NCBI GenBank assembly: GCA_021404905.1 | Contig: QWHN01000001.1 | Span: 194,162-258,161 of the forward strand | Source of the DNA: Candidatus Saccharibacteria bacterium CPR2 | Lineage (GTDB): Bacteria > Patescibacteriota > Saccharimonadia > Saccharimonadales > QWHN01 | Reading direction: 5' to 3' | DNA length: 64,000 nt | Shown here: positions 1 through 64,000 of the stretch, in pieces | How positions within the stretch are numbered: the stretch's first letter is position 1 | Layout: each line of letters begins with the position of its first letter | Program-made: the position numbers and the translations under genes | The notes under the pieces: model-generated | Databases searched by the model: none | What the model was told of the DNA's origin: nothing | Seen by the model: the letters and a program-made list of their open reading frames with translations, nothing else

Positions 1-660
1 CTGGATTCAATAATCGAGCAAATCGACCCAAGTTATCACAACACCAGGCTAAGATATAAAAAGGTACTTTTCCAGCGAAACCAATATCTTAAAAAAAATA
101 TTCATTCAAAAAAAGACGATATATTTGTTTGGGACCTACAGCTTAGTAGTCTTGGTTCTGTTATTTCCAAAAAAAGGGAGCATATCATAAACCAAATCAA
201 CAAAACATCAGGTAAAGTTTATAGCCTAATAAGTCAAAAAAAATCAGAACTAAAAATTGTTTATAAGCCAAACTTGTCGGCGCAAGACTATTCGACAACT
301 ATGCTTAATCTTCTGAGCAAGGACCTGGAACAAGACACATTGAGGGGTTTTACCAGTATTGGGCCACATCGAGATGATTTTGAGGTATTTTTAAATAAAA
401 ACAACGTTTTATCAAGTGCTTCCAGGGGTGAAACTCGAACAATTATTCTTGCGCTAAAGCTTATTGAGCTATCAATACTGGAAGATCTAACGGCGCGAAA
501 ACCTCTTTTATTGCTGGACGATGTTTTTAGTGAACTTGATGGAGCCCGCCGCCAAGCACTTACCAAATATCTAAAAGATTACCAAACTATTATCACCACA
601 ACCGACGCCGACGCCGTTCTGGACCACTTTATGTCTGATTACAAAGTCATTCCTTTATAA
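1..660 (+). CDS. recF: DNA replication/repair protein RecF, 3' part (5' end lies outside the window)
   Basis: Frame 1 is open from nt 1 with no stop. C-terminal RecF/SMC-like motifs are present: GPHRDDF, SRGETRT (signature-like) and LLLLDDVFSELD (Walker B/D-loop). Confidence 0.85.
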   Translation: MDSIIEQIDPSYHNTRLRYKKVLFQRNQYLKKNIHSKKDDIFVWDLQLSSLGSVISKKREHIINQINKTSGKVYSLISQKKSELKIVYKPNLSAQDYSTTMLNLLSKDLEQDTLRGFTSIGPHRDDFEVFLNKNNVLSSASRGETRTIILALKLIELSILEDLTARKPLLLLDDVFSELDGARRQALTKYLKDYQTIITTTDADAVLDHFMSDYKVIPL

Positions 661-665
661 GCGCC

Positions 666-2210
666 CTAATCCACCACTCCTTCACTATTTTGAGAAAACC
701 CTGGATTGTCTAATTCATTATCCGCCGGTGAAAATATTATGTTCATTTCTGAGGAATTAATACCGTTTGAATTTAGGTAATCTAACGCTTTTTGCCTGTA
801 AGTTTTGGTGTTCGATACATATTGAGGAAATTGCGAATCTCTATTTAAGATTGCATTAGTGGTAATTAAAAGAGTAGGCTTGTCGCCAAAATGTACAACA
901 TCAATGTTATATTCGTTGTTTTGAGTTGGTAAGCTAGTAGAAATTGTCTCTTCAACCCCACCACTATTATTTGGCTCCAAGATTATTTTATATATCCCAG
1001 TTTCATTGGAGGCATTCCTTCGAGTGGTTATATATATAGCATTCATCTCTGGCGCACTATAAGCATTGGTAATATCATATTCATTAACAGTAGCCTTAAT
1101 AATTCTTTTTGAGTAACCCGAAGACAAATCAAACTTCCACAAACCCTCTTCGTCGGAATAAAGTATTTCAGAACCCGATCGCCAAAACATAAAATGTACC
1201 GGAGAGTGTACTTGTTTTACTATGGCGTTGTTATTGTCTGTGTCGATTACAGTCATTAGGCCTGTATTTGTGACATAAGAGAAATACTTACTATCACCTG
1301 ACCAACTGGCACCAAAAATCGGTGTTTGAAAATCCGCCTTTGCCCCTGTGGACACATTAATAATTGAACTGGTTGAGTTTGCCTCTTCTTGCGCATCGGG
1401 TGTCTCGCTTGCGGAATAAATAAAAATCTTATTGTTCTTTAGCTTGATCTCGTCTATATAACTGGGCACTAAACCTAAATCCTTGGGTTGCTTGTCTTGA
1501 ACCCCGTAAAACACCAATATCCTGCTATCAATAGTTATGACTGCAAAGGAATTATTGTCAGGGTCAACACTAAAGTCTTTGTATCCAATCACATCTCCTT
1601 CGTCCCAATCCCCTTCACGCTCCAGTATAAGACTAGATTTTTCGCTGGTCGCATCAAAGTAATGCAATGAGCCATATTTATCCAGATACAACGAAGAGCC
1701 ATCGTTGAACCATTCCGAATCTTGCACAATGCCATCTCCGCCAATTCGCCTTGGTTGATAATGATTTTTGAGTAATTCATAAAAATAATCGTCGTCACTT
1801 TTTTGATATCGCAGAACATCGTTTGATGCAAAAACACTGTCAGCTTCTTTGTTGATTACAACTTGCTTTTGCGCAAAACTATAAGGAGGAGTGTCCACGA
1901 CAGATTTACTGGAACGCTTCGCACTAATAATAATTTCATTTATTTGCCCGTCTGGTTTCTCGACCCTTATTTCATATTCCCCCGGGCGTACCCGCATATT
2001 GGCATTTTCTTTTTTTATTTCGCTTTGATCACTTATTAATCCATTTTGTGAGAGCCTAGCGACTTTAATAAGCGACCCCTTGTCATGGGTTGTTATTTCA
2101 ATCTTTGCCTTTAGAAAAAAATTATCTATAACTAAAAAAACTATAATCAACACAAGCGTTAACAACACTGCAAAAACAAGTACGCGTTTCTTGTTGCTCA
2201 TACTTTGCAT
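666..2210 (-). CDS. Hypothetical N-terminally membrane-anchored/secreted protein, possibly beta-propeller (PD40/TolB-like repeats)
   Basis: 514-aa ORF with an AGGAGG-type RBS. It has an N-terminal hydrophobic helix (VLVFAVLLTLVLIIVFLVI) and repeat-like segments such as SWSGDSKYFSYV. It is the last gene of the minus-strand T4SS-like operon. Confidence 0.5.
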   Translation of the reverse strand: MQSMSNKKRVLVFAVLLTLVLIIVFLVIDNFFLKAKIEITTHDKGSLIKVARLSQNGLISDQSEIKKENANMRVRPGEYEIRVEKPDGQINEIIISAKRSSKSVVDTPPYSFAQKQVVINKEADSVFASNDVLRYQKSDDDYFYELLKNHYQPRRIGGDGIVQDSEWFNDGSSLYLDKYGSLHYFDATSEKSSLILEREGDWDEGDVIGYKDFSVDPDNNSFAVITIDSRILVFYGVQDKQPKDLGLVPSYIDEIKLKNNKIFIYSASETPDAQEEANSTSSIINVSTGAKADFQTPIFGASWSGDSKYFSYVTNTGLMTVIDTDNNNAIVKQVHSPVHFMFWRSGSEILYSDEEGLWKFDLSSGYSKRIIKATVNEYDITNAYSAPEMNAIYITTRRNASNETGIYKIILEPNNSGGVEETISTSLPTQNNEYNIDVVHFGDKPTLLITTNAILNRDSQFPQYVSNTKTYRQKALDYLNSNGINSSEMNIIFSPADNELDNPGFSQNSEGVVD

Positions 2211-2236
2211 TATAAACCTCCTTCCAACAAATATTG

Positions 2237-4114
2237 TTATGGTAATTTTTCATAGGTTTCATATAATTTTGTAGGCAACTGTATCTTGTCGCTACCTTGT
2301 CTAAATAACGCCTGGTTTTCTGAAGGGCAACTTTCTCGTTTACAGGGTGGCCGCTTTTGTCCGGTGGCGGCATCAATGTGTAAGTGGGCTGAACCGCAGC
2401 CATTGCTTGCGGATCCTACTACGCCAATCTGGTCGCCAGCATTTACAGTTTGACCTTCTGTAACGGTTAGACCGTCAAAGGATAAGTGGAGATAAGACAC
2501 AACTACATCATTCTCTTGATTGTAGACTTCTACTAATCTTCCAGGACACTTATCTTCACCAAAACGCGTAACAGTACCACCTATTGATGCCAAAACTGGG
2601 GTCCCTGGAGTTGCCATAATGTCGTGAGCAGCATATGGATGGCCCCCCTCGCTCATTTTTCCATCTTTAAATTGCCCACCATTTTGAGATTCCATATCTG
2701 CTTTTGTGGTGTCTAGAGGAAACACAAAGTCCCCAGTCCCTACTTGTTGACCACACTCATCAGTAGCGCCTGCTCCCCCAAGCAGAGCCATGATTGTCAT
2801 TGCGCCGGCTTGTTTATTTACTTTTCCCTGAGTGCTACCTGGCTCAGATGCATTGCCTGGCCAAACCATGCCTTCTCCGTCACCCCCAGCATGCTCAGCA
2901 TCATAATAATTCATAGCATATGGTGATGTGTCTGGGTCTTGATTAACCCTCTTGTACATAAATCCTCTATTGTAAGCAACAAAGGCATCGCGCATTTCCT
3001 CAAAACTTGATGTGGCCGTCAATTCAATTCCGTATACCATTTTGGCCATTTCCTTTAAATGTTGTGCTCCGCGCTTATAGTTTTCGGTCTTATCTGTGGG
3101 CCATACATCGTTGCTATCTGGGTTTGATGATCCTAGTGGTTCACCAGAACCAATAGAAGCCCCAGGGTCATTGCCTGCTTCTCTATAATGTAGTGCAGCT
3201 AACATTTGCCATGGTATATTTTCTGCCTCCGCAGCTTCCTGATAATTTGGCTGAAGTTCTTTTATTGTTCCCTCTACTTCACTAAAAAGCTGTTTGCCTT
3301 TATCAGTAACAGAACTTCCGCTGAAATCAGCGGAACCGGCTTGGTTCTCTGGTGTTGTTCCAGCTCCTGGTGAAGGAGTCGCGCCCGGAGTATTTGTAGA
3401 CTGAGTTTTGTTTAGCTCCTCTCTTACCTGGGCCATAAATGTAGCTCCAGGGTCGCTATTACCCGGGTTTGCTTCATAATGACCAAAAACTCCTTTTTTT
3501 CCAGCTCTATCCGCTATATTTTGGATATTATATTTTGCCATTAGTTCTTTCACGACTCCGATTACGGTTTGAAACTGTGTAGGGTTTGAGAGTAGAGCAT
3601 TTTCATCCATGCCCTCAATTTCTATACCAATACTGACATCGTTCCATCCCTGGTCAGCCATAGTTTGCATTGGCCGAGTTTCCAAAGTATTGGTAAGTTG
3701 AAATAACTTTCCAGACGCATTTATAAACAACTGTACCCATCTACCGTTTGGGTAACCTGCTTCAACACGACTCTTTAATACATCAATAAGTTTTGTTGGA
3801 GGATCTCCATAATTATCACCCTGAGTAAAATGGAGCATTATCGCAGTTGGTTTGATCTGTCGCGTTTCTGAAAATGACCCAGTCATTACCTGAGCTTCTT
3901 CCAGAAAGTTTGTGTTTTGCTCATTGGCTGCTTCCGTACTTCCACATTCGTCAATGTCATAAAAATACGTGCCGCCATCATATAGCTTTTTTTGATCTTC
4001 GGACAATACGGCATAAGCAGGGATAGCATTAAAAAATAAGAACCCCAAAGCCACCACTAAAAAAATGACTCGATTTGAATGTTTAAATAAGTTATTCACT
4101 GCCCTGTGCCACAC
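2237..4114 (-). CDS. Secreted multidomain peptidoglycan hydrolase: N-acetylmuramoyl-L-alanine amidase (Amidase_2-like) plus C-terminal M23 (LytM-type) peptidase
   Basis: It has a signal/anchor helix. Amidase_2-like motifs are MLHFTQG, GIEIEG and GHYEANPGNSDPG. M23-like motifs are AAHDI...YLHLS...GSAHLHID. It overlaps the upstream gene by 19 nt. Confidence 0.7.
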   Translation of the reverse strand: MWHRAVNNLFKHSNRVIFLVVALGFLFFNAIPAYAVLSEDQKKLYDGGTYFYDIDECGSTEAANEQNTNFLEEAQVMTGSFSETRQIKPTAIMLHFTQGDNYGDPPTKLIDVLKSRVEAGYPNGRWVQLFINASGKLFQLTNTLETRPMQTMADQGWNDVSIGIEIEGMDENALLSNPTQFQTVIGVVKELMAKYNIQNIADRAGKKGVFGHYEANPGNSDPGATFMAQVREELNKTQSTNTPGATPSPGAGTTPENQAGSADFSGSSVTDKGKQLFSEVEGTIKELQPNYQEAAEAENIPWQMLAALHYREAGNDPGASIGSGEPLGSSNPDSNDVWPTDKTENYKRGAQHLKEMAKMVYGIELTATSSFEEMRDAFVAYNRGFMYKRVNQDPDTSPYAMNYYDAEHAGGDGEGMVWPGNASEPGSTQGKVNKQAGAMTIMALLGGAGATDECGQQVGTGDFVFPLDTTKADMESQNGGQFKDGKMSEGGHPYAAHDIMATPGTPVLASIGGTVTRFGEDKCPGRLVEVYNQENDVVVSYLHLSFDGLTVTEGQTVNAGDQIGVVGSASNGCGSAHLHIDAATGQKRPPCKRESCPSENQALFRQGSDKIQLPTKLYETYEKLP

Positions 4115-7044
4115 CTGTTAGCCATTGGTGCCGGATCCCAGTGCCATGGCTCATATGAATACTGTTTAAATCCAAATGATTCAGCGTTCTTCTCGAGCCA
4201 TACCCATCCCGGGTCTCCTGGAGCTCTAGCTCTCCCACTACAACTAGTTTTTGACCCACTCGCCGAACCTCCCATTTTTCCTCCTCCACCCGTTGCTAGA
4301 AAATCAATGGCGGTACCAGTTTGATGTAGCGATTGCCCTGGTTTAGCACACAAACCTCCATCACCAGTTCCGCCGCACGAATCGGCCAACCTAAAGGAAC
4401 TGGATGAGTTAAGTTGAATACCTTCAGCCTTTGCTTTTTCGCCCAAAGCTTGCCATGCTCCGGAAACCCTGGAATTGACTGTTGCCCCACCTGGCGTTTC
4501 GTTACCACTCGCATCGTTTCCCTCCCCCCCTATGCCACTCAGCCTGCACAAACGTATAACAAGGGGACCCGCGCTCTTTTTTAGGTCTCCGGTGTACTTT
4601 GTCTCCACTACACCCAAATCGGATGTGCCAGCAGCACATGGTACGGAATCTGAATTTTCACCTATGTCGCCTACGATGCCACCATCATTAGTTCCCATTG
4701 CTTCTGAAGAACTGCTTTCTACACCTAAATTCGCGCAAGCGCTATCGTCTATACTCTCATAACAAGCCATTGATTCGGCCACATAGCTGTCCATTACGAA
4801 AAACCTAAATCTTAAATAATCTTCATTATTTCTATCATCAAAACACTGGTCGGGAAGCTTTCTGTAGTCCATTGATTGTCCGGTTGTAATCTTAAATTCC
4901 GGAGCTGGTGACATTGAAATACCGAAACAATCCTTATATTTATCATAGAGATTTTGGATTTGCTCATCGCTCATAGAATTCATATTTTCTATTGGGTTTG
5001 CTACAGTTGGATTATCAAGCTCTTCTAAACTAAAACCATATTTGGAAAAACTGTATTCGTACTCTTCCTGAGCGTGAACCTTTCTTACGAAAGGAAGGTT
5101 TGAAAATGCTGAAGAAAATAATGAACTCGGTGTTTTGAATACGGAAGAGACCATTCCACTGTAAGACACAGGAGCTTGTCTGTAAGCGAAAGACATTAAT
5201 GAACGAGGGTTGGAAAGCGAGAAGGTTCTATACACAAACCCTTGTTCTTTTGCTATTCTGCTTATTTCTGCGTCTCTAACTTCATCCAGTTCAGCGGTTT
5301 CCTCTGGAGTTAATTTTCGCCCTCCTAACGTAACCGCTTGTTCGTTAGCAAATAGGCGCGTCCCGTAATTAAATGCGTTACCAAGGTCTGAACCCGTAAG
5401 GCTTTCAAGGTTGACTAATTTTTTACCAAAAGTTTCTATGACAAAGTCAAGTAACTTGGGAAAGAAAAATGCACCCGCAACTTCACCCAGAACCGTACTT
5501 GCTATTTTCCCTGCTCCGGTAGCAAATTCGGCTGCCGTAACTGCCCACTGAAATGCAGTGTTCTCAACTATTTTACACCCAATGCCCACACCAGGAATTG
5601 AGTTTATTATCTCAAGTACTTTATTTTGCTCGTCAGGGGGCTGTAAGTTTGCTGGCATATCAGGCCCAGTAAGCTCTTGCCCTAATTCCCCTTGTATACT
5701 CCTCGCGTTACTCCATGTCCTTTCATTGGACTCTTTTGATTCATCATAAAGCTTATTGGCGTAATACCCTAAAGAATCTAAATCAATATCATGGCCAGCT
5801 TGCGCCTGACTACCAAGAGCCATAAACTCACCACCCAGACGCATCAGCGGTAAGATTAAGTTTGGGTGAGCTGTAGAATCAATAGCCTCAATAACCCCCT
5901 TAATTGCGCATAAAGCACTGGCGATTCCTACTGCTCCAAGAGCCGCAAATCCACCCTTTTTAAAATCTGATTTTATATCTTCTAGTGTGTCTGGGTTTTT
6001 CGCACCACCAGCCGCTGCATCATCGTCGGCATTTGGTGTTTTGTTTCCGTCCTTATCCTCATCGCCATCCCCAACATAATCTGGTTTATCGTCTGTCTGC
6101 CCATTGGAAAGCGTGTCGTCTCTCTTTTTCTTTATTTTTTCCCAAACGTCAGAAAGCTTTTCATCCACCTTTCTGTCTAACTTTTTAATGGGATGAAGAG
6201 TGATACCAGCCTTTGCTTTCAAGGGGCGTCCTAGCATGGATGAAGCGATGCGGCCAGGGAAGGTCTTTGCCATAAATTTGTTTCTAAATTTGGAGAATTT
6301 TCTAGTAGAAAACATACTCTCGAACTGGGTTCTATCTATGTCTACAGCATTGCCATTAATATCAGCGTCGATATCAAACTCAGATTTAAGTTGTTTTTGA
6401 ATTTCCTCTGGGCTTTTGCCTCCGCTATCAAACGCATCGGGGTCAATTTTGACCTTATCTAAATAACCAGCCCTATTATATTCGAACTCTATTCCACTTG
6501 CCTTAAGCTTTGTTTCGTATCTTGTGGCAATAGCGTTTTGCAAAACAGTAAGTCGCCTGCCAGCCTTGTCGTTTGGATTTCTCATATATCTAATAAGCCT
6601 AGTTCCTCTATTTGCGATGGCTTCGTCATTTGAGAATAAATGAAACTGTTGTAGTAATTGAGAAATGTGAATAAATTGAAGGGGGCCGTGCAAAAAGCTG
6701 AACCCAAACATGGTTAGGCCGACAATTCCGCCACCAATGCCTCCGCCAATGATTTTCTTTTTGTGCCGCGCGTACCATTTTCCGGATTTGCCATCAGAAT
6801 CGTCATCATCTTCTACAACTTTTAATCCAGCATCCCTAGAGCTGGCTCCTCCGCCTTGTCCTTCGCCTTCAATGGAGTGCAGCTTCGCTCCCCGCCCGGT
6901 GTACTTAAAAGAATCTGCTTCCTCCGCTTCCCTCAGGTTACCACTTGGCGTACCATCACCCTTTCCACCCCCATGAATAACTTTTAATTTTGGTCTTTCA
7001 TGCGGGTTAAACTCTGGGTCGTATTTTCTAGCTGGTTCTGCCAT
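4096..7044 (-). CDS. Large membrane protein with a C-terminal VanY/M15-type (LAS) D,D-peptidase domain; T4SS-associated cell-wall hydrolase candidate
   Basis: 982 aa with an AGGAGG RBS. Gly-rich TM segments include IIGGGIGGGIVGLTMFGFSF. The C-terminus carries SLHQTGTAIDF and YEPWHWD, which match the LAS metallopeptidase signature. Confidence 0.6.
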   Translation of the reverse strand: MAEPARKYDPEFNPHERPKLKVIHGGGKGDGTPSGNLREAEEADSFKYTGRGAKLHSIEGEGQGGGASSRDAGLKVVEDDDDSDGKSGKWYARHKKKIIGGGIGGGIVGLTMFGFSFLHGPLQFIHISQLLQQFHLFSNDEAIANRGTRLIRYMRNPNDKAGRRLTVLQNAIATRYETKLKASGIEFEYNRAGYLDKVKIDPDAFDSGGKSPEEIQKQLKSEFDIDADINGNAVDIDRTQFESMFSTRKFSKFRNKFMAKTFPGRIASSMLGRPLKAKAGITLHPIKKLDRKVDEKLSDVWEKIKKKRDDTLSNGQTDDKPDYVGDGDEDKDGNKTPNADDDAAAGGAKNPDTLEDIKSDFKKGGFAALGAVGIASALCAIKGVIEAIDSTAHPNLILPLMRLGGEFMALGSQAQAGHDIDLDSLGYYANKLYDESKESNERTWSNARSIQGELGQELTGPDMPANLQPPDEQNKVLEIINSIPGVGIGCKIVENTAFQWAVTAAEFATGAGKIASTVLGEVAGAFFFPKLLDFVIETFGKKLVNLESLTGSDLGNAFNYGTRLFANEQAVTLGGRKLTPEETAELDEVRDAEISRIAKEQGFVYRTFSLSNPRSLMSFAYRQAPVSYSGMVSSVFKTPSSLFSSAFSNLPFVRKVHAQEEYEYSFSKYGFSLEELDNPTVANPIENMNSMSDEQIQNLYDKYKDCFGISMSPAPEFKITTGQSMDYRKLPDQCFDDRNNEDYLRFRFFVMDSYVAESMACYESIDDSACANLGVESSSSEAMGTNDGGIVGDIGENSDSVPCAAGTSDLGVVETKYTGDLKKSAGPLVIRLCRLSGIGGEGNDASGNETPGGATVNSRVSGAWQALGEKAKAEGIQLNSSSSFRLADSCGGTGDGGLCAKPGQSLHQTGTAIDFLATGGGGKMGGSASGSKTSCSGRARAPGDPGWVWLEKNAESFGFKQYSYEPWHWDPAPMANRCGTGQ

Positions 7045-7056
7045 TTTTACTGCCTC

Positions 7057-8976
7057 CTAAAAAATCTCTCCAGAAGCACCTTGATTGATTACTTGGTTTG
7101 GTTGAGTATTCTGAGAATGAAGATTGGTTGCGAGCTCTTGTATTTGTTGTAACTCGCTAGGGTTAGTAGTGATCAACGACTGTTCTGTTGGAGAAGCGAC
7201 AATCTGTAAATGCACATGGTTTTGCCCGGCGAACAACAAACCTTGACCGACAGGGAATTGGCTAAGACGCTTCTTTTCTTCGCTAGTAAGCTTAAATACC
7301 TCAGCCAGAACATCCACAGAAGAAGTAGACTGCTTCAGTAAAAGCTGCATAGACGAGTTGGCCACAACCGCGCGGCCTAGTTTTGAACCCATAAAATCTT
7401 CAACATCCTGAGAAATTGTAGTCAAACCCAAACTATATTTTCGGGCTCTTTTTGCCAGGCTAAACATAAACTGAGCTGAATCCTCGTAACGCATAAGTTG
7501 CCAAGCCTCGTCTATGATAAGGAGGCGTCTTTTTTGGTCGGTCTTTGTTTTATTCCAAATATAATTTAGGACTATATACATTGCCACAGGGCGCAGTTCA
7601 TCTTCGAGGTCGCGAATGTTAAACACAGCCAAAGAGTTATTGATATCAATATTTGATTGCTGGGAAAATATTCCGGCAAACGTGCCCGATGTGTATTTCC
7701 GCAGTCTTTGCGCCAGTTGCGGGCCAGTTCCCTGCATGTGCAAAAGGGTTTGATAAAGATCATTCATTGTTGGCGGGGGTGTATTGTGAGTAAGCGGGTC
7801 GCTGGTTATTCCTGCTTTAGCATAAGTTTCGATTAAAGCTTGATCTAGGTCTGCTTCTTCAACAGGGCTAAGTGCTGGCCCTAAAGACTCTCCGCCGGAA
7901 AGTTGTGCTTGGGCTCCACCCATCATCAATCTAAGCAACCCGTGCAGGGTGATGAGGTTTGACCTGAGCGCGTTATCTGCCTCTTCTTCGTCAATGACCC
8001 TTGGCAGGTCAAACGGATTGATTCGAGTTTGTGAATTTAAAGACAACCTTACATAAGCACCGCCGACCGCGTCACACAACCTTTGGTATTCATTTTCCGG
8101 ATCTACCACTATTACTTCCGCGCCAAACATCATGGTTCTTAGAGCCTCGAGTTTAACGGCGAAAGATTTTCCGGCGCCGGACTTTGCGAATACTACCGAG
8201 TTAGCATTTTCCAAAGTAAATCTGTCAAAAATCACTAAACCGTTGTTGTGCATATTAATTCCATAAAGAATCCCAGACTCTTGCGTTAAATCCGCGGAGG
8301 TAAACGGAAAGGTAGTTGAAAGGGCTCCGGTATTTAAATTGCGTTTAATTTGCAAAGTGTCAAATCCTTGTGGCGCGGTAGAGCTGAGCCCCTGCTCCAT
8401 CTGGACGGTGGCAGCTTTTGAATAAACCAACTGTTGGCCCAGTATTGTCTCGATTTTATGCTGGATATACTCTAGCTCCTCGAGAGAAAAGGCATAGATC
8501 GTTATATATAAAGCAAACCTAAAAAATCTTTCTTCTCCTACCTGAAGTTTATCGCGAAGCTCCTCGGCATCTTGGATGGCTGCTTGCTTGCCCGGGTCCC
8601 TAACCCTGCCTTTTTCGGAGTCAATTTGTATAGAAGCTTCAAGCTGGCCAACTTTTTTGCGTAAATTCTCAAGTACAATTTGACTTTCAACAGGATATAT
8701 AAACATAGATATATCGGTTTCTTCGTCGATATTTATAAGGGGTGACATCCATCCGGTGTATAGTTGCCTGGGATAGCCGAAAATATAGAGGGTTCTTCCA
8801 TATTTGGTTCCTAGTTTGAAGTGCCCCGACTCGAGCTCTATCGAACTAGGAGCGATGAAATCTCGAAGCGCGGTAATGCCTTTTTGAAACGCTTCCTCAA
8901 CCTCTATTTGCTCACGAGCTCGTTGCTCGGCAGCAACATCAACCGGTTCTGGTTTAACGGATTTAAACAAGCCCAT
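7057..8976 (-). CDS. virB4: VirB4/TraE-family type IV secretion ATPase
   Basis: Walker A is FAKSGAGKSF and Walker B is RRLLIIDEAW. The N-terminal domain is typical of Gram-positive VirB4 (FKLGTKYGRTLYIFGYP). A GAGGGGG RBS precedes the start. Confidence 0.9.
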   Translation of the reverse strand: MGLFKSVKPEPVDVAAEQRAREQIEVEEAFQKGITALRDFIAPSSIELESGHFKLGTKYGRTLYIFGYPRQLYTGWMSPLINIDEETDISMFIYPVESQIVLENLRKKVGQLEASIQIDSEKGRVRDPGKQAAIQDAEELRDKLQVGEERFFRFALYITIYAFSLEELEYIQHKIETILGQQLVYSKAATVQMEQGLSSTAPQGFDTLQIKRNLNTGALSTTFPFTSADLTQESGILYGINMHNNGLVIFDRFTLENANSVVFAKSGAGKSFAVKLEALRTMMFGAEVIVVDPENEYQRLCDAVGGAYVRLSLNSQTRINPFDLPRVIDEEEADNALRSNLITLHGLLRLMMGGAQAQLSGGESLGPALSPVEEADLDQALIETYAKAGITSDPLTHNTPPPTMNDLYQTLLHMQGTGPQLAQRLRKYTSGTFAGIFSQQSNIDINNSLAVFNIRDLEDELRPVAMYIVLNYIWNKTKTDQKRRLLIIDEAWQLMRYEDSAQFMFSLAKRARKYSLGLTTISQDVEDFMGSKLGRAVVANSSMQLLLKQSTSSVDVLAEVFKLTSEEKKRLSQFPVGQGLLFAGQNHVHLQIVASPTEQSLITTNPSELQQIQELATNLHSQNTQPNQVINQGASGEIF

Positions 8977-9066
8977 TCTAATTCCCCCTCTGGGTGTAAA
9001 TTTTCATTTTCCATTCGCTGTACAGCGAACCAATTTTCAAAAACTGCTCCATTAACCAGTCAACAC

Positions 9067-9129
9067 AAACTGAAAACTGAGAACTGAAAACTGAGAACTG
9101 GCCAATGTGATTTGTGATTTGTGATTTCA
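9067..9129. repeat. Heptamer tandem tract of nine in-phase 7-bp units
   Basis: The units read aaactga aaactga gaactga aaactga gaactgg ccaatgt gatttgt gatttgt gatttca. The tract sits in the spacer between the 9133 gene and virB4. Confidence 0.9.
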
Positions 9130-9132
9130 TAA

Positions 9133-10077
9133 CTAATTCCCTTCTTGCAAATTCTTTCTAGGGGCTTCACCTTGGCCTTTAGTAACAATGGGGGTGCTGA
9201 GTTCGTCGTAGTTTTTTAGCTCTTCAGTGCTGGATGTGCCTGGGTTATAGAACGAATAATAAAGCTCAATTAACTCTTCGGTACTAAGCGGAACCGCTTG
9301 AATGCCTACATTAATCAAACTATTTACAACGCCTTGGACGCGATTTTTTAGCTCAGTCTTTGCTTTCTCGAGGTCTTGTTGATTAATATCTATAATCCTG
9401 GTAGTTTTTTTGAATTTAAAAATACTAAACACTTCATTCACAGCTTTTTTGCCCTTATTAAAGGCTTGCTTTGGATCAATAACTGGTGAGTACGGTACGA
9501 CAATGTAAAACTTTTTATCCATGATATTTGTTTGCTGCACTAGGTCCGTGATGAAGTAAATATAATCTTCCATTAATAGCGACAAAAGCATGTTTTCTTG
9601 GTCGTTTTTGGCTTTTTCCAGTTTCTCCAAGTATGGACGCATGTCGACTTTCTGAGAACGCATAAATATTTGAACTGTAAAATATAGCGAATTAAGAAAC
9701 GATTGATATGCGTATTCAACCGCTTCTCTCTCCTGTGGATTCATTAAGTCAAAGTTGATTGACTGAGCCATAATGACCGAACGGTAACTTCCATCATTCA
9801 TAATGACGAGCCCGTCGCGAATTTCGGCAATATCAAGATTGTTTTGAGTGCTGTTTTTATTGACGTTGGCAGGAACGACAGGTGCCCTTGCCGATGGTTT
9901 GATTTGTGGATTTTGAACGGCTGGCCTCTCCTGCGGAATGCTTTGAGGATTAAATTGTTGAGAGGGCGCAGGTTGTTGTGTTTGGGCGTCTGGTGCCTGC
10001 GTCGTCGGCTGAGATTGTACCGACGCGCCTTGAGACATTTGCTGATATGAGTTTTGATTCTGTTGATTAGGATCCAT
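9133..10077 (-). CDS. T4SS-associated protein: Q/P-rich N-terminus plus a domain resembling the N-terminal domain of Gram-positive VirB4, with no ATPase motifs
   Basis: 314 aa. The segment IRDGLVIMNDGSYRSVIMAQSINFDLMNPQEREAVEYAYQSFLNSL resembles the VirB4/TcpF N-domain pattern. No Walker motifs are present. It lies immediately upstream of virB4. Confidence 0.4.
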   Translation of the reverse strand: MDPNQQNQNSYQQMSQGASVQSQPTTQAPDAQTQQPAPSQQFNPQSIPQERPAVQNPQIKPSARAPVVPANVNKNSTQNNLDIAEIRDGLVIMNDGSYRSVIMAQSINFDLMNPQEREAVEYAYQSFLNSLYFTVQIFMRSQKVDMRPYLEKLEKAKNDQENMLLSLLMEDYIYFITDLVQQTNIMDKKFYIVVPYSPVIDPKQAFNKGKKAVNEVFSIFKFKKTTRIIDINQQDLEKAKTELKNRVQGVVNSLINVGIQAVPLSTEELIELYYSFYNPGTSSTEELKNYDELSTPIVTKGQGEAPRKNLQEGN

Positions 10078-10105
10078 TGGTTCTCATTTTGCTAGAGAAC
10101 AAACA

Positions 10106-11032
10106 CTAACGTAGCGGTATTTCTCCGTCACCTTTGAGTATATGTTCTGCCTCGTGGGCGACAGTGCTTACAGTTAGGTCGTCTCTATGTGCTAACGAGT
10201 CAAGTATATCAGTTGCGGCTTTCTCTGTCATTGTGCTTGTGGCTATAGAACTAACTTTCTTTTCTTTTTTTATATTTTGACGGTCAGCATAAGGAGAAAC
10301 TACTTTTTGTTGCATCTTAGGGTATGGGCTAAATAAGGGTGATGTTTCCTCTTGGGTTGGGTAACTTTGCGCCTGGGGGAGCGAGTTGGGCCTAACTGAC
10401 ATGGGGTTTTTGCCAGAGAGCTGTTGCTCTATTTGCTGCCGTGATTTTGCCGCACTTTCATTAATAAGGCTAGACATATTGCTGGCGGCTTGTGTGCTTT
10501 CTATATCCGTAACATCATCACTTACAACCATGCCCACCGGCTGTGGTATTTGGGGAAGTTCATTAATTGCGATCAAACGATCTTCGTCATTTGAACTTGA
10601 AAGCTGCATAACATTTTTTGTCGACCATCCATGCGTATCCATGACAAGAGCCAGGTTTTTTAGCTTGCTCCTGGCTTCGCTTTTACTGAGACTGTTAGGG
10701 TTTATTTTTTCTTTTTTTGGCGCTGTTATGTTAACTAGCTCGACTATTCCATCCTGGCTCCAAGTTTTTTTCCTGGGCAAAAGCCAAAATCGCAAGAGTG
10801 CGGCTAGATATATTTCCACTGGCTGATCTTCTCGTCGAAAAACTGCCAGGAAACCGAAAAATAGCGCGAATGGCAGGGGCAAGGATATAAGTGCGGGGTG
10901 GACTTGGAAAAACACAAAAGTTAAATATCCAAAAAAAACGGCTATTAATGCAAAAATAAACTGCTTGAAAGTCAATGGGCCAACAAGCTTATCTTCAGCC
11001 TCAACATCCTGAATCACCTTATAAGTAGCCAT
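10106..11032 (-). CDS. PrgI-family (VirB3-like) T4SS membrane protein with a long C-terminal extension
   Basis: From Met30 the protein reads MATYKVIQDVEAEDKLVGPLTFKQFIFALIAVFFGYLTF, the PrgI-like pattern, followed by two TM helices. The 29 codons upstream in the ORF track are read through a repeat element and are probably not coding. Confidence 0.65.
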   Translation of the reverse strand: MATYKVIQDVEAEDKLVGPLTFKQFIFALIAVFFGYLTFVFFQVHPALISLPLPFALFFGFLAVFRREDQPVEIYLAALLRFWLLPRKKTWSQDGIVELVNITAPKKEKINPNSLSKSEARSKLKNLALVMDTHGWSTKNVMQLSSSNDEDRLIAINELPQIPQPVGMVVSDDVTDIESTQAASNMSSLINESAAKSRQQIEQQLSGKNPMSVRPNSLPQAQSYPTQEETSPLFSPYPKMQQKVVSPYADRQNIKKEKKVSSIATSTMTEKAATDILDSLAHRDDLTVSTVAHEAEHILKGDGEIPLR

Positions 11033-11190
11033 AAGGATTAGTATATAGTATGGAGTATAGAGTATGAAGTATGAAGTATGGGCGTTGGAAAATAGCAATT
11101 GGGAACTAGCAATTGGCAATTAGAAACTGGAAATTAGTTTTTAAAAATATACTATTTTCTATTTTCTAATTGCTATTTTCCAATTGCTAG
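11033..11190. repeat. Inverted heptamer-array element, copy E1
   Basis: In-phase 7-bp units (agtatga, tagcaat, tgggaac and similar) flank the centre tagtttttaaaaatatacta. The exact 22-mer is at 11142-11163. The element fills the whole intra-operon spacer. Confidence 0.9.
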
Positions 11191-13616
11191 CCCCCGTTCC
11201 CGCCGAACATAGACCTATAGGCATCTATAAATGAGCGCATTTCGCGTACAGCTTCCTGGGCGGATTGGGTATATCCAAGTGGCTGGTTTGTATCTGGGTC
11301 TCTTTCTGTACCAGTCATGGTTCTTTCGGTTGCCTGAACTGCTTTTTCGTAGAGTCCTCTTACTTGCAACCCAAAATCTGAATTTAAGTCAATTCCCTCA
11401 AGGTCGTGACTCTCAATCATGCCACTGGTAGCGTAGCGCCAAAATGATCCGCTTTGCCGCCCAAGCGCGTATGAATCTACGGATCTGTCAACAAACTCTG
11501 TCATACTCTTAAAGCTTTTAACTAGCTTTTGAGGAGGCAAGTTCATAGGAGTGGGAACTGAAGCATCGTGAGCTGGCCTCTGAGCTTTAAAGTAATCGCC
11601 ACGGTCATAAAATTTGTGTTGAAGCTGAGTGTCTTTGTTGTTATACCAAACACCCTCGGCAATTTCGTTTTTAACATCTGGCTCCCATTTGCTGGCACGT
11701 AATCCTTCCCAAACTCGGGTTTGGTCTTCCTCAGTCAGAGATTTACTCATTGCATAATTTAATGCAGCCTGAAGTTTGCCGCGGCTTATGCCATGGCTTT
11801 TTACCTGAGCCATCAGCTCGTCATTATAGAAGTCGCTTTTTGTGGCAAGGCCAGCTTCTTCCCACCTGCCTTCAGCACGATTATAACTTCCCAGCATGGC
11901 AGCGCCATTTCGGGTCATAATGCTTCCGTCGGGGTTATATAAAAAGTGCTTACCCATCTTTAAATAACCCGAATTTGCTGTTCCGCCATCAGCAGTACCA
12001 ATTTTGGTGCCCTTATACCGTCCGCCTCCAGTCATTGCTATTGCGCGCACCACATCATCGTGTCCGGTTCCAATAATCTCGCTTGCCCATTTTTGCCCCT
12101 CGCTCAAATCGTTAATTAAACCAGCGCGGTTATTAATTCCGGGTACTCTGTTCATCAAAGTTCTAACGGGTAAGTAACGACTGTTTGGTATTCCCATAAA
12201 TCTTTTTTCTCCACGCATGGCTCGGCCGATCTCCCTGGATCTGTGAGACCTAACCTTGCTTCTGAGAGAATTTGGATCTCTATGGTCGCCTTTAACTTTA
12301 TCCCCAGCGCCTCTAAGGACATTACCCAGCGCAGCGACACCCGCGCCAGCCCATTTAAACGTTGCGGTCATGAGGAAAAACGGCGCGAAGGTCGCGATAA
12401 AACCTATTGAAGTATCCACAAAATTTGTGTTTTCTCCAGCAATAGCCAAACGGCCCATTAGTTGACCGGCAGAGATAAGCACCACGATTATTGGGTACAT
12501 AAGCAAAGCTTTAAAAAATATACTCCACCAGGTTTTAAAATATTGCTCGGTGTTTGGGAGGATCCACAAAACAAATGCCACCGGCGCGACGACCATTAAT
12601 GAAATAATGATTAGATTTCTGAGGATTAAGACTACAAAAAGAATAATTAGGCCTGTGATTCCAGCCAGGAACAATGCCAAAAAGAAATAATAAAGCGCAT
12701 AGCCAATAGCAATAACACCCGGAATAGCCAAAACATTAGTGAGCATAATGTCAAAGGCTTCATTTCCGCTTATGCCGGTTTCGGTAAATAATTTATTGCC
12801 GTTGTTACTAAAAAGTCCGGAAATTTCAAACTGAGCCATTCCATCCAATGGAGCCATGACTAGCTGGCCCACTCCCGCGCCAAGCGTATTAACCATATTA
12901 ACTGTTAGCGTTACGACCACGAAAGACAGTTGAATAAGAATAGAGCCAATTAAAAGTCGTGGTAGCATTTTTTTAACATTGTATGTTTCAAGGATAGAAC
13001 CCGTTGCCTGGGCGTAAATTATAAACATAAACACGATAATGATGGCCACGTTTGCCAAAACGCGAAAACCATTCCAGACTTTTTCCAAAGAGTCTCCATA
13101 TTTGTCTAGGTCAAGTTCAAGCAAATTAAAAACGACATTTTCCATCAACCACCTCATGGCGCTGTAAATTGGGCGCAAGACGGCGCACAGTAGCCAGCCC
13201 ACCGGACCGGCATTGCTTTCACAAGTACTCTCTTGCGGTTTGTTATCTGTGCTTAAAACCTCCGTATTTGAAATTGAAATTGTTTGAGGCGGACCGATTG
13301 CGATGCAGGGTTGCCCGTCTCGATACACATAGAGCGCTCCAGAAGCGGGGTTGTTTGCTGATATAACAATTTCGTTCGGGCAGGTCACACCAGACTGTGA
13401 GCGAAATTTTTGTCTGTCGTCGCTGGTTTGTTTATATTTTTCGTTACCCCAAATGATGGTTTGTGAGTCCGCCCACCTCGGGCTTGAATTGTTTTGAGCG
13501 CTAACGGGACCAGAAAAAAGAAAGGTGTTTAAAATTGCAAAAACAAAGAACGCAGACAAAACTGTGCCGGAAAACTTGCTGAATTTACCCCATTTTTTCG
13601 GGGCGGCAATTTTCAT
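11187..13616 (-). CDS. VirB6/TrbL-like polytopic T4SS membrane protein, paralog B
   Basis: 809 aa with a signal peptide, a small Cys-containing ectodomain, about 6-7 TM helices and a C-terminal tail of about 350 aa. It shares the blocks WNGFRVLANV and KKMLPRLLIGSILIQLSF with the 15552-18482 protein. Confidence 0.65.
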   Translation of the reverse strand: MKIAAPKKWGKFSKFSGTVLSAFFVFAILNTFLFSGPVSAQNNSSPRWADSQTIIWGNEKYKQTSDDRQKFRSQSGVTCPNEIVISANNPASGALYVYRDGQPCIAIGPPQTISISNTEVLSTDNKPQESTCESNAGPVGWLLCAVLRPIYSAMRWLMENVVFNLLELDLDKYGDSLEKVWNGFRVLANVAIIIVFMFIIYAQATGSILETYNVKKMLPRLLIGSILIQLSFVVVTLTVNMVNTLGAGVGQLVMAPLDGMAQFEISGLFSNNGNKLFTETGISGNEAFDIMLTNVLAIPGVIAIGYALYYFFLALFLAGITGLIILFVVLILRNLIIISLMVVAPVAFVLWILPNTEQYFKTWWSIFFKALLMYPIIVVLISAGQLMGRLAIAGENTNFVDTSIGFIATFAPFFLMTATFKWAGAGVAALGNVLRGAGDKVKGDHRDPNSLRSKVRSHRSREIGRAMRGEKRFMGIPNSRYLPVRTLMNRVPGINNRAGLINDLSEGQKWASEIIGTGHDDVVRAIAMTGGGRYKGTKIGTADGGTANSGYLKMGKHFLYNPDGSIMTRNGAAMLGSYNRAEGRWEEAGLATKSDFYNDELMAQVKSHGISRGKLQAALNYAMSKSLTEEDQTRVWEGLRASKWEPDVKNEIAEGVWYNNKDTQLQHKFYDRGDYFKAQRPAHDASVPTPMNLPPQKLVKSFKSMTEFVDRSVDSYALGRQSGSFWRYATSGMIESHDLEGIDLNSDFGLQVRGLYEKAVQATERTMTGTERDPDTNQPLGYTQSAQEAVREMRSFIDAYRSMFGGNGG

Positions 13617-13636
13617 TTTTCCATATTTCTCCGTTG

Positions 13637-14242
13637 TTATTCACCTAAAAGGCGATTTATTTCGTCCTCAATTCTTTGTTCTTCTTCTGGAGTTAGGCAA
13701 CCGTTTTCTACGTCAAAGTCGAGCATCAATGAGGCAGTATTAGTTAGATTTTCCCTTTTTCTTGAGTCTTCAGTAACTTTCGCTTCATCTATAACGTTGC
13801 TAACTTGCCCCTCCGCGTCGTGGCAGATCGCGTCATTTTCCGGCGCGGTCACTTGGCTTTTATCGATTTCGTTGCCGTTAACGCCGGTGACAGTATCCTC
13901 TTGTTTGTCATTATCGTCAGTGCAAGCTCTCAGACCACTGAAAAGCACTAATGCGCCAGCGACAGCCACCGCACCGATCTTCACTCTCTTTTTTGTGTAA
14001 GCTATTTGCTTTTCTTTTTCTTCCTTTGCTTGTTGCTCATCTTTCTTCTTTTTCTCTACTGCGATAGCATACTCAATAGCCTCTTTATCAAGCTTAGCGG
14101 GGTCAACTTCGGCGTTGCGTGGGTCTCTTACCACCTCTCTATAGGCATCGCTATCTCTGAGTTCTTTTAGGCGAGCCTTTCGAGCTTTTTCTACAGCGTC
14201 TCTCGCGTCTTTATCTGGATCATGATTTGCTTTTTCAGCCAT
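13637..14242 (-). CDS. Hypothetical single-pass membrane protein with a K/E-rich N-terminus
   Basis: 201 aa with an AAGGAA RBS and one TM helix (IGAVAVAGALVLFSGL). I recognised no motif. Confidence 0.5.
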   Translation of the reverse strand: MAEKANHDPDKDARDAVEKARKARLKELRDSDAYREVVRDPRNAEVDPAKLDKEAIEYAIAVEKKKKDEQQAKEEKEKQIAYTKKRVKIGAVAVAGALVLFSGLRACTDDNDKQEDTVTGVNGNEIDKSQVTAPENDAICHDAEGQVSNVIDEAKVTEDSRKRENLTNTASLMLDFDVENGCLTPEEEQRIEDEINRLLGE

Positions 14243-14486
14243 TTTTTCGTTCCTTATTTAAACTACTAAATATCTTAGGAGCATGCGAAATAAATCGAGC
14301 GAAGTCTTGGCTAAAGACAAGTCTTTGCGATCAATCTCACAAGCCGGCACAAGTAAACCAACCCCCAGAGGTCGAACACATATATTTCTATCACAAAACA
14401 GAGGTAAAGTCAAACGACTATCTATAATTCGCTGAAGACACCCAAAACAATACTAGGGCAGCATAATCACTAGTCCAACCCAGAGT

Positions 14487-15452
14487 TTATCTGCTGTAGC
14501 CTGTTTCGTCTGTGTTGTGAGGAGGATGTGAGGAATATACTAAACGGGGCTTGTTTTTTCTGCGATGGTTTGCAACTTCTGTTTTTGTTATTCTGGTCGC
14601 AACTTCCTGATTGTGTTTTTCTTGAATCGGTATGTCGTCGCCTCTATGTCTTTCATTCGGGGTTTTTGATCGAATGGTAACATCAACAGGACTAATGCCG
14701 ACGAAACCTTCCTGTTTTGTCCAGAGTGGCTCACCCATGCGTCTTCCACGTGCCAAAACAGTTGTTTTCACTAAAGCTCTTTCGGTTTTCTCTCTTCGTT
14801 TTCTGGCTCTTTTTTGTACAAAATCTTCCCCAGTAGTTATCCAAGTGCGAGTAGCTTGATCCTTTGCCTTTTTAAGTTCTCTGTGGGATATTTCACCTTT
14901 TCTGAATTTTTCTCTTGCAGATTTTGTTATTGCTCGTCGAGCTTTCCAAGTCTCAATTCTTTTTACGGGGCCACTTTTTTCGGATCGGCCGACATTTGCC
15001 CACCTTTCGTATTCTTTTGCTTTTGCGAGTTTCTCGGTATCTTTCTCTAATCTTCTGTGTGCTCGTTGTTGATACCGTGTCTCGGGCGCAAGGGTGAGCT
15101 CGGGGTAGTCATTGTCAGTAAGCTTACTCTCAACCCTTGAACGGGCAACATAAAGGAGGTTATCAAAATATTCTTTGTCTTGCTGCGCTTTCTCGGGGTC
15201 AGAGGGGCTAGTTAGCCATTTACCAACTTTCTTGGCGCCGTTTATGGCTCTGTCTATTGCAACCTGGCCTAAAAACTTTTTTTCTTGTTCTTGAAAACTA
15301 TCATTCATTATGTCGGTCATTGGTTCGGTAGCAGGGTCTTGACCAATTTCATTTAACAGAAGCATAGTTGGGCTATGCTCAAGTCCTTGGGGGTTGGTAT
15401 TTTGAGATTCTATTGTCTCTGGGTTGGTAAGTTGTTCTTGACTGTGTGGCAT
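14487..15452 (-). CDS. Hypothetical highly basic (K/R-rich) soluble protein
   Basis: 321-aa ORF inside the T4SS-like operon, with no TM segment and no recognisable motif. Confidence 0.45.
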   Translation of the reverse strand: MPHSQEQLTNPETIESQNTNPQGLEHSPTMLLLNEIGQDPATEPMTDIMNDSFQEQEKKFLGQVAIDRAINGAKKVGKWLTSPSDPEKAQQDKEYFDNLLYVARSRVESKLTDNDYPELTLAPETRYQQRAHRRLEKDTEKLAKAKEYERWANVGRSEKSGPVKRIETWKARRAITKSAREKFRKGEISHRELKKAKDQATRTWITTGEDFVQKRARKRREKTERALVKTTVLARGRRMGEPLWTKQEGFVGISPVDVTIRSKTPNERHRGDDIPIQEKHNQEVATRITKTEVANHRRKNKPRLVYSSHPPHNTDETGYSR

Positions 15453-15551
15453 TTTTGTTTTTGGTTAGTTTAACAACATAATAGCATATTATTGCGCTAA
15501 AGGCAATATTAAGTTTCAGCCAGAGTTTAGGAGTATAAAAACCATCGTTAT

Positions 15552-18482
15552 TTATCGAGGGGGGCCCTGCTGCCCTTCTTCTCCGCCCCGGTTTTGTATT
15601 TCCTCTAATTCATCTTTTCTTAAATCACTTCGATCTATAAGCTCTGGCAGGCCCAGCAATCCAGGCCCGTGAATTTCTTCCGCTGTCTTCTTTATGGCAG
15701 CGATTTCTTGTTTCCCCTTAAGGTTTGCATTTGAGTATACTCCCTCCAAGACAGATCTCCACTGCTTTTCTCCTTCTATATCGCCACTTGACCTTGCTTT
15801 TAGATATGTCTCGCCCATTTCCTTGAAAGACTGTGGTTTCAGCTGTCCAAGTTGGTACTCGGATAGTTTCGCAAAACCTGTTTCTGGACTGTATCCTGTT
15901 CCATTGTTAATTCCTCCGAGGTGAGCTAAACCAGCATTTTTGGCGTTATATTGACCTTGATTCATAAGGTTGGAGTACATTCCATCATCACCACCAGATA
16001 TGCTTCGCGCAGTTCTGGCAAGCTGATTATACCCACCCTCGCCATCCTCAAAATTGTAACCAGATCTTGTCCACATATCATACGCTTGTCGTCTGGCACC
16101 TGCATTACCATATCCTACGCGGGCAGCTGATGCATGGGCTTGTTCCCATATTGCTCGCGAACCCTCGCCATCCTTTTTTATATAATCTTCCATTAATCTT
16201 TTGGCATGACTTGCATTTTCAGCTTGGGCCAGAAGAGCAGCTGCTTTATCGTTGGTCGCTATGGCTTTCATAGCTTCAGTTTCTGCTGACAGAGCTGCTC
16301 TTCTCATTTGCCCTGTTTCCATTGAGGCGCTAATACCCCTTTTGCCTCTCAGCCAACCCTTTGGTCCTGCTGCCAATACACCAACACCCTGACCAAATCT
16401 TTTTCCAATAGCTGTATTACCACCCATAAATCTTGGAAGCTGCCCAGCTTTAATATTAGCACCAGCCATTGCGCGTCGTTCTGCTGACTTTGCCTGGGCG
16501 CGTTTTTTGGCGCCAGCCGACAGCCCGCCACCCATTTTGCTGGCAAATCCTCCGATAGTTGCGATAGCGCCCCCTGCGAATTTGAAAGTAAAGGGAATTA
16601 AGAAAGCAGGCCCGAAAAATAATACTACCGCTACAATCGCGTCGAGGGCGCCTTTGGTATTATCGCTACTAACTGGGCTTGCTCCGGCACCAGTACTGTC
16701 TGAAACCGCCTGGAGTTTGCTAGCCCCTAGAATTTTTCCCATTGTAAGAAATGCTACTATTAGAGGGTACATCATCAAAACTTTCATAAATAAGCTGCTC
16801 CACATTCTGGCAAATCTGTCCGCACTTGGAATCGCCCAAAGCGCTAATGCTACGGGAGATGTTACCACTAGTAAGTATAATATGGATTCTCTAAAGACTA
16901 TGGTAATTATTGCCGCGAAAACAGCGAAAAACGCTGCTATGGCCAAACCAAGCAATGAGATTCCCCCAAAAACAACGCCTATAACTCCAGCCATCAATCC
17001 AGCGAACAACCCAACCTCTCCACCAGCGCTTAAAGATTTTAGGTCAATGTTTAAATTATCTATGCCTCCCCACGGCGCAGCCATAAGACTCTCAATGCCA
17101 CTGCCTAAAACGTTTGTGATATTCACAGCCAAAATACACAAAAAGAAGGAAAGTTGAATAAGAATCGCTGCGATTACCAGGCGCGGTAGCATTTTTTTAA
17201 TAGTATACGCGTCTATAAAGGATGTGGCTTGGCCGAAAATAGCTGCCAAGAAAGCTACTACAAAAATAACATTTGCTAATATCCTAAAGCCATTCCATAC
17301 TTCTTTAACTTTTGGCGCCTCGTCCGCATTGTCCAGACTAAATTCAAGCCGCTCCAGAACTACTTCGTTAATAAAATAATCTACTAATCTGTCCACCAAA
17401 TTTAGAACCGGGCAAAGAACCCAGGACATAGGGCTATTTAAATGAACCTCACAGGTAGGTTTTGCTTCTTCTGGATTTTTCCCACCGGAATCTTGTGAAG
17501 GCAGATCATTTACTCCTGTATCAGTACCGCTGAAACAAGTGGAACTATTAGTTTCCGAAAAGCATTTTGCTTGTTCATCATAAATTATTTTTATAAAACC
17601 ATTGATATACTCATTTTTTTTCTCGGCATAACTAGCGCAACCTACACCTATTAACATCTGATCATCTAATTTCTCGATAGTACCATCTTTGCTATAAGTT
17701 ACGATTTCATTAGTTACAACATTATTTTCTACAGATACAGCAAAGTTTGCCCCGTCTTTTACAACAATAGTTTTGTATGTGCCTCTGCTGTCATTCCCGT
17801 TATCATCACCCGAACCAGCAAACTCTGCACTGTTTTTGTAATATTTGCCCCCGCAAATTTCGGAACGCTTAAATATTTCATCATAGTAGTAGTAGTTTGC
17901 TGCATCGGTCATCTGTGCTTCTAGCTTTTTATCAACTCCTAATACTGAATAATCGGTTCCAGATACTTTTTTAGACAACAGTTTGGTTTCAAGTGCCTTA
18001 TCCAATTCACTTCTACTTTTGAATTTAGAAGGACATGTACCGTCTTTACAATTCTCGTGAGGCCATATGAAATCTATAAATTCATAGTGGCTATTAAACC
18101 CCAGATTCTTCAACAATGAACCAGTATTGCCTGCATCGCTACAACCAATCCGGCCATTTGAATCAGACTCTTTAAACAATAGGCCCAAACTTACAGTATC
18201 CTCTTTCCAAATTCCGCCACTATCGTTGTAGTCGAAGTCTTTTATGTCACGAATTTGAGATGACCCGATAGGATCCACGCAGAAGAAAATTGTTTTATAA
18301 GATTTGTATGTAAGATATTCCCAACGGGCAACATTTTTCATATTCTCATAGGGGTTTCCCTCATAAGCGTATACAGCTTCAGGTGCTAATACGGTGAACA
18401 TAAAGTACATAACAAAAAAAAGTGCAAAAAACACAGATCCAATACTAACTGTGCTGTTTTTCTTTGTCATATAGACTCTCAT
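15552..18482 (-). CDS. VirB6/TrbL-like polytopic T4SS membrane protein, paralog A, with a large Cys-rich ectodomain
   Basis: 976 aa. An extracytoplasmic region of about 340 aa contains many Cys residues, followed by a TM core and a long Gly/Ala-rich C-terminal tail. Blocks shared with paralog B include TCEVHLNSPMSWVLCPVL, WNGFRILANV and KKMLPRLVIAAILIQLSF. Confidence 0.65.
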   Translation of the reverse strand: MRVYMTKKNSTVSIGSVFFALFFVMYFMFTVLAPEAVYAYEGNPYENMKNVARWEYLTYKSYKTIFFCVDPIGSSQIRDIKDFDYNDSGGIWKEDTVSLGLLFKESDSNGRIGCSDAGNTGSLLKNLGFNSHYEFIDFIWPHENCKDGTCPSKFKSRSELDKALETKLLSKKVSGTDYSVLGVDKKLEAQMTDAANYYYYDEIFKRSEICGGKYYKNSAEFAGSGDDNGNDSRGTYKTIVVKDGANFAVSVENNVVTNEIVTYSKDGTIEKLDDQMLIGVGCASYAEKKNEYINGFIKIIYDEQAKCFSETNSSTCFSGTDTGVNDLPSQDSGGKNPEEAKPTCEVHLNSPMSWVLCPVLNLVDRLVDYFINEVVLERLEFSLDNADEAPKVKEVWNGFRILANVIFVVAFLAAIFGQATSFIDAYTIKKMLPRLVIAAILIQLSFFLCILAVNITNVLGSGIESLMAAPWGGIDNLNIDLKSLSAGGEVGLFAGLMAGVIGVVFGGISLLGLAIAAFFAVFAAIITIVFRESILYLLVVTSPVALALWAIPSADRFARMWSSLFMKVLMMYPLIVAFLTMGKILGASKLQAVSDSTGAGASPVSSDNTKGALDAIVAVVLFFGPAFLIPFTFKFAGGAIATIGGFASKMGGGLSAGAKKRAQAKSAERRAMAGANIKAGQLPRFMGGNTAIGKRFGQGVGVLAAGPKGWLRGKRGISASMETGQMRRAALSAETEAMKAIATNDKAAALLAQAENASHAKRLMEDYIKKDGEGSRAIWEQAHASAARVGYGNAGARRQAYDMWTRSGYNFEDGEGGYNQLARTARSISGGDDGMYSNLMNQGQYNAKNAGLAHLGGINNGTGYSPETGFAKLSEYQLGQLKPQSFKEMGETYLKARSSGDIEGEKQWRSVLEGVYSNANLKGKQEIAAIKKTAEEIHGPGLLGLPELIDRSDLRKDELEEIQNRGGEEGQQGPPR

Positions 18483-18615
18483 TCAGAATATTTCTGAATT
18501 GATATTACCAAATACACGCTTATGGTAAAAGTCTAGAATGAGTTACAAAGCAGACAACACCAATCAGACACTGAGCCGTAGGGAACTCAAGTAAACAAGT
18601 TGAATTAAGCTTTCT

Positions 18616-19605
18616 TTACTCGTTGTGGTACGAATATGTATCGTCGACAAGATCGCGTCCAGCAGTTTTCTTCCAATTTCCGTTTTCGTCGCGCATCAAA
18701 GTTTCTGTACTAACCGAATCACTCACAACACGCCCCTCGTCTGGAAGTGATTCGTGATATTGCCGTCTTTCATAATTTGCTGTATATATCAACACTCCCT
18801 CTTCTAAATCAATCTTATCGATGGTTATGTTAAACGTTTTGTCGACGACTCTATATCCCTCATTTGGGTGCTCCTTTAAGAACTGGACATTTTTCAAAGC
18901 ATCTGCGTATCTTCTTTCAAAATCTTGTTGATTGATCTGATAACCCATATCGTGCGTGTAGGTAAAAAACTGTTGATTTGCGGTCATTGCGAAATTAGTA
19001 TCAGCTTCATCTAGTTGCATTATAATGTCATAAGGATCACTTCCTTTTATGTAGTCTGGCTCTGGAGAGTCAATTTCCTGTAATTCTGGGTCGTTAATAC
19101 TTTCCTCTGGTTGCGTAGTGGTTGTTTCTGGAATAGTAGTGCTTGGGCTTACAGTTCTCTCAACGGCTTTGTCTTTGCTATTTACTGCGGATTTGTCAGA
19201 GTCATTGCTTTTTCCGAGAAACCATCCTAACCCAACAGCACCGGCCAGCGCTGCTCCGGCCGTACCAACTGCGATTGCCGCAAGTGGGCCTTTTCTGGTT
19301 TTGCGATCGTTTTGGTAATGTGGACTCAAAATCTCGCCAGGGCTTGAAGGGTGTTCCTCGGTGTATATATTACTATCTGCTTCAGGTTCAACCAATGTTG
19401 CTGTGGCTTCTACACCTGGATTATTACCAAATTCAACCGTACCCGTGCCGTTGTCATTAGAATTTACGGCCCAAGCCTCACTTTCCGCTTGATTTCCCAG
19501 CGGATATCCATTATCTTTTATTCTTGTGTCTGCTCCAGGGATTTGAATTGCTTGATCGGCGTTTTCTTCATTACCTAGAGGAGGCACGTTTAAGTTTGAT
19601 TCCAT
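18616..19605 (-). CDS. Bitopic membrane protein; VirB8-like role is possible from topology only
   Basis: I chose the start at Met8 because it has an AAGGAAG RBS. The protein has an acidic N-terminus, one TM helix (LAAIAVGTAGAALAGAVGLGWFL) and a C-terminal globular domain of about 150 aa. It is the first gene of the operon. Confidence 0.4.
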   Translation of the reverse strand: MESNLNVPPLGNEENADQAIQIPGADTRIKDNGYPLGNQAESEAWAVNSNDNGTGTVEFGNNPGVEATATLVEPEADSNIYTEEHPSSPGEILSPHYQNDRKTRKGPLAAIAVGTAGAALAGAVGLGWFLGKSNDSDKSAVNSKDKAVERTVSPSTTIPETTTTQPEESINDPELQEIDSPEPDYIKGSDPYDIIMQLDEADTNFAMTANQQFFTYTHDMGYQINQQDFERRYADALKNVQFLKEHPNEGYRVVDKTFNITIDKIDLEEGVLIYTANYERRQYHESLPDEGRVVSDSVSTETLMRDENGNWKKTAGRDLVDDTYSYHNE

Positions 19606-19670
19606 TAAACATCTTCCTTTTTTCAATGCGCTTTAATTATACCATATTAATGCTTAAAATCCAATACCAA

Positions 19671-19697
19671 AATGCGTGGATTTATCCATAGCGCATT
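19671..19697. promoter_or_regulatory. Imperfect 27-bp palindrome in the divergent control region between the T4SS operon and the pilin array
   Basis: The sequence aatgcgTGGATttATCCAtagcgcatt has inner arms TGGAT/ATCCA and outer arms aatgcg/cgcatt. It sits in the 125-bp divergent gap. Confidence 0.3.
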
Positions 19698-19751
19698 TGA
19701 TAATTGCACTAAACCCCAGTAATATAAAAGCGTAATTGTTTCTTTATAAAA

Positions 19752-20180
19752 ATGAAAAATATTATTTCGGTTTTGATAGTTTCCTTCGGGATGTTTTTTG
19801 TGCTGAATTTTGGGTTGGTGGCAAACGCTGGTTCTATCCAGGCTGTGCATCAATATGGAGTATTTAATCCAGACAATTGCCCAAAAGACGGTGCCCAAGT
19901 TCCAGTTGAACAGAATTGTATAATCACCGAAATCCTGGTGCCGATAGTAAGATTTTTATTAGTTGGGGTTGGGGTTGTTGTCACGGTTATGATCGTACTT
20001 GGCGGGATTCAGTACTTAACATCAGAAGGCAATCCTCAACGAATCGCGGCGGCGAAGTCAAAAATAATGAATGCACTCATCGCTCTTTTAATCTGGGCAT
20101 TTATGGGCTTAATCCTAAACTGGCTGATTCCTGGTGGCATACTTAATATTGGTTTGGGTAACGACATTCCTAATCTATGA
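19752..20180 (+). CDS. T4SS pilin (VirB2/TrbC-like), paralog 1
   Basis: It has a signal peptide, a Cys pair (NCPKDG...QNC) and two TM helices joined by GGIQYLTSEGNPQRIAAAKSKI. The stop overlaps the next start (ATGA). Confidence 0.7.
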   Translation: MKNIISVLIVSFGMFFVLNFGLVANAGSIQAVHQYGVFNPDNCPKDGAQVPVEQNCIITEILVPIVRFLLVGVGVVVTVMIVLGGIQYLTSEGNPQRIAAAKSKIMNALIALLIWAFMGLILNWLIPGGILNIGLGNDIPNL

Positions 20181-20779
20181 CTATTCAACCTTTTGTACTA
20201 TTTGCTCAGCAGTGCGCCGATAAATCTATATTTGGCATTCCAACCTGGTATAAATATTTAAACTGTACAAATGGTGTCCCCGACATAGACGCGACCACCC
20301 AGGAGGGGCTTAACTCTGTTTGGCTTATAGGCGCCGCGGTGCTTGAGATGTTAATGGTTGTGGTGGGTATTGCCTCTGTTGCGATGATAATCTACGCCGG
20401 TTTAAAATTTATTATGAGTCAAGGCAACCCAGAACACGTCAAACAAGCTCGTGATACCATTTGGAATGCGATAATTGGGCTTGGAATCGCGTTGATCGCC
20501 TCAAACTCTGTGTCTTACGCTGCCAATCAACTTTATGGAAAGCCTGCGGACCAAAGCACAATAACGGCTGTTATTTTACCTTTTGTGTTTCGTCTGGCCG
20601 GCGCCCTGGCGGTGCTGTACATAGTTATATTCGGCGCCCTCAGATACATTATGTCTGGCGGCAATCCTAACGACACCAAACAGGCAAGGGACGCGATAAT
20701 TTATGGATTAATAGGCATAGCCGTAATAGTCACGGCTTATTTAATAGTTCAATTCGTAGTTGGGAGGCTTACCTCGTGA
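20177..20779 (+). CDS. Tandem-duplicated T4SS pilin carrying two VirB2-like modules in one ORF, paralog 2
   Basis: The pilin motif occurs twice: YAGLKFIMSQGNPEHVKQARDTIWNAIIG and FGALRYIMSGGNPNDTKQARDAIIYGLIG. There are four TM helices and an N-terminal Cys pair. Confidence 0.7.
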   Translation: MTIQPFVLFAQQCADKSIFGIPTWYKYLNCTNGVPDIDATTQEGLNSVWLIGAAVLEMLMVVVGIASVAMIIYAGLKFIMSQGNPEHVKQARDTIWNAIIGLGIALIASNSVSYAANQLYGKPADQSTITAVILPFVFRLAGALAVLYIVIFGALRYIMSGGNPNDTKQARDAIIYGLIGIAVIVTAYLIVQFVVGRLTS

Positions 20780-21180
20780 GAGCTTTTCGTATATTTTTTT
20801 TGATCTTTAGCGCCTTTATAATTTTCGCTATGTTTAATAATGTTTCGCGCGGTGTAGTTTTTGCTCAAGGTCCGGAATTTCAGGAAATTTGCAATAGAGC
20901 CCCAGACCCAAAACCGGATTTTTGTAATAACCCAAACTCTGGAAAAGATCCACTCACAGGCAAGGACGGCATAATTACCAAAGCTACTCAAACAATGGTT
21001 TACCTCGTGGGTGTTCTTTCTGTAATTATGATAATGATTGCTGGCATTAGATTTGTTATGTCAAACGGCGACCCAGCCGGAGTTAAAGGGGCCAGAGACG
21101 CCCTGCTATACGCTGTGATTGGAATAATTATCGGATTTTCGGCACAACTTTTGGTTTGGTTTGTGCTAAGGAGATTATAA
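20776..21180 (+). CDS. T4SS pilin (VirB2/TrbC-like), paralog 3
   Basis: A GTG start overlaps the previous stop, with a GGGAGG RBS. The motif is AGIRFVMSNGDPAGVKGARDALLYAVIG, and the Cys pair is EICNRAPDPKPDFC. Confidence 0.7.
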   Translation: MRAFRIFFLIFSAFIIFAMFNNVSRGVVFAQGPEFQEICNRAPDPKPDFCNNPNSGKDPLTGKDGIITKATQTMVYLVGVLSVIMIMIAGIRFVMSNGDPAGVKGARDALLYAVIGIIIGFSAQLLVWFVLRRL

Positions 21181-21182
21181 AA

Positions 21183-21494
21183 ATGAGAGTACAAGATTTT
21201 TTCGCCGCTTCAAAAGATACAATTTGCAAAGGTATTGGTGTGGGCGGAGGTGATTGCAATAATCCTGGCGGAATTGGCCCTGTTATAAGTAAGGTGACCA
21301 CCGCGATTGCATTTGTCGTGGGGGGTATTTCGATAATAATGATTATTGTCGGTGGAATTCGGTATGTTATGTCTGCTGGCGATCCCAACGGCGCAAAAGG
21401 CGCGAAAGATACCATCATGTATTCGCTAATTGGTTTGGTGATCGCTATTGCTGCCTACGCAATTGCCAACTGGGTTGTCGATATAGTTACTTAA
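21183..21494 (+). CDS. T4SS pilin (VirB2/TrbC-like), paralog 4
   Basis: I chose the ATG at 21183 because it has an AAGGAG RBS. The motif is GGIRYVMSAGDPNGAKGAKDTIMYSLIG, and the Cys pair is ICKGIGVGGGDC. Confidence 0.7.
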   Translation: MRVQDFFAASKDTICKGIGVGGGDCNNPGGIGPVISKVTTAIAFVVGGISIIMIIVGGIRYVMSAGDPNGAKGAKDTIMYSLIGLVIAIAAYAIANWVVDIVT

Positions 21495-21539
21495 CTGTGA
21501 TATATTGAAAATAAATAAACATTAGCATTTAGGAGGCAT

Positions 21540-21959
21540 ATGATAAGCTCAGTAATCAAAAATCGCACGATCCGCAAATCTGTATTTGTGTCACTTTTTG
21601 CGTCTGGCCAAATAGTTTTAAACTCTGCTTCTGTATTCGCGCAAACTGCCAAGGAAATCTGTGAAGGCAGTGGTGGCACATGGGATGGTAGCCAGTGTGT
21701 TAGAGATGGCGACCCGGGTTTGTTTGGCCCGGGCGGTTTATTTGAAAAAATAGCCAACGCGTTGCTATTTATAGTCGGCGCGTTGTCTGTGGTGATGTTG
21801 ATTGTTGGCGGTATACGCTATGTTACCTCGGGGGGCGACTCCAATGCGGTTCAAGGCGCGAAAAACACAATTTTGTACGCGATAGTCGGGATTGTAGTTG
21901 CCTTTCTAGCCTTCGCGGCTGTTAATTGGGTGATAAACGCTCTTGGGGCAACTTCTTAA
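21540..21959 (+). CDS. T4SS pilin (VirB2/TrbC-like), paralog 5
   Basis: It has an AGGAGG RBS and a signal peptide. The Cys pair is EICEGSGGTWDGSQC, and the motif is GGIRYVTSGGDSNAVQGAKNTILYAIVG. Confidence 0.7.
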   Translation: MISSVIKNRTIRKSVFVSLFASGQIVLNSASVFAQTAKEICEGSGGTWDGSQCVRDGDPGLFGPGGLFEKIANALLFIVGALSVVMLIVGGIRYVTSGGDSNAVQGAKNTILYAIVGIVVAFLAFAAVNWVINALGATS

Positions 21960-22018
21960 ATTATGGTATATTCTATATGAGTAAAAATTGTTATAATCCA
22001 CGCTAAGGAGAATAAGAT

Positions 22019-22420
22019 ATGACCATAAAAGATAAACTCAAAGTCCATTCAATAACAGGAGCAACTACCGTTGCTGGTGTTTTAGCTTTAAGCAATGGAG
22101 TAAGCGCGCAATGCGATCCATCAAGCGGTAGTATTGGTCAGGGCGTACAGTGTGCGAAACCAAAAGGCGCAGCTGAAGAATTATTCGGTGATGGAAGTAT
22201 ATTTCAAACAATAACCAACGCGCTGTTATTCTTGGTTGGAGCTATATCTGTGGTAATGCTGATCGTTGGGGGCGTCAGGTACGTAGTCTCTGCTGGTGAT
22301 CAAAATGCGGTTCAAGGCGCGAAAAACACAATTTTGTACGCTATAGTCGGTATTGTGGTTGCCTTTCTAGCCTTCGCGGCTGTTAATTGGATCACAACTT
22401 CTCTGGCAGAAGGATCCTAA
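22019..22420 (+). CDS. T4SS pilin (VirB2/TrbC-like), paralog 6
   Basis: It has an AAGGAG RBS. The Cys pair is QCDPSSGSIGQGVQC, and the motif is GGVRYVVSAGDQNAVQGAKNTILYAIVG. Its 3' end is nearly identical to that of paralog 5. Confidence 0.7.
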   Translation: MTIKDKLKVHSITGATTVAGVLALSNGVSAQCDPSSGSIGQGVQCAKPKGAAEELFGDGSIFQTITNALLFLVGAISVVMLIVGGVRYVVSAGDQNAVQGAKNTILYAIVGIVVAFLAFAAVNWITTSLAEGS

Positions 22421-22561
22421 TAGATAGCAAATAGCAGTTGGGAACTAGCAATTGGCAATTAGAAAATAGGAATTAGTTTTTAAAAATATACTATTTTCTA
22501 TTTCCTAATTGCTGTTTCCTAACATCTATACGCCATACTGCATACTCTATACTCTATACCC
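22421..22561. repeat. Inverted heptamer-array element, copy E2
   Basis: Seven left units (caaatag through gaattag), a centre with the exact 22-mer at 22481-22502, and ten right units (ttttcta through tactcta). It fills the convergent gap between the last pilin gene and argS. Confidence 0.9.
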
Positions 22562-24283
22562 CTACATTTTACTCGGTACCGCTATGCCCAATATGCCCAA
22601 GGCGTGTGAATATATGTATTTAATTAGATACAAAAGACCGATTCTTAAACTTTTGATGTTGGGTTCTGAATCTATAATCGAAACTTCTTCATAGTATCTG
22701 TTACATATTTTCGCGAGGTCATAAATAAAATAAGCAACTTCGTGGGGCTCATAATTTTTCGCAGCGCTTTCAAGAACCAGAGGATACTTTGCTATTTGTT
22801 TGAGCAAGTCTTTTTCAGACTTCCAGCTGTAGTCACTGGCAGCAAAGTCCAATTTCTCCTCTCCTATTTTGCCTAGAATTGAATTTACCCTAACGGCTGC
22901 ATATTGGACATAAGGGCCGGAATACCCGTGCAGGTTAAACATTCTATCCCAGTCAAATAAGATATTGGCATGTTTGTTTTGAGAAAAATCGGTAAATTTC
23001 ACCGCGCCGATTGCTACTTTTTTAATGTCCTCATCCGAAACATGGGTTTTTAGGGCGATTGAGCGAGCCTTTTCTTCCGCCATATCCAGCAATTCTTCAA
23101 GAAGAATCGTGCCTTTTCTAGAGGACATTTTTTCCCTGCCGCCACTTTCGTTTTTTTGCTGGACTAAACCGTACCACACATGAATAAACTCGGTTTCATA
23201 ACCCAATTTTTTTGCTAAAGCAAAAAGCTGTTTAAAATGAAATTGTTGCTCCTGGCCAACGACATAGATTATTTTTTCCGGTTTCCATTTTTCGACTCGA
23301 TAATCTATCGTCGCGATATCGGTAGTGGCATATAGACTGGCTCCATCACTTTTCTGCAGTAAGATTGGAGTTTCAATGCCGGCGTCACTCAAATCAACGA
23401 TTACTGAGCCGTCTTCTTGCTTCTGAGCAATATTTTTTTGAACCAGTTGGCTGGTGATTTCTTTGGCTTTTTCCAGGTAAAAAGATTCTCCTAAATTTTC
23501 ATCCGGCTTTACGCCAAGACGGTCGAAAATCTCTTGAATATGCCTATACGATATGTCCGAGAATTTTTTATGATAACTCAAAGCCGTCTCGTCTCCCGAC
23601 TCCAATTTTTTTACCCACTCTTTAGCGCTGGCAATAAGTTCGTTTTTGTCGTTCAGTTCTTCCTTTTTCGCTTCTTCACGAAACTTCACATATATTCGTC
23701 CAAGTTCATAAACCCCATTTTTTTCTAAAGCTTCTTCGCTTCCCCATTTTTGAAAACCAACCACCCACATGCCAAAAGGCGTGCCTGTGTCGCCCAAATG
23801 GTTATCACCGATTACTTTGTATCCCCAGTTTTTTAAGAGCTGTATTATCGCCCAGCCGATGTTAGTTGAGCGTAAATGCCCAACCGAAAAAGGCTTGGCA
23901 ACATTCGGACTCGCGAAATCAACTACCACGACTTTATCTGTACCTAGTTTTGATTCACCGTATTGGATGTTATTTTGTTTGACTTGAGCAGAGTCATTTT
24001 CTATGCCTTTTGCAAGAGCAGTGGACTTTATCCATACATTAAGGTAGCCGTTGGTAGATTCGGTTTTTTCAATTGCCTCGTTTTTTAATGCGCTGGCTAA
24101 CTTATCGGCAATATCTTTAGGAGATTGATTGAGTTTTTGAGCGAGAGTAAAGCAGGGAATCGCCAGATCAGCTTCGATTTTCGAACCAGGGGCTTCAATA
24201 TGGATGTCATCAACATTAAGGCTAACTAAACCCGCAACGCTACGTTTAACCTCTTCTTGTAATTTGGCTAAATAATACTGCAT
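22562..24283 (-). CDS. argS: Arginine--tRNA ligase
   Basis: 573 aa. It has a class I HIGH-like region (PFSVGHLRSTNIG) and the C-terminal anticodon-binding domain ending in ...PSKM that is typical of ArgRS. Confidence 0.9.
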   Translation of the reverse strand: MQYYLAKLQEEVKRSVAGLVSLNVDDIHIEAPGSKIEADLAIPCFTLAQKLNQSPKDIADKLASALKNEAIEKTESTNGYLNVWIKSTALAKGIENDSAQVKQNNIQYGESKLGTDKVVVVDFASPNVAKPFSVGHLRSTNIGWAIIQLLKNWGYKVIGDNHLGDTGTPFGMWVVGFQKWGSEEALEKNGVYELGRIYVKFREEAKKEELNDKNELIASAKEWVKKLESGDETALSYHKKFSDISYRHIQEIFDRLGVKPDENLGESFYLEKAKEITSQLVQKNIAQKQEDGSVIVDLSDAGIETPILLQKSDGASLYATTDIATIDYRVEKWKPEKIIYVVGQEQQFHFKQLFALAKKLGYETEFIHVWYGLVQQKNESGGREKMSSRKGTILLEELLDMAEEKARSIALKTHVSDEDIKKVAIGAVKFTDFSQNKHANILFDWDRMFNLHGYSGPYVQYAAVRVNSILGKIGEEKLDFAASDYSWKSEKDLLKQIAKYPLVLESAAKNYEPHEVAYFIYDLAKICNRYYEEVSIIDSEPNIKSLRIGLLYLIKYIYSHALGILGIAVPSKM

Positions 24284-24987
24284 TAAGCAATTATTCCTTC
24301 CAGAAAAGCGCCAACGTAGTAGGATATTGCGGCTGCGATACCTCCAAGCAACAGCGTTTCAATCAGTGATTTTATTCTGGATGAGTGAGAAACCACCCCC
24401 TTTATGTAACCAATTCCAGCGAAAGTTACCCCTGCGAGTATGCTTGCGTTTAAAAATAGATCATTTTTTTCGCCATTTACGCTAAAAAAATAATCAAACA
24501 GATATATTACCAAAGGAATCAATCCGACAGCGATGAAAGCCATAAAAGTCATAAACCCAATAACTAATGCTGAACTCTTTTGAGGCGTAAGATCGTGTTC
24601 TTCTTTCATTATAAAATTAGCGGCGTTATCATTGTTGCTAATAATTATTCGGGAAGACTCATTTAAATTCTTGTTTTTTAGTCCATATTTCTTAAGATGC
24701 TTCTCGATGACTTTTAGAGCCTTGTTAGTTTGCTGCTCTACTAATTTTAATGTTGCTCGGCGTTGCTTTTTATATTGATCGGATTCTGATTTTTCTGAAA
24801 GGTAAGAGCTTACGCCCATTGAAAAACCATCGGCGAAAAGGTTTGCCAGCCCAAGTATTATTACTACGGCCGAGCTTAAGCCGGCACCAGCCGCGGCTGC
24901 CACGACGGCAAAAGTCGTTACGGTTCCATCTATGGCACCATAAACAAATTCGGGTAGATACTCATCTACAAATATTTTTTTGCTCAT
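24283..24987 (-). CDS. VIT1/CCC1-family iron/manganese transporter
   Basis: The N-terminal block [21 protein letters not shown] is present, and the protein has five TM helices typical of the VIT family. Confidence 0.75.
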
Positions 24988-25043
24988 ACATTTCTCTTAC
25001 TGTAGAGATTATATCGGCGACGAACCAGTTAAACAACCTGTGG

Positions 25044-25194
25044 GTGGGAACTGGAAAACAGAAAAACAGGAAACAGCAATTAGGAAATAGAAAATAGTAT
25101 ATTTTTAAAAAACTAATTCCTATTTTCTAATTCCCAACTCCTAGTTCCCATTTGCTGTTTTCCGTAATCTAAACAATAGTAAGGGTGCCACCCT
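25044..25194. repeat. Inverted heptamer-array element, copy E3, with the centre in reverse orientation
   Basis: The exact reverse-complement 22-mer is at 25086-25107. The element ends with agtaagggtgccaccct at 25178-25194, a partial reverse copy of the GGGTGGCACCC module. Confidence 0.85.
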
Positions 25195-25363
25195 GCAATC
25201 GGTCCTGTAAACCTTGTAAGATATCCTTCAGGATTAAATATTTTCGAATAACCTGCTGCCAATTGATTATAAACATGGGCTTTTCATTAAGATTGGACTG
25301 TTCCAAATGTTGCATATTCCCGCAGCGATGTTATTATTAGTTTGAAATTTATAGGGGGAATTT

Positions 25364-26977
25364 ATGCCGAATTTAAAGGTATCCGTAAAATCAGAAAACA
25401 TACTAAATAAATGGTGGGTACTGGCAACATTGGGGTTTGGGTTAATACTGCCTATGCTTGATTTTGCCGTTGTCAGCGTTGCGGCTTCAACTATTCGTGA
25501 AGCATTTCAGGCAAACTTTAATAACTTCCAATGGATAATGGGAGCTTATTTAACGGCTTTTGCTGTGGTTATTTTGGGTTCTGGCGTGCTTGGTGATATT
25601 TATGGCCGAAAAAAAGTGTATGCGCTGGGCCTTTTATTCTTTGTTGCCGGCTCTGCTATATCCGCAGTTTCAGACAACATCAGCATGTTATTAGTTGGAC
25701 GAGTAATTGCTGGCCTAGGCGGTGGATTTATATTCGCGAATACTCTAAGCATCGCCGCAAATGCCTTTAAACCCAAAGACCGCGCGGTAGCCTTGGCTTC
25801 ATGGGCAGGAATATCAGCTTTTGCTTTGGCAATTGGGCCAGTTATAGGTGGTTTGCTGATTGAGAATTTCGGCTGGCAGTGGGCATTCTGGGTCAATGTG
25901 CCTATTGGTGTTTTTGCTTTAGTTTTGTCGCTGGGAATACTAAAAGAAAATAAAAAATCCAAGGAACAACTTGATCTTCTTGGGATAATGCTTGGTTCAC
26001 TGAGCCTAGTTACCCTAATGTATGCTGTAATTCAATCCACAAGCCTTGGCTGGGGCAGTTTTTATGTAGTCGGCAGTTTACTGCTAAGTTTGATACTTGG
26101 TTGGATTTTTGTGGCTAACGAGCGGCGCGCAAAATCACCCCTAATTGATGTTAATCTTTTCAAAGATGAAACATTTAGCGTAGTCAACTTAACAGGGTTA
26201 GTTGCTTCTTTAGCTCTATTCGGCTTGACGTTTTATATAGCATTTTACTTTCAACAGATACTTGGTTACTCGGTACTAAAAACCGGCTTAAGCCTTTTGC
26301 CGCTAACTGCGTTTGTGTTTATGTTAGCACCTGCAGCTAGGACTTTAAGCGGTAAATATGCCGGGCGTTGGGTAGTAGGCCCAGCTTTAGTTACAGGCGC
26401 CATTGGCTGTTTACTACTAAGTGTTTATGTCGGCACATCGACCAGCTATGCTCAGATAGTGGCTCCATTAGCGCTAATTGGGATTAGTTTGGGCGTGGTG
26501 CTTTCTCCTTTAACAGTCATGGCTCTTGGTTCTGTAGCAGACGGTAAAGCTGGTGGTGCATCGGGAATTATTAATACTACGAGAGCTATTGGTGCAGCTA
26601 TTGGCGTTGGACTTTTGGGTACATTGCTTGCTTATGGTGCTAGCAACAATATTCCTGCTCAACTCAAGAACTCTGGTAGCCTCCCAGAGGGGGCAGACCA
26701 GGCTGTAAAACAAATCGTTGGTACTAACATCGTTCAATTTAACGAAACAATTACATCTTTGCCTAAACAATATTCAGAACCAATATACAAGGCTATAGAC
26801 AACGCAACTGCCTATGGGCTGGAGAGAGTACTTTATGTAACAGCAGCTTTGTTACTGATCTCCGCTGTACTAACGGTTATTTTTGTTAAGGATGAAGACA
26901 AGTTTGAACTTAAACAATTGGTCAAGAAAATCAAATCGTCTTTGAGTCTCTCGAAAGATTTCAACTACAAAGCATAG
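25364..26977 (+). CDS. MFS transporter, DHA2 (EmrB/QacA-like, 14-TM) family
   Basis: 537 aa with about 14 TM helices. It carries MFS motif A-like GDIYGRKKV and motif C-like GPVIGGLL. Confidence 0.8.
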   Translation: MPNLKVSVKSENILNKWWVLATLGFGLILPMLDFAVVSVAASTIREAFQANFNNFQWIMGAYLTAFAVVILGSGVLGDIYGRKKVYALGLLFFVAGSAISAVSDNISMLLVGRVIAGLGGGFIFANTLSIAANAFKPKDRAVALASWAGISAFALAIGPVIGGLLIENFGWQWAFWVNVPIGVFALVLSLGILKENKKSKEQLDLLGIMLGSLSLVTLMYAVIQSTSLGWGSFYVVGSLLLSLILGWIFVANERRAKSPLIDVNLFKDETFSVVNLTGLVASLALFGLTFYIAFYFQQILGYSVLKTGLSLLPLTAFVFMLAPAARTLSGKYAGRWVVGPALVTGAIGCLLLSVYVGTSTSYAQIVAPLALIGISLGVVLSPLTVMALGSVADGKAGGASGIINTTRAIGAAIGVGLLGTLLAYGASNNIPAQLKNSGSLPEGADQAVKQIVGTNIVQFNETITSLPKQYSEPIYKAIDNATAYGLERVLYVTAALLLISAVLTVIFVKDEDKFELKQLVKKIKSSLSLSKDFNYKA

Positions 26978-26989
26978 TTAATTTTCCAG

Positions 26990-28399
26990 TTAAGAACTAG
27001 GCTGTAGATCACCAATCATATACATAGAGCCGGTCATCACAATAATTTGCTCTTTGTCATTATTTTCATCAATGGTTTGCATTAACGCGTCACGGGGATT
27101 GTTAAAGAATTTACCTATTTTATTTCTAAATTTACTCTCGTTGATAACAGCAACCATTTTTTTACTCTTTGAAGACAAGCTGCGTAAGTGACTCGTCTTT
27201 GTGTCTTTGAAAAACGAACATAAATTTACTTTTTGCGCATACGGCAAGATAATGTCTAGCATTTCCCCCGTGTCCTTATCTGCCTTCGCGCCGAATATAA
27301 AAATGGGTTTTTTGGCTAGATTTAATTCGTTCAGGCTGTCGATTAAAATTCTTATCTCCTGGGGATTATGTGCCCCATCTAGGATTATGGTTTTATTACC
27401 TATATTCCTTACCTCCATTCGAGCTGGAATATACGTTGTCGCAAACGCGTCTTTTACTTTATTTTTGTCTATATCAAACCCATCTCTACTGGCCAATGTT
27501 TCAAGCGCTTGAATCGCCATTGTGGCGTTCTCCACCTGGTATTTAGCAATTGTGGGAATGAAAATATCTTTTATATCTACTTTGCCGGAATAATCAAATA
27601 GAATACCCTTCCAACTGACGCGGATATTATTTGCAAAATTATCTATGTTTACTTCATGAGCGTTAGCGTTTTTGGTTGCCGCGACATCAATGATCACTTT
27701 CCTTGCTTCCTGGCTTGAATTAAGAAAAAACCCGTTGCCTCTATTGGTTAAAATTTGAGCTTTTTGACGCGTAATATCGGCGATGGTTTTCCCAAGGATG
27801 TTTGTGTGATCCAGGCCAATTCTGGTTATGACGGATAATTTATCGTTACGATTGATGGTGTTTGTTGCGTCGTATTGTCCGCCTATGCCGGTTTCAACGA
27901 CAGCGTAATCTACATTTTCATTCTTAAAAATGAGAAACGCCATGGCGGTACACACTTCAAAGTAAGTAGGCCGCCCGTAAAAAGAGCTACCCATTTTATT
28001 AATCTTTGGAATTAGACTGTTGACACACTCTATAAACTGCAATTTGGGCATCCACTTGAGATTTATCATCGCGCGCTCGCGGATATCGTAAATATGCGGA
28101 GAGACGTGAGTCCCCACCTTGAAGCCGTGTTTTTGAAGTAGACTTGATAAATAATAAGCTGTCGAGCCTTTTCCGGATGTACCGGCTATGTGGATGCTTT
28201 TATAATTTTCCTGCGGATTGCCCAGTAGCTCGTAAAATGTCTTTGCTCTCTTCAAGCCAACATCTTTGCTGTATAAAACTTTTGGGCTGGAGGGCAAAGA
28301 TTCCTGTAGAAAATCTCGAGCATCAGCAAAATTAGCAACGGTAGTATGTTCTCTTATGTTCTGCCTGAAATTTTTTGTCTCAGTGCCTGCTCTGTTCAT
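26990..28399 (-). CDS. folC: Folylpolyglutamate synthase/dihydrofolate synthase (Mur ligase family)
   Basis: The P-loop is HIAGTSGKGST, and the overall layout is FolC-like. It is divergent from the MTHFS gene. Confidence 0.8.
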   Translation of the reverse strand: MNRAGTETKNFRQNIREHTTVANFADARDFLQESLPSSPKVLYSKDVGLKRAKTFYELLGNPQENYKSIHIAGTSGKGSTAYYLSSLLQKHGFKVGTHVSPHIYDIRERAMINLKWMPKLQFIECVNSLIPKINKMGSSFYGRPTYFEVCTAMAFLIFKNENVDYAVVETGIGGQYDATNTINRNDKLSVITRIGLDHTNILGKTIADITRQKAQILTNRGNGFFLNSSQEARKVIIDVAATKNANAHEVNIDNFANNIRVSWKGILFDYSGKVDIKDIFIPTIAKYQVENATMAIQALETLASRDGFDIDKNKVKDAFATTYIPARMEVRNIGNKTIILDGAHNPQEIRILIDSLNELNLAKKPIFIFGAKADKDTGEMLDIILPYAQKVNLCSFFKDTKTSHLRSLSSKSKKMVAVINESKFRNKIGKFFNNPRDALMQTIDENNDKEQIIVMTGSMYMIGDLQPSS

Positions 28400-28431
28400 A
28401 ACAGCAAAGACTATACTCTATAATCTAAGAT

Positions 28432-28947
28432 ATGGTAAGCAAAATTTCTTTGCGTAAAAAAGTGATGAAGCGTAGAAAAAATATGAACGCGGCTGATTTT
28501 AATAAGGCTTCAAAACTAATTTGCGATCATTTAATAAATTTTGCGGATTGGCAGAATATAAATTCGGTTTTAGTTTATTTACCCATAGCTGGCAACCGCG
28601 AGGTTGATATTTCTCCTTTTATAAATTATTTGCTTAAACTGCCCAGCAATTTGCAAATTTTTGTTCCTGACTTTGACAGAAAAAACCCGGTACACTTCAA
28701 ATTTAGGTCATTAAAAGATGACGATTTTGTAAACTATGCTGATTTTGAAATTGTTATTGTGCCTGCGCTTGCCGTAGACAAAAATAAATACCGCCTAGGT
28801 TACGGAGGCGGTTATTACGATAGGCTTTTGCATAAATACCCAAGAGCTAGAACAATTACGCCAATTTTTTCTCAAGATGTTTTTGAATCCATTCCCCACG
28901 AAACACACGATGAAATAGTGGATGCAGTTATCACAGAAGTAAGTTAG
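28432..28947 (+). CDS. 5-formyltetrahydrofolate cyclo-ligase
   Basis: The N-terminus has LRKKV..RR, and the C-terminal signature is VPALAVDKNKYRLGYGGGYYDRLL. Confidence 0.85.
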   Translation: MVSKISLRKKVMKRRKNMNAADFNKASKLICDHLINFADWQNINSVLVYLPIAGNREVDISPFINYLLKLPSNLQIFVPDFDRKNPVHFKFRSLKDDDFVNYADFEIVIVPALAVDKNKYRLGYGGGYYDRLLHKYPRARTITPIFSQDVFESIPHETHDEIVDAVITEVS

Positions 28948-29063
28948 TTTCAAAACAAAGGGTGGCGGAGCAAACAGGTCTGGAACTTTTCAGGGTCCTT
29001 CGACTCGCCCTGCTCGCTCAGGATCATTCTCCAATCTCCTGGCGGAGCCATGAGCTTGTCGAA

Positions 29064-29155
<92 letters not shown>

Positions 29156-29170
29156 GAAGCTACTTACATA

Positions 29171-29457
29171 ATAGTATGAAGTATATAGTATGCAGTATAG
29201 CGTATAGAAATTAGGAAACAGCAATTAGAAAATAGAAAATAGTATATTTTTAAAAACTAATTCCTAGTTCCCAAGTTTCATTCGCTTTGTAGCGAATAAA
29301 TTTTCAAATTCTTTTTGCTAGTTGCCAGTTGTTAGTTGCTCTCTTGAAGGGTGGCACCCTTACTACTGATTTCTACTAATTCCCAATTCCTTATTTCTAA
29401 TTTCAATTTTCTGGTTGCCAATTGCTGTTTTCTAATTCCCAGTTGCCAATTCCTAAC
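29171..29457. repeat. Inverted heptamer-array element, copy E4 (composite)
   Basis: It has GTAT-type heptamers and the reverse 22-mer at 29231-29252. It also has the hairpin attcgct-ttgt-agcgaat at 29280-29297, the 85-bp module at 29335-29419, and further heptamers. Confidence 0.9.
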
Positions 29458-29502
29458 TTTTTCCTTGTATCACGAGATCGAACTAGCGTATCATATTAAT
29501 CT

Positions 29503-30237
29503 GTGGAACTGATAAAACTTGACAACATCAGCAAATTTTACGGCATGGGTGACGCTACTACTGTAGCTTTGGATAACCTTTCTTTTATTGTTGAAAAGGG
29601 TGAATTTGTTTCAATCATGGGGCCAAGTGGTTCAGGAAAATCTACACTCATGAATATTATTGGCTTGCTGGATACACCAACCCATGGAAGCTACTTATTG
29701 GAAAATAAAGAAGTTGCGAATTTGAGCCAGAAAGATCGTGCTAGAATTCGCCGTGAGAAAATCGGGTTTATTTTCCAAACTTTCAATTTAATACCTCAGT
29801 TAACAGTAATCGAGAATGTTGCTTTGCCGCTTTTGTATAAAGGCGCAAGTTATGTTAAGCGTATGGAAGCAGCTTCAAAGGTATTAAAATCTTTGGATCT
29901 GGGCGACAGAGAATACTATCTGCCAAACCAGCTTTCTGGTGGCCAGCGCCAACGAGTTGCTATAGCACGGGCTCTTATCAACAAGCCTTCTCTTATACTC
30001 GCGGACGAGCCGACAGGTAACGTAGATTCCAAAACCAGCGAAAACATAATGAACATACTCAAAGATATTCATAAGAAGGGTAATACTATCTTGATGGTGA
30101 CTCACAACCCAGACTTGGCTGAGTATGGTACCCGCGTCATACATGTTATAGACGGCCAAATTGAGGAGAAAAATAGATCAACCCAGAATAAGAAAAAGGC
30201 GACCAAAAAAACTAACAAAAAGGCAGGAAAGAAATGA
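29503..30237 (+). CDS. ABC transporter ATP-binding protein (MacB/LolD-like)
   Basis: Walker A is GPSGSGKST, the signature is [15 protein letters not shown], and Walker B is LILADEPTG. It uses a GTG start. Confidence 0.9.
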
Positions 30238-30250
30238 CTTTAAGATACAG

Positions 30251-30316
30251 CAAATTGGAATCAGGAATTGAAAATTCGAAGATATCTAATTCCCATTTGC
30301 CATTTTCTATTTCCTC
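30251..30316. repeat. Small inverted heptamer element, copy E11
   Basis: The sequence is caaattg gaatcag gaattga aaattcg / aagatat / ctaattc ccatttg ccatttt ctatttc, located between the ABC ATPase and permease genes. Confidence 0.7.
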
Positions 30317-30334
30317 TCGACTGGAGGTCGAGCA

Positions 30335-31558
30335 ATGATCTGGACTAACATTAAACTGGCGCTCAATTCATTGAGGCAATCCAAACTTCGATCTTTTTTG
30401 ACTATGATTGCGGTTATTATTGGGGTTGCCGCATTCATGATAGTAACGACTACTGTCGAAGGACTCAAATCCGCAGCGTCAAATGAAATCAACGAACTTG
30501 GTGGTAATCTGATCACCGTTAATTCCGGAAAAATTCTTTATAAAGACGAGTCTGGCAGACAACAATTTAATTTCGCCGCAAGCATGGGCGCCTCTACTTT
30601 AACTGAAAAGGATTTAAATGATTTACGTTCTCTGGACGGCGTAAAAGCGGCCGCACCGCAAGTCATGATATCTGGCGAGGTTGAGGTTAAAGACAAAGCT
30701 TTTCCGTCTGCCTTTATTCTTGCTACTAATGAAGATTATCCAAGCGCGTTTAGCCAAAAAGTTGAAAAAGGAGAATTCTTTTCAGACAACCTTACCAATA
30801 AAAATGTAGTAGTGGTTGGCTCTGGTGTAGTCGCAAAAGGCTTTAGTGGAGCCTCCCCGCTAGGATCAAAAATATTAATTCGCAACCAGGAGTTTACTGT
30901 TCTCGGTGTTATGGAAGAATACAAGTCTTCTTTTAACATTGGTGCTGATCTTAACAACGCCATAATCATTCCGGTTGAAAGCGCGAAAGAACTGACTGGA
31001 GGCACGCCCGTTTCAATTCAAGAAATTGATATTCAACTAGACGAAGGAGCGGATGCAAATGTACAGGCAGAAAAGATAAACAACAAGCTACTAGAGAATC
31101 ATGGCGGCGAAGACGACTTCACGGTTCTCAAGCAAGACGAGCTGATTGATTTAACTGGCAGTTTGCTTGATCAAATTAAAAAAGTTTCTCAAGCGGTCTC
31201 TTATATTATGTTATTTGTGGGTTCGGTAGTAATTCTGCTGATTATGCTCATTACTGTCAAAGAGCGTACTCGGGAAATTGGCATCAGAAAAAGTATCGGC
31301 GCGACAAATAGTAATATTCTAACTCAGTTTTTAACTGAGGCCGTTGTACTTAGCTGGGTGGGCAGCTTAATGGGCATTGCTCTTGGCTTTGCACTAGGGT
31401 TCGCAGTCAAAGCGGCAATAGACATAACTCCGACTTATTCAATTAACTCTATAATAACTGTAGTTATAATCAGCACGACTATTGGTGCTGTTGGCGGTTT
31501 CTTTCCGGCCCTTCAAGCTGCCCGCAAAGATCCAGTCGAAGCCCTTAGATATGAATAG
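30335..31558 (+). CDS. ABC transporter permease (MacB/FtsX-domain family)
   Basis: The protein has an N-terminal TM helix, a large extracytoplasmic MacB-like domain and a C-terminal FtsX-like 3-TM bundle. The ending ARKDPVEALRYE is typical. Confidence 0.85.
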   Translation: MIWTNIKLALNSLRQSKLRSFLTMIAVIIGVAAFMIVTTTVEGLKSAASNEINELGGNLITVNSGKILYKDESGRQQFNFAASMGASTLTEKDLNDLRSLDGVKAAAPQVMISGEVEVKDKAFPSAFILATNEDYPSAFSQKVEKGEFFSDNLTNKNVVVVGSGVVAKGFSGASPLGSKILIRNQEFTVLGVMEEYKSSFNIGADLNNAIIIPVESAKELTGGTPVSIQEIDIQLDEGADANVQAEKINNKLLENHGGEDDFTVLKQDELIDLTGSLLDQIKKVSQAVSYIMLFVGSVVILLIMLITVKERTREIGIRKSIGATNSNILTQFLTEAVVLSWVGSLMGIALGFALGFAVKAAIDITPTYSINSIITVVIISTTIGAVGGFFPALQAARKDPVEALRYE

Positions 31559-31563
31559 ATACG

Positions 31564-31581
31564 AAATACTCAGTATTTTTT
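31564..31581 (+). terminator. Weak AT-rich hairpin plus T-run after the ABC permease gene
   Basis: The stem is AAATAC-tca-GTATTT, followed by TTT. The stem has very low GC. Confidence 0.3.
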
Positions 31582-31597
31582 AGGCAAAATGGATGGC

Positions 31598-32251
31598 TCA
31601 GCGAAGTGACAGAGCTGTTTTGCCTAGATTAGCTACTACTTTCTTGTAACCTTCTTTTATACCTATAACTTTTTCTGTTGATCCGCCTTCTACGACATTA
31701 TCATTTGATCTCTTAGCAATAAGCTCAACGGCTTCTTCAAGCAGGCGGAAGTTATGCAAGTTCATTGGGTGCGGGTTGTGGGCATGATTATTAACATGCC
31801 TGTCTGCGTGAGTAAAAATATGCATTTCAGCAAAGATTCTTCTTTGACCAGATTCTTCATCCTCAAAATCAATTATACTAAACGCAACCCCTTCTTTATG
31901 GCCCAGATTGTTTCGGCCAGTTGTTAATAATTCTACAGTGTAGATGTCGTCTCTTTTTACCAAAATGACTTGCCCAGTTTCTTTTTGTTGCCTATTCCCA
32001 ATTGCCTCTTGGAACATGCCCTTGAATCTATCTACTCTATCAACGACTTCGCTGTATTGTCCATTAGCGTTTGCTAGAAGATCAAAACTGTCATTGTCTG
32101 CATCTATTAAATCGAACATATGGGTATGGGGTTTTTCAGTTTCAACCACTGGGTTAAAATCCGGCATCTCAGAAACGGGCAGGTTAACAATGTATATCCC
32201 ATTTGCATCTTGTCCTGTTTCGACTCCAAGGCGACTCATTTTTATTTCCAT
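31598..32251 (-). CDS. Hypothetical protein
   Basis: 217-aa ORF with a His-rich patch (HADRHVNNHAHNPHP) and no recognised family. Confidence 0.5.
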   Translation of the reverse strand: MEIKMSRLGVETGQDANGIYIVNLPVSEMPDFNPVVETEKPHTHMFDLIDADNDSFDLLANANGQYSEVVDRVDRFKGMFQEAIGNRQQKETGQVILVKRDDIYTVELLTTGRNNLGHKEGVAFSIIDFEDEESGQRRIFAEMHIFTHADRHVNNHAHNPHPMNLHNFRLLEEAVELIAKRSNDNVVEGGSTEKVIGIKEGYKKVVANLGKTALSLR

Positions 32252-32315
32252 ATAATCCTATACGTTGGATATTATACACCTGACCTCTGTTTTGTCAAGA
32301 GCTTGCGCTTAATTA

Positions 32316-33347
32316 TTATCTGTTGAGCTTTGTCTTAAATTTTTCAATGATGTCTACTGGTGTAGGGTTTACACCGTTCAGCAAAGCCAAATAGATACTA
32401 ACGAATTCTCCTAAAACAACCAGCCACAATAGATGTTCAAGCTCTGTGTTGCCTTTTGCTTCAACTCTGATTGCCTTGGGACGCATACCCGAAAGCATAC
32501 GGTCGCTAATGTCAAACCTAAACTTAACACGCTCGTTCTCAAGTGATGAAAATAGATCAATAACACCAAACGGCTTTTCTATTGGATGCGATGTCCAGCC
32601 AAGAAATTCATTATGATTAAACTCTGGTAATTTGTTGCAAAAAGCAATATTCTTAGAATTTTCATTGAAACTAATTTTCCATTTGTAGGCTGCTGGGAAC
32701 ATCTTAGGGCCAGCGTATACAACTGGAGTTTTCCCAACCAATTGCTCCGCCAGTTGCTTGGCTAAATTTTTATTTGTATGCACATCTGCCCGCCATGAAT
32801 TAGTTGTTTCCAATAGTCTGTCTGTGCAAGATTCGAGTTCTTGTGTGCTTTCTTTTGGAATTAAATTGTACGCAGCTAATACTGAAACCAAGGCTTTATA
32901 TGATGCTAATGCTGCCATACGAGGCTGAAATCCATCTCTTAGTTTTACAAATGGGAATGAGTTGCTATCGGCCAATTCCTTAAGCTTTCCTCCCGAAGCT
33001 ACACACACAATTTGTGCGTTTTTTTTGCGAGCAAGTCCAAATGCGGAAATAGTTTCTTCTGTGTTTCCGGAATAACTCGAAGCTATAAACAAAGTATTTT
33101 CACTTGTATATGCCGGTATTTCATAACTACGACAGATTTCATAAGGCACACTTACTCCTGGCCAGGTATTTATGAATTCCGCAGACAAAGCAGAGCCCCC
33201 CATGCCTGCTATCACGATGTTACTAATTGGCCTGTTACTTTTGTTTGTTACTTCAAATTTATCAAGTAATTGTTCTGGTTCGTGAGTCGCGACTCCAAGC
33301 GCATCCTGCGGATCTTTTTGTGCAATATATTTTTGATCATCCAACAT
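32316..33347 (-). CDS. Bifunctional phosphoglucose/phosphomannose isomerase (SIS domain)
   Basis: It has the SIS motif IAGMGGSALSAEF...ASSYSGNTEET and a PGI/PMI-type C-terminal domain. Confidence 0.75.
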   Translation of the reverse strand: MLDDQKYIAQKDPQDALGVATHEPEQLLDKFEVTNKSNRPISNIVIAGMGGSALSAEFINTWPGVSVPYEICRSYEIPAYTSENTLFIASSYSGNTEETISAFGLARKKNAQIVCVASGGKLKELADSNSFPFVKLRDGFQPRMAALASYKALVSVLAAYNLIPKESTQELESCTDRLLETTNSWRADVHTNKNLAKQLAEQLVGKTPVVYAGPKMFPAAYKWKISFNENSKNIAFCNKLPEFNHNEFLGWTSHPIEKPFGVIDLFSSLENERVKFRFDISDRMLSGMRPKAIRVEAKGNTELEHLLWLVVLGEFVSIYLALLNGVNPTPVDIIEKFKTKLNR

Positions 33348-33354
33348 GATAGTT

Positions 33355-33526
33355 AGTATAGAGTATAGCGTATGGAGTATGAAGTATGAAGTATGGGCAC
33401 TGGAAAACGGGAATTAGGAACTAGAAACCAGGAATTAGTTTTTTAAAAATATACTATTTTCTATTTCCTAGTTGCTGTTTCCTAACATCTATACGCTATA
33501 CGTCATACACCATACTCCATACTCTA
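33355..33526. repeat. Inverted heptamer-array element, copy E5 (most complete)
   Basis: Twelve in-phase left units span 33355-33438. The 18-bp centre contains part of the 22-mer (33444-33465). Ten in-phase right units span 33457-33526. The arms are mutually reverse-complementary. Confidence 0.92.
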
Positions 33527-33631
33527 TTCCCATCACGCTTTTGTTTAATCGCAGTGTTTGTTATTATTAAAAATAATAATTAACAAGTGTTAAATGATAA
33601 CTTTCCGTCTTTGGCGGAACGAGGGGTGGAG

Positions 33632-34168
33632 ATGGATCAAGTACAATCGGTATCACCAACACAAGACAACAATGACCAACAATTAGATCAGGCAATCGCT
33701 AACTTGCCTGGAATAACAACTGACAGCGACTCTCATACAAATAATTACCAAGATCAGAGCACAAACACACCTCAGCCTTCTGGCCAGCTAGAAAACACAC
33801 CTCCGGTTGTAACAAACAATCAAGCTGGTTCAAGTGACAATAATTCCCAAGGCTCTTATATAGACTCTATAACTAAAGACGACGCATCATCTTCATCAAA
33901 CGCCGCCAGTAATGATGACTTACAACACATAAAAGACGAAGCTCTGGAAAAGCTCAGGCCTTTGGTAGATAAATTAGATCAAGGTCCTGAAGAAAAATTC
34001 GATACATTGCTCATGTTGATCCGTGCAAGTGACGATAAATCTTTAATTAAACCAGCATATGAAGCGGCTGAAGCTATTGAAGACGATCAGAAACGAGCAA
34101 AAGCACTGCTCGATGTTGTTAACGAAGTAAATTATCTAACTCAACCCAGCTCGCAAACACAAGATTAG
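33632..34168 (+). CDS. Hypothetical protein with a low-complexity acidic/polar N-terminus
   Basis: I preferred the ATG at 33632 because it has a GGGGTGGAG RBS. I recognised no motif. Confidence 0.45.
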   Translation: MDQVQSVSPTQDNNDQQLDQAIANLPGITTDSDSHTNNYQDQSTNTPQPSGQLENTPPVVTNNQAGSSDNNSQGSYIDSITKDDASSSSNAASNDDLQHIKDEALEKLRPLVDKLDQGPEEKFDTLLMLIRASDDKSLIKPAYEAAEAIEDDQKRAKALLDVVNEVNYLTQPSSQTQD

Positions 34169-34314
34169 TTCTGTAATACAGGCTGTCTGATTCGTAAATT
34201 TCCCTAAGCCTAATAAATGCAAACGAAGACTTATAAGACAAATCTGTAAACTAATGTTGCAGAAAGAGCCAGAATATGTTACTAATATAGTATATTTGTT
34301 TATAAAAAACAAAA

Positions 34315-36333
34315 ATGTCAAAAATTCTAACTCAGTTATCAACTAACCATGCATTAAAGTGTTTTTCAAGTATTGTCGTATTTCCCCAAAAAATCAGCAG
34401 TAAATTTAAACAGATTAACATTTCACCTAGGTTTAAATTAACGGCTGTTATAGTTGTAGTTTCACCTGTGTCGCTATTCATAACTACGCTTGCAGTGCTT
34501 CATCTCTTGCCTGGTAGTGTAGCGTACTCATATGACAAATCTTTTAATTGCATTACTGCTCCCACGCTATTTCCTGAATTTATCAAGTCAGGTACTGTTT
34601 CAAGCTTCAAATCATTTTCAACAAAGGATGTAACATTGTTAGGGTATCCCCTGTATTCACATAGCACATGTTTTGCTGCAAAAGCTCCTGTTAATGAGAA
34701 ACACTCTGAAAAAGTTAATTTTTCTTATTTTGGGAATAGTTTTTTAAAGAAAAGCGTTACTCTACAAACTGATCTATTCCCTGTGCTTAGTTATGCACAC
34801 ATAAAGAAAGGACCTTTATCAACCAAAGACCCAATAGAATTTAAACTCAGCACCAATGACCAAACGTTCTCTTACCAGCTTGAGTCTGAAGAAAAAACCG
34901 CAAAGTGTGAAAACAAAAATCAAAGTTTATTCTGTGATGTATCGCCATTAGAATTTAAACAATCTGAAAATTACAATATAAAACTTAGCAGATTTTTTAA
35001 TGATAAAAACGTAAACCAAATTTTTGAAAGTGTTATTACTACTGTAGCGCCAGTCGAAATAGTCAGTACAAGCATTGGTAATGGGTCAACGGTGCTTGAT
35101 AAACCGTCCAGTCTAACCCTTGAACTAAATAAAAAAGCTGTTTCAGTTGATGAAGTTGTGCTTGTGCAAATAGGTGATGTTGAGACAAATATCCCAGTTT
35201 CAAGCGAGATTACTGATCAAGGTATTAAAATAATTTTTGAGGAAGAACTGGCAAGAGAAGCAGCTTTTAAAATGACAGTGGATTCCATTACAGCCGAGGA
35301 CAAAGGTTTCTTGCCAAATCCGTACACATTGGAATTCACAACTTCTGGCGGCCCTAAAGTTAACAGTGTCAATATAGGCACATATGGAATATCTCAGTCA
35401 CAATCTTTTATCGTTTCTTTCGACCAGACACTGAAGGATGCGGATTATAATAGTCTGGTTGATGTAAGGCTAGGTGCTCAATCAATCCCTGCATTAGTTA
35501 CTGCAAAAAATAACCAATTAACAATTAAACCAAAGGAAAACTTACCTTTTTGTGCTTCATTTTCTATCAATATAAATGGTAATATCGAAAATCCTCATGG
35601 TGTATCTAGATCTGTTAAATGGAGCTATAACTCTCGAACAATTTGCCACACTATATCTATAATTGGCTACTCAGTGCTAGGAAGAGCAATATATGCTTAT
35701 AGATTTGGCAATGGACCAAGCAAAGTAATATTTGTTGGTGGTACTCATGGGACTGAAGGCAACACCAAGTGGCTTCTTGATAGCTGGATAAATGAGCTTG
35801 AAGCCAAAGCACCAAATATTTCAGCAACCCGGACAATAATTGTAATTCCTAATGTTAACCCCGATGGGTACGCTTCTGGCACACGTACCAACGCAAATAA
35901 TATTGATCTAAATCGTAATTTTCCGGCTAATAACTGGAAATCTGGTGTAAAGATGCCTACCGGTGAATACCTGGAAAATGGCGGAGGTGTCCAAGCTCTC
36001 TCTGAACCGGAATCATCGGCTCTTGCGAGCTTTATCTTAAGCGAAAATCCCAGAATGGTATTAACTTATCACAGCCAAGCATCTTTAGTGGTAGCCAATG
36101 AATCCGGAGACTCAATTTCTGCCGCAAACACGTATGGCAGCTCAAGTAATTACACCAGCCTTACAAACAGTCAGCTTGGCAGCACTTTTGATTATGATAC
36201 TACAGGCGCGTTTGAAGATTGGCTGCATGATAAATACGACATACCAGCATTGTTGGTAGAACTTGCCACCACCACATCCAACGAATTCAATCGTAACAAA
36301 AATGCAATGTGGGCAATGGTAAATTTGCCATAA
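34315..36333 (+). CDS. Secreted M14-family zinc carboxypeptidase with N-terminal Ig-like/beta-rich region (gamma-D-Glu-DAP peptidase-like)
   Basis: C-terminal motifs are GGTHGTEGNT (HxxE), NPDGY, DLNRNFP and LTYHSQ. An N-terminal TM/signal sequence is present. Confidence 0.65.
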   Translation: MSKILTQLSTNHALKCFSSIVVFPQKISSKFKQINISPRFKLTAVIVVVSPVSLFITTLAVLHLLPGSVAYSYDKSFNCITAPTLFPEFIKSGTVSSFKSFSTKDVTLLGYPLYSHSTCFAAKAPVNEKHSEKVNFSYFGNSFLKKSVTLQTDLFPVLSYAHIKKGPLSTKDPIEFKLSTNDQTFSYQLESEEKTAKCENKNQSLFCDVSPLEFKQSENYNIKLSRFFNDKNVNQIFESVITTVAPVEIVSTSIGNGSTVLDKPSSLTLELNKKAVSVDEVVLVQIGDVETNIPVSSEITDQGIKIIFEEELAREAAFKMTVDSITAEDKGFLPNPYTLEFTTSGGPKVNSVNIGTYGISQSQSFIVSFDQTLKDADYNSLVDVRLGAQSIPALVTAKNNQLTIKPKENLPFCASFSININGNIENPHGVSRSVKWSYNSRTICHTISIIGYSVLGRAIYAYRFGNGPSKVIFVGGTHGTEGNTKWLLDSWINELEAKAPNISATRTIIVIPNVNPDGYASGTRTNANNIDLNRNFPANNWKSGVKMPTGEYLENGGGVQALSEPESSALASFILSENPRMVLTYHSQASLVVANESGDSISAANTYGSSSNYTSLTNSQLGSTFDYDTTGAFEDWLHDKYDIPALLVELATTTSNEFNRNKNAMWAMVNLP

Positions 36334-36422
36334 AACTAATAGGTCTAATAAATCACGGTTATGTTTGTTGTATTTTTATGATATTTTAAGAGTGTCTACC
36401 AAGAGAGAATACAAACAAAAAT

Positions 36423-38222
36423 ATGAAAACCTTAGAAGGCTCAGTTAATGCACATGGTCATGGCGGTTGGTCCGGCAACCTTAGTGGATTTTTAAATTTT
36501 ACAGGTTATTTAAGAGGCTTATTTTATAGACATAAAAAAATACTTAAGTTTTTTATTTGGATGAACATATTTTTATTAGCCATTTTTTTGCTGCTTAATA
36601 TTTTTCTTTGGGTATTTCAAAAAGGTAAATTGCCCCTCAATGCTAAAGTCCAAAACGTAAACTTAAGCTTAAAAACACCGGATGAAGCAAAAGAACTATT
36701 ACAAGAGTTGGATCTCCAAAAACTCAACATAGACGCGAATGGCAATTTTATTGAGGCTAATTTGGGTGATTTAGGCGCAGCTGTGGATGTTGACGGGGTT
36801 ATAAATGATTTAAATACAAGTTCTGGGATTTTCAGACTGCCGCTAATAAAAGCTATTGCATTTAGCATGATTAACCACGCTCCAAAGTATGAGATAGATC
36901 AGCAAAAAGCTATTGGCTTATTTGAATCGATCGGGCAAAAATATAATTTAGAACCGACAAATGCCGCCATAAAGCTTCCGGGTAGTGCAGAAGATGAAAT
37001 AATTATTGAATCTGACAAAGATGGTTTTAACGTTGACCCTAAACTTACTGCACTGCAACTGACTAACAATCCAAATTCTTTGGGCCAATCCACAATTGAG
37101 TTAAAGCCCGGGCGAATAAAAGCTAAAATTACATCTAAAGACTTGCAACCTGAGAAAGAGCGTATGGCCACACTTCTTTTACATAATACGGCCATGTATT
37201 TCGAGCAAAAACGTTTTGAGCCGGATCAGGATCAAAGGCTCTCATTTTTAACGATTGAGCCTAATGAGGAAGGTATCCCAAGGGGTAGTTACAACAAGGA
37301 AAATATAAAAAGCTACATAAAGAATGTTGTTCTGCCTGATGTCTACAAAGCTCCCACGTATACAGTCGTTAATTTAGTAGATGGAGTCCAAAGTTCGCAA
37401 ACAGCTGGGGTGTCGGGTTTAACGGTAAATGTAGATGAAACCACCGATGCTTATATACAAGCATGGCAAGAAAAACAACCTTCAGTGGAAATTAAAATGC
37501 AATCAATTGCCCCAAAAGTTATTTATAACCGCGCGTATAGCTATACAAATGAGGGTCTGCATCAGTTAATCAAAGATTTTGCCAGTGAGTATAGCGGAGA
37601 GTACCAAGTTGTTGTCAAAGATCTGACAAATGGCTTCAGTGCTAGTTTAAACGCCGGTTCGTCAACTGTACCGGCCAGTACATATAAAGTCTTTTTGGCT
37701 TATGTTGCACTCAAGAAAATTGAACAGGGATCCTTGAGCTTTGATGTACAAACGGGTTACGGAAGTGTTAGTTATTGTATAGAACAAATGATAGTAATCT
37801 CTGACAATAATTGCGCAAAGGCTATCCTCAACACCATAGGCTGGGCTGAGACAGATCGAGTCATCCACGAAGCAGGCTTTAGCAGCACAAACTTAAATAA
37901 CAGCGGTGGAGGATATATGTCTACGACTGCTCAAGATGAAGCGAACATGATGGAAAAACTCTATAACGGCTCTTTACTGACTAGCGCTAATCGTGATTTT
38001 TTGTTTGGATTCATGAACAGGCAGATTTATAGAAGCGGCATACCGGCCGGTTCAAAAGGCAGCGTGGTTACGGATAAAGTTGGGTTTTTGGAAAGCTGGA
38101 ACCACGATATGGCCATAGTCCACTCGCCAAAATCAACTTATGTCTTGATAGTCATGAGCAAATACAGCTCATTTAGCAATATCAGTGTCCTGGCCTCTCG
38201 CGTGTATGATTTCTTCAACTAG
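36423..38222 (+). CDS. Membrane-anchored serine hydrolase with a class A beta-lactamase/PBP-like C-terminal domain
   Basis: It has a TM helix near the N-terminus. The catalytic-type motifs are STYKVF (SxxK), SDN and DKVGF (KTG-like). Confidence 0.55.
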   Translation: MKTLEGSVNAHGHGGWSGNLSGFLNFTGYLRGLFYRHKKILKFFIWMNIFLLAIFLLLNIFLWVFQKGKLPLNAKVQNVNLSLKTPDEAKELLQELDLQKLNIDANGNFIEANLGDLGAAVDVDGVINDLNTSSGIFRLPLIKAIAFSMINHAPKYEIDQQKAIGLFESIGQKYNLEPTNAAIKLPGSAEDEIIIESDKDGFNVDPKLTALQLTNNPNSLGQSTIELKPGRIKAKITSKDLQPEKERMATLLLHNTAMYFEQKRFEPDQDQRLSFLTIEPNEEGIPRGSYNKENIKSYIKNVVLPDVYKAPTYTVVNLVDGVQSSQTAGVSGLTVNVDETTDAYIQAWQEKQPSVEIKMQSIAPKVIYNRAYSYTNEGLHQLIKDFASEYSGEYQVVVKDLTNGFSASLNAGSSTVPASTYKVFLAYVALKKIEQGSLSFDVQTGYGSVSYCIEQMIVISDNNCAKAILNTIGWAETDRVIHEAGFSSTNLNNSGGGYMSTTAQDEANMMEKLYNGSLLTSANRDFLFGFMNRQIYRSGIPAGSKGSVVTDKVGFLESWNHDMAIVHSPKSTYVLIVMSKYSSFSNISVLASRVYDFFN

Positions 38223-38231
38223 GAAGATTCA

Positions 38232-39875
<1,644 letters not shown>

Positions 39876-39894
39876 TTAGATTTCCTCCTTTATC

Positions 39895-40010
39895 GTCATT
39901 ATTTGGCATTTATCATCTAGCAGCTTACATTCATTTTGCAGTTTGCAATGGGCATTGATTAATTGGCAACTGAATGATAACTGTAAACTGTTAACTGAAA
40001 ACTGAATCAT
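39895..40010. repeat. Heptamer-periodic spacer between groES and groEL
   Basis: In-phase units read attttgc agtttgc aatgggc attgatt aattggc, then aactgaa tgataac tgtaaac tgttaac tgaaaac. Confidence 0.8.
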
Positions 40011-40274
40011 CTATTTAATGACCCCTAAAACGTCTTCTTCTTTTATGATCAAAACTTCTTCTTTACCGATTTTTACCGGAGAAGTATAGGTCTTGTAGAC
40101 GATCTTGTCGCCAACTTTTACTTCCTTAACGTCCTTCCCGACTGCCAATACTTTTGCTACGTCAGGCTTTTCCTGAGCATTGTCAGGCAGGTAAAGCCCG
40201 GACGCTGTTTTTGCTTCAGCTTCAACTTGCTCGGCAACAATTCTATCTGCCAATGGTTTGATTTTTGTACTCAT
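40011..40274 (-). CDS. groES: Co-chaperonin GroES
   Basis: From Met7 the protein reads MSTKIKPLADRIV. The start has a GAGGAGG RBS. Confidence 0.95.
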   Translation of the reverse strand: MSTKIKPLADRIVAEQVEAEAKTASGLYLPDNAQEKPDVAKVLAVGKDVKEVKVGDKIVYKTYTSPVKIGKEEVLIIKEEDVLGVIK

Positions 40275-40309
40275 ATAATCTCGCCTCCTCACTTAATATC
40301 GATTTATTT

Positions 40310-40336
40310 TTAGCACTTTCCTCGTTAGAGTGCTAA
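40310..40336. promoter_or_regulatory. CIRCE operator (HrcA binding site) upstream of groES
   Basis: The sequence TTAGCACTT-tcctcgtta-GAGTGCTAA has one mismatch to the consensus TTAGCACTC-N9-GAGTGCTAA. Confidence 0.9.
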
Positions 40337-40347
40337 TTTCAAGATTA

Positions 40348-40376
40348 ATACTAATTAAACAATTTTTTGCTGTCAA
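40348..40376 (-). promoter_or_regulatory. Sigma-70-type promoter of groES-groEL
   Basis: On the minus strand the sequence reads TTGACA, a 17-nt spacer, then TAGTAT. It lies immediately upstream of CIRCE. Confidence 0.65.
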
Positions 40377-40400
40377 GAATTTGCAGTGATATTAGTTTTA

Positions 40401-40847
40401 TTAAAAAAGGCGTTTGAGCAAATCTATGAGAGCTTTTTCATCTCTAACTGTTTCTAAGCCGCTTCCAAAATGTATGATGCCTTCCACGCTATAAACGCCC
40501 TCAGGAGTTCTATGTATAGTAGCCACCCACCATGTGCCAGGTCTTTCTTCTTCATTTGCGATTGGGTCGTTAGAAAGTTTGTAGCTTGGCGGGCGAGACA
40601 TGTCTTCATGAATCTCAAAGGCATAGATAGGATCTCTCTCGGTATTGATATTTATTCTAGAGATTCTCCTGCCTTTTATGGGTACGCTGTCTAGCCCCTC
40701 AATATTTGAATCCTGAAAACCACTCTCAATATCTTCATATAAATTACCGAGAATTTCCTGGTCAGATTCATGTGACTCGTCTTTTGATTCGTGTTCATTC
40801 ATGTTATGTGTAGTATACCTTGTAAAATTAAAGCGGTTTCCTGCCAT
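40401..40847 (-). CDS. Hypothetical protein
   Basis: 148-aa ORF that overlaps the PGM stop region by 20 nt and runs in the same direction. No motif recognised. Confidence 0.5.
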   Translation of the reverse strand: MAGNRFNFTRYTTHNMNEHESKDESHESDQEILGNLYEDIESGFQDSNIEGLDSVPIKGRRISRININTERDPIYAFEIHEDMSRPPSYKLSNDPIANEEERPGTWWVATIHRTPEGVYSVEGIIHFGSGLETVRDEKALIDLLKRLF

Positions 40848-42243
40848 TCTTCGGGACTGTTGTTAAAGATCCTTTGCTCATTTGATAGGAGCCTTGCGTT
40901 TGTGCGTTAGATTCAATAACTCTAGAGGCTTTCTCAACAATCTCTCGAAGTTTTTCATTGTTTTTTGCCTCCACGTTGAGCCTTAGGAGTGGTTCGGTGT
41001 TGCTGGGTCTTACATTGATCCAGTAGTCAGAGTAATTAACTGTCAATCCATCGAGCCAGTCTTGATTGCCAGTCGAGAAATCTTTAGCCACAGTGTCCAT
41101 AACCAGCTCTTTATTCTTTACTTCAAAATTGGTTTCAGGAATCTGACTATAGCGCCTGAATTCGTTAGCTATCTCGGATAACTTCTTGCCACTGCGTGAA
41201 AGTACTGCCGTTGCGACTATTGCGGCAATCAAACCGGAGTCTGCCATGTAATTATCTCTAAAATAATAATGCCCGCTGTGTTCACCCGCGAACACGGCGT
41301 TGTACTTACGCATATCTGCTTTTATAAACGAATGTCCAACTTTTGTGCGTTTTGGCTCTCCACCATTTTCCTTGATTGATTCTACGGCTGCTCGACCACA
41401 AATTGCATTATGTAATACAGTTGCTCCCGGGTGTTGGCTTAAAAAGTATTTGGCCAAGATTGCGGTCATCTCTGTTCCGGTTAACGTATGGCCGTTCTCA
41501 TCTATTAATACTGCTCTATCGCCATCACCGTCAAAAGCTATACCGAGGTCGCAACTGTCTTGTTTTACCCTTAAAATTAAATCCTTAAGATTCTCTGGCT
41601 CTAAGGGATTGGCTATGTGGTTAGGAAAGGACCCGTCCAACTCAAAATACATGGGTATTATCTCAAAAGGTACACGTTTGGTTAAATAGGGGATTATAGC
41701 ACCAGCCATACCGTTGCCCGCATCAATAGCAATTTTATAGGGCTTGAGCTCGCTTACATTAACAAAAGCCAATATGTGCTCAACCCAATCTTCTGTAATT
41801 TCTTTTTTTCTTTGAGTACCCACTTTTTTAACTCGATCAAAAGATTCTGAAAGCGTTTTATCTCGAATCTCAGCTAATCCGGACTCGATGCCTACAGGCT
41901 TTGCTTCTTCTCGACACACTTTAATCCCGTTATATTCACTGGGATTATGGCTAGCGGTAACCATGGCACCTCCGGCGAGCTTAAACTTTCCTACCGAAAA
42001 ATAAATCATGTCGCTAGTAACCTGCCCAATATTCCAAACTTCACGACCTTGCTTAACCAAACCCTTAATCATCGCAGAGGATAATTCTGCTGAATCTGGG
42101 CGCATATCTCTACCAACTGCCACGGCGCCATTTTTTGGTAAAAAATCAGCAAATGCGCGTCCAATTTTCTCCACCACATCTTTAGTTAATTCTGATCCAA
42201 CCTTACCTCTTACGTCATAAGCCTTGAAAATTTTTTCAATCAT
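40828..42243 (-). CDS. Phosphoglucomutase/phosphomannomutase
   Basis: I chose the start at MIEKIFKAYDVRG. The active-site loop is TASHNPSEYNGIK, and the Mg loop is FDGDGDR. Confidence 0.9.
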   Translation of the reverse strand: MIEKIFKAYDVRGKVGSELTKDVVEKIGRAFADFLPKNGAVAVGRDMRPDSAELSSAMIKGLVKQGREVWNIGQVTSDMIYFSVGKFKLAGGAMVTASHNPSEYNGIKVCREEAKPVGIESGLAEIRDKTLSESFDRVKKVGTQRKKEITEDWVEHILAFVNVSELKPYKIAIDAGNGMAGAIIPYLTKRVPFEIIPMYFELDGSFPNHIANPLEPENLKDLILRVKQDSCDLGIAFDGDGDRAVLIDENGHTLTGTEMTAILAKYFLSQHPGATVLHNAICGRAAVESIKENGGEPKRTKVGHSFIKADMRKYNAVFAGEHSGHYYFRDNYMADSGLIAAIVATAVLSRSGKKLSEIANEFRRYSQIPETNFEVKNKELVMDTVAKDFSTGNQDWLDGLTVNYSDYWINVRPSNTEPLLRLNVEAKNNEKLREIVEKASRVIESNAQTQGSYQMSKGSLTTVPKNGRKPL

Positions 42244-42333
42244 ATCGTGAATTTCCCTATAATATATTGAGTCTAACATTTTCCGAATAAAAGCATTGCT
42301 AAAATAACAGCTAAATGGTTGAGTTAATAGAGT

Positions 42334-42513
42334 ATGGCCTATCATGAGCAAGAACCACCAGAATTACCCGAAGAAGATGATCAATTTGACAACCTATTTA
42401 GGGGTGTAATCGATACCGCTCAAAATCTAAACGAAAATAAAATTGTAGTTGATGTTGAGATTGATGACGAAGAAAATGATGAACCGGAAGATTCCCAGAG
42501 CACGGAATCGTAA
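42334..42513 (+). CDS. Possible small acidic protein (59 aa), below the ORF-track cutoff
   Basis: It translates as MAYHEQEPPELPEEDDQFDNLFRGVIDTAQNLNENKIVVDVEIDDEENDEPEDSQSTES and is the only open frame in this gap. No clear RBS is present. Confidence 0.3.
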   Translation: MAYHEQEPPELPEEDDQFDNLFRGVIDTAQNLNENKIVVDVEIDDEENDEPEDSQSTES

Positions 42514-42530
42514 CGTTTTTATATCAAAAC

Positions 42531-43865
42531 TCATATGCGCACAAATTGGTCAAATTGTGCCCTGGTGGCTTGGTTAAGCTTTTCCAACTTATTTTCTAAA
42601 TCAGTAACATCACCATTCCTCTCAATCCCGTCTGCTCCCTGACCATTTAATTGGTAATCACTAATAATTTGTCTGGCTCTAGTTTGCATTTCCTTGATGT
42701 TGGTCGATATTCGATAGACTTCGATGCCGTTTTCATATATTCTCTCTGTTTTTACATCTCGCGTTAAATTGAACTGAGTTAGATGTAAGTCAACTGGGAC
42801 CTCTCCTTTGCTGTGGCGCATCGCGCGTTTATACTTGCGGCGACTTGGAGCCTTGTGACGACACTTAAGTTGAATTTGAAGACGAGATTGCTCAAAGTTG
42901 TTATTATCAAAATATTGTACAGACGCATCAAAACCTTGTTTGTACTTAACACTGGGTAGATCCGGACTCAATTCTGTTGAATCAGTACCAGGAAAATCTT
43001 CCCTGGCAAACGCGCTTCTTACATATATTGAACCTAGCAACCCGCTTTTAAAGATTTTATCCCTCTGACCGAGAAGAAACATCCACTCAAAGATGAAACC
43101 GGCTTGATTTTTACCGCCCTCCCGGCAAAACTCTTGAAATCGTTCGTTAAATTCTATTTGCTTGTGCATAAAGTAATTGCTTATAGCTTCATTTTGCTCT
43201 GGATTTTCTCGGGATTGGTCGGCAAGCATATGCAGTTTATACATATCTATATCGTAAATGTGGCCAACCGCCATTCTGTAATAAGCGTAATCCCATTTTC
43301 TTTTTGGGTTATATATGACTTCGCCTTTTTCGTTACTAAGCTTGGGTGTAGTTTCATAAATTCTTTTTACGTCATAAAAATGCTTTCGAGAGTTAATTAG
43401 TAACTTTCGTTTGGTTGATGGATCGTCATTTAGAAATGCTGCTTCCATAAGTAATGTTCCGCCCAGGAAATGACTGCGCCTGGTATCGTAAGTTGCTTCA
43501 GCAGAATCCAGGTATAACCACTCATACGCGTTTATAAGATCTTCAAATGCTTCCGGTAACCTGTTCTGCGCTCCCAAATGCATATAAAACCGATATACGT
43601 CCGATGAGCTTGGATTGTGAGCTTCTGAAACGGTTTGATCTTTTAAGTGATCGTAATAACCAATGAGCTGTTGTTGGTTATCTATGTGAGTGGTTAATTC
43701 TTCGGCTGTCGTTGCGAGAATAGCTTGTCTGGCAAAAAACTTTAGGTACTCGGGAATGTTGTCGGGCGTTATCTGACTCCTAGAAATCTCTGGCACAAGC
43801 TCAGAAACCCCCTCGCGCATATTAGGCGCCTCGCCTTTTATGAGCAATTTGTTGATAATACCCAA
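42531..43865 (-). CDS. Hypothetical protein (ORFan); C-terminal region has a weak PD-(D/E)xK-like pattern
   Basis: 444-aa ORF. The segment GFDASVQ...LQIQLKC could be a D...(E/Q)xK nuclease motif, but this is speculative. Confidence 0.45.
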   Translation of the reverse strand: MGIINKLLIKGEAPNMREGVSELVPEISRSQITPDNIPEYLKFFARQAILATTAEELTTHIDNQQQLIGYYDHLKDQTVSEAHNPSSSDVYRFYMHLGAQNRLPEAFEDLINAYEWLYLDSAEATYDTRRSHFLGGTLLMEAAFLNDDPSTKRKLLINSRKHFYDVKRIYETTPKLSNEKGEVIYNPKRKWDYAYYRMAVGHIYDIDMYKLHMLADQSRENPEQNEAISNYFMHKQIEFNERFQEFCREGGKNQAGFIFEWMFLLGQRDKIFKSGLLGSIYVRSAFAREDFPGTDSTELSPDLPSVKYKQGFDASVQYFDNNNFEQSRLQIQLKCRHKAPSRRKYKRAMRHSKGEVPVDLHLTQFNLTRDVKTERIYENGIEVYRISTNIKEMQTRARQIISDYQLNGQGADGIERNGDVTDLENKLEKLNQATRAQFDQFVRI

Positions 43866-43920
43866 CCATTTATCTACAGCATAGCTCAGCCACAGCGCTT
43901 ATGGCAATTGCAATATACAT

Positions 43921-44358
43921 ATGGATAAAAACCACATTTATGCGAGTACGCGAGATATTGACAACGCAAGGGATCAATGGTTATATAATTTACATCCATC
44001 GGACAACCGAAAGGGAATGGATATGGCGTTAACGCATCGTGTATGCGAGTCCGTATTGGCGTTTGGGGAATTCGGTCCGGAGGTCTTGCGACTTGGTAGG
44101 GCTGAAGCTCGAGTCAAGCTCGATGGGGGACATCAAGACCTTATCGGTCATCTCGAGCAAGCACTACGCACTGTCTCAATTGTAGCCGACGCTCAGGTCT
44201 GCTACCGTTCAGACTATTGCGTTTGTGAGGAGCAACCCTCCGATGGACGACCCTGTGTTTGGGTATCGTTCGAGGAGCGCACTCCCCTGAGCGTCATGTG
44301 CAGCGCAGTTAGGGAAGCAATTCGCGACTCAAGCGAGCTACGTAGGCTCGGCGACTAA
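43921..44358 (+). CDS. Hypothetical Cys-rich protein encoded in a locally GC-richer segment
   Basis: 145-aa ORF. Hand counts give about 53-58% GC against about 43-47% in the flanks. No motif recognised, and the coding status is uncertain. Confidence 0.4.
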   Translation: MDKNHIYASTRDIDNARDQWLYNLHPSDNRKGMDMALTHRVCESVLAFGEFGPEVLRLGRAEARVKLDGGHQDLIGHLEQALRTVSIVADAQVCYRSDYCVCEEQPSDGRPCVWVSFEERTPLSVMCSAVREAIRDSSELRRLGD

Positions 44359-44553
44359 TCACGATGTTCGCGCCAGGGTGGTGGAATCAACAGATTCCAT
44401 AAAAACACTCCACCACCCGGCAGCGCGGAGCAGTAAGTAGTTAAGAGTTTTTGTGTACTAACACACATCACATAAAGACTCATCCTAATCTATAAACTGC
44501 TCCGCAAAAATACATTTAGTTATGGAGCATGTTTGTCAATAATATGATTGTGC

Positions 44554-45873
44554 TTACTTCTGTTTCAAAATTTCACGAGCTATTTGGCGATCGTCCCATT
44601 TTTCTTTGTGGTCACCCACAACTCGAAATTGCTGATGACCCATGCCTGTTATATAAACCGTGTCACCTGCTTTAGCCTGTCCTATTGCCATAGATATTGC
44701 CTCGCGTCGGCTCGCTACTTCACGCATGTCTGCCGCGGTTTCATGAAAACCGGCAATTACTTCACTTCTAATCTTTGCTGGATCTTCGCTGTAAGGTTCA
44801 TCATCCGTAACCATGGCAACATCACTTAAGTTGCCGACGATTTTACCCATTTTTGGCCTTTTATCTTTATCGCGGTCTCCCGTAGCGCCAAAAACAGTAA
44901 TTAACTTGCCTTTAGTCATTGCTTTTAATGTCTCGAGCGAATTTTCCAAAGCGTCTGGAGTGTGCGCATAATCCACAATTACGTCAAAATTTTGTCCCTC
45001 CTCGATTTTCTCAAGCCTTCCAGGAACATTTGTAACGGCTTCTAAGCCTCTTTTTATGTATTTCGGCGCCACACCTATAGCATAAGCCGTAGCAGTGGCT
45101 GCAAGAGCGTTGTATGCGTTAAACTTACCAATGAGTCCAAGATTGACCTCAATTTCTTCACTTCCTAAAGCAAGTTTCAGGGTCGAGCTTTTTTTGCCTA
45201 GTTTTGCACTGACTATTCTGCACTCATCTGACTCTTTAGTGCCATAGGAAACTTTTTTGGTTTTTGCTTCATATTTATCAAAAAACTCGAACCATTGATC
45301 GTCACTATTTAGCACTATAAAGTTTGGTTTTTTAGCAAATAACTTCCCTTTTGCAGCCGCATATTTTTCCATTGTGCCGTGGTAATCCAAGTGATCCTGA
45401 GTCAAATTAGTCATCACGGCTGCCTCAACAGGAATGCCCCAAGTTCGATACTGGGATAGTGCGTGGGAGGTTACCTCTATAACCGCCCAATCAACTTCAG
45501 CCTTCCTCATTTTGTCCAACATCTTTTGCAGTGAAAACGGGTTGGTAACTGTCATATTTTTGTCATTTGGAATCACTTCTTTTCCAGTCTGGAAAAAAGC
45601 CGTTGAACTTAACCCCACCCTGTTTCCCGCCTCCTCAAGAATCTTGGCGATTAACACCGCTGTAGTTGTTTTGCCATTTGTACCCGTGACCATAATCACG
45701 TGCATTTGTTTTGCGGGAGATCCATATATAAAATTTGCAACTACGGCACGTAAAAAATGATACGGCGGAAGAATAACCTTGAGGACAGGCCCAGGGATAA
45801 ACCCTTTGATAGCTGATTTAAACCCCGTTAACATAAGTCTATAATACCCCAAAGAAAAGATTTTGTGCGCCAC
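44554..45873 (-). CDS. murE: Mur ligase, MurE-like (UDP-MurNAc-L-Ala-D-Glu:DAP/Lys ligase) with a short N-terminal domain
   Basis: The P-loop is VTGTNGKTTT. The block DYAHTPDALENSLETLK is typical of MurE. It uses a GTG start. Confidence 0.7.
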   Translation of the reverse strand: MAHKIFSLGYYRLMLTGFKSAIKGFIPGPVLKVILPPYHFLRAVVANFIYGSPAKQMHVIMVTGTNGKTTTAVLIAKILEEAGNRVGLSSTAFFQTGKEVIPNDKNMTVTNPFSLQKMLDKMRKAEVDWAVIEVTSHALSQYRTWGIPVEAAVMTNLTQDHLDYHGTMEKYAAAKGKLFAKKPNFIVLNSDDQWFEFFDKYEAKTKKVSYGTKESDECRIVSAKLGKKSSTLKLALGSEEIEVNLGLIGKFNAYNALAATATAYAIGVAPKYIKRGLEAVTNVPGRLEKIEEGQNFDVIVDYAHTPDALENSLETLKAMTKGKLITVFGATGDRDKDKRPKMGKIVGNLSDVAMVTDDEPYSEDPAKIRSEVIAGFHETAADMREVASRREAISMAIGQAKAGDTVYITGMGHQQFRVVGDHKEKWDDRQIAREILKQK

Positions 45874-45917
45874 TTACGCATTAATGTAATAGTTTAATCT
45901 GTTAAGATAGTTAAGTT

Positions 45918-47039
45918 ATGAATATTCTTGGGATTGAAACCAGTTGCGACGAAACTGCCGCTGCGGTAGTGAAAAATGGGACTATCTTGACTTCCAGTAT
46001 CGTGCTGAGTCAAATAGACATCCATAAGGAATTTGGAGGGGTTGTACCTGAAATTGCTGCTCGTAGCCATATTGAATCGATTTTACCAGTTATAAAACAA
46101 GCCCTTAAACAAGCATTTAACAGAGGCGGTAGAGTCTCTGCCCGTGATGAGGAACTGTGGTCTAATATTGACGCTATCGCTGTTACGTACGGGCCCGGTC
46201 TGCTTGGCTCTTTGTTGATAGGGGTGCTTACGGCTCGAACCCTGGCAATTACAAAAAACCTGCCTCTTTACGCTATTAACCATGTCGAGGGACACGTATA
46301 CGCGAATTTTATAAATTCGCAGTTTTCAGGTAACAATTTTCATTTTTCAAATAATAAGACTTGGGAACCACCGGCATTTCCATTACTCGCGCTAATAGTT
46401 TCCGGGGGGCATTCTCAGCTGGTTTTATTTAAAGACCATGGGAATTACAGACTATTGGGCCAGACTCAAGATGATGCTATCGGTGAAGCATTTGATAAGG
46501 TCGCTAAAATTCTGGGCCTTCCCTACCCTGGCGGCCCATCTATCGCCAAAGCTGCGCTCAAGGGTAATCCAAATGCTTATGACTTCCCTATCGCGAAAAT
46601 GTCTGGCAAATATGATTTTTCTTTTTCTGGGCTAAAAACCGCTGTTCTAAGAAAGGTTCAGGAAATCTGCAACAAGCCTTATGACTTTCCGTCGTTTGAA
46701 CTCCACGGTCTACTCAATGATAAAGTTCGTAACGATCTCGCTGCTTCTTTCCAAAAAATAGCAGCGAAAACAGTGGTGAATAAGACCATAATAGCTTATA
46801 AAGAGTTTAAGCCTGCCTCTGTTGCTATAGGGGGCGGTGTAGCTGCAAATATGGAGCTTCGTTCTCAGTTAAAACAACTTTTGCCAATAGAAATTGAATA
46901 TGCCAGCCCCAGTCTTTGCACGGATAATGCGGCGATGATTGCCTCACTTGCCTATTTTCAAGCCCAACATTCAAAACCTGTTGATCCTTATTCTTTGGAA
47001 ATAGAGCCAAGTTTAAGAATGACTAAGAATACAAGCTAA
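45918..47039 (+). CDS. tsaD: tRNA N6-adenosine threonylcarbamoyltransferase TsaD
   Basis: It carries ILGIETSCDETAAAV, the HVEGH metal site and GGVAAN. Confidence 0.9.
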   Translation: MNILGIETSCDETAAAVVKNGTILTSSIVLSQIDIHKEFGGVVPEIAARSHIESILPVIKQALKQAFNRGGRVSARDEELWSNIDAIAVTYGPGLLGSLLIGVLTARTLAITKNLPLYAINHVEGHVYANFINSQFSGNNFHFSNNKTWEPPAFPLLALIVSGGHSQLVLFKDHGNYRLLGQTQDDAIGEAFDKVAKILGLPYPGGPSIAKAALKGNPNAYDFPIAKMSGKYDFSFSGLKTAVLRKVQEICNKPYDFPSFELHGLLNDKVRNDLAASFQKIAAKTVVNKTIIAYKEFKPASVAIGGGVAANMELRSQLKQLLPIEIEYASPSLCTDNAAMIASLAYFQAQHSKPVDPYSLEIEPSLRMTKNTS

Positions 47040-47077
47040 GGCTCTGAACTCGATATATCTATAATTTCTCTTGCGAT

Positions 47078-47097
47078 AAAAGCTTTTCAAGCTTTTT
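47078..47097 (+). terminator. Candidate intrinsic terminator after tsaD
   Basis: The stem is AAAAGCT-tttca-AGCTTTT, running into T. Confidence 0.45.
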
Positions 47098-47324
47098 GAT
47101 CGCCCTACTTTTTCTCTCCAGCAAGAAAAAGTAGGCAAAAAGTGCCGCCCAAGCTCAAAAAACTGCCCTTGTCTCTCGTTTCGCTAAAAACAGACTAAAC
47201 TTGCGGAACTCTCCGCTGTAGGGCGGATCAGACAGTCCTCAGTTTAATCTGTTTCAGCTTACTTAAACAAAGGTGTTTTTTGAGAAGGGGGTTAAGACGA
47301 TAGTTTAAGAATAACCAGTGTGGA

Positions 47325-47410
47325 CGTTGGAAACTAGAAACTAGTTTTTAAAAATATACTATTTTCTATTTCCTAATTGCTGTTTCCTAATTTCTATACT
47401 TCATATTCTA
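47325..47410. repeat. Inverted heptamer-array element, copy E6, with a truncated left arm
   Basis: The exact 22-mer is at 47349-47370. The right units read ttttcta tttccta attgctg tttccta atttcta tacttca tattcta. Confidence 0.85.
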
Positions 47411-47587
47411 CGGGCTTTGATTGTGCAAAACCCATTTGTATTATCTTGCTATTGAGTTAAAATAGGGGAGTAAAACAAACACGTGAAATCAGTAGTGGGG
47501 ACATAGCAGATAGCACACAGCCCGTGTGTTGTGGTTTAGTTTTTTCACGTGAAATCAAAATAGTAATTAAAAGGGGCAATTTTTTGT

Positions 47588-50164
47588 ATGAGCTTGCCTA
47601 AGATTTATGAGCCGCACGCATACGAGTCCGATGTGTACCAAGCATGGGAAAAGAGTGAGGCATTTCTTCCAAAAAACAGGGGAGATCACCGCGCTTTCAG
47701 TCTGGTTATGCCCCCACCCAATGCAAATGGCAACCTGCATATTGGACATGCTCTTACTAACGCGATTCAGGACGTTATGGTTCGCTTTGAAAGAATGCGA
47801 GGCAAAGCTAGTTTATATCTTCCTGGGGCAGATCATGCTGGTTTTGAAACCTGGGTTGTTTACGAAAAGCAACTGACAGCACAAGGAAAAACGCGCTTTG
47901 ATTTTTCTCGATCAGAGCTGTATAGCCAGGTCTGGAATTTCGTAGAACAAAATAAGGAAGATATGCTTGCCCAGCTCAGAGAGTTGGGAGCTAGTTGTGA
48001 CTGGTCACGGTTTACTTACACTCTGGATGAAAAAGTTGTTGCCACTGCTTATGAAACGTTCAATAAAATGTGGAAAGATGAGCTGATCTACAGGGGTGAG
48101 CGCATAGTAAATTATTGCACCAATCACGGAACTTCTTTTTCTGACATCGAAGTAGTTTATAAGTCTGATAAATCAAAACTTTGGTATATAGATTATCCAC
48201 TGAGCGATGGCAGCGGTAGTATCCAGGTTGCAACCACCCGTCCTGAAACAATGCTAGGGGACACGGCCGTAGCAGTACATCCTAAAGACGAAAGATACAA
48301 GAAACTTGTAGGTAAAATGGTGAGGTTACCTCTGTGTGATCGAGAAATTCCAATTATTGAAGATGAAGCTATAGATCCTGAATTTGGTACCGGAGCGGTT
48401 AAGGTCACGCCGGCACACGACCCCAATGATTACGATATCGCCTCTCGTCATAATCTTGAATTTGTTAGAATTATTGACTTTGAAGGCAAGATTACAGATT
48501 TAGCTCCGAAAAGATTTCAAGGGCAAAGCGTAGAGGAGGCTAGAGAGCATGTCGTTACTGCCTTGAAAAAAGAAGGGGCATTGGCAAAAGAAGAGGATTA
48601 TGAACATAGTGTCGGACATTGCTATAAATGCGATAGCGTCATAGAGCCCCTGCTAAAAGACCAGTGGTTCGTAAAAATGGCTCCTCTTGCAAAGAAGGCC
48701 ATTGAAGCTATTAAAAACAAAGATATCTCGTTTTTTCCTAAATCAAAGGGTAGCCAATTATTGCGTTATCTGGAAAACATTCGCGATTGGAATATTAGCC
48801 GTCAAATCGCTTGGGGAATACCAATTCCTGCTTACCAAAACGCAGATGATCCTAATGATTGGATATTTAACAGTGATGTAGGGCAGGAAACTCTGGAGAT
48901 AGACGGGAAAACTTATAAAAGAGACCCGGACGTATTTGATACCTGGTTTTCCTCTGGGCAATGGCCATTTGTAACATTGGGCTACCCCAAATCTTCAGAC
49001 TACAAGCATTTTTATCCTCTTAGCGTTATGGAAACCGGAGGTGAAATTCTATTTCAATGGGTGGGCCGCATGATAATGTTGGGGCTATACATTACTAAAA
49101 ATGTTCCTTTTAAAGATGTTTATATTCATGGCTATGTGTTAGACGAGCATGGAGCTAAGATGAGCAAATCAAAGGGCAACGTCATCGCGCCAAAAGAGAT
49201 CATCAAAGAATATGGCTCAGACGCATTGCGCATGGGGTTAATTGCCGGCAGATCTGCTGGATTAAACCAGGGTTTTAGTACTGCTAAAATTGTCGGAGCG
49301 CGTAATTTTTGCAACAAATTGTGGAATGCGGCCCGTTTTGTAGAATCTCAATGCCCAGAAGGTTATAAGCTGTCAAAACCTCACCCCAAAACCATGGTTG
49401 ACTACTGGATGCTAGAGCAATTAAGAGTTAAGGCGCAAACAATTACCCAAAAACTAGAGAATTATCAATTCACGGAAGCTTATGAAACAATTTATCACTT
49501 GCTTTGGGATGATTTCGCGGATTGGTATATAGAGGTATCAAAACATCAACTAAACAAAGATGTTTTGGCATTCGGTCTTATTAACATATTGAAGTTAGCC
49601 CATCCCTTTGCGCCTTTCGTTACGGAGTCGATTTGGAGAACACTGGCTTGGGAAAAAGACATGCTGATAATTAACGGTTGGCCGCAGCTTAAATACTCAT
49701 ATGAAAAAGAGTCAAAAGACTTTTCTCGTATTCAAGACGTAGTTTCAGAAATTCGTTATCTAAGATCACAACTCCATTTAACAGAGAACAATTTGTACTA
49801 CAAGGACAGTCCTTTTATTAAAGCCAACGCTGATTTAATAGTAGCTCTTACCGGCCTCTTGGGATGCCATGAGGTAAGTTCCGGGCATGGCCTTCATTTA
49901 ACCAGGGCGAACGTTGATGCCTGGATAGACGTTGAAGAAAACGCCATGCGCGATTATTTAATCAAACTTCTTGAGGAAAGAGATGCCCATATGGAAGAGT
50001 TAAAAATTCTGGAAACACGACTGGAAAATAAATCGTATTTGAAATCGGCTCCGCACCATATAGTTGAGGAAACCAGAACCAAACTCGCGGAAAAGAAGAA
50101 CCTTATTGAACGGTTTAAAGATGAGGTTGATTTTATCGAGATATCCCTGAAGAGATACTTGTAG
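47588..50164 (+). CDS. valS: Valine--tRNA ligase
   Basis: It has PPPNANGNLHIGHAL (HIGH), KMSKSKGN (KMSKS) and a C-terminal coiled coil. Confidence 0.95.
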   Translation: MSLPKIYEPHAYESDVYQAWEKSEAFLPKNRGDHRAFSLVMPPPNANGNLHIGHALTNAIQDVMVRFERMRGKASLYLPGADHAGFETWVVYEKQLTAQGKTRFDFSRSELYSQVWNFVEQNKEDMLAQLRELGASCDWSRFTYTLDEKVVATAYETFNKMWKDELIYRGERIVNYCTNHGTSFSDIEVVYKSDKSKLWYIDYPLSDGSGSIQVATTRPETMLGDTAVAVHPKDERYKKLVGKMVRLPLCDREIPIIEDEAIDPEFGTGAVKVTPAHDPNDYDIASRHNLEFVRIIDFEGKITDLAPKRFQGQSVEEAREHVVTALKKEGALAKEEDYEHSVGHCYKCDSVIEPLLKDQWFVKMAPLAKKAIEAIKNKDISFFPKSKGSQLLRYLENIRDWNISRQIAWGIPIPAYQNADDPNDWIFNSDVGQETLEIDGKTYKRDPDVFDTWFSSGQWPFVTLGYPKSSDYKHFYPLSVMETGGEILFQWVGRMIMLGLYITKNVPFKDVYIHGYVLDEHGAKMSKSKGNVIAPKEIIKEYGSDALRMGLIAGRSAGLNQGFSTAKIVGARNFCNKLWNAARFVESQCPEGYKLSKPHPKTMVDYWMLEQLRVKAQTITQKLENYQFTEAYETIYHLLWDDFADWYIEVSKHQLNKDVLAFGLINILKLAHPFAPFVTESIWRTLAWEKDMLIINGWPQLKYSYEKESKDFSRIQDVVSEIRYLRSQLHLTENNLYYKDSPFIKANADLIVALTGLLGCHEVSSGHGLHLTRANVDAWIDVEENAMRDYLIKLLEERDAHMEELKILETRLENKSYLKSAPHHIVEETRTKLAEKKNLIERFKDEVDFIEISLKRYL

Positions 50165-50340
50165 GAATTTGGAATCAGCAACTAGCAATTAGGAATTAGT
50201 TCTTGAAAACACTAGTCTCTATTTCCTAATTCCCAGTTTCTAGTTCCTAGATGCTAATTCCCAACTCCTAGTTCCCAATTTCTGGTTCCTATTTCCTAGT
50301 TGCCAATTTCTAGTTCCCAGTTCCCAATTGCTATTTCCTA
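50161..50340. repeat. Inverted heptamer-array element, copy E7, with a diverged centre
   Basis: Five left units are followed by 18 consecutive in-phase right units at 50215-50340, with consensus (G/A)TT(C/T)C(C/T)A. The element overlaps both flanking stop codons. Confidence 0.92.
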
Positions 50341-51189
50341 GCTCCTGTTTCCCTCTATGGCTTGCCTGATGCGTTCTACAGACTCTTCCGGACGATAGTC
50401 GTCAAACCACAAGACTTGCCAGCCGCGTTTTTCAGCAGCCATAAGGTTAATTCGGCTGTCATCTACAAACAAAATTTGATTGCCGCTATAACGAGCTTTC
50501 TTCTCGGCAATTTCATAAATACGTGGTTCCGGCTTAATTGCTCCTTCTATGGATGAGTCTACAATTGCAGAGTAGGGGAGATCTGGCAAAATTTTCTTTT
50601 CTATCATGTAACCTAAAAATCCCGGAGCGATGTTTGTAAGTAAACCAATTTTGACACGAGACGATATGTGCTCTAGAAACCCCTGGACTATTTTTATCGG
50701 TGATACAGCATTCATATAGTGTTTTTGCCAATCTACAGATTGAACTCGCAAATGGCCTGCGATTGCCTTGTTAAATTCCTCAACGCTCATCTCGCCCCTG
50801 CAAACGGCATCATTGTAGTGCCAAAACGTACTCTCAACTTTTTCTGGACTGGCGCCAGCTTCACGCGCCAAAGTTGTGAACGCTCTTTGAAAAAACCGCA
50901 CCAGCACGCCATTGACGTCGCAGTAAAGAAATTTGACAGCTTGATCGTCCTCAATGACTTCACTCGTTGCAGTTTTATTGATCGGCAAAGCTGCTAACGC
51001 GTCGATGGACATGTTTAATGCCTGCGCTATTGCCGCAATAGTTCCGAACGTTGGGTTTTTTATGGCACCTCGTTCAATCTTTGCTAACGTAGAATATGCC
51101 AATCCAGCTCTGTCAGATAGATCATCTTGCGTAAAACCCGCTTCTTTTCTCGCCTCTTGGATGCGTTTGCCAAGCTCTGATGTGTCCAT
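50338..51189 (-). CDS. Fusion protein: N-terminal XRE-family HTH domain plus C-terminal HAD-superfamily hydrolase-like domain
   Basis: The HTH is LGKRIQEARKEAGFTQDDLSDRAGLAYSTLAKIERG. HAD-like motifs are YCDVNGVL, LLTN and LFVDDS. Confidence 0.7.
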   Translation of the reverse strand: MDTSELGKRIQEARKEAGFTQDDLSDRAGLAYSTLAKIERGAIKNPTFGTIAAIAQALNMSIDALAALPINKTATSEVIEDDQAVKFLYCDVNGVLVRFFQRAFTTLAREAGASPEKVESTFWHYNDAVCRGEMSVEEFNKAIAGHLRVQSVDWQKHYMNAVSPIKIVQGFLEHISSRVKIGLLTNIAPGFLGYMIEKKILPDLPYSAIVDSSIEGAIKPEPRIYEIAEKKARYSGNQILFVDDSRINLMAAEKRGWQVLWFDDYRPEESVERIRQAIEGNRS

Positions 51190-51229
51190 TGTTCTACTAG
51201 TATTAGCATACTAGTAACTTAATATCAAT

Positions 51230-51628
51230 TTAATCTAGTCTCAATTTTTTAGCAGTCTGGGCGAGTTTACTGTGGTCGGGTTCAAGCTCTGGGGAATATT
51301 CTGCCATAGTAGCCTTAAGACCCTTATATAGGGGGAATATATGGTAATGCGCATGGGGAACTTCAAAGCCTTCCACCATTACGCCAACTCTTGGAGGATT
51401 TATTACTTCACGGATTCGGTTCGCTATTTTTTTAGAAACTGACATGAGATGGAGATAAAGATCATCTTCCAAATCCCATAGGTGGTCTATCTGTTTTTTT
51501 GATACTACAAGTGTGTGGCCCTCAGAAACTGGATGAATATCTAAAAAGGCAATGACTTTATCGTCTTCATAAACCTTGTGACAAGGAATTTCGCCTTTAA
51601 TGATTTTGGTAAAGATGCTCTCTGCCAT
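51230..51628 (-). CDS. HIT-family (histidine triad) nucleotide hydrolase
   Basis: I chose the start at MAESIFTKIIKGEIP. The triad is VPHAHYHIFP. The upstream 19 codons in the ORF track run into a repeat. Confidence 0.85.
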   Translation of the reverse strand: MAESIFTKIIKGEIPCHKVYEDDKVIAFLDIHPVSEGHTLVVSKKQIDHLWDLEDDLYLHLMSVSKKIANRIREVINPPRVGVMVEGFEVPHAHYHIFPLYKGLKATMAEYSPELEPDHSKLAQTAKKLRLD

Positions 51629-51642
51629 AAAATTCCTCAGTG

Positions 51643-51725
51643 CTCTATATACAGTATAGTGTATGGGGAAATTAACAAATAGCAATTGGAAATTAGAATC
51701 TAGAATCTAGAATCTAGAAGCTAGT
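51643..51725. repeat. Heptamer array, copy E8, a partial element
   Basis: The units read tacagta tagtgta tggggaa attaaca aatagca attggaa attagaa, then tctagaa three times. A matching TATAC-type arm lies near 51830-51856. Confidence 0.75.
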
Positions 51726-51902
51726 TAAAAGCTATCAAGTTCGTAAAGTTATAAAGTGCTTTTTGAAGTTTACTAATTTGTAATTTATTTGATATTTGTA
51801 TATTGGGATTTGAGATCTTATGAAGTATACGCCATACTGCATACTCCTGGTCTACCACAGTAGATTGGTGCTTATAAAAACAATGCACTATACTGGTTAT
51901 GG

Positions 51903-52997
51903 ATGAATTTGCTTAGATATTTGGGAAAAAATATATTTTTTGTACTTGCGGTAATAACGCTAACTATTTATCTGCCTTTATTCGCAATTTGGACACAACT
52001 GAATAATCGGGAAACGTTGAAAAATTGGCTGGAAAAGTCGAGCTTGTATGAAAACATTGTGGAAGACTTTTTTGAGTTAACGCAATCTGCTCCCCAAAAC
52101 AATGAATCACGAGAATCAAATAAATCTTCTCCTCTCGAATCAAGTACAGATAAGGGGCCATTGAAAAGAGAAGAACTCCTGGCGATACTAAAGCAGACTT
52201 ATAACGAAGAGTTCTTGCGTTCGGGCGCGCATGAGATACTGGACGGCACTTACGATTGGCTTGAAAAAAAGGCCGAAAAACCAGTGTATGAAGTTTCATT
52301 AGGAGAAAAAGCTCCTGAACTTGCTAGCAAATTAGGGGGTGAGCTCAAGCTACGGCTAGCAAAGCTACCTGAATGTTCGTATGCGGAACTCATAGCTCTT
52401 GAAGAAAAGGGATTTGACCCGCTTCAAGCTACTTGTGTCCCTGCGGGCTATGACCTCAATAAACAAATTGATGAATATGCGGCCAAGTATGCCCAAGAAG
52501 ATTCCTTTTTATATGATGCCACTTTGAGTAGCAATAACTTAAGTATGAGCAAAGATGTGCTGGAAGGCTTGCCGAGCATGTTTGGGCTTTTAAACACTTT
52601 GTTATTTGTTTTGCCGTTGTTCTTAGTGATTTTTACTGGTTTATACGTATTAACCTCAACGAAGCGCCTTGAGAGCCTTGAGAGGCTTGGTACAAGATTT
52701 TTCACCACAGGTTTATTCGCGTTTCTTGGGTTTTTGATCCTTTTATCCAGCAGAGGGTGGTTTAAAGGCGCTGACCCGAACTCAGGGGCTGAACCAGGCA
52801 CCAAGGGACCTGGTTTTCTCCAAAACATAATTGGCTCTATTTGGAATCAGGCGATTGGTGATATTGCCAAAACCGGTATGATCCTGGGTGTTGTTATTGT
52901 TCTTCTTGGCGTTGGAATTTGGGTGGGAGCTTGGTTTGTCCAAAATAACAAATCTGGCAATATTGATAACAAAAAAGAAGAAAAAGTTAAAACCTAA
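51903..52997 (+). CDS. Hypothetical membrane protein
   Basis: 364 aa with an N-terminal TM helix, an extracytoplasmic domain and 3-4 C-terminal TM helices. No motif recognised. Confidence 0.5.
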   Translation: MNLLRYLGKNIFFVLAVITLTIYLPLFAIWTQLNNRETLKNWLEKSSLYENIVEDFFELTQSAPQNNESRESNKSSPLESSTDKGPLKREELLAILKQTYNEEFLRSGAHEILDGTYDWLEKKAEKPVYEVSLGEKAPELASKLGGELKLRLAKLPECSYAELIALEEKGFDPLQATCVPAGYDLNKQIDEYAAKYAQEDSFLYDATLSSNNLSMSKDVLEGLPSMFGLLNTLLFVLPLFLVIFTGLYVLTSTKRLESLERLGTRFFTTGLFAFLGFLILLSSRGWFKGADPNSGAEPGTKGPGFLQNIIGSIWNQAIGDIAKTGMILGVVIVLLGVGIWVGAWFVQNNKSGNIDNKKEEKVKT

Positions 52998-53102
52998 TCT
53001 GTAAGTTGGCTTGCCGTAAGCGAATGTTGTGAATCAAATAGCGGCGAAGCGATATATCTCCTCACAATTTTCGCTTTTGTCGGTTTAAATATGTTTACAG
53101 AT

Positions 53103-54218
53103 CTATTCAGTTATTTTTGTCCCTACCGCCTCAGCCACTGACTTAAAACCATCTTTTTTTAGAAGGTCTGCGATCTCTTTATTAATTACCCCAATCTGGC
53201 CGGGACCCATATATATCATGCCTGTAATCATCTGCACAGCAGAAGCGCCACGCTTTATTTTTTCATAAGCGTCAGCGCCCGAAAAGATGCCACCACAACC
53301 AATGATGATCAATTTTCCCCGATATTTTTCATACAACGCGCTGATTAGTTCATTAGATTTTTTCTCGGTTGGCTTGCCGCTAAAATTACCTTCCCCAGCG
53401 TTTTTTATTTCTTCAGGATCAAATGCCGAGTTGCCCCTATCCTTCGCCAAATTTGAAAGTATAATGCCGCTAATCCACGAATATTTTATTACTATCTCGC
53501 ACAAGGCGATTATCTCCTCGGGCGACTTTTCTAGAGGCATTTTTACAAAAAGCGGCTTTGCAATTTGTTCTTTATTCAAACGAGCAAGGAGTGCTGTGAA
53601 TCCAGCAGGCTCATCAACCCGCTCTGTAAAACTTGCGATATTAATGAGATTAGGACAGCTAATGTTGAGTTCATAATATTGGATATTTTCTGCAATGCGG
53701 ACAAGCGAAAAGCCTGCGGCGATCTCCTCTGTTATTTCGTTGAAGTTTTCATATCGTCGATTCGTGGCGCCAATACTTAACCCAATCGGTATTTCAAAGT
53801 TATTCTTCCCGATTTTCTTAAGAACTGCCTGCATACCAGCACTTTTGAATCCCTTATTCACGAGCAGGGATCGAGATTTCGGTAATCGTCCGAGCATTGG
53901 CCGAGGATTCCCTCTATAAGCGCCAAGGGTGACTGTGCCAATGCTTTGAAAACCAAAGCCGATGCTGGGGGTAATTCGCATAAGATCCGCATCATAATCA
54001 AAGCCGGCCGCAAGGCCAACGGGATTTTTAATTGAAAGACCAGCAAGATTGATGTGCAACGATTTATTGTGATAGGAAAAGAGATGTCCTATAAATTTCC
54101 GAGCAATACCGCTTGATCCAAGCCAGCGTCCAAGCGTGAGTACCATTGCGTGCACCTGATCTGCAGGGAAATTAAATAAGACAGGTTTAATTATTTTGCG
54201 ATAAATGATTCCTGACAT
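53103..54218 (-). CDS. pyrD: Dihydroorotate dehydrogenase, class 2 (quinone)-like
   Basis: I chose the start at MSGIIYRKIIKP, because the ORF-track N-terminus overlaps a tRNA. Motifs are GLAAGFD, NISCPN and IGCGGIFSGADAYEKIKRGAS. Confidence 0.8.
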   Translation of the reverse strand: MSGIIYRKIIKPVLFNFPADQVHAMVLTLGRWLGSSGIARKFIGHLFSYHNKSLHINLAGLSIKNPVGLAAGFDYDADLMRITPSIGFGFQSIGTVTLGAYRGNPRPMLGRLPKSRSLLVNKGFKSAGMQAVLKKIGKNNFEIPIGLSIGATNRRYENFNEITEEIAAGFSLVRIAENIQYYELNISCPNLINIASFTERVDEPAGFTALLARLNKEQIAKPLFVKMPLEKSPEEIIALCEIVIKYSWISGIILSNLAKDRGNSAFDPEEIKNAGEGNFSGKPTEKKSNELISALYEKYRGKLIIIGCGGIFSGADAYEKIKRGASAVQMITGMIYMGPGQIGVINKEIADLLKKDGFKSVAEAVGTKITE

Positions 54219-54234
54219 GTAATTATTTCCTAAC

Positions 54235-54326
54235 TGGCGGAGAGGGTGGGATTTGAACCCACGGTACCTAATGAAAGGCACAACGGTTTTCGAGACCGTC
54301 CAGTTAAGCCACTCCTGCACCTCTCC
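54235..54326 (-). tRNA. tRNA-Ser(CGA), CCA encoded
   Basis: The reverse complement reads GGAGAGGTGCAGGAGTGG...ACGGT-CTCGAAA-ACCGT...long variable arm...GGGTTCAAATCCC...CCTCTCCGCCA. Confidence 0.9.
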
Positions 54327-54370
54327 GTATATAGAACATTTTAATACTTTTTAGGATCCGCTGCAGATAT

Positions 54371-54393
54371 AACAAAACCACCCTCTAGGGTGG
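54371..54393 (-). terminator. Intrinsic terminator downstream of the tRNA-Arg/GIY-YIG unit
   Basis: On the minus strand the sequence reads CCACCC-taga-GGGTGG followed by TTTTGTT. Confidence 0.55.
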
Positions 54394-54399
54394 CAATAA

Positions 54400-54417
54400 T
54401 GGCGTACCCGGCAGGAT
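54400..54417 (-). other. Orphan copy of the tRNA-Arg 3' end (18 nt, including CCA)
   Basis: tggcgtacccggcaggat is identical to 54582-54599, the acceptor 3' strand plus part of the T-arm of tRNA-Arg. Confidence 0.85.
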
Positions 54418-54581
54418 ATCGGCCTCATTTTTTCGGCCTCCTTCGTTTGCTCGCAAAAATATACAAGTGCATTTTTGCTTCGCTACACTTCGCCGAACCT
54501 GGTGCTATGCACCGCAGGTTCGAATCTTCTTATTAACAAGTTTTAAAGTAAATAATAAAAGAGTATCTAGCGAGTATCACC

Positions 54582-54658
54582 TGGCGTACCCGGCAGGATT
54601 CGAACCTGCGGCCTCTGGCTCCGCAAGCCAACGCTCTATCCAGCTGAGCTACGGGTAC
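54582..54658 (-). tRNA. tRNA-Arg(GCG), CCA encoded
   Basis: The reverse complement reads GTACCCGTAGCTCAGCTGGATAGAGCG-TTGGC-TTGCGGA-GCCAG...GCAGGTTCGAATCCTGC-CGGGTAC-G-CCA. Confidence 0.88.
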
Positions 54659-54931
54659 TTATGTATCAACTGATTTAATATAACCATCTTTAATGATTTT
54701 CTCAATGAAATCTTTGCGTTTCCAAGACTTAAGCTTATTTTCTAACTTTCTAGCTATTTTAATACTTGAAAATTCTTGACTAAATTTCAAAATGCATTCA
54801 TCTCCTAAACGAACAGTGCTTGGAGTATAGCCAGATCTGTGTTGCTTAATTCTTCTTGCTAAATCAATTGTGCTACCAATGTAATATTTATCTGACTTTG
54901 GAAAGTAAAGTATATATACAAATGCGTTCAT
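54659..54931 (-). CDS. GIY-YIG nuclease-family protein (small, URI-domain only)
   Basis: The N-terminus MNAFVYILYFPKSDKYYIGSTIDLARRIKQH carries the GIY...YIG...R motifs. The stop codon abuts nt 1 of tRNA-Arg. Confidence 0.85.
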   Translation of the reverse strand: MNAFVYILYFPKSDKYYIGSTIDLARRIKQHRSGYTPSTVRLGDECILKFSQEFSSIKIARKLENKLKSWKRKDFIEKIIKDGYIKSVDT

Positions 54932-54994
54932 ATCCAGCTCCGACGTTATCAGTCGGAGTCCCGATTGTAAACATCGGGACTGAGCTACGGGTAC
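54931..54994 (-). other. Interrupted copy of the tRNA-Arg 5' end: nt 1-15, a 42-nt insert forming two hairpins, then nt 16-22
   Basis: On the minus strand: GTACCCGTAGCTCAG + TCCCGATgtttacaATCGGGA + CTCCGACtgataacGTCGGAG + CTGGATA. The last A is the first base of the GIY-YIG ATG start. Confidence 0.85.
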
Positions 54995-55151
54995 AAATGA
55001 AAACCGTCGCTAACCGTCCCGCTAAATGCGGGACAGTTAGGCAACACATTGAGTAAAAGGAGCTTTCCAAAATTTTGATTTTTGGAACAGGGGTCACTAT
55101 AACACACTTCTACTAGCAAAACAAAGTGGAAAACTTGGATTGATAAAACAG

Positions 55152-55913
55152 TTAAAAACGTATTTGGCGAGCCAGCCTGTCTATAAAATCAGGCTCTTTA
55201 TCTTCGTGTGGCAGTTGCAAACTTAGAATGTTAATTATTTGATCTTTATGAGCAGGATCAAAATATATAGAAATTCCTGGCATAAATCGTTTCAGCGGCA
55301 AAAATTCTATACTCTCAATACCCCCATCATGAAGAATGTTAAAAGATCTAAATTGATCAAAACGATAATTTTTATTGCCGATTGATAGCCCTTCTGGAGT
55401 AATTGAATATTGTAGAACTTCCGGTTTACGTTGAGCATAGACAATAACAGTCACAGCCATCAAAATAACGACCATAGCTGCCCAAATATCAACTACGAAG
55501 TAAAGAGCAACGGCAAATATTATTGCAATCAGACTTAAAATTGCAAACCACCCGACACCTTTTTGATGATGAACATATTCAGAAGCCTCCCATGTGATTG
55601 TATTCTCTCCCTTTGATCCGTGAGCAATATCAACATGAGACTGGCCACGTACATTTTGGAGTTCATGACGTTGGGTTTCAGATTGATGAGAACCTAGGTC
55701 TTTGTTTGTCTCTTTATTTTGCTCTTTCTCATTTTCAATATTTTCTCGTGGTAAATCTTCTTTCCTGCTTTCATTAACTTGACTTAAAGAACTAGGTTCC
55801 GGAGAAACCACTACTGTTTCCTGGTTTGGTTGTATAGTTTGTCCTGGAGTAAATTGACTTACTGACTCATCTGAATTTGCCTGATCTGATAATTCATTTG
55901 TCTCATTACTCAT
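55152..55913 (-). CDS. Hypothetical membrane protein: acidic low-complexity N-terminus, two TM helices, small C-terminal domain
   Basis: 253-aa ORF with a TM pair (WFAILSLIAIIFAVALYFVV and WAAMVVILMAVTVIVY). Confidence 0.5.
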   Translation of the reverse strand: MSNETNELSDQANSDESVSQFTPGQTIQPNQETVVVSPEPSSLSQVNESRKEDLPRENIENEKEQNKETNKDLGSHQSETQRHELQNVRGQSHVDIAHGSKGENTITWEASEYVHHQKGVGWFAILSLIAIIFAVALYFVVDIWAAMVVILMAVTVIVYAQRKPEVLQYSITPEGLSIGNKNYRFDQFRSFNILHDGGIESIEFLPLKRFMPGISIYFDPAHKDQIINILSLQLPHEDKEPDFIDRLARQIRF

Positions 55914-56066
55914 ATTACAGACCAGTATACCCCATAAAACATATTAAAAAAACATAAGGAATATACTAAAACTTGGTCGCCTCGATTATCGAACCTATGT
56001 GTTCGAATCTTTCTCTTTCCATCAAAAGAGAAACGGCTGCACATAAACGTGCGACCGCCTCTCTCT

Positions 56067-56156
56067 TGGCGGAGAGGCAGGGATTCGAACCCTGGGTGCC
56101 ATTGCTGGCACACCGGTTTTCAAGACCGGCTCCTTAAACCGCTCGGACACCTCTCC
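56067..56156 (-). tRNA. tRNA-Ser(TGA), CCA encoded
   Basis: The reverse complement reads GGAGAGGTGTCCGAGCGG...CCGGT-CTTGAAA-ACCGG...GGGTTCGAATCCC...CCTCTCCGCCA. Confidence 0.9.
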
Positions 56157-56264
56157 TCATCTAAAGTGTATAGTATTTACAGATTGTAATTCAACAATAA
56201 TTCCCTCTTGGGTAAATAACAAACTTGTCTTACAATCTATAAGACCATAGATTATGGGCGTAAA

Positions 56265-56357
56265 GGAGAGGTACCCAAGAGGCTGAAGGGGACGGTTTGC
56301 TAAATCGTTAGTCCCGAGCAATCGGGAGCGAGGGTTCGAATCCCTCCCTCTCCGCCA
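56265..56357 (+). tRNA. tRNA-Ser(GCT), CCA encoded
   Basis: The sequence reads GGAGAGGTACCCAAGAGG...ACGGT-TTGCTAA-ATCGT...long variable arm...GGGTTCGAATCCC...CCTCTCCGCCA. Confidence 0.9.
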
Positions 56358-56410
56358 TCCTACTTCACCAAGGCTACGGATGGCAATTTGACTCAAAATT
56401 TTAACTTATC

Positions 56411-56456
56411 CACTGTCAATTGCCTAATTTCCAATTCCCAGTTGCTATTTCCAAGC
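56411..56456. repeat. Heptamer array, copy E9, one arm only
   Basis: The units read cactgtc aattgcc taatttc caattcc cagttgc tatttcc, between tRNA-Ser(GCT) and the convergent gene. Confidence 0.7.
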
Positions 56457-56459
56457 TTT

Positions 56460-57065
56460 TTATCTAAAAACCCTTAATCTAAGCATGAAAAGCCGGGCTA
56501 AAATTACAAAACAATGCATTGCCAGCATGAGTAGGAATGTAAATAACCCAAAATACAAAGCTATTTGCCAGTAGGGCGACGTTAAAGCCCAATCACTGAG
56601 TGTATTCACAATGGTGGGGTAAATGAATTGCACGAAAAACAAGGCGTAAAAAATACTTAAAAGCACGATGGCCGCTCTAAATCCAAGCCTGGCACCGTAC
56701 GCAACCCAATGATCTGACTGATGAAATGACCTTGGGTGGTTAAACACCAAAGCAATATTGACTTCATTTGCCAGATCACGTATTACCCCAGTTATTAACC
56801 ATATGACTATATAAATTACAGCTCCACCAGCACTCCAAAAAGCCACTGTAGTTACTACATCGACATTGCGAGTTGATTCCAGCTGGTTTAGAAATTGTTG
56901 CCACTGATAGCTGAATATGCTAGATTGAGCTTCAATGATAGACGGATTTATGAGTCCTTTGAATACCGAAGTTGAAGCACCTATTACTAATAAAAAAGCA
57001 CTTATGAAAAAATAAATAATTAACTCGAGTCTTGTTGGTAATAAAAACAAAATAAAGCGATTCAT
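56460..57065 (-). CDS. Hypothetical polytopic membrane protein
   Basis: 201 aa with about five hydrophobic helices. No motif recognised. Confidence 0.5.
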   Translation of the reverse strand: MNRFILFLLPTRLELIIYFFISAFLLVIGASTSVFKGLINPSIIEAQSSIFSYQWQQFLNQLESTRNVDVVTTVAFWSAGGAVIYIVIWLITGVIRDLANEVNIALVFNHPRSFHQSDHWVAYGARLGFRAAIVLLSIFYALFFVQFIYPTIVNTLSDWALTSPYWQIALYFGLFTFLLMLAMHCFVILARLFMLRLRVFR

Positions 57066-57115
57066 ATAATGCGAATGTCTTTTAAGTTATTATACATGCC
57101 TTAAGCTTTTTGGGA

Positions 57116-57790
57116 TTATTCGCAGGTCTGGGCAATGGCTATAGCACTAACAGTTTTTGCTCCGGCATTTTTTAAGGTTTTCGCGCAAGCCGAGAGGGTA
57201 GCACCGGTAGTAACTACATCATCAATTATTAATATTTCTTTGCCTGCAATCTCATTTTGGTTAATTGCCCAAAACGCACCATCCATCTGATGTAAACGTG
57301 CATGCTTTGAAGATCCAACCTGTCTTGCATTTGTTACGCGTAACAGCAAACGTGAATACTGCCAGCCTCGTTGTTTTGCCAGCTTGCGTGCTAATAATTC
57401 GCATTGATCATAACCCCGCACGCGTATTCGATTGTTTGCTGTTGGCACGTGCGTAACGAGCATATTACTTGGCAATCCGTGAGGCAAAACGTCTGCTAAG
57501 AAATTGGCAAAAATTTTATAAGCGTCTTTAGCATTATTATATTTAAATTTTTGAATTAGCGTGCTAATAGGTTCTTCGTATTCAGCGCCTACCCAGACAT
57601 GCTTGAGTTTTGTTTTTGCGTAGCAATTATCGCAACTACGGTGATCTAAAGTAATTTTTTTGCACAGAAAACACCTGGAGGGCAAGTGAACTACATAACT
57701 TTCTCTGCATCCATCACACAGCAGATTTCCTAGTTGCCTGCAGCTTACGCAACTGTGTGGCGCTATAAGTTTTAGAACGTCTTCGATCAT
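57116..57790 (-). CDS. comFC: ComF-family protein (zinc-ribbon plus phosphoribosyltransferase domain)
   Basis: The N-terminus has CxxC pairs, and the PRTase motif is EILIIDDVVTTGATL. Confidence 0.8.
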   Translation of the reverse strand: MIEDVLKLIAPHSCVSCRQLGNLLCDGCRESYVVHLPSRCFLCKKITLDHRSCDNCYAKTKLKHVWVGAEYEEPISTLIQKFKYNNAKDAYKIFANFLADVLPHGLPSNMLVTHVPTANNRIRVRGYDQCELLARKLAKQRGWQYSRLLLRVTNARQVGSSKHARLHQMDGAFWAINQNEIAGKEILIIDDVVTTGATLSACAKTLKNAGAKTVSAIAIAQTCE

Positions 57791-57882
57791 ATATGTGAAA
57801 TTTATTGACTCTAGTTTATATTAACTTTCTGATGTGAGTAGAATAAAATAGCTTAAATTATTTTGAAATATGCCAGCTATTG

Positions 57883-57912
57883 TTGCATATTTACTAATAG
57901 TTTGGATATAAT
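57883..57912 (+). promoter_or_regulatory. Candidate sigma-70 promoter of the hsp20 gene
   Basis: TTGCAT, an 18-nt spacer, then TATAAT, about 55 nt upstream of the ATG. Confidence 0.45.
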
Positions 57913-57966
57913 GCTAGTTATAATTTAATGAAGCCATGTGTTCGTTAGGTAATAAGTGGAGGTGTT

Positions 57967-58431
57967 ATGGCTCGACGACAAAAACAAGATGACGATTTGC
58001 TAATGGAGGATGAGTTAGCGGCAGCTTTTCTGGAAGAAGATACTCAATCCGAACCAGACAACGCACAAGCTGCAGGGCAGGATGATTGGGACGAAGATGA
58101 TACCATCCCCGGACAACTCGCTGTCGATGTCTACGAAACCAAAGAAAAATTAATCGTAAAAGCGCGAACAGCTGGTGTAAACAAAGATGATCTTGATGTT
58201 AGTATTGCGGATAATACCCTAACAATACGCGGGACTTTGTCTTCTGGCGAAGAAGTCGAAGCAGAGAACTATCACATCCAAGAATGTTACTGGGGTGAGT
58301 TTTCTAGAACCCTAACACTGCCAGTGCCGGTTAAAGAAGATGAAGTTGAAGCAGTATTAAAAGACGGTGTGCTTACTATTTCGTTTAATAAAGTTAAGCA
58401 AGATACTGTCAAGAAAATACAAATACAGTAG
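57967..58431 (+). CDS. Small heat-shock protein (Hsp20/alpha-crystallin family)
   Basis: It has an alpha-crystallin domain (PGQLAVDVYETKEKLIVKARTAGV...GVLTISFNK) and a GGAGG RBS. Confidence 0.85.
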   Translation: MARRQKQDDDLLMEDELAAAFLEEDTQSEPDNAQAAGQDDWDEDDTIPGQLAVDVYETKEKLIVKARTAGVNKDDLDVSIADNTLTIRGTLSSGEEVEAENYHIQECYWGEFSRTLTLPVPVKEDEVEAVLKDGVLTISFNKVKQDTVKKIQIQ

Positions 58432-58440
58432 TTGCCTCGT

Positions 58441-58646
58441 ATTAAGTATAGAGTATAGAAATTGGGAAACAGCAATTAGAAACTAGGGATTAGTTTTTAA
58501 AAATATACTATTTTCTATTTCCTAATTCCCGATTGCTAGTTGCTCTCTTGAAGGGTGGCACCCTTACTACTGATTTCTACTAATTCCCAATTCCTTATTT
58601 CTAATTTCAATTTTCTGGTTGCCGATTGCTAGTTCCTAGTTTCTAG
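58441..58646. repeat. Inverted heptamer-array element, copy E10 (composite)
   Basis: The exact 22-mer is at 58498-58519, the 85-bp module is at 58539-58623, and further heptamers follow (ctagttc ctagttt ctag). Confidence 0.9.
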
Positions 58647-58713
58647 ATCTATCTCGGGTTTCGCATATTCTTGATCCATAAATTATACTTATAGTATTAA
58701 GAAGGAGGTTTTT

Positions 58714-59148
58714 ATGGATTATGCTAGTGCTTTTGAAAATATAAATTTTTTGGCTATATTATTTGCGGCGCTATCATCGTTTGTCGTTGGAGGATTCTGG
58801 TATTCAAAATCAATGTTTCTGAAAATATGGATGAAAGAGACAGGGTTAACACAAAAAGATATTGAAAAAAAACAGGGCATGGCACAAATATTTACAGCTA
58901 CTTTTCTATTAGCTTTGGTTGCCGCGTATTTTTTGGCCGTGGTCCTATATATGGTTAGCGAGCCAAAAGCAAATTGGCTAGACGGCGCAGTGTTTGGAGC
59001 TGTCGTTGGCATGGCTTTTGTGGCTACATCACAGGCGACTCACGTACTTTTTGAAAGAAAGACTCTTAGACTGTTTGCCGTACAATCTGGCCACGACATA
59101 CTAAGACTCGCGGTAATGGGTGCAATATTAGGAGCATTTGGCTCCTAG
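58714..59148 (+). CDS. DUF1761-like small membrane protein
   Basis: 144 aa with four TM helices. The N-terminus INFLAILFAALSSFVVGGFWYS is typical of DUF1761. Confidence 0.55.
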   Translation: MDYASAFENINFLAILFAALSSFVVGGFWYSKSMFLKIWMKETGLTQKDIEKKQGMAQIFTATFLLALVAAYFLAVVLYMVSEPKANWLDGAVFGAVVGMAFVATSQATHVLFERKTLRLFAVQSGHDILRLAVMGAILGAFGS

Positions 59149-59158
59149 CGGATTTTCT

Positions 59159-59374
59159 ATGGGGTACTTAACGAGCCAAAATTTTAGCCAAGGAATTCCG
59201 CTGGAACTTGAAGATTTACTAAATGACGATCCTCTGGCAAAAAGTATCTTCATCAGCTTGCCCCCATCACACAAAAAAGAATACATTGCATGGATTGAAG
59301 AGGCTAAGAAGGAAAATACTAGAAAAAGCAGGGCTCAAAAAGCCATATCTATGTTAAAAAAATATAAAAAATAG
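59159..59374 (+). CDS. YdeI/OmpD-associated family protein (short)
   Basis: The segment PPSHKKEYIAWIEEAKKENTRKSRAQKAISMLK matches the YdeI C-terminal pattern. I chose the ATG at 59159 as the start. Confidence 0.55.
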   Translation: MGYLTSQNFSQGIPLELEDLLNDDPLAKSIFISLPPSHKKEYIAWIEEAKKENTRKSRAQKAISMLKKYKK

Positions 59375-59384
59375 GGTATCCGTT

Positions 59385-59999
59385 ATGGATAAAATGCCAG
59401 ATAGAAACCTTGCAAAATACTTAAGTCAACTTGGTGTGGTTAAAACAGATGGAGTTTATGAAGCTTTTTCGCATGTTAGAAGAGAAGATTTCCTTCCAAA
59501 AAATGTTAAGGATTATGCATATTTAGATAGCGCTCTTAGTATTGGATATGGCCAAACAAATTCGCAGCCGTATACAGTAGCATTTATGCTTGAGCTTCTT
59601 GAAGTAGAAAGAGGGCAGAAAGTGCTTGATGTAGGCTCGGGTTCTGGTTGGACAACGGCACTGCTAGCTAACTTAGTGGGTAAAAAGGGTAATGTAATTG
59701 GAGTGGAAGTTGTTCCAGAACTGGTTAGTTTAGGGTCAGAAAATCTGAGTAAATATAATTTTTCTTGGGCTCATATAGAGGAGGCTGGCGATATTTTCGG
59801 CTGGCCGGAAAAAGCTCCGTATGACCGGATTCTGGTTTCGGCTTCAGCCAAGGAAATACCAAAAGCTTTGATTAATCAACTTGCCAAGAACGGTATTATG
59901 GTAATTCCTGTTCGCGAATCAATTTGGCGTATTATAAAAACCAATGGGAAAATTGAAAAAGAAGAATACCCAGGCTTTTTATTTGTTCCCCTCGTGTGA
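59385..59999 (+). CDS. pcm: Protein-L-isoaspartate O-methyltransferase
   Basis: It has the SAM motif VLDVGSGSGWTTALLA and a PIMT-like layout (GYGQTNSQPYTVAFML). Confidence 0.8.
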   Translation: MDKMPDRNLAKYLSQLGVVKTDGVYEAFSHVRREDFLPKNVKDYAYLDSALSIGYGQTNSQPYTVAFMLELLEVERGQKVLDVGSGSGWTTALLANLVGKKGNVIGVEVVPELVSLGSENLSKYNFSWAHIEEAGDIFGWPEKAPYDRILVSASAKEIPKALINQLAKNGIMVIPVRESIWRIIKTNGKIEKEEYPGFLFVPLV

Positions 60000-60006
60000 A
60001 TACCCG

Positions 60007-60789
60007 TTATTTAAACTTGTTTCTTAAATAATCTCGACTTGATTTGCGATCACGGCTTTGATCCCTAACCTTGAGCTCAAGGTGTTTGGCAAGAATATTT
60101 GGGTAAAAAATCACTTTATGGCCAAGTTCACGAAATCTAAGCGCCAAATCCTGACCTTCGCTATAACGCATATTACTGTCAAAACCGCCAATCTTTTTAA
60201 ATACATCACCGCGCAAGGCACAAAAAGCTTCCGATACCCAATCAACTGGGCGCTCTACTGGTTTAAAGTATCTAATTTCTACATTATATGTATATTTTTT
60301 GGCAATTCGTCTTAGGGGCAATACAAGCGGCTTAAAATGAAGTAAAATTGCCAGCCTCTCAATCCATCCGCCCCAGAACGCGGCGGTTTTAGTATCTAGC
60401 CGCCCGTAGTTATATGTCATGGGTTTATTCTTTTTGTTGAGAATCATACCGCCAATTATTCCAACATCGTCATTATTTAAAAAACATTCCTCAATTTTTT
60501 CCCTGATGCCAGGTGTTTTTATTTCCATATCTACATCAACAAAACAAACAATATCGTCCGGTTCCAGAAATTCAAGAATTCGGTTTCGATTTCCAGCCGG
60601 TCCCAGATTTTTGTGGCCATCTACCGCAATAACCTGGTCTTTAAACGCGTAGAGAAGTTCCAAACTGTTATCAGTAGAAGCATCATCCAGCACATATATC
60701 TCATCAAATGAATCATTTACTACTTGCTTAATTATGTTAACTAAGCAGCTTGCTCCGTTATAGTTTGGGATGGCACAGATTACTCGCAT
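60007..60789 (-). CDS. Family 2 glycosyltransferase
   Basis: The N-terminus is ICAIPNYNGASCL...VLDDASTDNS, and a DxD motif (VDVD) is present. Confidence 0.8.
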   Translation of the reverse strand: MRVICAIPNYNGASCLVNIIKQVVNDSFDEIYVLDDASTDNSLELLYAFKDQVIAVDGHKNLGPAGNRNRILEFLEPDDIVCFVDVDMEIKTPGIREKIEECFLNNDDVGIIGGMILNKKNKPMTYNYGRLDTKTAAFWGGWIERLAILLHFKPLVLPLRRIAKKYTYNVEIRYFKPVERPVDWVSEAFCALRGDVFKKIGGFDSNMRYSEGQDLALRFRELGHKVIFYPNILAKHLELKVRDQSRDRKSSRDYLRNKFK

Positions 60790-60854
60790 TGAAACAAATT
60801 CTAAACTTTTAACTTAATGCGAGTATATATCATAAAAATTAATGAGTGATAAAT

Positions 60855-61751
60855 TTATATTCTAAATACGTATTTCGCTAGCCCCATTAGAGCCAGTAGC
60901 CCGAGCAGCCCATAAATCATTGGCAGGAGAAAATCAGGGTATAAAGTAGATAGTATCCAAACTCCAACAAACCACAGTGTCATGCCAATACCAAGACGCA
61001 TTAAACCGCGCTTTTCCTGTTTCCATGATTTGAATTTTTTCAAACTGACACCGTAGTATGCCAGCCCGATTATCACAAGCAGAGGCAAAACAAACACTAG
61101 ATTATAAAACAGAAGCAGAGGCATTGCCGTTATATATCCCATACCTTTTTGGGACATTAGAGCCAGAATTGCTAGATAGGGCGCTCCGGTGCAGGGGAGT
61201 TCTATCAGGGTAACTATAAACCCAAAAAATGCTGCTGAGAGAATACTGGTTGAATGACTAGCTTGATTCTCAACTGTTTTAATAAAACGTTTTGGGATTG
61301 CCAGTGACCAACCGCGCCCATACCAAAAGAAATCTTTTACTTCTAGTGTTCCGGCTAGCAGCACGAACACACCGATTACTAAGTAAAACATTTGGCTAAT
61401 TACAGTAATTTCTCTTACAGCATTAAACGTGCCAAGTAAAGTTAGTCCGCCAACCAAATAAGTTATATACACGCCGGCTGTGTAAGCCATCCCATTTCTC
61501 AGGACCGCTTTTTTCTTCCCGGTTTTGACCAATATTGTCAGCAATAGCAATAGTACACCAATCACGCATGGGTTAATGGCATCTATGGCTCCGAGCACTG
61601 TAATGACGGGGAGCGATAATTCAACTGAATCGATGTGGAATCCTGTCGCATCGACGACGTTTTCATCTTCTCCGGCGTGTGCCAAAACAACTTTTGGTAA
61701 GAGTGCTAACGCAGCAAGTGTTAACATAAGCAATATTCGTGTTTTTCTCAT
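60855..61751 (-). CDS. CcdA/DsbD-family thiol-disulfide transporter (cytochrome c biogenesis TM-region family)
   Basis: It has a signal peptide and six or more TM helices. Conserved Cys residues lie in INPCVIGVL and ELPCTGAPYL. Confidence 0.7.
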   Translation of the reverse strand: MRKTRILLMLTLAALALLPKVVLAHAGEDENVVDATGFHIDSVELSLPVITVLGAIDAINPCVIGVLLLLLTILVKTGKKKAVLRNGMAYTAGVYITYLVGGLTLLGTFNAVREITVISQMFYLVIGVFVLLAGTLEVKDFFWYGRGWSLAIPKRFIKTVENQASHSTSILSAAFFGFIVTLIELPCTGAPYLAILALMSQKGMGYITAMPLLLFYNLVFVLPLLVIIGLAYYGVSLKKFKSWKQEKRGLMRLGIGMTLWFVGVWILSTLYPDFLLPMIYGLLGLLALMGLAKYVFRI

Positions 61752-61752
61752 T

Positions 61753-62394
61753 CTAGCCCCTTCCTAACTTTGGAAATTCGATATTCTGTGAGTTGAGATA
61801 CTCCTTTGTCTCTTGAGCTGTCCTCTCATCGAATACAATTACAATTATATCTTGGTCTTCCCAGATATATTCTCTATAATCTTCATTTTGCTTAAATGAA
61901 TTTTCTCCTTTTTTCTTTACAAACATTTTTAGCGAACCGGGTTTGCCATTTGGGCACCCCTCGCCATTTTTTCTATCCATTAGGGAAGTGGAGTCAAAGG
62001 TTAAGTTTTGGTTATCCATTGCTGTACCAACTTTGAGTTTTGTTGTGTCCGTAATTTCTTCTTTTTCTTTGTCATAAGGTAGTTTGTCGTGCCAATGGAT
62101 AATATTTCTTTCCTCATGAGTGTGTGGTCCATCGAGTGGCCCCACTTCGTTGCCTAGATATTGAGGTTCACCGCACATCTCGATCACCATATAAGAATGA
62201 ATATGAGCCGTTAGCACACATGATCCGTCATTGAGGCAGGTTACAACCGGCTTGTTGAGGCCACCTTGTTTTTTAACCTGCAAGTATGAGTAAACACCCC
62301 AGCCTACAGCTGCGAGTATTGCTACAAGAATAAATACTTTTATTGGTAGCTTGTTATTCTTTTTCGACTTAGTTGATTTTGATTTTTTCGCCAT
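61753..62394 (-). CDS. Hypothetical membrane-anchored protein with a His/Cys-rich extracytoplasmic domain
   Basis: 213 aa with an N-terminal TM helix. Motifs are CLNDGSC, HIHSY and GPHTHEERNIIHWHD. It abuts the CcdA-like gene with a 1-nt gap. Confidence 0.5.
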   Translation of the reverse strand: MAKKSKSTKSKKNNKLPIKVFILVAILAAVGWGVYSYLQVKKQGGLNKPVVTCLNDGSCVLTAHIHSYMVIEMCGEPQYLGNEVGPLDGPHTHEERNIIHWHDKLPYDKEKEEITDTTKLKVGTAMDNQNLTFDSTSLMDRKNGEGCPNGKPGSLKMFVKKKGENSFKQNEDYREYIWEDQDIIVIVFDERTAQETKEYLNSQNIEFPKLGRG

Positions 62395-62407
62395 TTTTTC
62401 TCCTTAA

Positions 62408-63868
62408 TTACTGAACTAATAGAACGCCTTGACCGCCCCATGCACCATCAGGCATGGGCAAGTAACCGGCGACCTCGAGTTTCTCTACATCAATAACTGT
62501 CACCCAAAGTGAAAATTTATTAGTGACATAAGCGTAGGTTCCTCCATTTTGATTCTTACCAAAGAATACTCCGTGCGATCCGTCACCAATATTTGGGATT
62601 TTCTTAACTATATTCCAGCTTTCGGTTGATATAACGGCAACTGAGCCTTCTCCAGAAACGGGCACAAACACATAGCGTCCGTCTGGCGAAGGGACGGTTT
62701 GTACAGGGCCTTTACCGATATCAATTGATGCTATTCTGCTTTGATTGGCAATATTGTAAGCATAAAACTTGCCACTGTGATGAGTCGCAACGAAAGCGTG
62801 AACCCCATTTGGTGTAATTCCTGCCATAAGTGGCAAAGAGTGATTATGTTTACTCGAATCGCTGCCATGTTGATCACTATGGGTAGACTCAATTGTTTCA
62901 TCCTGAAAAATAATTTCGTTTTTGTCTGTATCCCATACGCTAATCATGCCTTTTTCGGTACTTGCAAGAGCCATGAGTTTTCCGTCTGCACTCATCCAAT
63001 GACCATGCGGGCCTTTTGGCGCCCGAACTTTTTTATCGATTTCTAACGTTTGGGAATTAAGTATTGCTATGCCGTCATCACCTTGAAGTGTTACAACTAT
63101 TTTGTCGCCGTTTGCATGGATATGGGCTGGGCTTTCACCAGCCAAAATTTTCTTTTTAAAGTCACCAGTCTTACTGTCGAAAGTACTTGCGAATAAATCA
63201 AACCAGTTAGTAGCTATAACATTATCGCCAACTTGCCAGAGATTGTGAGGATTATTCAAAGATTCATCGTCTATAACTCTTTCAACGCTCCAATCCTCTG
63301 TGTTAAAAATCACGATTGTTCCTGGTTTCTCTTTGTTTTTTAGTTCCTGAAATTGGGCGCCAACCCAGAGCTTACCGCTGCCCTTTATGGCAGGCGTACC
63401 AGCTGGAACCGGTTTATTTTCTGGTGGCCAATTTGCCCATTTTGGCAATTTTTCTTTAGGAACAGGCATGCCAACACCAATAATTCCCTGCATGTACGGA
63501 TGAATGGGGCAGACATAAACATATATTCCGGGTTTTTCGAATTTGTGACTCCAGGAATCAGTGAAATGACCCGAATGAAACTCTTCTGGGCCCTCCAGTG
63601 TCATAACAGGGTGTACTGCAGGAGTATTTTTCTTCCATACAACTGTTTCTCCTGGCTTAATCTCTAGCGCAACAGGGTTCATCCATGGGGCATTATCAGT
63701 TATTGTTACAACATTAGATTTGCCTTTTATAAAAATAAACCAACCGCCTAAAGCAAATATAAACGCAACTGTAATCAGCAATCCCCACCTTAATTTTTTA
63801 TTAATATCGCTCTTTTTCTGGGATTTTCTTCTTGTAGCTTTAGACCTATTAGTTTTTTTAGCAGGCAC
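62408..63868 (-). CDS. Membrane-anchored cupredoxin (amicyanin-like type 1 Cu site) fused to a beta-propeller (YVTN/NHL-like repeats)
   Basis: The segment VVWKKNTPAVHPV...YVYVCPIHPYMQG provides the H...C-x2-H-x2-M copper ligands. The C-terminal region of about 330 aa is repeat-rich (GPHGHWMSADGK, SPDGRYVFV). Confidence 0.65.
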   Translation of the reverse strand: MPAKKTNRSKATRRKSQKKSDINKKLRWGLLITVAFIFALGGWFIFIKGKSNVVTITDNAPWMNPVALEIKPGETVVWKKNTPAVHPVMTLEGPEEFHSGHFTDSWSHKFEKPGIYVYVCPIHPYMQGIIGVGMPVPKEKLPKWANWPPENKPVPAGTPAIKGSGKLWVGAQFQELKNKEKPGTIVIFNTEDWSVERVIDDESLNNPHNLWQVGDNVIATNWFDLFASTFDSKTGDFKKKILAGESPAHIHANGDKIVVTLQGDDGIAILNSQTLEIDKKVRAPKGPHGHWMSADGKLMALASTEKGMISVWDTDKNEIIFQDETIESTHSDQHGSDSSKHNHSLPLMAGITPNGVHAFVATHHSGKFYAYNIANQSRIASIDIGKGPVQTVPSPDGRYVFVPVSGEGSVAVISTESWNIVKKIPNIGDGSHGVFFGKNQNGGTYAYVTNKFSLWVTVIDVEKLEVAGYLPMPDGAWGGQGVLLVQ

Positions 63869-64000
63869 TTATCGCAACCTTTATACTTATGCTTTTTTTA
63901 TACAGGTTTATTCTTTTTATTTCAAGGTAGACACTAGTTAATGGCGCGTTTACGACTACAGAGGTTACCATCTTATGGTATAATCTAAATATACCGATAT

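Follow-up and report, generated by a model that had tools for sequence, protein, structure and literature searches.

Saccharibacteria are ultrasmall bacteria that grow on other bacteria, and their T4SS was described between 2020 and 2025 (McLean 2020; Wang 2023; Quinonero-Coronel 2025). The system of Southlakia epibionticum ML1, SEML1_0004-0019, adjoins dnaA-dnaN-recF and is essential by Tn-seq, pilins included (PMC10633639). Two T4CP-like proteins of this species, SEML1_0142 and SEML1_0293, are encoded far from the T4SS. The function of the system has been called 'completely unknown' (PMC11665869), and the reading that such loci have no relaxase or coupling protein and are not conjugative has already been published (PMC10633639, PMC12102498). 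The cluster analysed here, in a 64-kb window of the CPR2 genome, is a chromosomal T4SS-like locus of Saccharibacteria, kept beside the replication origin, and given the descriptions above it is a rediscovery.

The locus holds 17 genes, with 11 on the minus strand (666-19605) opposite six VirB2-type pilin genes on the plus strand (19752-22420), which confirms the divergent layout of the preliminary description. The order is likewise that of S. epibionticum (PMC10633639): terminal exported proteins, a hydrolase, a large M15-ended protein, VirB4, a TrsD-like protein, PrgI, VirB6, a slot gene and VirB6, with a divergent six-pilin array whose second member is of double length. Nevertheless, the hydrolase modules are lysozyme-like and cysteine peptidase in S. 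epibionticum but Amidase_2 and M23 in CPR2; the slot holds one NTF2-like gene there and two genes, for 201-aa and 321-aa proteins, here; an extra gene for a 329-aa bitopic protein precedes the pilins in CPR2; one fused 514-aa PEGA-like/propeller protein stands where S. epibionticum has PEGA and other small proteins; and hsp20 and comF are no longer adjacent to the CPR2 locus. From the T4SSs of the wider Patescibacteria clade (PMC12102498; PMC7427843), which likewise combine VirB4 with TrsD, PrgI/VirB3, VirB6 and VirB2 arrays of 2-11 genes, are without relaxase, are chromosomal and lie near dnaA in several surveyed classes, nothing essential differs. The monoderm MPF-FATA machines (CTn2/CD1110, pCF10 Prg, pGO1 Trs) share the VirB4 family (above the NCBIfam cutoff), PrgI, a TrsD-like protein, VirB6-type channel proteins, multidomain wall hydrolases and the absence of VirB7/9/10 and VirB11. 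Unlike these, the CPR2 locus has no T4CP, relaxase or PrgB-type adhesin in cis, possesses VirB2-type pilins, which the monoderm systems are missing, and is chromosomal and vertically inherited.

ATPase, membrane core and pilins

The VirB4 ATPase (639 aa; 7057..8976, minus strand) is of the CD1110/MPF-FATA type, scoring 374 bits against a cutoff of 325 with NCBIfam conju_CD1110 and 2.5e-28 with Pfam P-loop_TraG; its nearest solved structure is 4AG5 (E 1.5e-47), and a sub-threshold match to CedB was also seen in the profile scan. The Walker A motif AKSGAGKS at residue 264 is the sole convincing one in the locus, in agreement with the earlier view that VirB4 carries its only NTPase motif set. More than 8000 homologs exist, and among the best 120 the identity is 75-81%, the two closest excepted, with informative source names that are all Saccharibacteria or Saccharimonadales except for one Ca. 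Nomurabacteria. The 314-aa TrsD-like protein (9133..10077, minus strand; NCBIfam TrsD, 3.9e-9), present in 80 of 80 loci, covers positions 11-119 of the CD1110 profile and VirB4 covers 173-732; the former is homologous to the N-terminal segment of a full-length VirB4 that is absent from the 639-aa protein. The PrgI/VirB3-like membrane protein (10106..11032, minus strand; 308 aa from its ATG, in an ORF that reaches a TTG at 11119 for 337 aa) has two TM helices and matches Pfam PrgI at 43.6 bits against a cutoff of 27 (4.3e-11). The VirB4, VirB4-N-like and PrgI/VirB3 assignments, first made by reading the sequence, are all supported by these HMMs.

Two further membrane proteins had been called VirB6-like: paralog B (809 aa; 11187..13616, minus strand), with a signal anchor, a short outer domain, about six TM helices and a long C-terminal domain, and paralog A (976 aa; 15552..18482, minus strand), whose N-terminal outer domain of about 365 aa contains Cys and is hypervariable. 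Profile scans of the proteins themselves gave TrbL matches that were weak and sub-threshold; however, copies of both that are identical in DNA have precomputed Pfam TrbL_3 matches, and these matches, with the topology and a mutual identity of 32% over 377 aligned positions (E 3e-50), support a probable VirB6 identity.

All six pilin genes exceed the gathering score of T4SS_pilin, as expected from their initial designation as VirB2-like (plus strand; 19752-20180, 20177-20779, 20776-21180, 21183-21494, 21540-21959 and 22019-22420). The second encodes two pilin domains, so that the array totals seven, with pairwise identities of 21-53%. The divergent intergenic region (19606..19751) presumably contains the promoters of both operons; promoter-like matches within it are no more frequent than the shuffled expectation. 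The gap of 125 bp first reported applies only with a TTG start at 19626; the ATG at 19605, which public gene calls take for the 329-aa protein, widens it to 146 bp.

Wall hydrolases and exposed proteins

The enzymes first noted as an amidase/M23 hydrolase and an M15-hydrolase membrane protein were both recovered. The former is an exported 625-aa wall hydrolase (2237..4114, minus strand) with a signal anchor, an Amidase_2 domain (residues 88-223) and an M23 endopeptidase (496-583), whose sister-species ortholog is without the N-terminal amidase module. The latter (982 aa; 4096..7044, minus strand) ends in a VanY/M15 peptidase (residues 900-969; Pfam VanY) and occupies the position of SEML1_0007, which has a Hedgehog/DD-peptidase C-terminus. 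Homologs of the 982-aa protein come after virB4 in 27 of 80 loci. A hydrolase arsenal that keeps a fixed position and has interchangeable catalytic domains occurs in 27 loci.

The 514-aa anchored surface protein (666..2210, minus strand) has an N-terminal TM helix (10-28), a PEGA-like segment and a TolB/PD40-like beta-propeller. The propeller, suspected from the outset, is matched by the family profile (TolB, E 3.8e-7), and the segment, with invariant G77 and Y79, may be termed PEGA-like by eye and by analogy with SEML1_0005; the AF2 model (pLDDT 48) is unusable. Of the 24 ORFs retrieved by jackhmmer, nearly all hold the corresponding recF-proximal place in related loci, and the protein is a conserved component rather than the ORFan it was taken for. 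That label holds better for the other three proteins that carried it, which are lineage-restricted: the 201-aa bitopic protein (13637..14242, minus strand), homologous but diverged between the haplotypes considered below; the 321-aa basic soluble protein of the variable slot (14487..15452, minus strand; pI 9.8), with two matches among 1.84 billion representatives and a sister-species ortholog of 47% identity; and the 329-aa bitopic protein (18616..19605, minus strand; 336 aa from the TTG at 19626), 100% identical to DYH10_01155 of Ca. Saccharibacteria bacterium CPR2. In the last, a single TM helix joins an acidic N-terminus in the cytoplasm to an outer alpha+beta domain of about 150 aa that is variable. 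Of the VirB8 NTF2 fold suggested for it, the VirB8-like topology stands, but the fold itself is putative, given an AF2 pLDDT of 50 and weak Foldseek matches that are mostly NTF2-like, none with E <= 1e-3.

Inheritance beside the replication origin

The locus is bounded on the left by recF, the 3' part of which (1..660, plus strand; 220 codons) runs off the window start, converges with the locus, is translated without interruption and has an SMC_N match, and on the right by argS (22562-24283), convergent with the pilin array. RecF is 76% identical to that of the sister species, in which dnaN and dnaA come after recF. Given that VirB4 belongs to a conjugation-type family, CD1110, and that a 94-nt direct repeat brackets 11090-22522, the region could conceivably be an ordinary ICE, a conjugative element with its coupling protein, relaxase and integrase a short way beyond the window. 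However, this is very improbable and largely refuted. The repeat is an AT-rich palindromic REP-like element (11090..11183, 91% identical to the copy at 22429..22522 between the last pilin gene and argS) of a dispersed intergenic family with seven copies in the window, and virB4 lies outside the bracket. Furthermore, GC content is uniform across the window, and the locus adjoins recF in identical gene order in every one of the 40 related Saccharimonadales genomes whose flanks are complete; VirB4 is 93% identical to its sister-species counterpart, against 73-85% for housekeeping genes. In Patescibacteria, relaxases are reported in only 103 genomes, and just 15 of the 109 relaxases are near virB4. 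The conserved order beside recF and the conservation of VirB4 above housekeeping genes thus indicate that the locus is vertically inherited and not an ICE.

HMM scans of every ORF of 100 aa or more in the 64-kb window found no family of T4CPs, relaxases, VirB11 or integrases, so that the absence of VirD4/TraG and of these mobility genes first reported holds, as does the proposal of a chromosomal, non-conjugative T4SS-derived machine. As S. epibionticum has coupling-protein-like genes elsewhere, the absence of a T4CP is valid only for the window, and a coupling protein may be encoded outside it in CPR2 also; the 5,713 VirD4 homologues reported from Patescibacteria are for the most part encoded away from virB4.

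Haplotypes and possible roles

Within the locus a block of 5.5 kb (13637..19153) is strain-variable, with two haplotypes in public assemblies and flanks that are 99.5-100% identical. Haplotype B (L082-L084, L087, L091, L095; shared breakpoint 19153/19154) has different outer domains in VirB6a and in the 329-aa protein. VirB6a can be aligned only in its TM and C-terminal part, and not in the outer domain; over that part it is 61% identical to its sister-species counterpart and 47% to that of haplotype B. In both comparisons variable outer parts contrast with a conserved engine. The published accounts of these T4SSs that were consulted describe pilin variability, and within-population cassette haplotypes were not found in them. 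In haplotype B a Fic-MerR protein (L082; Fic 8.6e-25, MerR 3.6e-17), with an intact Fic motif HPFIDGNGRTAR, takes the place of the 321-aa protein, which, given that its slot is strain-variable, is more likely accessory or cargo than structural.

This raises the possibility that proteins carried in the slot between the two VirB6 genes, unrelated and soluble in each haplotype, are effectors that the T4SS delivers to the host bacterium, inside it or on its surface, with no coupling protein involved. In favour of this, Fic proteins rank among the classic effectors of T4SSs (Bartonella Beps, VbhT), and published speculation points the same way. Bordetella Ptl and Brucella VirB, likewise T4CP-less, keep small Sec-exported protein arrays beside their apparatus genes (an analogy of McLean 2020); however, they are diderm and retain VirB11, absent here, and the small CPR2 proteins are VirB2 pilins, not toxin subunits. 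In addition, the MerR DNA-binding domain is typical of cytoplasmic regulators and toxin-like accessory genes, no secretion signal is known, and the equivalent slot gene of S. epibionticum, SEML1_0012, is non-essential. The locus of the sister species carries an inserted BrnT/BrnA toxin-antitoxin pair, so that such slots may simply gather accessory genes. Effector export is considered rather unlikely.

T4SS relatives that have VirB4 only are importers, namely H. pylori ComB and archaeal Ced, in which a VirB4-type protein is the sole motor of a chromosomal, housekeeping-like system with neither coupling protein nor relaxase. ComB, however, has a diderm core (B7, B9, B10) and feeds ComEC, and the sequence relationship of ComB and Ced to the CPR2 locus is only at the level of the VirB4 superfamily. 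Competence-type DNA uptake of the ComB kind would suit a sole VirB4 ATPase with VirB2-like pilins, and comF and hsp20 adjoin the pilin array in most relatives. Against this, competence in S. epibionticum relies on type IV pili and ComEC, and, unlike the essential T4SS, comEC is dispensable in this species, which makes this role highly doubtful. An adhesive pilin fibre that translocates nothing, essential because the host must be held, is little more probable: multiple divergent pilins, variable outer domains and no substrate-recruiting ATPase in cis would suit adhesion and recognition, but the conserved parts include two VirB6 channel subunits and a hydrolase arsenal, and Saccharibacteria already adhere and move by means of two type IV pilus systems (PMC12206443).

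It is suggested that VirB4 and the TrsD-like protein dock on PrgI/VirB3 and the two extended VirB6 subunits, and that this complex would assemble a pilus or tube from the six VirB2-type pilins. The exported amidase, M23 and M15 hydrolases may open the peptidoglycan of the cell itself or of its host, and the propeller protein, the VirB6a outer domain and the 329-aa protein could form an exposed, fast-evolving contact surface. In the absence of a relaxase and coupling protein in cis the machine would not conjugate but exchange material with the host cell. By analogy with the importers, a pilus-channel that takes up macromolecules or nutrients from the host is tentatively favoured over effector export, although short of being probable: Saccharibacteria are without nucleotide, amino-acid and lipid synthesis, and tubular structures where the cells meet their host, along with feeding on host RNA, are reported in a 2026 preprint. 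The Fic protein of haplotype B and the T4CP-less exporters fit effector export equally well. In summary, the locus is real and biologically important, and is in all probability a vertically inherited chromosomal T4SS of Saccharimonadia, derived from monoderm MPF-FATA conjugation machinery and re-used for an epibiotic lifestyle in which material would be exchanged with the host.

Composition of the locus

The T4SS-like locus consists of eleven minus-strand genes, all in the same direction (666-19605), facing six plus-strand genes (19752-22420). This arrangement is as given in the preliminary description, and the 125-bp divergent gap stated there holds only if the first minus-strand gene starts at the TTG at 19626; the gap is 146 bp with the ATG at 19605, the start in public gene calls, which gives a 329-aa protein. 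Most neighbouring genes on the minus strand overlap or are separated by short gaps; 4096-4114, for example, is a 19-bp overlap, and only 12 bp separate 7044 from 7057. On the plus strand, two junctions have 4-bp overlaps. Scanning the divergent gap for promoters and terminators gave no more matches than the shuffled expectation. The remaining genes of the window are housekeeping genes (argS, valS, groEL, Mur ligases, tsaD, pgi, pgm, transporters and five tRNAs, of which four are tRNA-Ser and one tRNA-Arg), and nine window ORFs lack a Pfam match. The longest dihydroorotate dehydrogenase ORF (53103-54320, GTG at 54320) extends at its 5' end into the tRNA-Ser(cga) gene (54235-54326) and, because of this overlap, its true start is probably further downstream.

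The 639-aa VirB4 scores 374 bits against NCBIfam conju_CD1110 (cutoff 325), aligning to profile positions 173-732, and matches Pfam P-loop_TraG (2.5e-28), AAA_10 and the PDB entry 4AG5 (1.5e-47). A 314-aa protein has matches to TrsD (3.9e-9) and, in the CD1110 profile, to positions 11-119; this TrsD-like protein thus carries, encoded separately, the N-terminal segment of VirB4. PrgI, the VirB3/PrgI-type membrane partner, reaches 43.6 bits against Pfam PrgI (cutoff 27). The VirB4-family ATPase and this partner, two of the features that mark a T4SS, are both present. The six plus-strand genes encode VirB2-type pilins, all above the T4SS_pilin (PF18895) gathering score, and hence the pilin, VirB4 and PrgI assignments made earlier are all backed by profile matches above cutoff. 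The array holds seven pilin domains, 21-53% identical among themselves, given that the second gene (20177-20779) encodes a 200-aa tandem double VirB2 domain. The second pilin of Southlakia epibionticum is likewise double-length (186 aa) and this fusion appears to be conserved between the two. VirB4 had been described as carrying the sole NTPase motif set of the locus, and it is indeed the one protein there with a convincing Walker A motif. In the 982-aa protein, a Walker-A-like sequence (AFDSGGKS, residue 204) was considered as a second such motif and attributed to chance, the preceding hydrophobic strand being missing.

VirB6 is the weakest-supported family assignment of the locus. The 809-aa (11187-13616) and 976-aa (15552-18482) proteins, termed VirB6b and VirB6a, are paralogous (32% identity over 377 aligned positions, E 3e-50), and each has about six TM helices in a topology that fits a VirB6/TrbL channel. 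By hmmscan, the 809-aa protein matches TrbL at a sub-threshold E of 1.4 and the 976-aa protein has no TrbL match, while TrbL is found at E <= 0.01 in 5 of 36 VirB6-like orthologs. A profile of 36 VirB6 orthologs returned only noise from PDB sequences. Precomputed Pfam TrbL_3 matches (E <= 1e-5) are recorded for DNA-identical copies of both paralogs.

The locus is real, was correctly read and is already known, the earlier reading matching the published one because papers from 2020 to 2025 describe the same system. The locus type was described in 2020 in TM7x and across Saccharibacteria (PMC7427843). A 2025 survey of 2,474 virB4 genes defined a Patescibacteria clade of VirB4, monophyletic and allied to MPF-FATA, accompanied by TrsD, PrgI and VirB6 and by VirB2 arrays of 2-11 genes, with relaxases scarce and, in several classes, the genes lying close to dnaA (PMC12102498); a review of the same year restates this picture. 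The features of the Saccharimonadia type of this chromosomal T4SS are found here: virB4, TrsD-like, PrgI and VirB6-like genes lie in one operon next to the dnaA-dnaN-recF region, with an adjoining array of divergent VirB2-type pilins.

Inheritance and mobility genes

The locus is a vertically inherited core locus and not an ICE. DYH10_01155 of Ca. Saccharibacteria bacterium CPR2 and the 329-aa protein of the locus are identical. A search with VirB4 returned more than 8000 homologs. In the top 120 of these, informative source names are Saccharibacteria or Saccharimonadales with one exception (Ca. Nomurabacteria), and identity to the query is 75-81%, the two closest aside. The best 80 genome loci come nearly all from Saccharibacteria/Saccharimonadales MAGs, at 74-81% identity. 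The window begins within recF, which in the sister species is followed by dnaN and dnaA. A synteny comparison, proposed in the preliminary description, identified a gene order common to all 40 related genomes whose flanks are complete, with the locus beside recF: pilins, then divergent VirB6 (one or two copies), PrgI, TrsD-like and VirB4, followed by a large protein, a hydrolase, at least one small or propeller protein and convergent recF. Identity to the sister species is 93% for VirB4, 81% for VirB6b, 80% for the TrsD-like protein and 75% for PrgI; for ArgRS, RecF, MFS and VIT1 it is 73-85%. The GC content is uniform.

Searches of all ORFs of 100 aa or more across the 64-kb window found no coupling protein (VirD4/TcpA family), and no relaxase, VirB11 or integrase family was found in the window, in agreement with the absences noted previously; recognition of an oriT requires a relaxase family. 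An ICE reading could take as its ends two direct repeats of 94 nt, at 11090 and 22429. These do not enclose virB4, and a role as att sites is rejected because the 94-nt element belongs to a dispersed, seven-copy palindromic intergenic family. Given that there is no integrase, and that synteny next to recF is kept in 40/40 relatives rather than patchy, the ICE reading is very unlikely. The reading of a chromosomal, non-conjugative machine is therefore retained: the locus is syntenic beside recF, the window holds no mobility genes and the published reading agrees. In S. epibionticum, the authors likewise found coupling and relaxase proteins missing and considered DNA transfer improbable (PMC10633639). 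The absence of a coupling protein is established for the window only, because S. epibionticum encodes T4CP-like proteins (SEML1_0142 and SEML1_0293) far from its T4SS locus and Patescibacteria VirD4 homologues are mostly distal.

The intergenic family itself is an AT-rich, palindromic, REP-like element, ~55-94 nt long, that has a 14-nt period inside it and forms hairpins scoring z = -3 to -6. Seven copies occur in the 64 kb (11090-11183, 22429-22522, 25068-25150, 29211-29266, 33430-33485, 47342-47390 and 58472-58527), where none is expected by chance, and public short-read contigs end at these copies. The pilin array of S. epibionticum is flanked by hsp20, comF and tRNA-Ser, and related loci have hsp20 (36/80) or comF (22/80) in this position, whereas in the window hsp20, comF and tRNA-Ser (56265-58527) lie ~35 kb from the pilins and argS abuts the array, as it does in the sister species. 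The REP-like copies at both junctions suggest a ~36-kb inversion.

Variable outer parts and two haplotypes

Two genes of the locus encode wall hydrolases, a 625-aa protein (2237-4114) with Amidase_2 and M23 domains and a 982-aa protein (4096-7044) with a VanY/M15 domain at its end. The pair of genes downstream of virB4 keeps a fixed position in 27 related loci, and its wall-hydrolase domains are exchanged between lineages (Phage_lysozyme2, M23, VanY, GDSL, Amidase_2, Amidase_3, SLT, glucosaminidase, CHAP and others); in the sister species, the counterpart of the 625-aa protein lacks the Amidase_2 module.

Four further proteins had been called ORFans. For the 514-aa protein (666-2210) this no longer holds: an iterative search identified 24 ORFs, nearly all at the equivalent recF-proximal site of related loci, and the family profile built from these loci matches the TolB beta-propeller at 3.8e-7. 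This profile was used in place of the AF2 model, which has a pLDDT of 48 from 3 sequences. A second beta-propeller protein (486 aa, 62408-63868), with sub-threshold YNCE/lactonase-like matches, is encoded at the opposite end of the window and appears unconnected with the T4SS locus. The 201-aa (13637-14242), 321-aa (14487-15452) and 329-aa (18616-19605) proteins are restricted to few relatives. Orthologs of the 201- and 329-aa proteins occur in this species group only, and the basic 321-aa protein has one distant relative among 1.84 billion representatives and, in the sister species, a 47% identical ortholog split over two contig ends. None of the three was matched by jackhmmer against the 40 related loci, a word-index search found only 2-3 close relatives of the 329- and 514-aa proteins, and single-sequence Pfam searches of the ORFans at relaxed thresholds gave nothing past weak propeller/TrbL matches. 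The topology of the bitopic 329-aa protein (N-terminus in, one TM helix, alpha+beta outer domain) fits VirB8. An AF2 model of its outer domain, built from 2 sequences only, has a pLDDT of 50; Foldseek of this model against the PDB returned nothing at E <= 1e-3, its weak matches being mostly NTF2-like with TM-scores of ~0.25-0.30, and a PDB sequence-profile search for VirB8 similarity of the outer domain was empty.

Public assemblies contain, for one population, two haplotypes of an internal block of the locus: haplotype A is the window version (13637-19153) and haplotype B corresponds to 2720-8876 of contig L082. Contigs L082-L084/L087, L091 and L095, which stem from several runs assembled independently of one another, carry haplotype B; L082 itself is present in at least 20 samples. 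Outside the block, these contigs are 99.5% identical to the window at 19154-21872 and 100% identical across VirB6b (11135-13625). Within it, the 329-aa bitopic protein is replaced by one of 356 aa, with the first 152 residues 97% identical and an unrelated outer domain; an extra gene encodes a 157-aa, NTF2-looking TM protein; the counterpart of the 976-aa VirB6a is 47% identical with an unalignable outer domain; the slot of the 321-aa basic ORFan holds a 329-aa Fic-MerR protein with its HPFIDGNGRTAR motif intact; and the 201-aa protein is 79% identical at the protein level. Haplotype A is 61% identical to the sister species as against 47% to haplotype B. Jackhmmer searches of the haplotype B domains against the 40 related loci gave no match beyond borderline ones for the 157-aa protein.

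The outer domain and the 157-aa protein of haplotype B have relatives only in distant Saccharimonadales (24-30% identical), which suggests that the block was acquired via recombination; natural competence is known in Saccharibacteria. This raises the speculative and rather doubtful possibility of a recombining specificity cassette, in which the exposed parts would govern host range or the specificity of contact, or avoid recognition by host or phage, and the slot would hold strain-specific cargo. In the sister species, VirB6b and PrgI are separated by an inserted BrnT/CopG(BrnA) toxin-antitoxin pair encoded on the opposite strand (L081, 3834-4375), at the site occupied by the REP-like element in the window. 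Both this insertion and the exchange of hydrolase domains after virB4 agree with the pattern of the haplotype block. Given the insertion, slots in the locus collect accessory genes too, and no structural role has to be assumed for the 321-aa protein.

Proposed working and significance

VirB4, the TrsD-like protein, PrgI and VirB6b make up the conserved engine of the locus, in cytoplasm and membrane; it is joined by a pilin array, exported hydrolases and fast-evolving exposed parts. In the proposed working, VirB4 would drive assembly of a VirB2-type pilus or tube via a VirB3/VirB6 channel, the hydrolases would open the peptidoglycan, the variable parts would contact the host and material would be exchanged without a relaxase. 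As in ComB/Ced-type systems, the VirB4-type ATPase is, within the window, the sole motor, without T4CP, VirB11 or relaxase. The VirB4-only relatives ComB and Ced are importers. In addition, the organism lacks biosynthetic pathways, and a 2026 preprint describes tubular structures directed at the host and host RNA as food. For these reasons, uptake of host material is favoured, albeit tentatively. Export of effectors through the same apparatus is a serious rival and only a little less probable; that the pilus serves attachment only, or that the machine acts in ComEC-linked competence, is less likely.

The window provides one more well-resolved example and no new kind of system. In S. epibionticum, SEML1_0006-0019, pilins included, are Tn-seq-essential for growth on the host (PMC10633639), and it is for this species only that essentiality for epibiotic growth has been established, by Tn-seq (PMC10633639). 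The T4SS is one of few machines known to be essential for host-dependent growth of Saccharibacteria. The haplotype cassette is the one lead beyond the published descriptions consulted for the T4SS locus. Together with the interchangeable hydrolase modules, it points to the likely host-touching parts, namely the outer domain of VirB6a, the 329-aa and 514-aa proteins and the hydrolases, which are suggested as targets for experiments on host range and the host interface.

Follow-up and report, generated by a model that had tools for sequence, protein, structure and literature searches.

Two adjacent genes near the start of the analysed window, a stretch of 64,000 nucleotides from Candidatus Saccharibacteria bacterium CPR2, most probably encode the peptidoglycan-hydrolase cassette of a chromosomal, origin-proximal, monoderm MPF-FATA-like type IV secretion system (T4SS) of the Saccharimonadia, a cassette that would open the wall for the channel. 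We refer to the two predicted proteins as HydA and HydB. The pair itself is already known, and is essential, in a cultured relative, Ca. Southlakia epibionticum; what is new is the exchange of its modules between lineages. The features of the locus are the following:

666..2210, minus strand: 514-aa gene with an N-terminal TM segment, next after HydA in the same operon
2237..4114, minus strand: HydA, predicted secreted three-module peptidoglycan hydrolase (ORF, domains, database protein P0001)
2360..2653, minus strand: HydA M23 metallo-endopeptidase module, aa 488-585 (Pfam PF01551, Foldseek, PDB sequences)
2774..3319, minus strand: HydA middle module, termed type-I, aa 266-447 (AF2, alignment, profile matches)
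3446..3853, minus strand: HydA Amidase_2 module, aa 88-223 (Pfam PF01510)
4010..4114, minus strand: HydA predicted signal peptide, aa 1-35 (hydrophobicity scan; motif from the sequence)
4096..7044, minus strand: HydB, predicted membrane-anchored 982-aa scaffold with a C-terminal VanY-type peptidase
4120..4644, minus strand: HydB VanY/LdcB-type (M15B) domain, aa 801-975 (Pfam VanY PF02557)
4645..6690, minus strand: HydB scaffold, aa 119-800, no family match
6691..6753, minus strand: HydB Gly-rich TM segment, aa 98-118 (hydrophobicity)
6754..7044, minus strand: HydB N-terminal low-complexity region, aa 1-97 (pLDDT 24-41; poorly conserved)
7057..8976, minus strand: VirB4-like ATPase of the CD1110 family (NCBIfam, 374 bits against a cutoff of 325)
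9133-10077, minus strand: TrsD/TraC-N-like gene, part of the context block 9133..13616
10106-11119, minus strand: PrgI/VirB3-like gene, part of the same block
11187-13616, minus strand: 809-aa polytopic protein in the VirB6 position, part of the same block

Judged by its CD1110-type VirB4, PrgI and TrsD-like genes, the operon is that of a monoderm MPF-FATA-type T4SS. The pair is linked to it directly next to virB4. The ORF listing places HydA at 2237-4114(-) with 625 aa and HydB at 4096-7044(-) with 982 aa, as the initial annotation had them, and the coupling of the genes is tight: the virB4 stop codon falls within the ribosome-binding site (RBS) of HydB, and the HydB stop overlaps a GTG start of HydA at 4099 as GTGA. 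Translation from this GTG yields 620 aa, and P0001, a database protein of 99% identity, has just this length; HydA more likely starts there than at the GTG at 4114 (625 aa). The claimed overlap of the two genes is therefore real but smaller than the listing suggests, probably 4 nt and not 19. The gene for the 514-aa protein starts 24 nt past HydA behind a strong RBS; a Pfam search with its product gave no family match, and an ORF of equal size follows the HydA homolog in locus L005. Since this gene lies downstream of HydA, the pair does not form the distal end of the operon, where it had been placed before. The operon order is repeated in loci L001, L003, L004 and L005. In L001 and L003 this includes the order of the TrsD-like, PrgI and VirB6-position genes, and the large VirB6-position protein of these two loci matches TrbL_3.

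In a domain HMM search, as the initial annotation had suggested, Amidase_2, Peptidase_M23 and VanY all exceeded their Pfam cutoffs. The motifs that it had quoted are not chance matches: they sit at catalytic positions, and their residues are conserved in homologs bearing the same domain. HydA was thus correctly described as a protein with an Amidase_2-like and a C-terminal M23 domain, and its predicted signal peptide, with a hydrophobic core at aa 16-34 followed by the cleavage motif AYA↓V, is consistent with the secretion claimed for it.

The Amidase_2 module of HydA scores 42.7 bits (cutoff 26) and covers profile positions 4-130 of 131; NCBIfam AmpD aligns over region 111-182, and PHROG endolysin/amidase families match as well. 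H95, E165, H212 and D221 are kept in the 11-13 homologs that carry Amidase_2. From family knowledge we take H95, H212 and D221 as candidate Zn ligands and E165 as the presumed catalytic Glu, and the module is a putative N-acetylmuramoyl-L-alanine amidase. Its AF2 model is of low confidence, with a pLDDT of only 50-80.

The M23 module is better modelled (pLDDT 85-92). Peptidase_M23 matches at aa 496-583 with 52.6 bits (cutoff 28.7), the matching PDB sequences are LytU, StM23, DipM, LytM and ShyA, and Foldseek retrieves ShyA, DipM, LytM and lysostaphin with E-values of 2e-7 to 1e-5. The motif residues H492-x5-D498, H543 and H577-L-H579 are kept in all 12-13 homologs that carry M23, and the previously quoted SAHLHID contains the HxH motif, H577/H579. 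The first motif is not the canonical HxxxD, as Y494 occupies the canonical His place and the conserved His is H492. We considered that the module might be degenerate for this reason. This was rejected because the His two residues upstream and the other motif residues are conserved, and because the M23 family is known to vary in its H(x)nD spacing (PMC9662197).

Between these two modules lies the all-helical type-I module (AF2 pLDDT 83-94), which probably is a divergent lysozyme/SLT-like glycosidase with E312 as candidate catalytic residue. In the type-I alignment, which is shallow, E312 is invariant and is placed by the AF2 model at the C-terminal end of helix 302-313; W302, H309, R311, N382-R383-G384 and Y387 are invariant as well, as is A380-Y-N-R-G384, an AYNxG-type motif. 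The module falls below every family threshold, including those of SLT and of PF18013, for which Pfam gives no match. Searched alone, it reaches 17.8 bits with Pfam SLT (PF01464; GA 21.3), which aligns the AYNxG part, and sub-threshold SLT matches occur in three of eight type-I members (best E 5.7e-4, profile positions 64-101 only). NCBIfam adds a weak MltF match to aa 282-320 (E 0.029). In orthologs the slot of the type-I module is filled by PF18013, SLT or glucosaminidase modules, and the protein of locus L010 consists of a type-I module plus M23. The fold support consists of multi-domain alignments to phage lysozyme-plus-M23 proteins. A further glycosidase-like module had been guessed for this region, and the ortholog slot, the SLT and MltF matches below threshold, the invariant Glu and the phage alignments suggest that the guess was probably right. 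A diverged phage-tail lysozyme was also considered; since hhalign of type-I against the PF18013-type modules of the orthologs gave a probability of only 0.6%, this idea was dropped. The type-I profile found only spurious matches among PDB sequences, and tblastn found nothing in phages and only marginal matches in plasmids (E 0.04-0.6), which were treated as not significant. The annotations at some of these plasmid matches read 'lytic transglycosylase/C40 peptidase'. With the 180-aa module as the only query, a homolog search, which is limited by the word index, returned none; 8 full-length homologs carry the module.

As a whole protein, HydA finds its best full-length structural matches in multi-domain phage virion lysins. 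The Foldseek matches include the Gordonia phage GMA6 lysin, lysozyme/metalloendopeptidase proteins and phi29 gp13-type morphogenesis proteins, as well as phage ejection/internal proteins and tape-measure proteins. M23 matches dominate the lists of these whole-protein searches.

HydB begins with the low-complexity region of aa 1-97, which is probably cytoplasmic. The Gly-rich TM segment reported before is present as a hydrophobic stretch at aa 98-118, directly followed by an invariant GPLQFIH motif (aa 120-126). The segment falls into a long helix (95-155), and further hydrophobic helices lie at 367-385 and 514-536, so that according to the hydrophobicity scan HydB may carry one or three TM helices. 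The scaffold is specific to the Saccharimonadia and without a match in Pfam, NCBIfam, PHROG or PDB; its family comprises 1,045 clusters at 50% identity (E ≤ 1e-3) and has five invariant cysteines, C379, C706, C734, C761 and C770. The mean AF2 pLDDT is 60.

The C-terminal domain of HydB was rightly read as VanY/M15-type: SLHQTGTAIDF represents SxHxxGxAxD, with S905-L-H907 and D914, and EPWHWD represents ExxH, with E965-P-W-H968. R885 provides the upstream Arg, and the residues of the two motifs are kept in the VanY-type members of the HydB family. Pfam VanY matches aa 900-969 with 38.3 bits against a cutoff of 25, covering only profile positions 59-127 of 132; the N-terminal half of the domain is covered by a phmmer alignment to 4mph/4jid from aa 861. 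The HydB family profile matches VanY, VanYB, YodJ and LdcB in PDB (E 2e-7 to 3e-3, region 866-963), and Foldseek adds a weak match to BaLdcB. The label 'D,D-peptidase', however, is too narrow, as the profile fits the DD-carboxypeptidase VanY and the LD-carboxypeptidases LdcB and YodJ about equally well, with similar E-values.

The arrangement of virB4, scaffold hydrolase and secreted hydrolase is found in all 24 loci with assignable modules. In every locus read, a VirB4-sized ORF, with VirB4 domains where annotated, precedes a HydB-like gene and a secreted hydrolase, and recF-dnaN-dnaA follows the cassette where the contig reaches far enough. A genome scan by conserved patterns of a 7-sequence alignment yielded 23 loci, the taxonomic range being a lower bound. 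In the HydA position, 21 of the 24 pairs hold a lysozyme-like module and 19 a peptide- or amide-bond-cleaving module. The enzyme modules of the cassette are shuffled between lineages, even close relatives: M23 modules 73-75% identical between close relatives stand behind wholly different upstream modules, and the closest Amidase_2 (59-62%) belongs to proteins with an M23 of only 32-36% identity. The HydB family carries at least nine tail types, classed by single-pass HMMs from trimmed seeds. Tail classes obtained by single-linkage clustering or iterated HMMs were discarded, as they were contaminated by shared linker sequence. Accessory modules of the cassettes include GH16, GH3, GDSL and beta-lactamase-like domains. 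In none of the 24 pairs do both genes hold the same module class, where 1.5 would be expected, a difference that is not significant (P = 0.17). Three large families without annotation emerged from the survey, namely the HydB scaffold, the type-I lysozyme-like module and the 'LAS type-2' tail.

We propose that HydB would be held in the epibiont membrane by its Gly-rich helix, with the scaffold of ~700 aa presenting a zinc peptidase of VanY/LdcB type on the exterior of the cell. HydA, translationally coupled to HydB, would be exported through Sec and contribute a MurNAc-L-Ala amidase, a divergent lysozyme/SLT-like glycan-strand cleaver and an M23 endopeptidase. Together the two proteins may cut peptidoglycan locally, in the glycan strand, at the attachment of the stem peptide and in the peptide itself, and these cuts would allow passage of the T4SS channel and of its VirB2-like pilus through the bacterium's own wall. 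The Actinobacterial host wall at the contact site is possibly crossed as well. Some modules could be regulatory or binding despite their intact motifs, by analogy with the two inactive domains of PrgK.

It was suggested that the pair looks like a tool for breaching a foreign or thick cell wall, and the breaching of a foreign wall is plausible. That the Actinobacterial host wall is the main substrate, opened at the attachment site as by phage virion-associated lysins for pilus or channel insertion or for nutrient uptake, with modules exchanged to fit host peptidoglycan chemotypes, deserves serious weight even though we lean against it. The phage virion lysins among the structural matches of HydA and the matching PHROG endolysin families favour it, but conjugative monoderm T4SSs, too, use multi-domain, phage-lysin-like hydrolases on the donor wall, the MUR domain of PrgK being homologous to gp13. 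The module mosaic between close relatives, the nine or more tail types of HydB and the accessory GH16, GH3, GDSL and beta-lactamase-like modules would suit such an exchange, whereas module diversity could instead track variation of the Saccharibacteria's own wall. The requirement of the S. epibionticum orthologs for epibiotic growth is explained just as well by T4SS assembly through the own wall. HydB is predicted to be tethered to the epibiont membrane, and a cell-wall-binding or host-targeting domain was not identified in the pair.

Two further explanations have less in their favour. Amidase_2, M23 and LD/DD-carboxypeptidases are typical of growth and division (PMC9662197), and the pair might accordingly consist of housekeeping autolysins that remodel the wall during growth, budding and daughter separation, its T4SS neighbourhood being incidental to a place near the replication origin. 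The position near dnaA, where highly expressed genes cluster, and the essentiality in S. epibionticum would fit. We nevertheless regard this as improbable, because coupling to the upstream VirB4-sized ORF is tight and invariant in all loci read, the HydB scaffold is found in T4SS context only, the lysozyme-plus-peptidase architecture is that of T4SS hydrolases and core division enzymes do not usually exchange their modules this fast. The Xanthomonas-type T4SS kills bacteria, and its effectors include peptidoglycan hydrolases. HydA and HydB could likewise be injected into a neighbouring cell, as they are encoded within a T4SS operon and the system, which is without a relaxase, is thought to export proteins (PMC10633639, PMC12102498). 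We find such a role hardly credible: the Sec-type signal peptide of HydA and the membrane anchor and conserved scaffold of HydB point to export through Sec and not to translocation by the T4SS, Pfam and NCBIfam searches detected no effector signal domain of a T4SS, and an immunity-like gene was not identified next to the pair.

No T4SS had been reported as essential to the survival of its own bearer before that of the Saccharibacteria (PMC12857230, PMC10633639), and the pair belongs to this essential cluster. If their modules match host wall chemistry, the host range of uncultured Saccharibacteria could be predicted from the sequence of the cassette, and the question of self versus host would be open to simple zymograms. 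A more far-reaching and rather doubtful idea is that of a fast-recombining arsenal of lysin modules against the host wall, in which the HydB scaffold would be a T4SS-docked stalk that holds an exchangeable enzyme where epibiont and host meet and possibly replaces the missing VirB8, HydA would be a phage-tail-lysin-like multi-tool, and the modules would determine which Actinobacterial wall chemotypes can be parasitised. So far, the locus is a case, with exchanged domains, of an arrangement that had been tabulated before for the cultured relative.

For our preferred reading, a cassette that opens the wall for the T4SS channel, the hydrolases of other monoderm systems are the closest guide. The initial annotation had contrasted the pair with classical T4SSs and their single VirB1, which is the wrong yardstick: multi-domain hydrolases are typical of monoderm T4SSs, as in PrgK (LytM+SLT+CHAP) and TraG (SLT+CHAP) (PMC12102498, PMC11323569), and also in CwlT. 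Like PrgK of pCF10, TraG of pIP501 and CwlT of ICEBs1, HydA and HydB are encoded in an MPF-FATA-type T4SS operon, carry an N-terminal anchor or signal and join peptidase modules to a lysozyme-like glycan cleaver, the glycan module of HydA being only probable. In contrast to these proteins, the function is split over two genes, HydA includes an Amidase_2 module, and the lineage-specific scaffold of HydB with its VanY-type domain is without counterpart. The T4SS also differs from theirs in being chromosomal, without relaxase and with pilins. The MUR domain of PrgK is homologous to phi29 gp13 and its LytM domain is degenerate (PMC11323569), whereas the M23 module of HydA keeps its catalytic motifs. 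Only one of the three PrgK domains was active in vitro, the other two being inactive (PMC11323569), and therefore stacked domains do not prove stacked activities. Of the stacked peptidoglycan-cleaving chemistries proposed for the pair, the amidase, M23 and VanY/M15B families are confirmed, but not the activities.

HydA shares the order of a lysozyme-like domain, in HydA a probable one, followed by M23 with phi29 gp13 (PDB 3csq) and the cyanophage A4 pre-ejectosome (9k2v). The Foldseek alignments of HydA run across both modules; the one to 3csq has 351 columns and the one to a viral 'lysozyme/metalloendopeptidase' has 379. Both gp13 (n=7; PMC9662197) and HydA (n=5) depart from the canonical H(x)nD spacing. 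Unlike gp13, HydA is not a virion part, carries a Sec signal and an additional amidase at its N-terminus, and has a middle module without detectable sequence relation to the gp13-type PF18013. HydB shares SxHxxGxAxD, ExxH and the upstream Arg with VanY/LdcB (M15B), but its domain follows an 800-aa membrane scaffold as a C-terminal fusion and is encoded in a T4SS operon, and the Gly/Ser-rich loop between the two VanY motifs (aa 916-944) is modelled poorly.

The nearest known system is that of Ca. Southlakia epibionticum ML1, where SEML1_0006 and SEML1_0007 lie directly downstream of virB4 (PMC10633639, PMC12102498) and both were essential for epibiotic growth by Tn-seq (PMC10633639). The annotation of both from structure gave SEML1_0006 two lysozyme-like domains and a cysteine-peptidase fold, and SEML1_0007, of 1,113 aa, a C-terminal Hedgehog/DD-peptidase fold (PMC10633639, PMC12102498). 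The secreted protein is three-module in both loci, with glucosaminidase, PF18013 lysozyme and cysteine peptidase in SEML1_0006 versus Amidase_2, an unclassified SLT-like module and M23 in HydA. HydB and SEML1_0007 share an unassignable body of 700-900 aa and a C-terminal domain of DD-peptidase fold, a likeness by architecture alone. The order of recF, small exported proteins, secreted multi-module hydrolase and ~1,000-aa protein is identical, and it continues in both loci with virB4, the TrsD-like gene, prgI and the VirB6-like gene. By gene order and architecture, HydB and HydA are thus the positional counterparts of SEML1_0007 and SEML1_0006.

Both open reading frames of the initial annotation were found on the minus strand, and the Amidase_2, M23 and VanY domains named there all score above the curated Pfam cutoffs. 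HydA, a secreted three-module protein, and HydB, a membrane-anchored scaffold with a VanY/M15B tail, lie among the following features:

274-660 (+): 3' end of recF, convergent with the operon
666-2210 (-): gene for a 514-aa protein, 24 nt past HydA, with a strong GGAAGGAGG ribosome-binding site and an N-terminal TM helix
2237-4114 (-): HydA (625 aa as first annotated), with Amidase_2 at aa 88-223 (Pfam 42.7 bits, cutoff 26) and Peptidase_M23 at aa 496-583 (52.6 bits, cutoff 28.7)
4096-7044 (-): HydB (982 aa), with VanY at aa 900-969 (Pfam 38.3 bits, cutoff 25)
6667-6687 (-): invariant GPLQFIH motif, HydB aa 120-126, directly after the first TM helix
upstream, same strand as the pair: CD1110-type VirB4 (374 bits, cutoff 325), a TrsD/TraC-N-like protein, a PrgI (VirB3-like) protein and an 809-aa polytopic protein in the VirB6 position
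13637-19626 (-): from the VirB6-position gene to the pilin gene, four ORFs (201, 321, 976 and 336 aa) with no Pfam match
20177-20779 (+): T4SS_pilin (PF18895) gene, divergent from the operon

The motifs quoted initially are the catalytic ones and are kept in every homolog with the corresponding domain: H95, E165, H212 and D221 in Amidase_2, H492, D498, H543, H577 and H579 in M23, and R885, H907, D914, E965 and H968 in the VanY-type domain. PDB sequence matches were LytU, StM23, DipM, LytM and ShyA for the M23 part of HydA and VanY-like carboxypeptidases for the HydB C-terminus, while the HydB-family profile retrieved VanY, VanYB, YodJ and LdcB from the PDB (E 2e-7 to 3e-3). NCBIfam matches comprised AmpD, ShyA and MepM-type proteins, and HydA matched the endolysin, amidase and metallo-endopeptidase families of PHROG. 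The first M23 motif of HydA reads H-x5-D, with Y494 in the canonical position. A degenerate M23 domain was set aside, since H492 is conserved in the family and H(x)nD spacing is known to vary (n=3 in LytM, 7 in gp13, 12 in LasA; PMC9662197).

The middle region of HydA (type-I module, aa 266-447) had been suggested to be glycosidase-like. AlphaFold2 models it as all-helical (pLDDT 83-94), and its alignment across the eight homologs that have it in common shows W302, H309, R311, E312, N382-R383-G384 and Y387 to be invariant, E312 being modelled at the C-terminal end of helix 302-313. Family evidence from sequence points weakly in one direction: three of eight members match the AYNxG part of Pfam SLT (17.8 bits, below the 21.3 cutoff), and HydA aa 279-319 align to NCBIfam MltF residues 282-320 (E 0.029). 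The module is unrelated to PF18013 (hhalign probability 0.6%), and PDB sequences, phages and plasmids gave no convincing match. The position-based evidence is stronger. The same slot is filled by PF18013 in most orthologs and, in loci of other relatives, by SLT/SLT_2 (L007, L027), Glucosaminidase (L014, L001) or an Rpf-like transglycosylase domain (L022), and the HydA-position protein of L010 consists of a signal peptide, the type-I module and then M23 (hmmsearch E 4.7e-17). When Foldseek aligns full-length HydA to phage proteins that combine lysozyme and M23, the match extends well past M23, covering 351 columns with phi29 gp13 (3csq), 379 with a viral 'lysozyme/metalloendopeptidase' and 341 with a gp13-type morphogenesis protein. 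We consider the type-I module fairly likely to cleave glycan as a divergent lysozyme/SLT-like enzyme, E312 being the putative catalytic acid, although it is a demonstrable member of no curated family.

In HydB, aa 1-97 are of low complexity and unmodelled, a Gly-rich hydrophobic helix (98-118) runs on as a long helix to residue 155, and further hydrophobic helices span 367-385 and 514-536. Residues 119-800 gave no match in Pfam, NCBIfam, PHROGs, PDB sequences or PDB folds, the fold search counting for little because the model is moderate (mean pLDDT 60). Searched exhaustively with HMMER, residues 1-832 retrieve 1,045 clusters at 50% identity (E<=1e-3), of which 549 reach E<=1e-30. GPLQFIH is the most conserved stretch of the scaffold in the family alignments, and five cysteines are invariant (C379, within a hydrophobic helix, C706, C734, C761 and C770). 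The 23 HydB-type loci from species-representative genomes belong to Saccharibacteria/Saccharimonadia MAGs with two exceptions, one labelled Babeliales and one Patescibacteria group only. The Candidatus Babeliales contig (L018, DATIIZ010000027.1) carries a whole Saccharimonadia virB4-HydB-HydA cassette and is probably mis-binned.

On the minus strand the stop codon of HydB (TGA, 4098-4096) and a GTG (4099-4097) share bases as GTGA, and P0001, a database homolog 99% identical to HydA, begins at this GTG. HydA therefore probably has 620 rather than 625 aa and is translationally coupled to HydB; coupling is likewise suggested by the overlap together with the lack of a Shine-Dalgarno sequence for HydA itself, HydB and the 514-aa gene having strong ones. 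The pair had been placed at the distal end of the operon, but HydA is followed by the 514-aa gene, which leaves the pair in penultimate place. Pfam matches of the 514-aa protein are weak and beta-propeller-like. An ORF of equal length stands in the same place in L005, and the slot is that of SEML1_0005/0004 in the cultured relative Ca. Southlakia epibionticum ML1.

Across relatives the modules of both proteins are shuffled. We sorted 147 representatives of the HydB family by their C-terminal tails, with Pfam checks.

Table. HydB tails in 147 family representatives. Counts total more than 147 because seven GDSL tails with a second module are also counted in the VanY-type, LAS type-2, M23 or Amidase_2 rows.
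VanY-type: 61
LAS type-2 (H-x6-D...HxH, no Pfam match): 32
M74/LAS-like: 8
M14: 6
NlpC/P60-CHAP-like: 6
EEP + CHAP: 1
M23: 6
GDSL: 12 (5 alone, 7 combined)
Amidase_2: 4
unassigned: 18

The LAS type-2 domain (~115 aa), with the signature H-x6-D...C-x-H-x-H ('SxHYxGxAVD...CNHIHIQV'), ends ~22% of the family (P0030, P0034, P0036, P0044 and ~28 others) and probably represents an unannotated family of LAS-type metallopeptidases. Some tails lie outside classical peptidoglycan hydrolases, namely a GH16 glucanase-like (L023), a beta-lactamase/PBP-like (L026) and an EEP nuclease/phosphatase + CHAP tail (P0175).

Among 24 gene pairs with assignable modules, the HydA-position protein carries a lysozyme-like module in 21 and a peptide- or amide-cleaving one (M23, Cys-peptidase or Amidase_2) in 19, with GDSL, GH3, esterase and beta-lactamase-like modules in addition; among the HydB tails, GH16 and beta-lactamase-like ones occur as well, and three loci have a HydB with no assignable enzyme module, two of these almost tail-less. 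The HydA-position protein at L008:9567-13415 (1,282 aa) has six modules, with GDSL, GH3, esterase (BD-FAE), PF18013 lysozyme and M23 plus a signal region. Pairs hold one to six distinct module classes, most often three, so that the four of the window's pair are above average but not exceptional. No pair has a class common to both genes (0/24), which is a trend rather than a finding, since 1.5 are expected by chance (P = 0.17).

Judged by identities among HydA relatives, module exchange is recent. The HydA M23 domain is 73-75% identical to those of P0002, P0003, P0004 and P0006, whose upstream modules are different or missing; the type-I module is 81% identical in P0002 and 70% in P0003, an unrelated module replacing it in P0004-P0006; and Amidase_2 is closest to P0007 and P0008 (59-62%), whose M23 domains reach just 32-36%. 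In P0004, P0005 and P0006, with M23 65-75% identical to that of HydA, the replacement is a third type ('YYINMRWRY...VLVTNP...') with no Pfam match. In P0002, the closest non-identical homolog, Amidase_2 is replaced by an unassigned N-terminal module (aa ~60-250; no Pfam match) in which SLT-like 'AAQSYQES...GPMQL' motifs were seen by eye, and P0002 may thus have two glycan-cleaving modules.

The best-supported reading of the pair is a T4SS-linked wall-opening cassette, of which the analysis shows the components and their linkage, with activities, topology and target wall inferred. HydB would sit in the membrane of the epibiont and display a VanY/LdcB-type peptidase outside the cell, with a scaffold that may act as a stalk or help to dock the T4SS; VirB8 is not recognisable in the Patescibacteria monoderm T4SS class (PMC12102498). 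HydA would be kept in fixed ratio to HydB by translational coupling, would be exported by Sec and would cleave glycan strands as well as MurNAc-L-Ala and peptide bonds. PrgK of pCF10 advises caution in reading stacked domains as activities, as among its three predicted hydrolase domains the muramidase alone shows activity in vitro, modulated by the other two (PMC11323569), whereas in HydA and HydB all catalytic motifs are intact.

A foreign wall as target of the pair is possible but less likely than not. The likeness to phage virion lysins fits it, but in ordinary monoderm conjugation systems the hydrolases that act on the donor wall are just as multi-domain and gp13-like. Fast module turnover and accessory modules such as GH16 and GH3 also argue for a host wall, against which stands the tethering of HydB to the epibiont. 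SEML1_0006 and SEML1_0007, the positional counterparts of HydA and HydB, are both essential for epibiotic growth in a Tn-seq screen (PMC10633639), as a host-directed function would have it, yet T4SS assembly alone would account for this. The module repertoire points to a concrete testable link with the host wall, and three large unannotated families come to light, the HydB scaffold, the type-I module and the LAS type-2 tail.

The window's operon is a monoderm, MPF-FATA-like, origin-proximal T4SS as described for Patescibacteria (PMC12102498). Its gene order agrees with that of Ca. Southlakia epibionticum ML1, where SEML1_0003 is recF, 0004 and 0005 are two small exported proteins, 0006 (643 aa) combines glucosaminidase, PF18013 phage-tail lysozyme and a cysteine-peptidase fold, 0007 (1,113 aa) has a C-terminal Hedgehog/DD-peptidase fold as its sole assignable part, and 0008 to 0011 are VirB4, an unassigned protein, PrgI and a VirB6-like protein (PMC10633639). 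The general arrangement of the hydrolase pair is therefore already published, being known from this one cultured relative and one survey mention; within the literature searched, neither a functional study of these enzymes nor an account of their modular diversity turned up, though this does not prove that none exists. The module shuffling is the new part, and the window's pair is a domain-swapped variant of the known arrangement: compared with SEML1_0006, two of the three HydA modules differ, and one of those two lies outside every curated family.

Follow-up and report, generated by a model that had tools for sequence, protein, structure and literature searches.

Dispersed heptamer palindromes between the genes of Candidatus Saccharibacteria bacterium CPR2, a possible lineage-specific, MITE-like repeat family

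Heptamers are the commonest class of long simple-sequence repeats (SSRs) in prokaryotes, according to Mrazek 2007 as summarized in PMC4679880. In Xanthomonas, each genome carries 70 to 75 inverted pairs of heptamer arrays; these pairs could form stem-loops, and their location is preserved from one species to another. For 83% of the arrays the surrounding genes are the same and the array lengths differ (Rehm et al. 2015, PMC4692102). The ParB/omega protein of pSM19035, a ribbon-helix-helix (RHH) protein, recognizes contiguous WATCACW heptads in direct and inverted orientation, with one dimer on each heptad and at least four contiguous units needed (PMC9499535). The Correia elements, as outlined in PMC2649163, create promoters at either of their ends and are bound by IHF and by RNase III, the latter cleaving or protecting them. 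Mirror-image heptamer architecture is common in other bacteria, phages, and metagenomes. In our metagenome and virus scans, 44 of the 99 arrays of the unit class described below have a complementary partner array, in either order. A preliminary description of the present DNA took its palindromic heptamer architecture to be undescribed, a view that is contradicted by the Xanthomonas report and by these scans.

We analyzed a 64-kb stretch (the window) of the tiny genome of Candidatus Saccharibacteria bacterium CPR2, which belongs to the candidate phyla radiation and is not cyanobacterial. The 22-mer TAAAAATATACTATTTTCTATT occurs seven times in the window, where 0 copies are expected and 100 shuffles gave 0 matches; the positions and strands reported earlier are exact (forward at 11142, 22481, 33444, 47349, and 58498; reverse complement at 25086 and 29231). 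Among lags 1 to 21, only 7 and its multiples reach at least 62% self-match in 56-nt windows (365 such windows at lag 7, none at lags other than 7 and its multiples), and TRF returned period-7, -14, or -21 arrays at all eleven sites named in the preliminary description. An in-phase unit scan found 19 arrays of at least four units, comprising 128 units, compared with 0.1 in shuffles. Period-7 DNA is 94% intergenic (1,446 of 1,533 bases), makes up about 20% of the 7,076 intergenic bases in the window, and affects 14 of the 29 gaps of at least 90 nt. The intergenic, palindromic, and hairpin-capable nature of the elements was upheld, as was their occurrence in every gene orientation, with stop codons abutted or supplied.

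Breaks of short-read contigs are frequent inside the arrays, as would be expected if an assembly or scaffolding artifact lay behind the elements. That explanation has next to no probability and is already refuted. Gene/element junctions are reproduced by Logan contigs of 13 different SRA runs, and whole elements recur base for base (across 4,794 nt, which take in E8 and E9 completely, a contig from SRR7663064 shows 100% identity); related arrays also occupy orthologous gaps in a second species. Because the junctions recur in 13 independent SRA assemblies, the elements are not an assembly artifact, a danger that the preliminary description had raised.

The elements share a plan in which an A-rich array of N-A-A-N-T-R-G (A-type) units is followed by a 14- to 15-nt A/T center and a reverse-complement (T-type) array; outer AGTATRR/CYATACT arrays are frequent. 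A full copy (E6, ~170 nt) reads (AGTATRR)n, (N-A-A-N-T-R-G)n, center, (C-Y-A-N-T-T-N)n, (CYATACT)n (Table 1). The TAG...CTA frame reported for the center stands, with the intervening length corrected to 14 nt (T5) or 15 nt (T6). In 5 of 7 copies, therefore, the heptamer phase runs on unbroken through the center. The copy for which 12 left and 10 right units were given, previously labeled E5, is the one at 33355-33526, that labeled E7 is the one at 50161-50340, and the right limit of the copy listed at 51643 has been extended to about 51850.

Within the unit, positions 2, 3, 5, and 7 carry 0.9 to 1.4 bits of information and positions 1 and 4 carry 0.2 to 0.3 bits (133 unfiltered units). Variation among units is restricted to positions 1, 4, and 6, adjacent units are mostly unlike, and the A-rich arm precedes in all seven paired arrays of the window. 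Unlinked copies have their unit order in common, with 91% identity between E1 and E2 across 94 nt and 90% between E4 and E11 across 134 nt; four copies also agree in the unit order of the right arm. The elements in the window have no fixed termini, and a search of Rfam gave no match to them even at E ≤ 1.

Table 1. Heptamer elements (E1 to E11) and arrays of other unit types in the 64-kb window
Feature	Coordinates	Strand	Composition	Position
E1	11033..11190	+	Outer (AGTATRR)x6; inner A-type x8; center T5A5TATA (11138-11151); T-type x5	Entire gap, stop of 809-aa gene to ATG of PrgI-like gene, T4SS cluster
E2	22421..22561	+	Inner arms with shared center; right outer array (CYATACK)x5	Exact fill of convergent pilin stop/ArgRS stop gap
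E3	25044..25194	-	Palindrome 25044-25161 (T6 center); small GC hairpin module 25176-25194	Divergent VIT1/MFS gap, upstream of conserved VIT1 promoter
E4 (composite)	29171..29459	-	Core palindrome and outer array (29171-29271), then small hairpin; 134-nt module common to E11 (29309-29442); one-armed T-type array (29369-29459)	Outer array abuts tRNA-Ser; one-armed array upstream of ABC ATPase gene
E5	30238..30333	+	96-nt insertion: small heptamer palindrome (30251-30316) and SD-containing hairpin; direct repeats AATGA on both sides (30233-30237, 30334-38)	Splits ancestral ATGA overlap, ABC ATPase stop/MacB start
E6	33355..33526	+	Most complete copy: 6 outer and 6 inner units, T6 center, 5 inner and 5-6 outer	Divergent PGI/hyp193 gap
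E7	47325..47410	+	Short: 2-3 left units, shared center, right 5 inner and 2 outer	Between TsaD and ValRS leader
E8	50162..50351	+	5 A-type units, variant center TTCTTGAAAACACTAGT, 20 T-type units	Fills convergent ValRS/HTH-HAD gap
E9	51643..51850	+	Older, degenerate: left outer units, A-type array 51668-51724; right decayed arm, outer units 51815-51845	Divergent HIT/hyp364 gap
E10	56411..56456	.	One-armed T-type array	tRNA-Ser (+) to stop of minus-strand gene
E11 (composite)	58441..58649	+	Core palindrome 58441-58545, GC hairpin module, one-armed T-type array 58573-58649	Between Hsp20 and conserved DUF1761 promoter
Array	9064..9127	.	(AAACTGA/GAACTGA)x5 + (TGTGATT)x3	VirB4-like/TraC-like gap
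Array	39975..40006	.	(T/A)AACTG(A/T) heptamers	groES-groEL gap
Mini-array	28411..28431	+	CTATACT CTATAAT CTAAGAT	Directly 5' of 5-FTHF cyclo-ligase ATG

Heptamer arrays of other unit types are given at the foot of Table 1. The TGTGATT unit between the VirB4-like and TraC-like genes is the reverse complement of AATCACA and fits the WATCACW heptad of pSM19035 parS. The groES-groEL units are of the MacGregor 2015 class, and the array is missing from the 56-nt counterpart gap of the sister species. In the mini-array, the heptamers are of the -10 type and follow one another in tandem; the divergent gap that holds them measures 32 nt.

A sister species (ERR4450749; Sp.B) and three outgroup relatives were compared at the same genes, where the three outgroups had no arrays. 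Sp.B carries arrays, with different centers, at 5 of the 10 gaps that can be compared, and retains the N-A-A-N-T-R-G motif. Its orthologs include those of E2 (L011:5307-5372, different center), E7 (L263:9749-9837, abutting the TsaD stop), E8 (L263:12582-12672), and E9 (L263:15456-15540, a clean palindrome). At the other five gaps, E4, E5, E6, E11, and the groES-EL array are species specific relative to Sp.B; no sister-only array was found in the approximately 44 kb compared. The ATGA overlap that was the target of E5 is kept in Sp.B and in two outgroups, and the sequence of E5 is identical in 4 SRA runs. The earlier suggestion of a MITE- or REP-like element thus gains real support from the absence of elements at five orthologous gaps of Sp.B, from one clean insertion with a 5-nt flanking duplication, and from the negative Rfam search. 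The duplication at this insertion is the only definable TSD-like one, the boundaries of E4, E6, and E11 being blurred by divergence, and neither a transposase nor a RAYT nor any other gene for mobility lies in the 64-kb window.

The repeat family is real and actively changing. E3 of the SRR29849817 strain differs by an indel of ~27 nt (4 units) and by a T5/T6 difference between identical flanks, and the SRR33243633 strain has the E11 core in the opposite orientation. At the DNA level, paralogues are 78 to 92% identical, orthologues 72 to 74%, and flanking genes 72 to 78%.

Adjacent genes seem to obtain promoters and stop codons from the elements. TTCATA-17-TATACT-N7-ATG precedes both PGI and PrgI, the outer CYATACT units being oriented outward, and a comparable arrangement precedes a tRNA-Ser gene, where the upstream sequence of Sp.B is replaced. 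At the same PGI ATG, Sp.B lacks E6 and has the SD AAGGGGGA and a different upstream sequence; this ribosome-binding site is gone here. Predicted leaderless-type starts (TANNNT 5 to 9 nt before the start codon) are common in the genome, this motif being present at 13 of 53 genes and an SD at only 17. A promoter role cannot be general, because two outer arrays (E2 right and E11 left) point at gene 3' ends and would yield antisense RNA. Since every A-type unit ends in TAG or TGG and 7 is not divisible by 3, a few units of an array are enough to close every reading frame, and elements can therefore abut or replace gene ends. The two TAG stops at E8 fall in phase with the heptamers, and the array includes the final HTH-HAD codons.

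Two-armed copies are predicted to fold (E6 at -62.6 kcal/mol, z = -8.7; E1, E2, E3, and E8 at z = -4 to -6), whereas one-armed arrays are not, so that the hairpin-forming capacity earlier ascribed to every element belongs to the former. The arms show no covariation, with pairing of 75.9% for own arms versus 78.4% when arms are swapped between copies. With no U-tract seen by eye after the stems either, the proposal of a terminator or mRNA stabilizer found no support. In transcripts, the long, imperfect inner-arm hairpin probably also serves as punctuation, marking a site of pausing, 3' ends, or processing, which would be a by-product rather than a selected feature.

Our preferred explanation, held with as much doubt as confidence, is a lineage-specific, MITE-like family of small noncoding dispersed heptamer palindromes with Correia-like side effects, degenerate heptamers making up the entire body of each element. 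Copies enter new intergenic sites, in one insertion with a 5-nt target-type duplication, and the family arose after the outgroup split and went on spreading in this species. A resident copy may be long-lived at its locus while its sequence turns over, as 7-nt units are added or lost, the core flips between the inverted arms, and copies exchange sequence; such exchange, by gene conversion or replacement, may have homogenized a 22- to 50-nt core in this species. Arrays close all frames, so that elements can adjoin or replace gene ends, and outward-facing outer CYATACT units may act as tandem -10 boxes. Five elements lie at the same gaps in both species, which counts against this explanation and fits long residence better than frequent transposition.

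An unlikely but serious alternative is that structured SSRs grew in place, without transposition. Arrays would arise and expand by replication slippage, following the bacterial tendency to long SSRs of 7 nt, inverted partners would come from fold-back copying, inter-locus similarity would be due solely to ectopic gene conversion, and effects on genes would be incidental. Such growth agrees with the differing unit numbers of strains, with the five orthologous gaps that hold an array in both species despite sequence turnover, with the same pattern in Xanthomonas, with the prevalence of heptamers among long prokaryotic SSRs, and with the inverted partners found for this unit class in either order. 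Gene conversion, however, is unable to seed a copy at a site without homology; E5 occupies what was once a 4-nt overlap of two genes and has a 5-nt duplication beside it, and the E4, E6, and E11 gaps are array-free in the sister species. The order of differing units common to unlinked copies over 94 to 134 nt also speaks against growth in place, and slippage with random decay does not predict unlike neighbors that vary only at positions 1, 4, and 6.

The absence of covariation between arms implies that the unit, not the base pair, is the conserved entity, as would suit cooperative binding arrays that have a regulatory or nucleoid-organizing function and in which each 7-nt unit takes one protomer, oriented oppositely on the two arms. 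The constraint at positions 2, 3, 5, and 7, kept in the sister species, the mixed-orientation heptads of pSM19035, and an exact omega-type triplet, (AATCACA)x3, at 9106-9127 in the T4SS cluster point the same way. We nevertheless consider binding arrays improbable: inspection by eye of the window's small ORFs and Pfam matches of its larger genes revealed no RHH or cold-shock protein, half of the elements are recent gains, and the unit logo in part reflects common descent of copies. Such a system would also be dispensable, because outgroups with the same genes have no arrays. Selection might instead act on RNA hairpins serving as bidirectional terminators, insulators, or RNase III/stability sites at operons and convergent genes, the heptamer makeup being merely the route by which such hairpins evolve here. 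Three elements span convergent gaps fully, from stop codon to stop codon, predicted folds are strong, and canonical terminators are not enriched (23 versus 18.8 expected in the 20-kb stretch scanned). With the A-rich arm first in all seven pairs, RNA from either direction would consist of an A-rich arm, a loop, and a U-rich arm. Selected hairpins are also improbable, however, as own arms pair no better than swapped arms and compensatory changes are absent, stems are mismatched at 2 of every 7 positions, and no U-tract is apparent by eye. Copies upstream of promoters in divergent gaps, of which there are several, need not be transcribed, a strong terminator would do harm in the apparent operons that contain elements, and the outgroup ValRS and HTH-HAD stops are 7 nt apart and hairpin-free.

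Whatever their origin, the elements resemble the Xanthomonas arrays in that an array is kept at an orthologous gap while its sequence and length change. The Correia elements of Neisseria provide a working analogue for the MITE-like family, whose members, judged from sequence alone, may likewise be portable promoter, stop, and hairpin cassettes.

Heptamer arrays were present at all eleven of the intergenic sites listed in the preliminary description. Tandem Repeats Finder reported arrays of period 7, 14, or 21 at each, and the in-phase units are directly visible when the eleven regions are written out as 7-mers. Autocorrelation, which had been proposed as a check, gave a self-match of at least 62% in 56-nt windows only at lag 7 (365 windows) and its multiples, with zero windows at the remaining lags of the 1-to-21 range. 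A phase-aware scan recovered 19 arrays of at least 4 units, with 128 units in total, compared with 0.1 in shuffled sequence. All seven reported occurrences of the 22-mer TAAAAATATACTATTTTCTATT were recovered at their positions and on their strands, with 0 matches in dinucleotide shuffles.

Period-7 bases are 94% intergenic (1,446/1,533), account for 20% of the 7,076 intergenic bases in the window, and occur in 14 of its 29 gaps of at least 90 nt. The family comprises 11 dispersed noncoding copies of 46 to 290 nt with inverted-repeat arms in 64 kb, and the only ORFs overlapping them are short and of low complexity. These elements are long heptanucleotide simple sequence repeats (SSRs): they consist of tandem 7-nt units beyond chance expectation, are mostly intergenic, and vary in unit number between strains. 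An assembly artefact was ruled out, as element junctions recur with identical sequence in short-read assemblies from 13 SRA runs; an SRR7663064 contig agrees with the window at every one of 4,794 nt and spans the whole of elements E8 and E9. The host is a Saccharibacterium rather than a cyanobacterium: the ArgRS adjoining E2 shares 100% identity with a protein of Candidatus Saccharibacteria bacterium CPR2 (taxid 2293640), and the genes of the window agree with this placement. They encode a Gram-positive-type type IV secretion system (T4SS), including a PrgI-like protein and six pilin paralogues, as well as aminoacyl-tRNA synthetases, Mur ligases, and GroES/EL; no transposase genes were found among them in a Pfam-type survey of the 64-kb window.

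Heptamer elements (E1 to E11), arrays of other units, and further features of the window, with the corresponding place in Sp.B, a sister species from sample ERR4450749
Feature	Position	Content and neighbors	Sp.B
E1	11033-11190	Element at PrgI-like gene	
E2	22421-22561	Element	Palindromic array of same unit class, A-rich arm first, different center
E3	25044-25194	Element	Palindromic array of same unit class, A-rich arm first, different center
E4	29171-29459	Element at tRNA-Ser	No array
E5	30238-30333	Element at ABC ATPase/MacB	No array
E6	33355-33526	Element at PGI	No array
E7	47325-47410	Element	Palindromic array of same unit class, A-rich arm first, different center
E8	50162-50351	Element at ValRS/HTH-HAD	Palindromic array of same unit class, A-rich arm first, different center
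E9	51643-51850	Element	Palindromic array of same unit class, A-rich arm first, different center
E10	56411-56456	Element	
E11	58441-58649	Element	No array
E4/E11 common module	29309-29442 and 58513-58646	134 nt, 90% identical	
G+C hairpin module GAAGGGTGGCACCCTTACTA	25176-25194 (-), 29345-29365, 58549-58569	Each adjoins a heptamer array	
Other-unit arrays	9064-9127	(AAACTGA/GAACTGA)x5 at 9064-9100 and (TGTGATT)x3 at 9106-9127, between VirB4-like ATPase gene and TraC-like gene of T4SS cluster	
Other-unit array	39975-40006	(T/A)AACTG(A/T) heptamers, groES-groEL spacer	No array; spacer of 56 nt without heptamers
Three-unit mini-array	28411-28431	CTATACT CTATAAT CTAAGAT, then ATG of 5-FTHF cyclo-ligase gene	
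Pilin cluster	19752-22420	Six consecutive T4SS pilin paralogues (PF18895)	
Last two pilin paralogues	21736-21943 and 22197-22404	Recent duplicates, 79% identical	
Mur-ligase gene	26990-28399	Between MFS and 5-FTHF cyclo-ligase genes	Missing at corresponding place (L011)
Noncoding stretch	47040-47324	285 nt, from TsaD stop to E7	Absent; element abuts stop
ValRS upstream region	47420-47587	Promoter-like TTGCTA-17-TAAAAT and leader of ~110 nt	Leader conserved (L263:9850-10000)
tRNA cluster	54235-56357	Three tRNA-Ser genes and one tRNA-Arg gene	
GIY-YIG ORF	54659-54931	90 aa, adjoins tRNA-Arg gene	

Seven copies were anchored on their shared center for anatomy and core alignment. The common plan is a left arm of purine-rich units, a center of the form T5-6 A5 TATA, and a right arm of reverse-complement units; 133 pooled units, not filtered individually, give the logo N-A-A-N-T-R-G, with 0.2, 1.06, 1.04, 0.28, 0.92, 0.79, and 1.39 bits at positions 1 to 7. 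Full copies also have outer units of a second type, which read AGTATRR to the left and CYATACT to the right. The ends of the elements vary in position, and the A-rich arm comes first in all seven A-rich/T-rich array pairs of the window. The center and the first five right-hand units (~50 nt) hardly vary in six of the seven copies. Over 94 nt, E1 matches E2 at 91% identity, and the module common to E4 and E11 includes the small GAAGGGTGGCACCCTTACTA hairpin. As unlinked copies have a common unit order, they descend from a master palindrome of ~170 nt, best preserved in E6, and did not arise as independent local expansions.

The closest relative, Sp.B, is syntenic with the window over about 44 kb (contigs L011, L263, and L266), with protein identities of 73% for ArgRS, 86% for ValRS, and 84% for MacB and genes that are 72 to 78% identical at the DNA level. 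Its arrays have the centers TTTGCAATCCC, ACTCTAGCCTCCAACC, CAGAGATTATGCTCTA, TAGAGATTGCAATCTA, and AGCATAATATTTACTG, and no arrays confined to Sp.B were found in the syntenic DNA. Three more distant relatives (L012, L264, and L267) yielded no period-7 arrays; in L264 the ValRS and HTH-HAD stops are 7 nt apart, where the CPR2 genome has a 173-nt element. The clearest insertion event is E5, which consists of 96 nt between two copies of AATGA. The ABC-ATPase stop and MacB start overlap or abut in Sp.B and two outgroups, as ATGA in Sp.B and one outgroup and ATAATG in the other outgroup; the E5 insert comprises a small heptamer palindrome plus a hairpin that contains its own GGAGG, and both flanking reading frames are intact. 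This is the single clear case of a flanking duplication of the target-site type, the edges of E4, E6, and E11 not being resolvable.

Paralogous elements are 78 to 92% identical over aligned columns, compared with 72 to 74%, at much lower coverage, for orthologous elements. Because paralogues are more alike than orthologues, a core of 22 to 50 nt must, judging from these alignments, have spread or been homogenized after the species split, also at the five old loci. Comparison of strains, another of the checks proposed earlier, revealed an indel of ~27 nt (four units) at E3, together with a T5/T6 change and identical flanks, and, at E11, a core turned around within its pair of inverted arms; inversion of this type accounts for the occurrence of either core orientation among the copies. 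Other local differences from Sp.B were also recorded. The noncoding stretch next to E7 contained no ORF of note and had no Rfam match, and the Mur-ligase difference would represent local gene gain, loss, or rearrangement.

We postulate, with about even confidence, that these elements are a MITE-like, heptamer-built palindromic repeat family. Copies would insert at new intergenic sites and then persist; resident copies would slip in unit number, flip their cores, and become homogenized; and the elements would incidentally supply stops, outward promoters, and imperfect hairpins. Of the MITE- or REP-like identity suggested in the preliminary description, the first half is favored by small dispersed copies with inverted arms and by filled versus empty sites at E4, E5, E6, and E11, but the traits of REP/REPIN elements speak against the second. 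The main rival is purely local SSR growth accompanied by gene conversion, which we consider rather unlikely in view of the unit order that runs through 94 nt of E1 and E2 and 134 nt of E4 and E11. Selection for RNA hairpins is highly improbable in our estimate, although the two-armed copies do fold well as single strands, at -62.6 kcal/mol (z = -8.7) for E6 and with z = -4 to -6 for E1, E2, E3, and E8; one-armed arrays do not. In the alignment of seven cores, the arms pair in register in 75.9% of cells, compared with 30 to 53% when the partner is slid by 1 to 3 columns, but right arms swapped between copies pair as well (78.4%), and compensatory changes between arms are essentially absent. Since the mismatches lie where units are free to vary (positions 1 and 4) and swapped arms pair equally well, the complementarity stems from one unit family rather than from pair-by-pair maintenance, and the hairpin is probably not the feature under selection. 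A role as terminator or mRNA stabilizer, also suggested earlier, gains no support from compensatory evolution, and the arms do not fit canonical terminators: the stems are A/U-rich and mismatched, and by eye they are not followed by a U-run. A terminator scan of a 20-kb stretch matched no palindromic arm, the small GC hairpin of E3 being the sole element match. Rfam returned only tRNAs at gathering score, and no element matched at E<=1, where the hits were tRNAs and noise.

That the arrays serve to bind a protein is, in our view, very unlikely, and the reading is kept alive by a plasmid precedent. The omega/ParB sites of pSM19035 are contiguous, nonpalindromic 7-bp heptads, direct and inverted, with 7 to 10 per site, and overlap promoters (PMC9499535); mixed-orientation 7-bp units can thus act as a cooperative binding code. 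The (TGTGATT)x3 array of the T4SS cluster is the reverse complement of (AATCACA)x3, an exact WATCACW run and the only triplet that fits. No binding protein was found encoded in the window, nor was an omega-like small ORF. Whereas pSM19035 has six plasmid sites built from WATCACW, the main CPR2 family has dozens of chromosomal sites built from NAANTRG, and with this unit the main family was rejected as an omega/ParB operator of the WATCACW type.

If the elements are a MITE-like repeat family, their effects on neighboring genes would be incidental. Because all A-type units have TAG or TGG at the end and their length of 7 nt is not divisible by 3, arrays close all frames within a few units. The elements had been described as abutting stop codons, and E1, E2, and E8 are indeed flush against stops both here and in Sp.B; at E8, the ValRS TAG and the last HTH-HAD codons are in heptamer phase. 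The outer CYATACT units are oriented outward. TTCATA-17-TATACT-7 nt-ATG precedes both PGI and the PrgI-like gene, with no Shine-Dalgarno (SD) motif at either. Sp.B has AAGGGGGA, an SD motif, seven nt 5' of the same PGI ATG and a different region further upstream, and the region upstream of tRNA-Ser (29155) has been replaced by the outer array relative to Sp.B. Leaderless mRNAs are suggested to be common in the CPR2 Saccharibacterium by gene starts in the window, where an SD motif occurs in only 17 of 53 protein genes and TANNNT lies 5 to 9 nt before the start codon in 13 of 53 (e.g., 5-FTHF cyclo-ligase). From the outward geometry of CYATACT and these SD-poor, TANNNT-rich starts, we infer that, at the PGI, PrgI-like, and tRNA-Ser genes, outer arrays may provide the -10 boxes from which leaderless transcripts start.

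The right outer array of E2 and the left outer array of E11 face gene ends and would produce antisense RNA if active. At the conserved promoters (VIT1, DUF1761, ValRS leader, and ABC ATPase), the element is located outside each. The center was rejected as a promoter, as by eye it has no acceptable -35 on either strand, and inner T-type units were rejected as -35 elements for the outer -10 boxes, the spacings of 12 or 19 nt being unconvincing. In the ValRS leader, a T-run comes after an ACACAC/GTGTGT hairpin. This leader matched no Rfam family and is a possible attenuator or T-box-like leader.

We also scanned metagenome and viral collections with five units of AAHYRGN. Most of the matches listed were monotonous repeats, and at least 37 had three or more distinct units among five; many of the varied-unit matches listed consist of an A-type array, a short unique center, and a complementary array. 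Among the matches listed, contigs with this mirror-image plan have 39 to 65% G+C, which indicates that such arrays occur in unrelated organisms, and the arrays often stand directly before start codons. A complementary partner array was located downstream in 17 and upstream in 27 of 99 metagenome arrays among the matches listed. A universal A-rich-first arm order was therefore rejected, and the 7:0 bias in the window may reflect common descent.

Viral contigs (IMG/VR) carried up to seven palindromic arrays of another unit class in 9 kb, with the structure (CAGTAAT)n, T-rich center, and (ACTGATY)n. The contigs with these units (L212, L200, L152, L156, L172, and L186) are phage, with ~60% G+C, and the arrays occupy many intergenic gaps of a structural-gene module; in L212 they lie between genes, which include those for a head-tail connector, a tail-adaptor protein, and a virion-morphogenesis (tail S family) protein. 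The 27-mer center and the 25-mer right arm had no matches in IMG/VR, and BLAST searches of plasmid and phage collections with the window and with E6 returned nothing relevant. The 22-mer gave six single matches in unrelated low-G+C lineages among 185,579 species representatives, a set that does not include the source genome, and these are most likely due to chance. In a full-text literature search, the heptamer unit strings were unmatched, and no such repeats were reported for Saccharibacteria or Patescibacteria.

Genomes of CPR bacteria, including Saccharibacteria, are regarded as streamlined and repeat-poor. In this unexpected host, roughly one-fifth of intergenic DNA belongs to a repeat family that is young and still changing. 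The family appears to have rewired the starts of housekeeping genes, with a leaderless-type start in place of the lost PGI SD motif and the tRNA-Ser upstream region replaced, and at E5 it has split a translationally coupled ABC-transporter pair. Heptamer repeats (STRR, Xanthomonas, and Beggiatoaceae) have been known for decades without an accepted function, and the CPR2 genome is a compact test case with two distinguishable unit types, one of them -10-like, in which Sp.B lets gain and loss be dated locus by locus. Because the same unit class is mirrored in unrelated bacteria and phages, the machinery that makes or uses the arrays may be general. We speculate, while holding it to be quite unlikely, that N-A-A-N-T-R-G is a recognition code for a trans-acting factor, with one protomer per 7 nt in both orientations. 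Mirror-image arrays would then be one regulatory or architectural system across CPR2, GC-rich environmental bacteria, and phage structural operons, and in CPR2 they would be portable promoter/insulator cassettes; omega/ParB on WATCACW heptads or a cold-shock-type domain on single strands could serve as models. Overall, the interpretation in the preliminary description is partly supported.

Correia elements of Neisseria duplicate a TA target. They are an example of bacterial MITEs (reviewed in PMC2229807 and PMC10969869) and the nearest functional analogue of the CPR2 family; according to PMC2649163, they can give rise to promoters at either end and bind IHF and RNase III. Like the CPR2 elements, they are noncoding intergenic palindromes of ~100 to 200 nt that are capable of transcript hairpins and differ between strains; end promoters, predicted on the CPR2 side, would be a further likeness. 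There is no sequence relation, however, and the host phylum is different; the resemblance is functional only, and on the CPR2 side it is read from the sequence. The terminal inverted repeats of Correia elements are fixed, whereas the CPR2 arms are periodic, of variable length, and without fixed ends. REP/REPIN elements are 20- to 40-nt G+C-rich palindromes with GTAG/CGTC heads and RAYT transposases (PMC3116915 and PMC3733652). The likeness lies in short, multicopy intergenic palindromes, hairpin-forming doublets, and their proposed status as nonautonomous mobile DNA; REP/REPIN identity was rejected, as the CPR2 elements are 90 to 290 nt long, A/T-rich, and periodic and the window has no RAYT/Y1-transposase match.

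Nostoc SDRs, which are reportedly 21 to 27 nt long, could parallel the 22-nt homogenized core inside the heptamer arrays. SDR5 of the Nostocaceae is a very small mobile sequence that is reported to insert at the HIP1 octamer (Elhai et al. 2008, as summarized in a citing paper), and the summary in that paper reports no SDR-like repeats outside this family.

Among long SSRs of prokaryotes, heptamers form the most common class, according to Mrazek 2007 as quoted in PMC4679880. TAACTGA repeats occur in Beggiatoaceae, Cyanobacteria, and Bacteroidetes, and the BOGUAY genome has a single inverted case in its 170 sets (MacGregor 2015, PMC4679880), and the (T/A)AACTGA-type sets of the window belong to this unit class. 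STRR and TAACTGA arrays resemble the CPR2 family in being mostly intergenic 7-nt tandems that often touch start or stop codons, with 7-nt strain indels and a sporadic phylogenetic distribution, but they are essentially direct, lack a conserved center, and give no evidence of unit dispersal. The palindromic heptamer architecture, which the preliminary description did not recognize as described, has a known counterpart in Xanthomonas, where GGGAATC arrays form 70 to 75 inverted pairs per genome with stem-loop potential (Rehm et al. 2015, PMC4692102). In a second species, 83% of these pairs lie between the same genes with changed length, and their function is not established (PMC4692102). Both families consist of intergenic tandem heptamers in two convergent arrays, one per strand, that could form a stem-loop or cruciform, and, as in Xanthomonas, E2, E3, E7, E8, and E9 are kept between the same genes with changes in length and sequence, whereas five others are not. 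The Xanthomonas pairs are the same kind of object, and the palindromic heptamer architecture is therefore not new in itself. The CPR2 unit is nevertheless A/T-rich (NAANTRG), without G-tracts, and cannot form G-quadruplexes, whereas GGGAATC is G-rich; the CPR2 family also differs in its conserved, homogenized A/T center, its second, outer -10-like unit type, a unit order common to the copies, the half of its loci that are lineage-specific gains, and its reduced-genome host. What sets the CPR2 family apart is the A/T-rich unit, the homogenized center, the -10-like second unit, the clear signs of new insertions, and the Saccharibacterial host.
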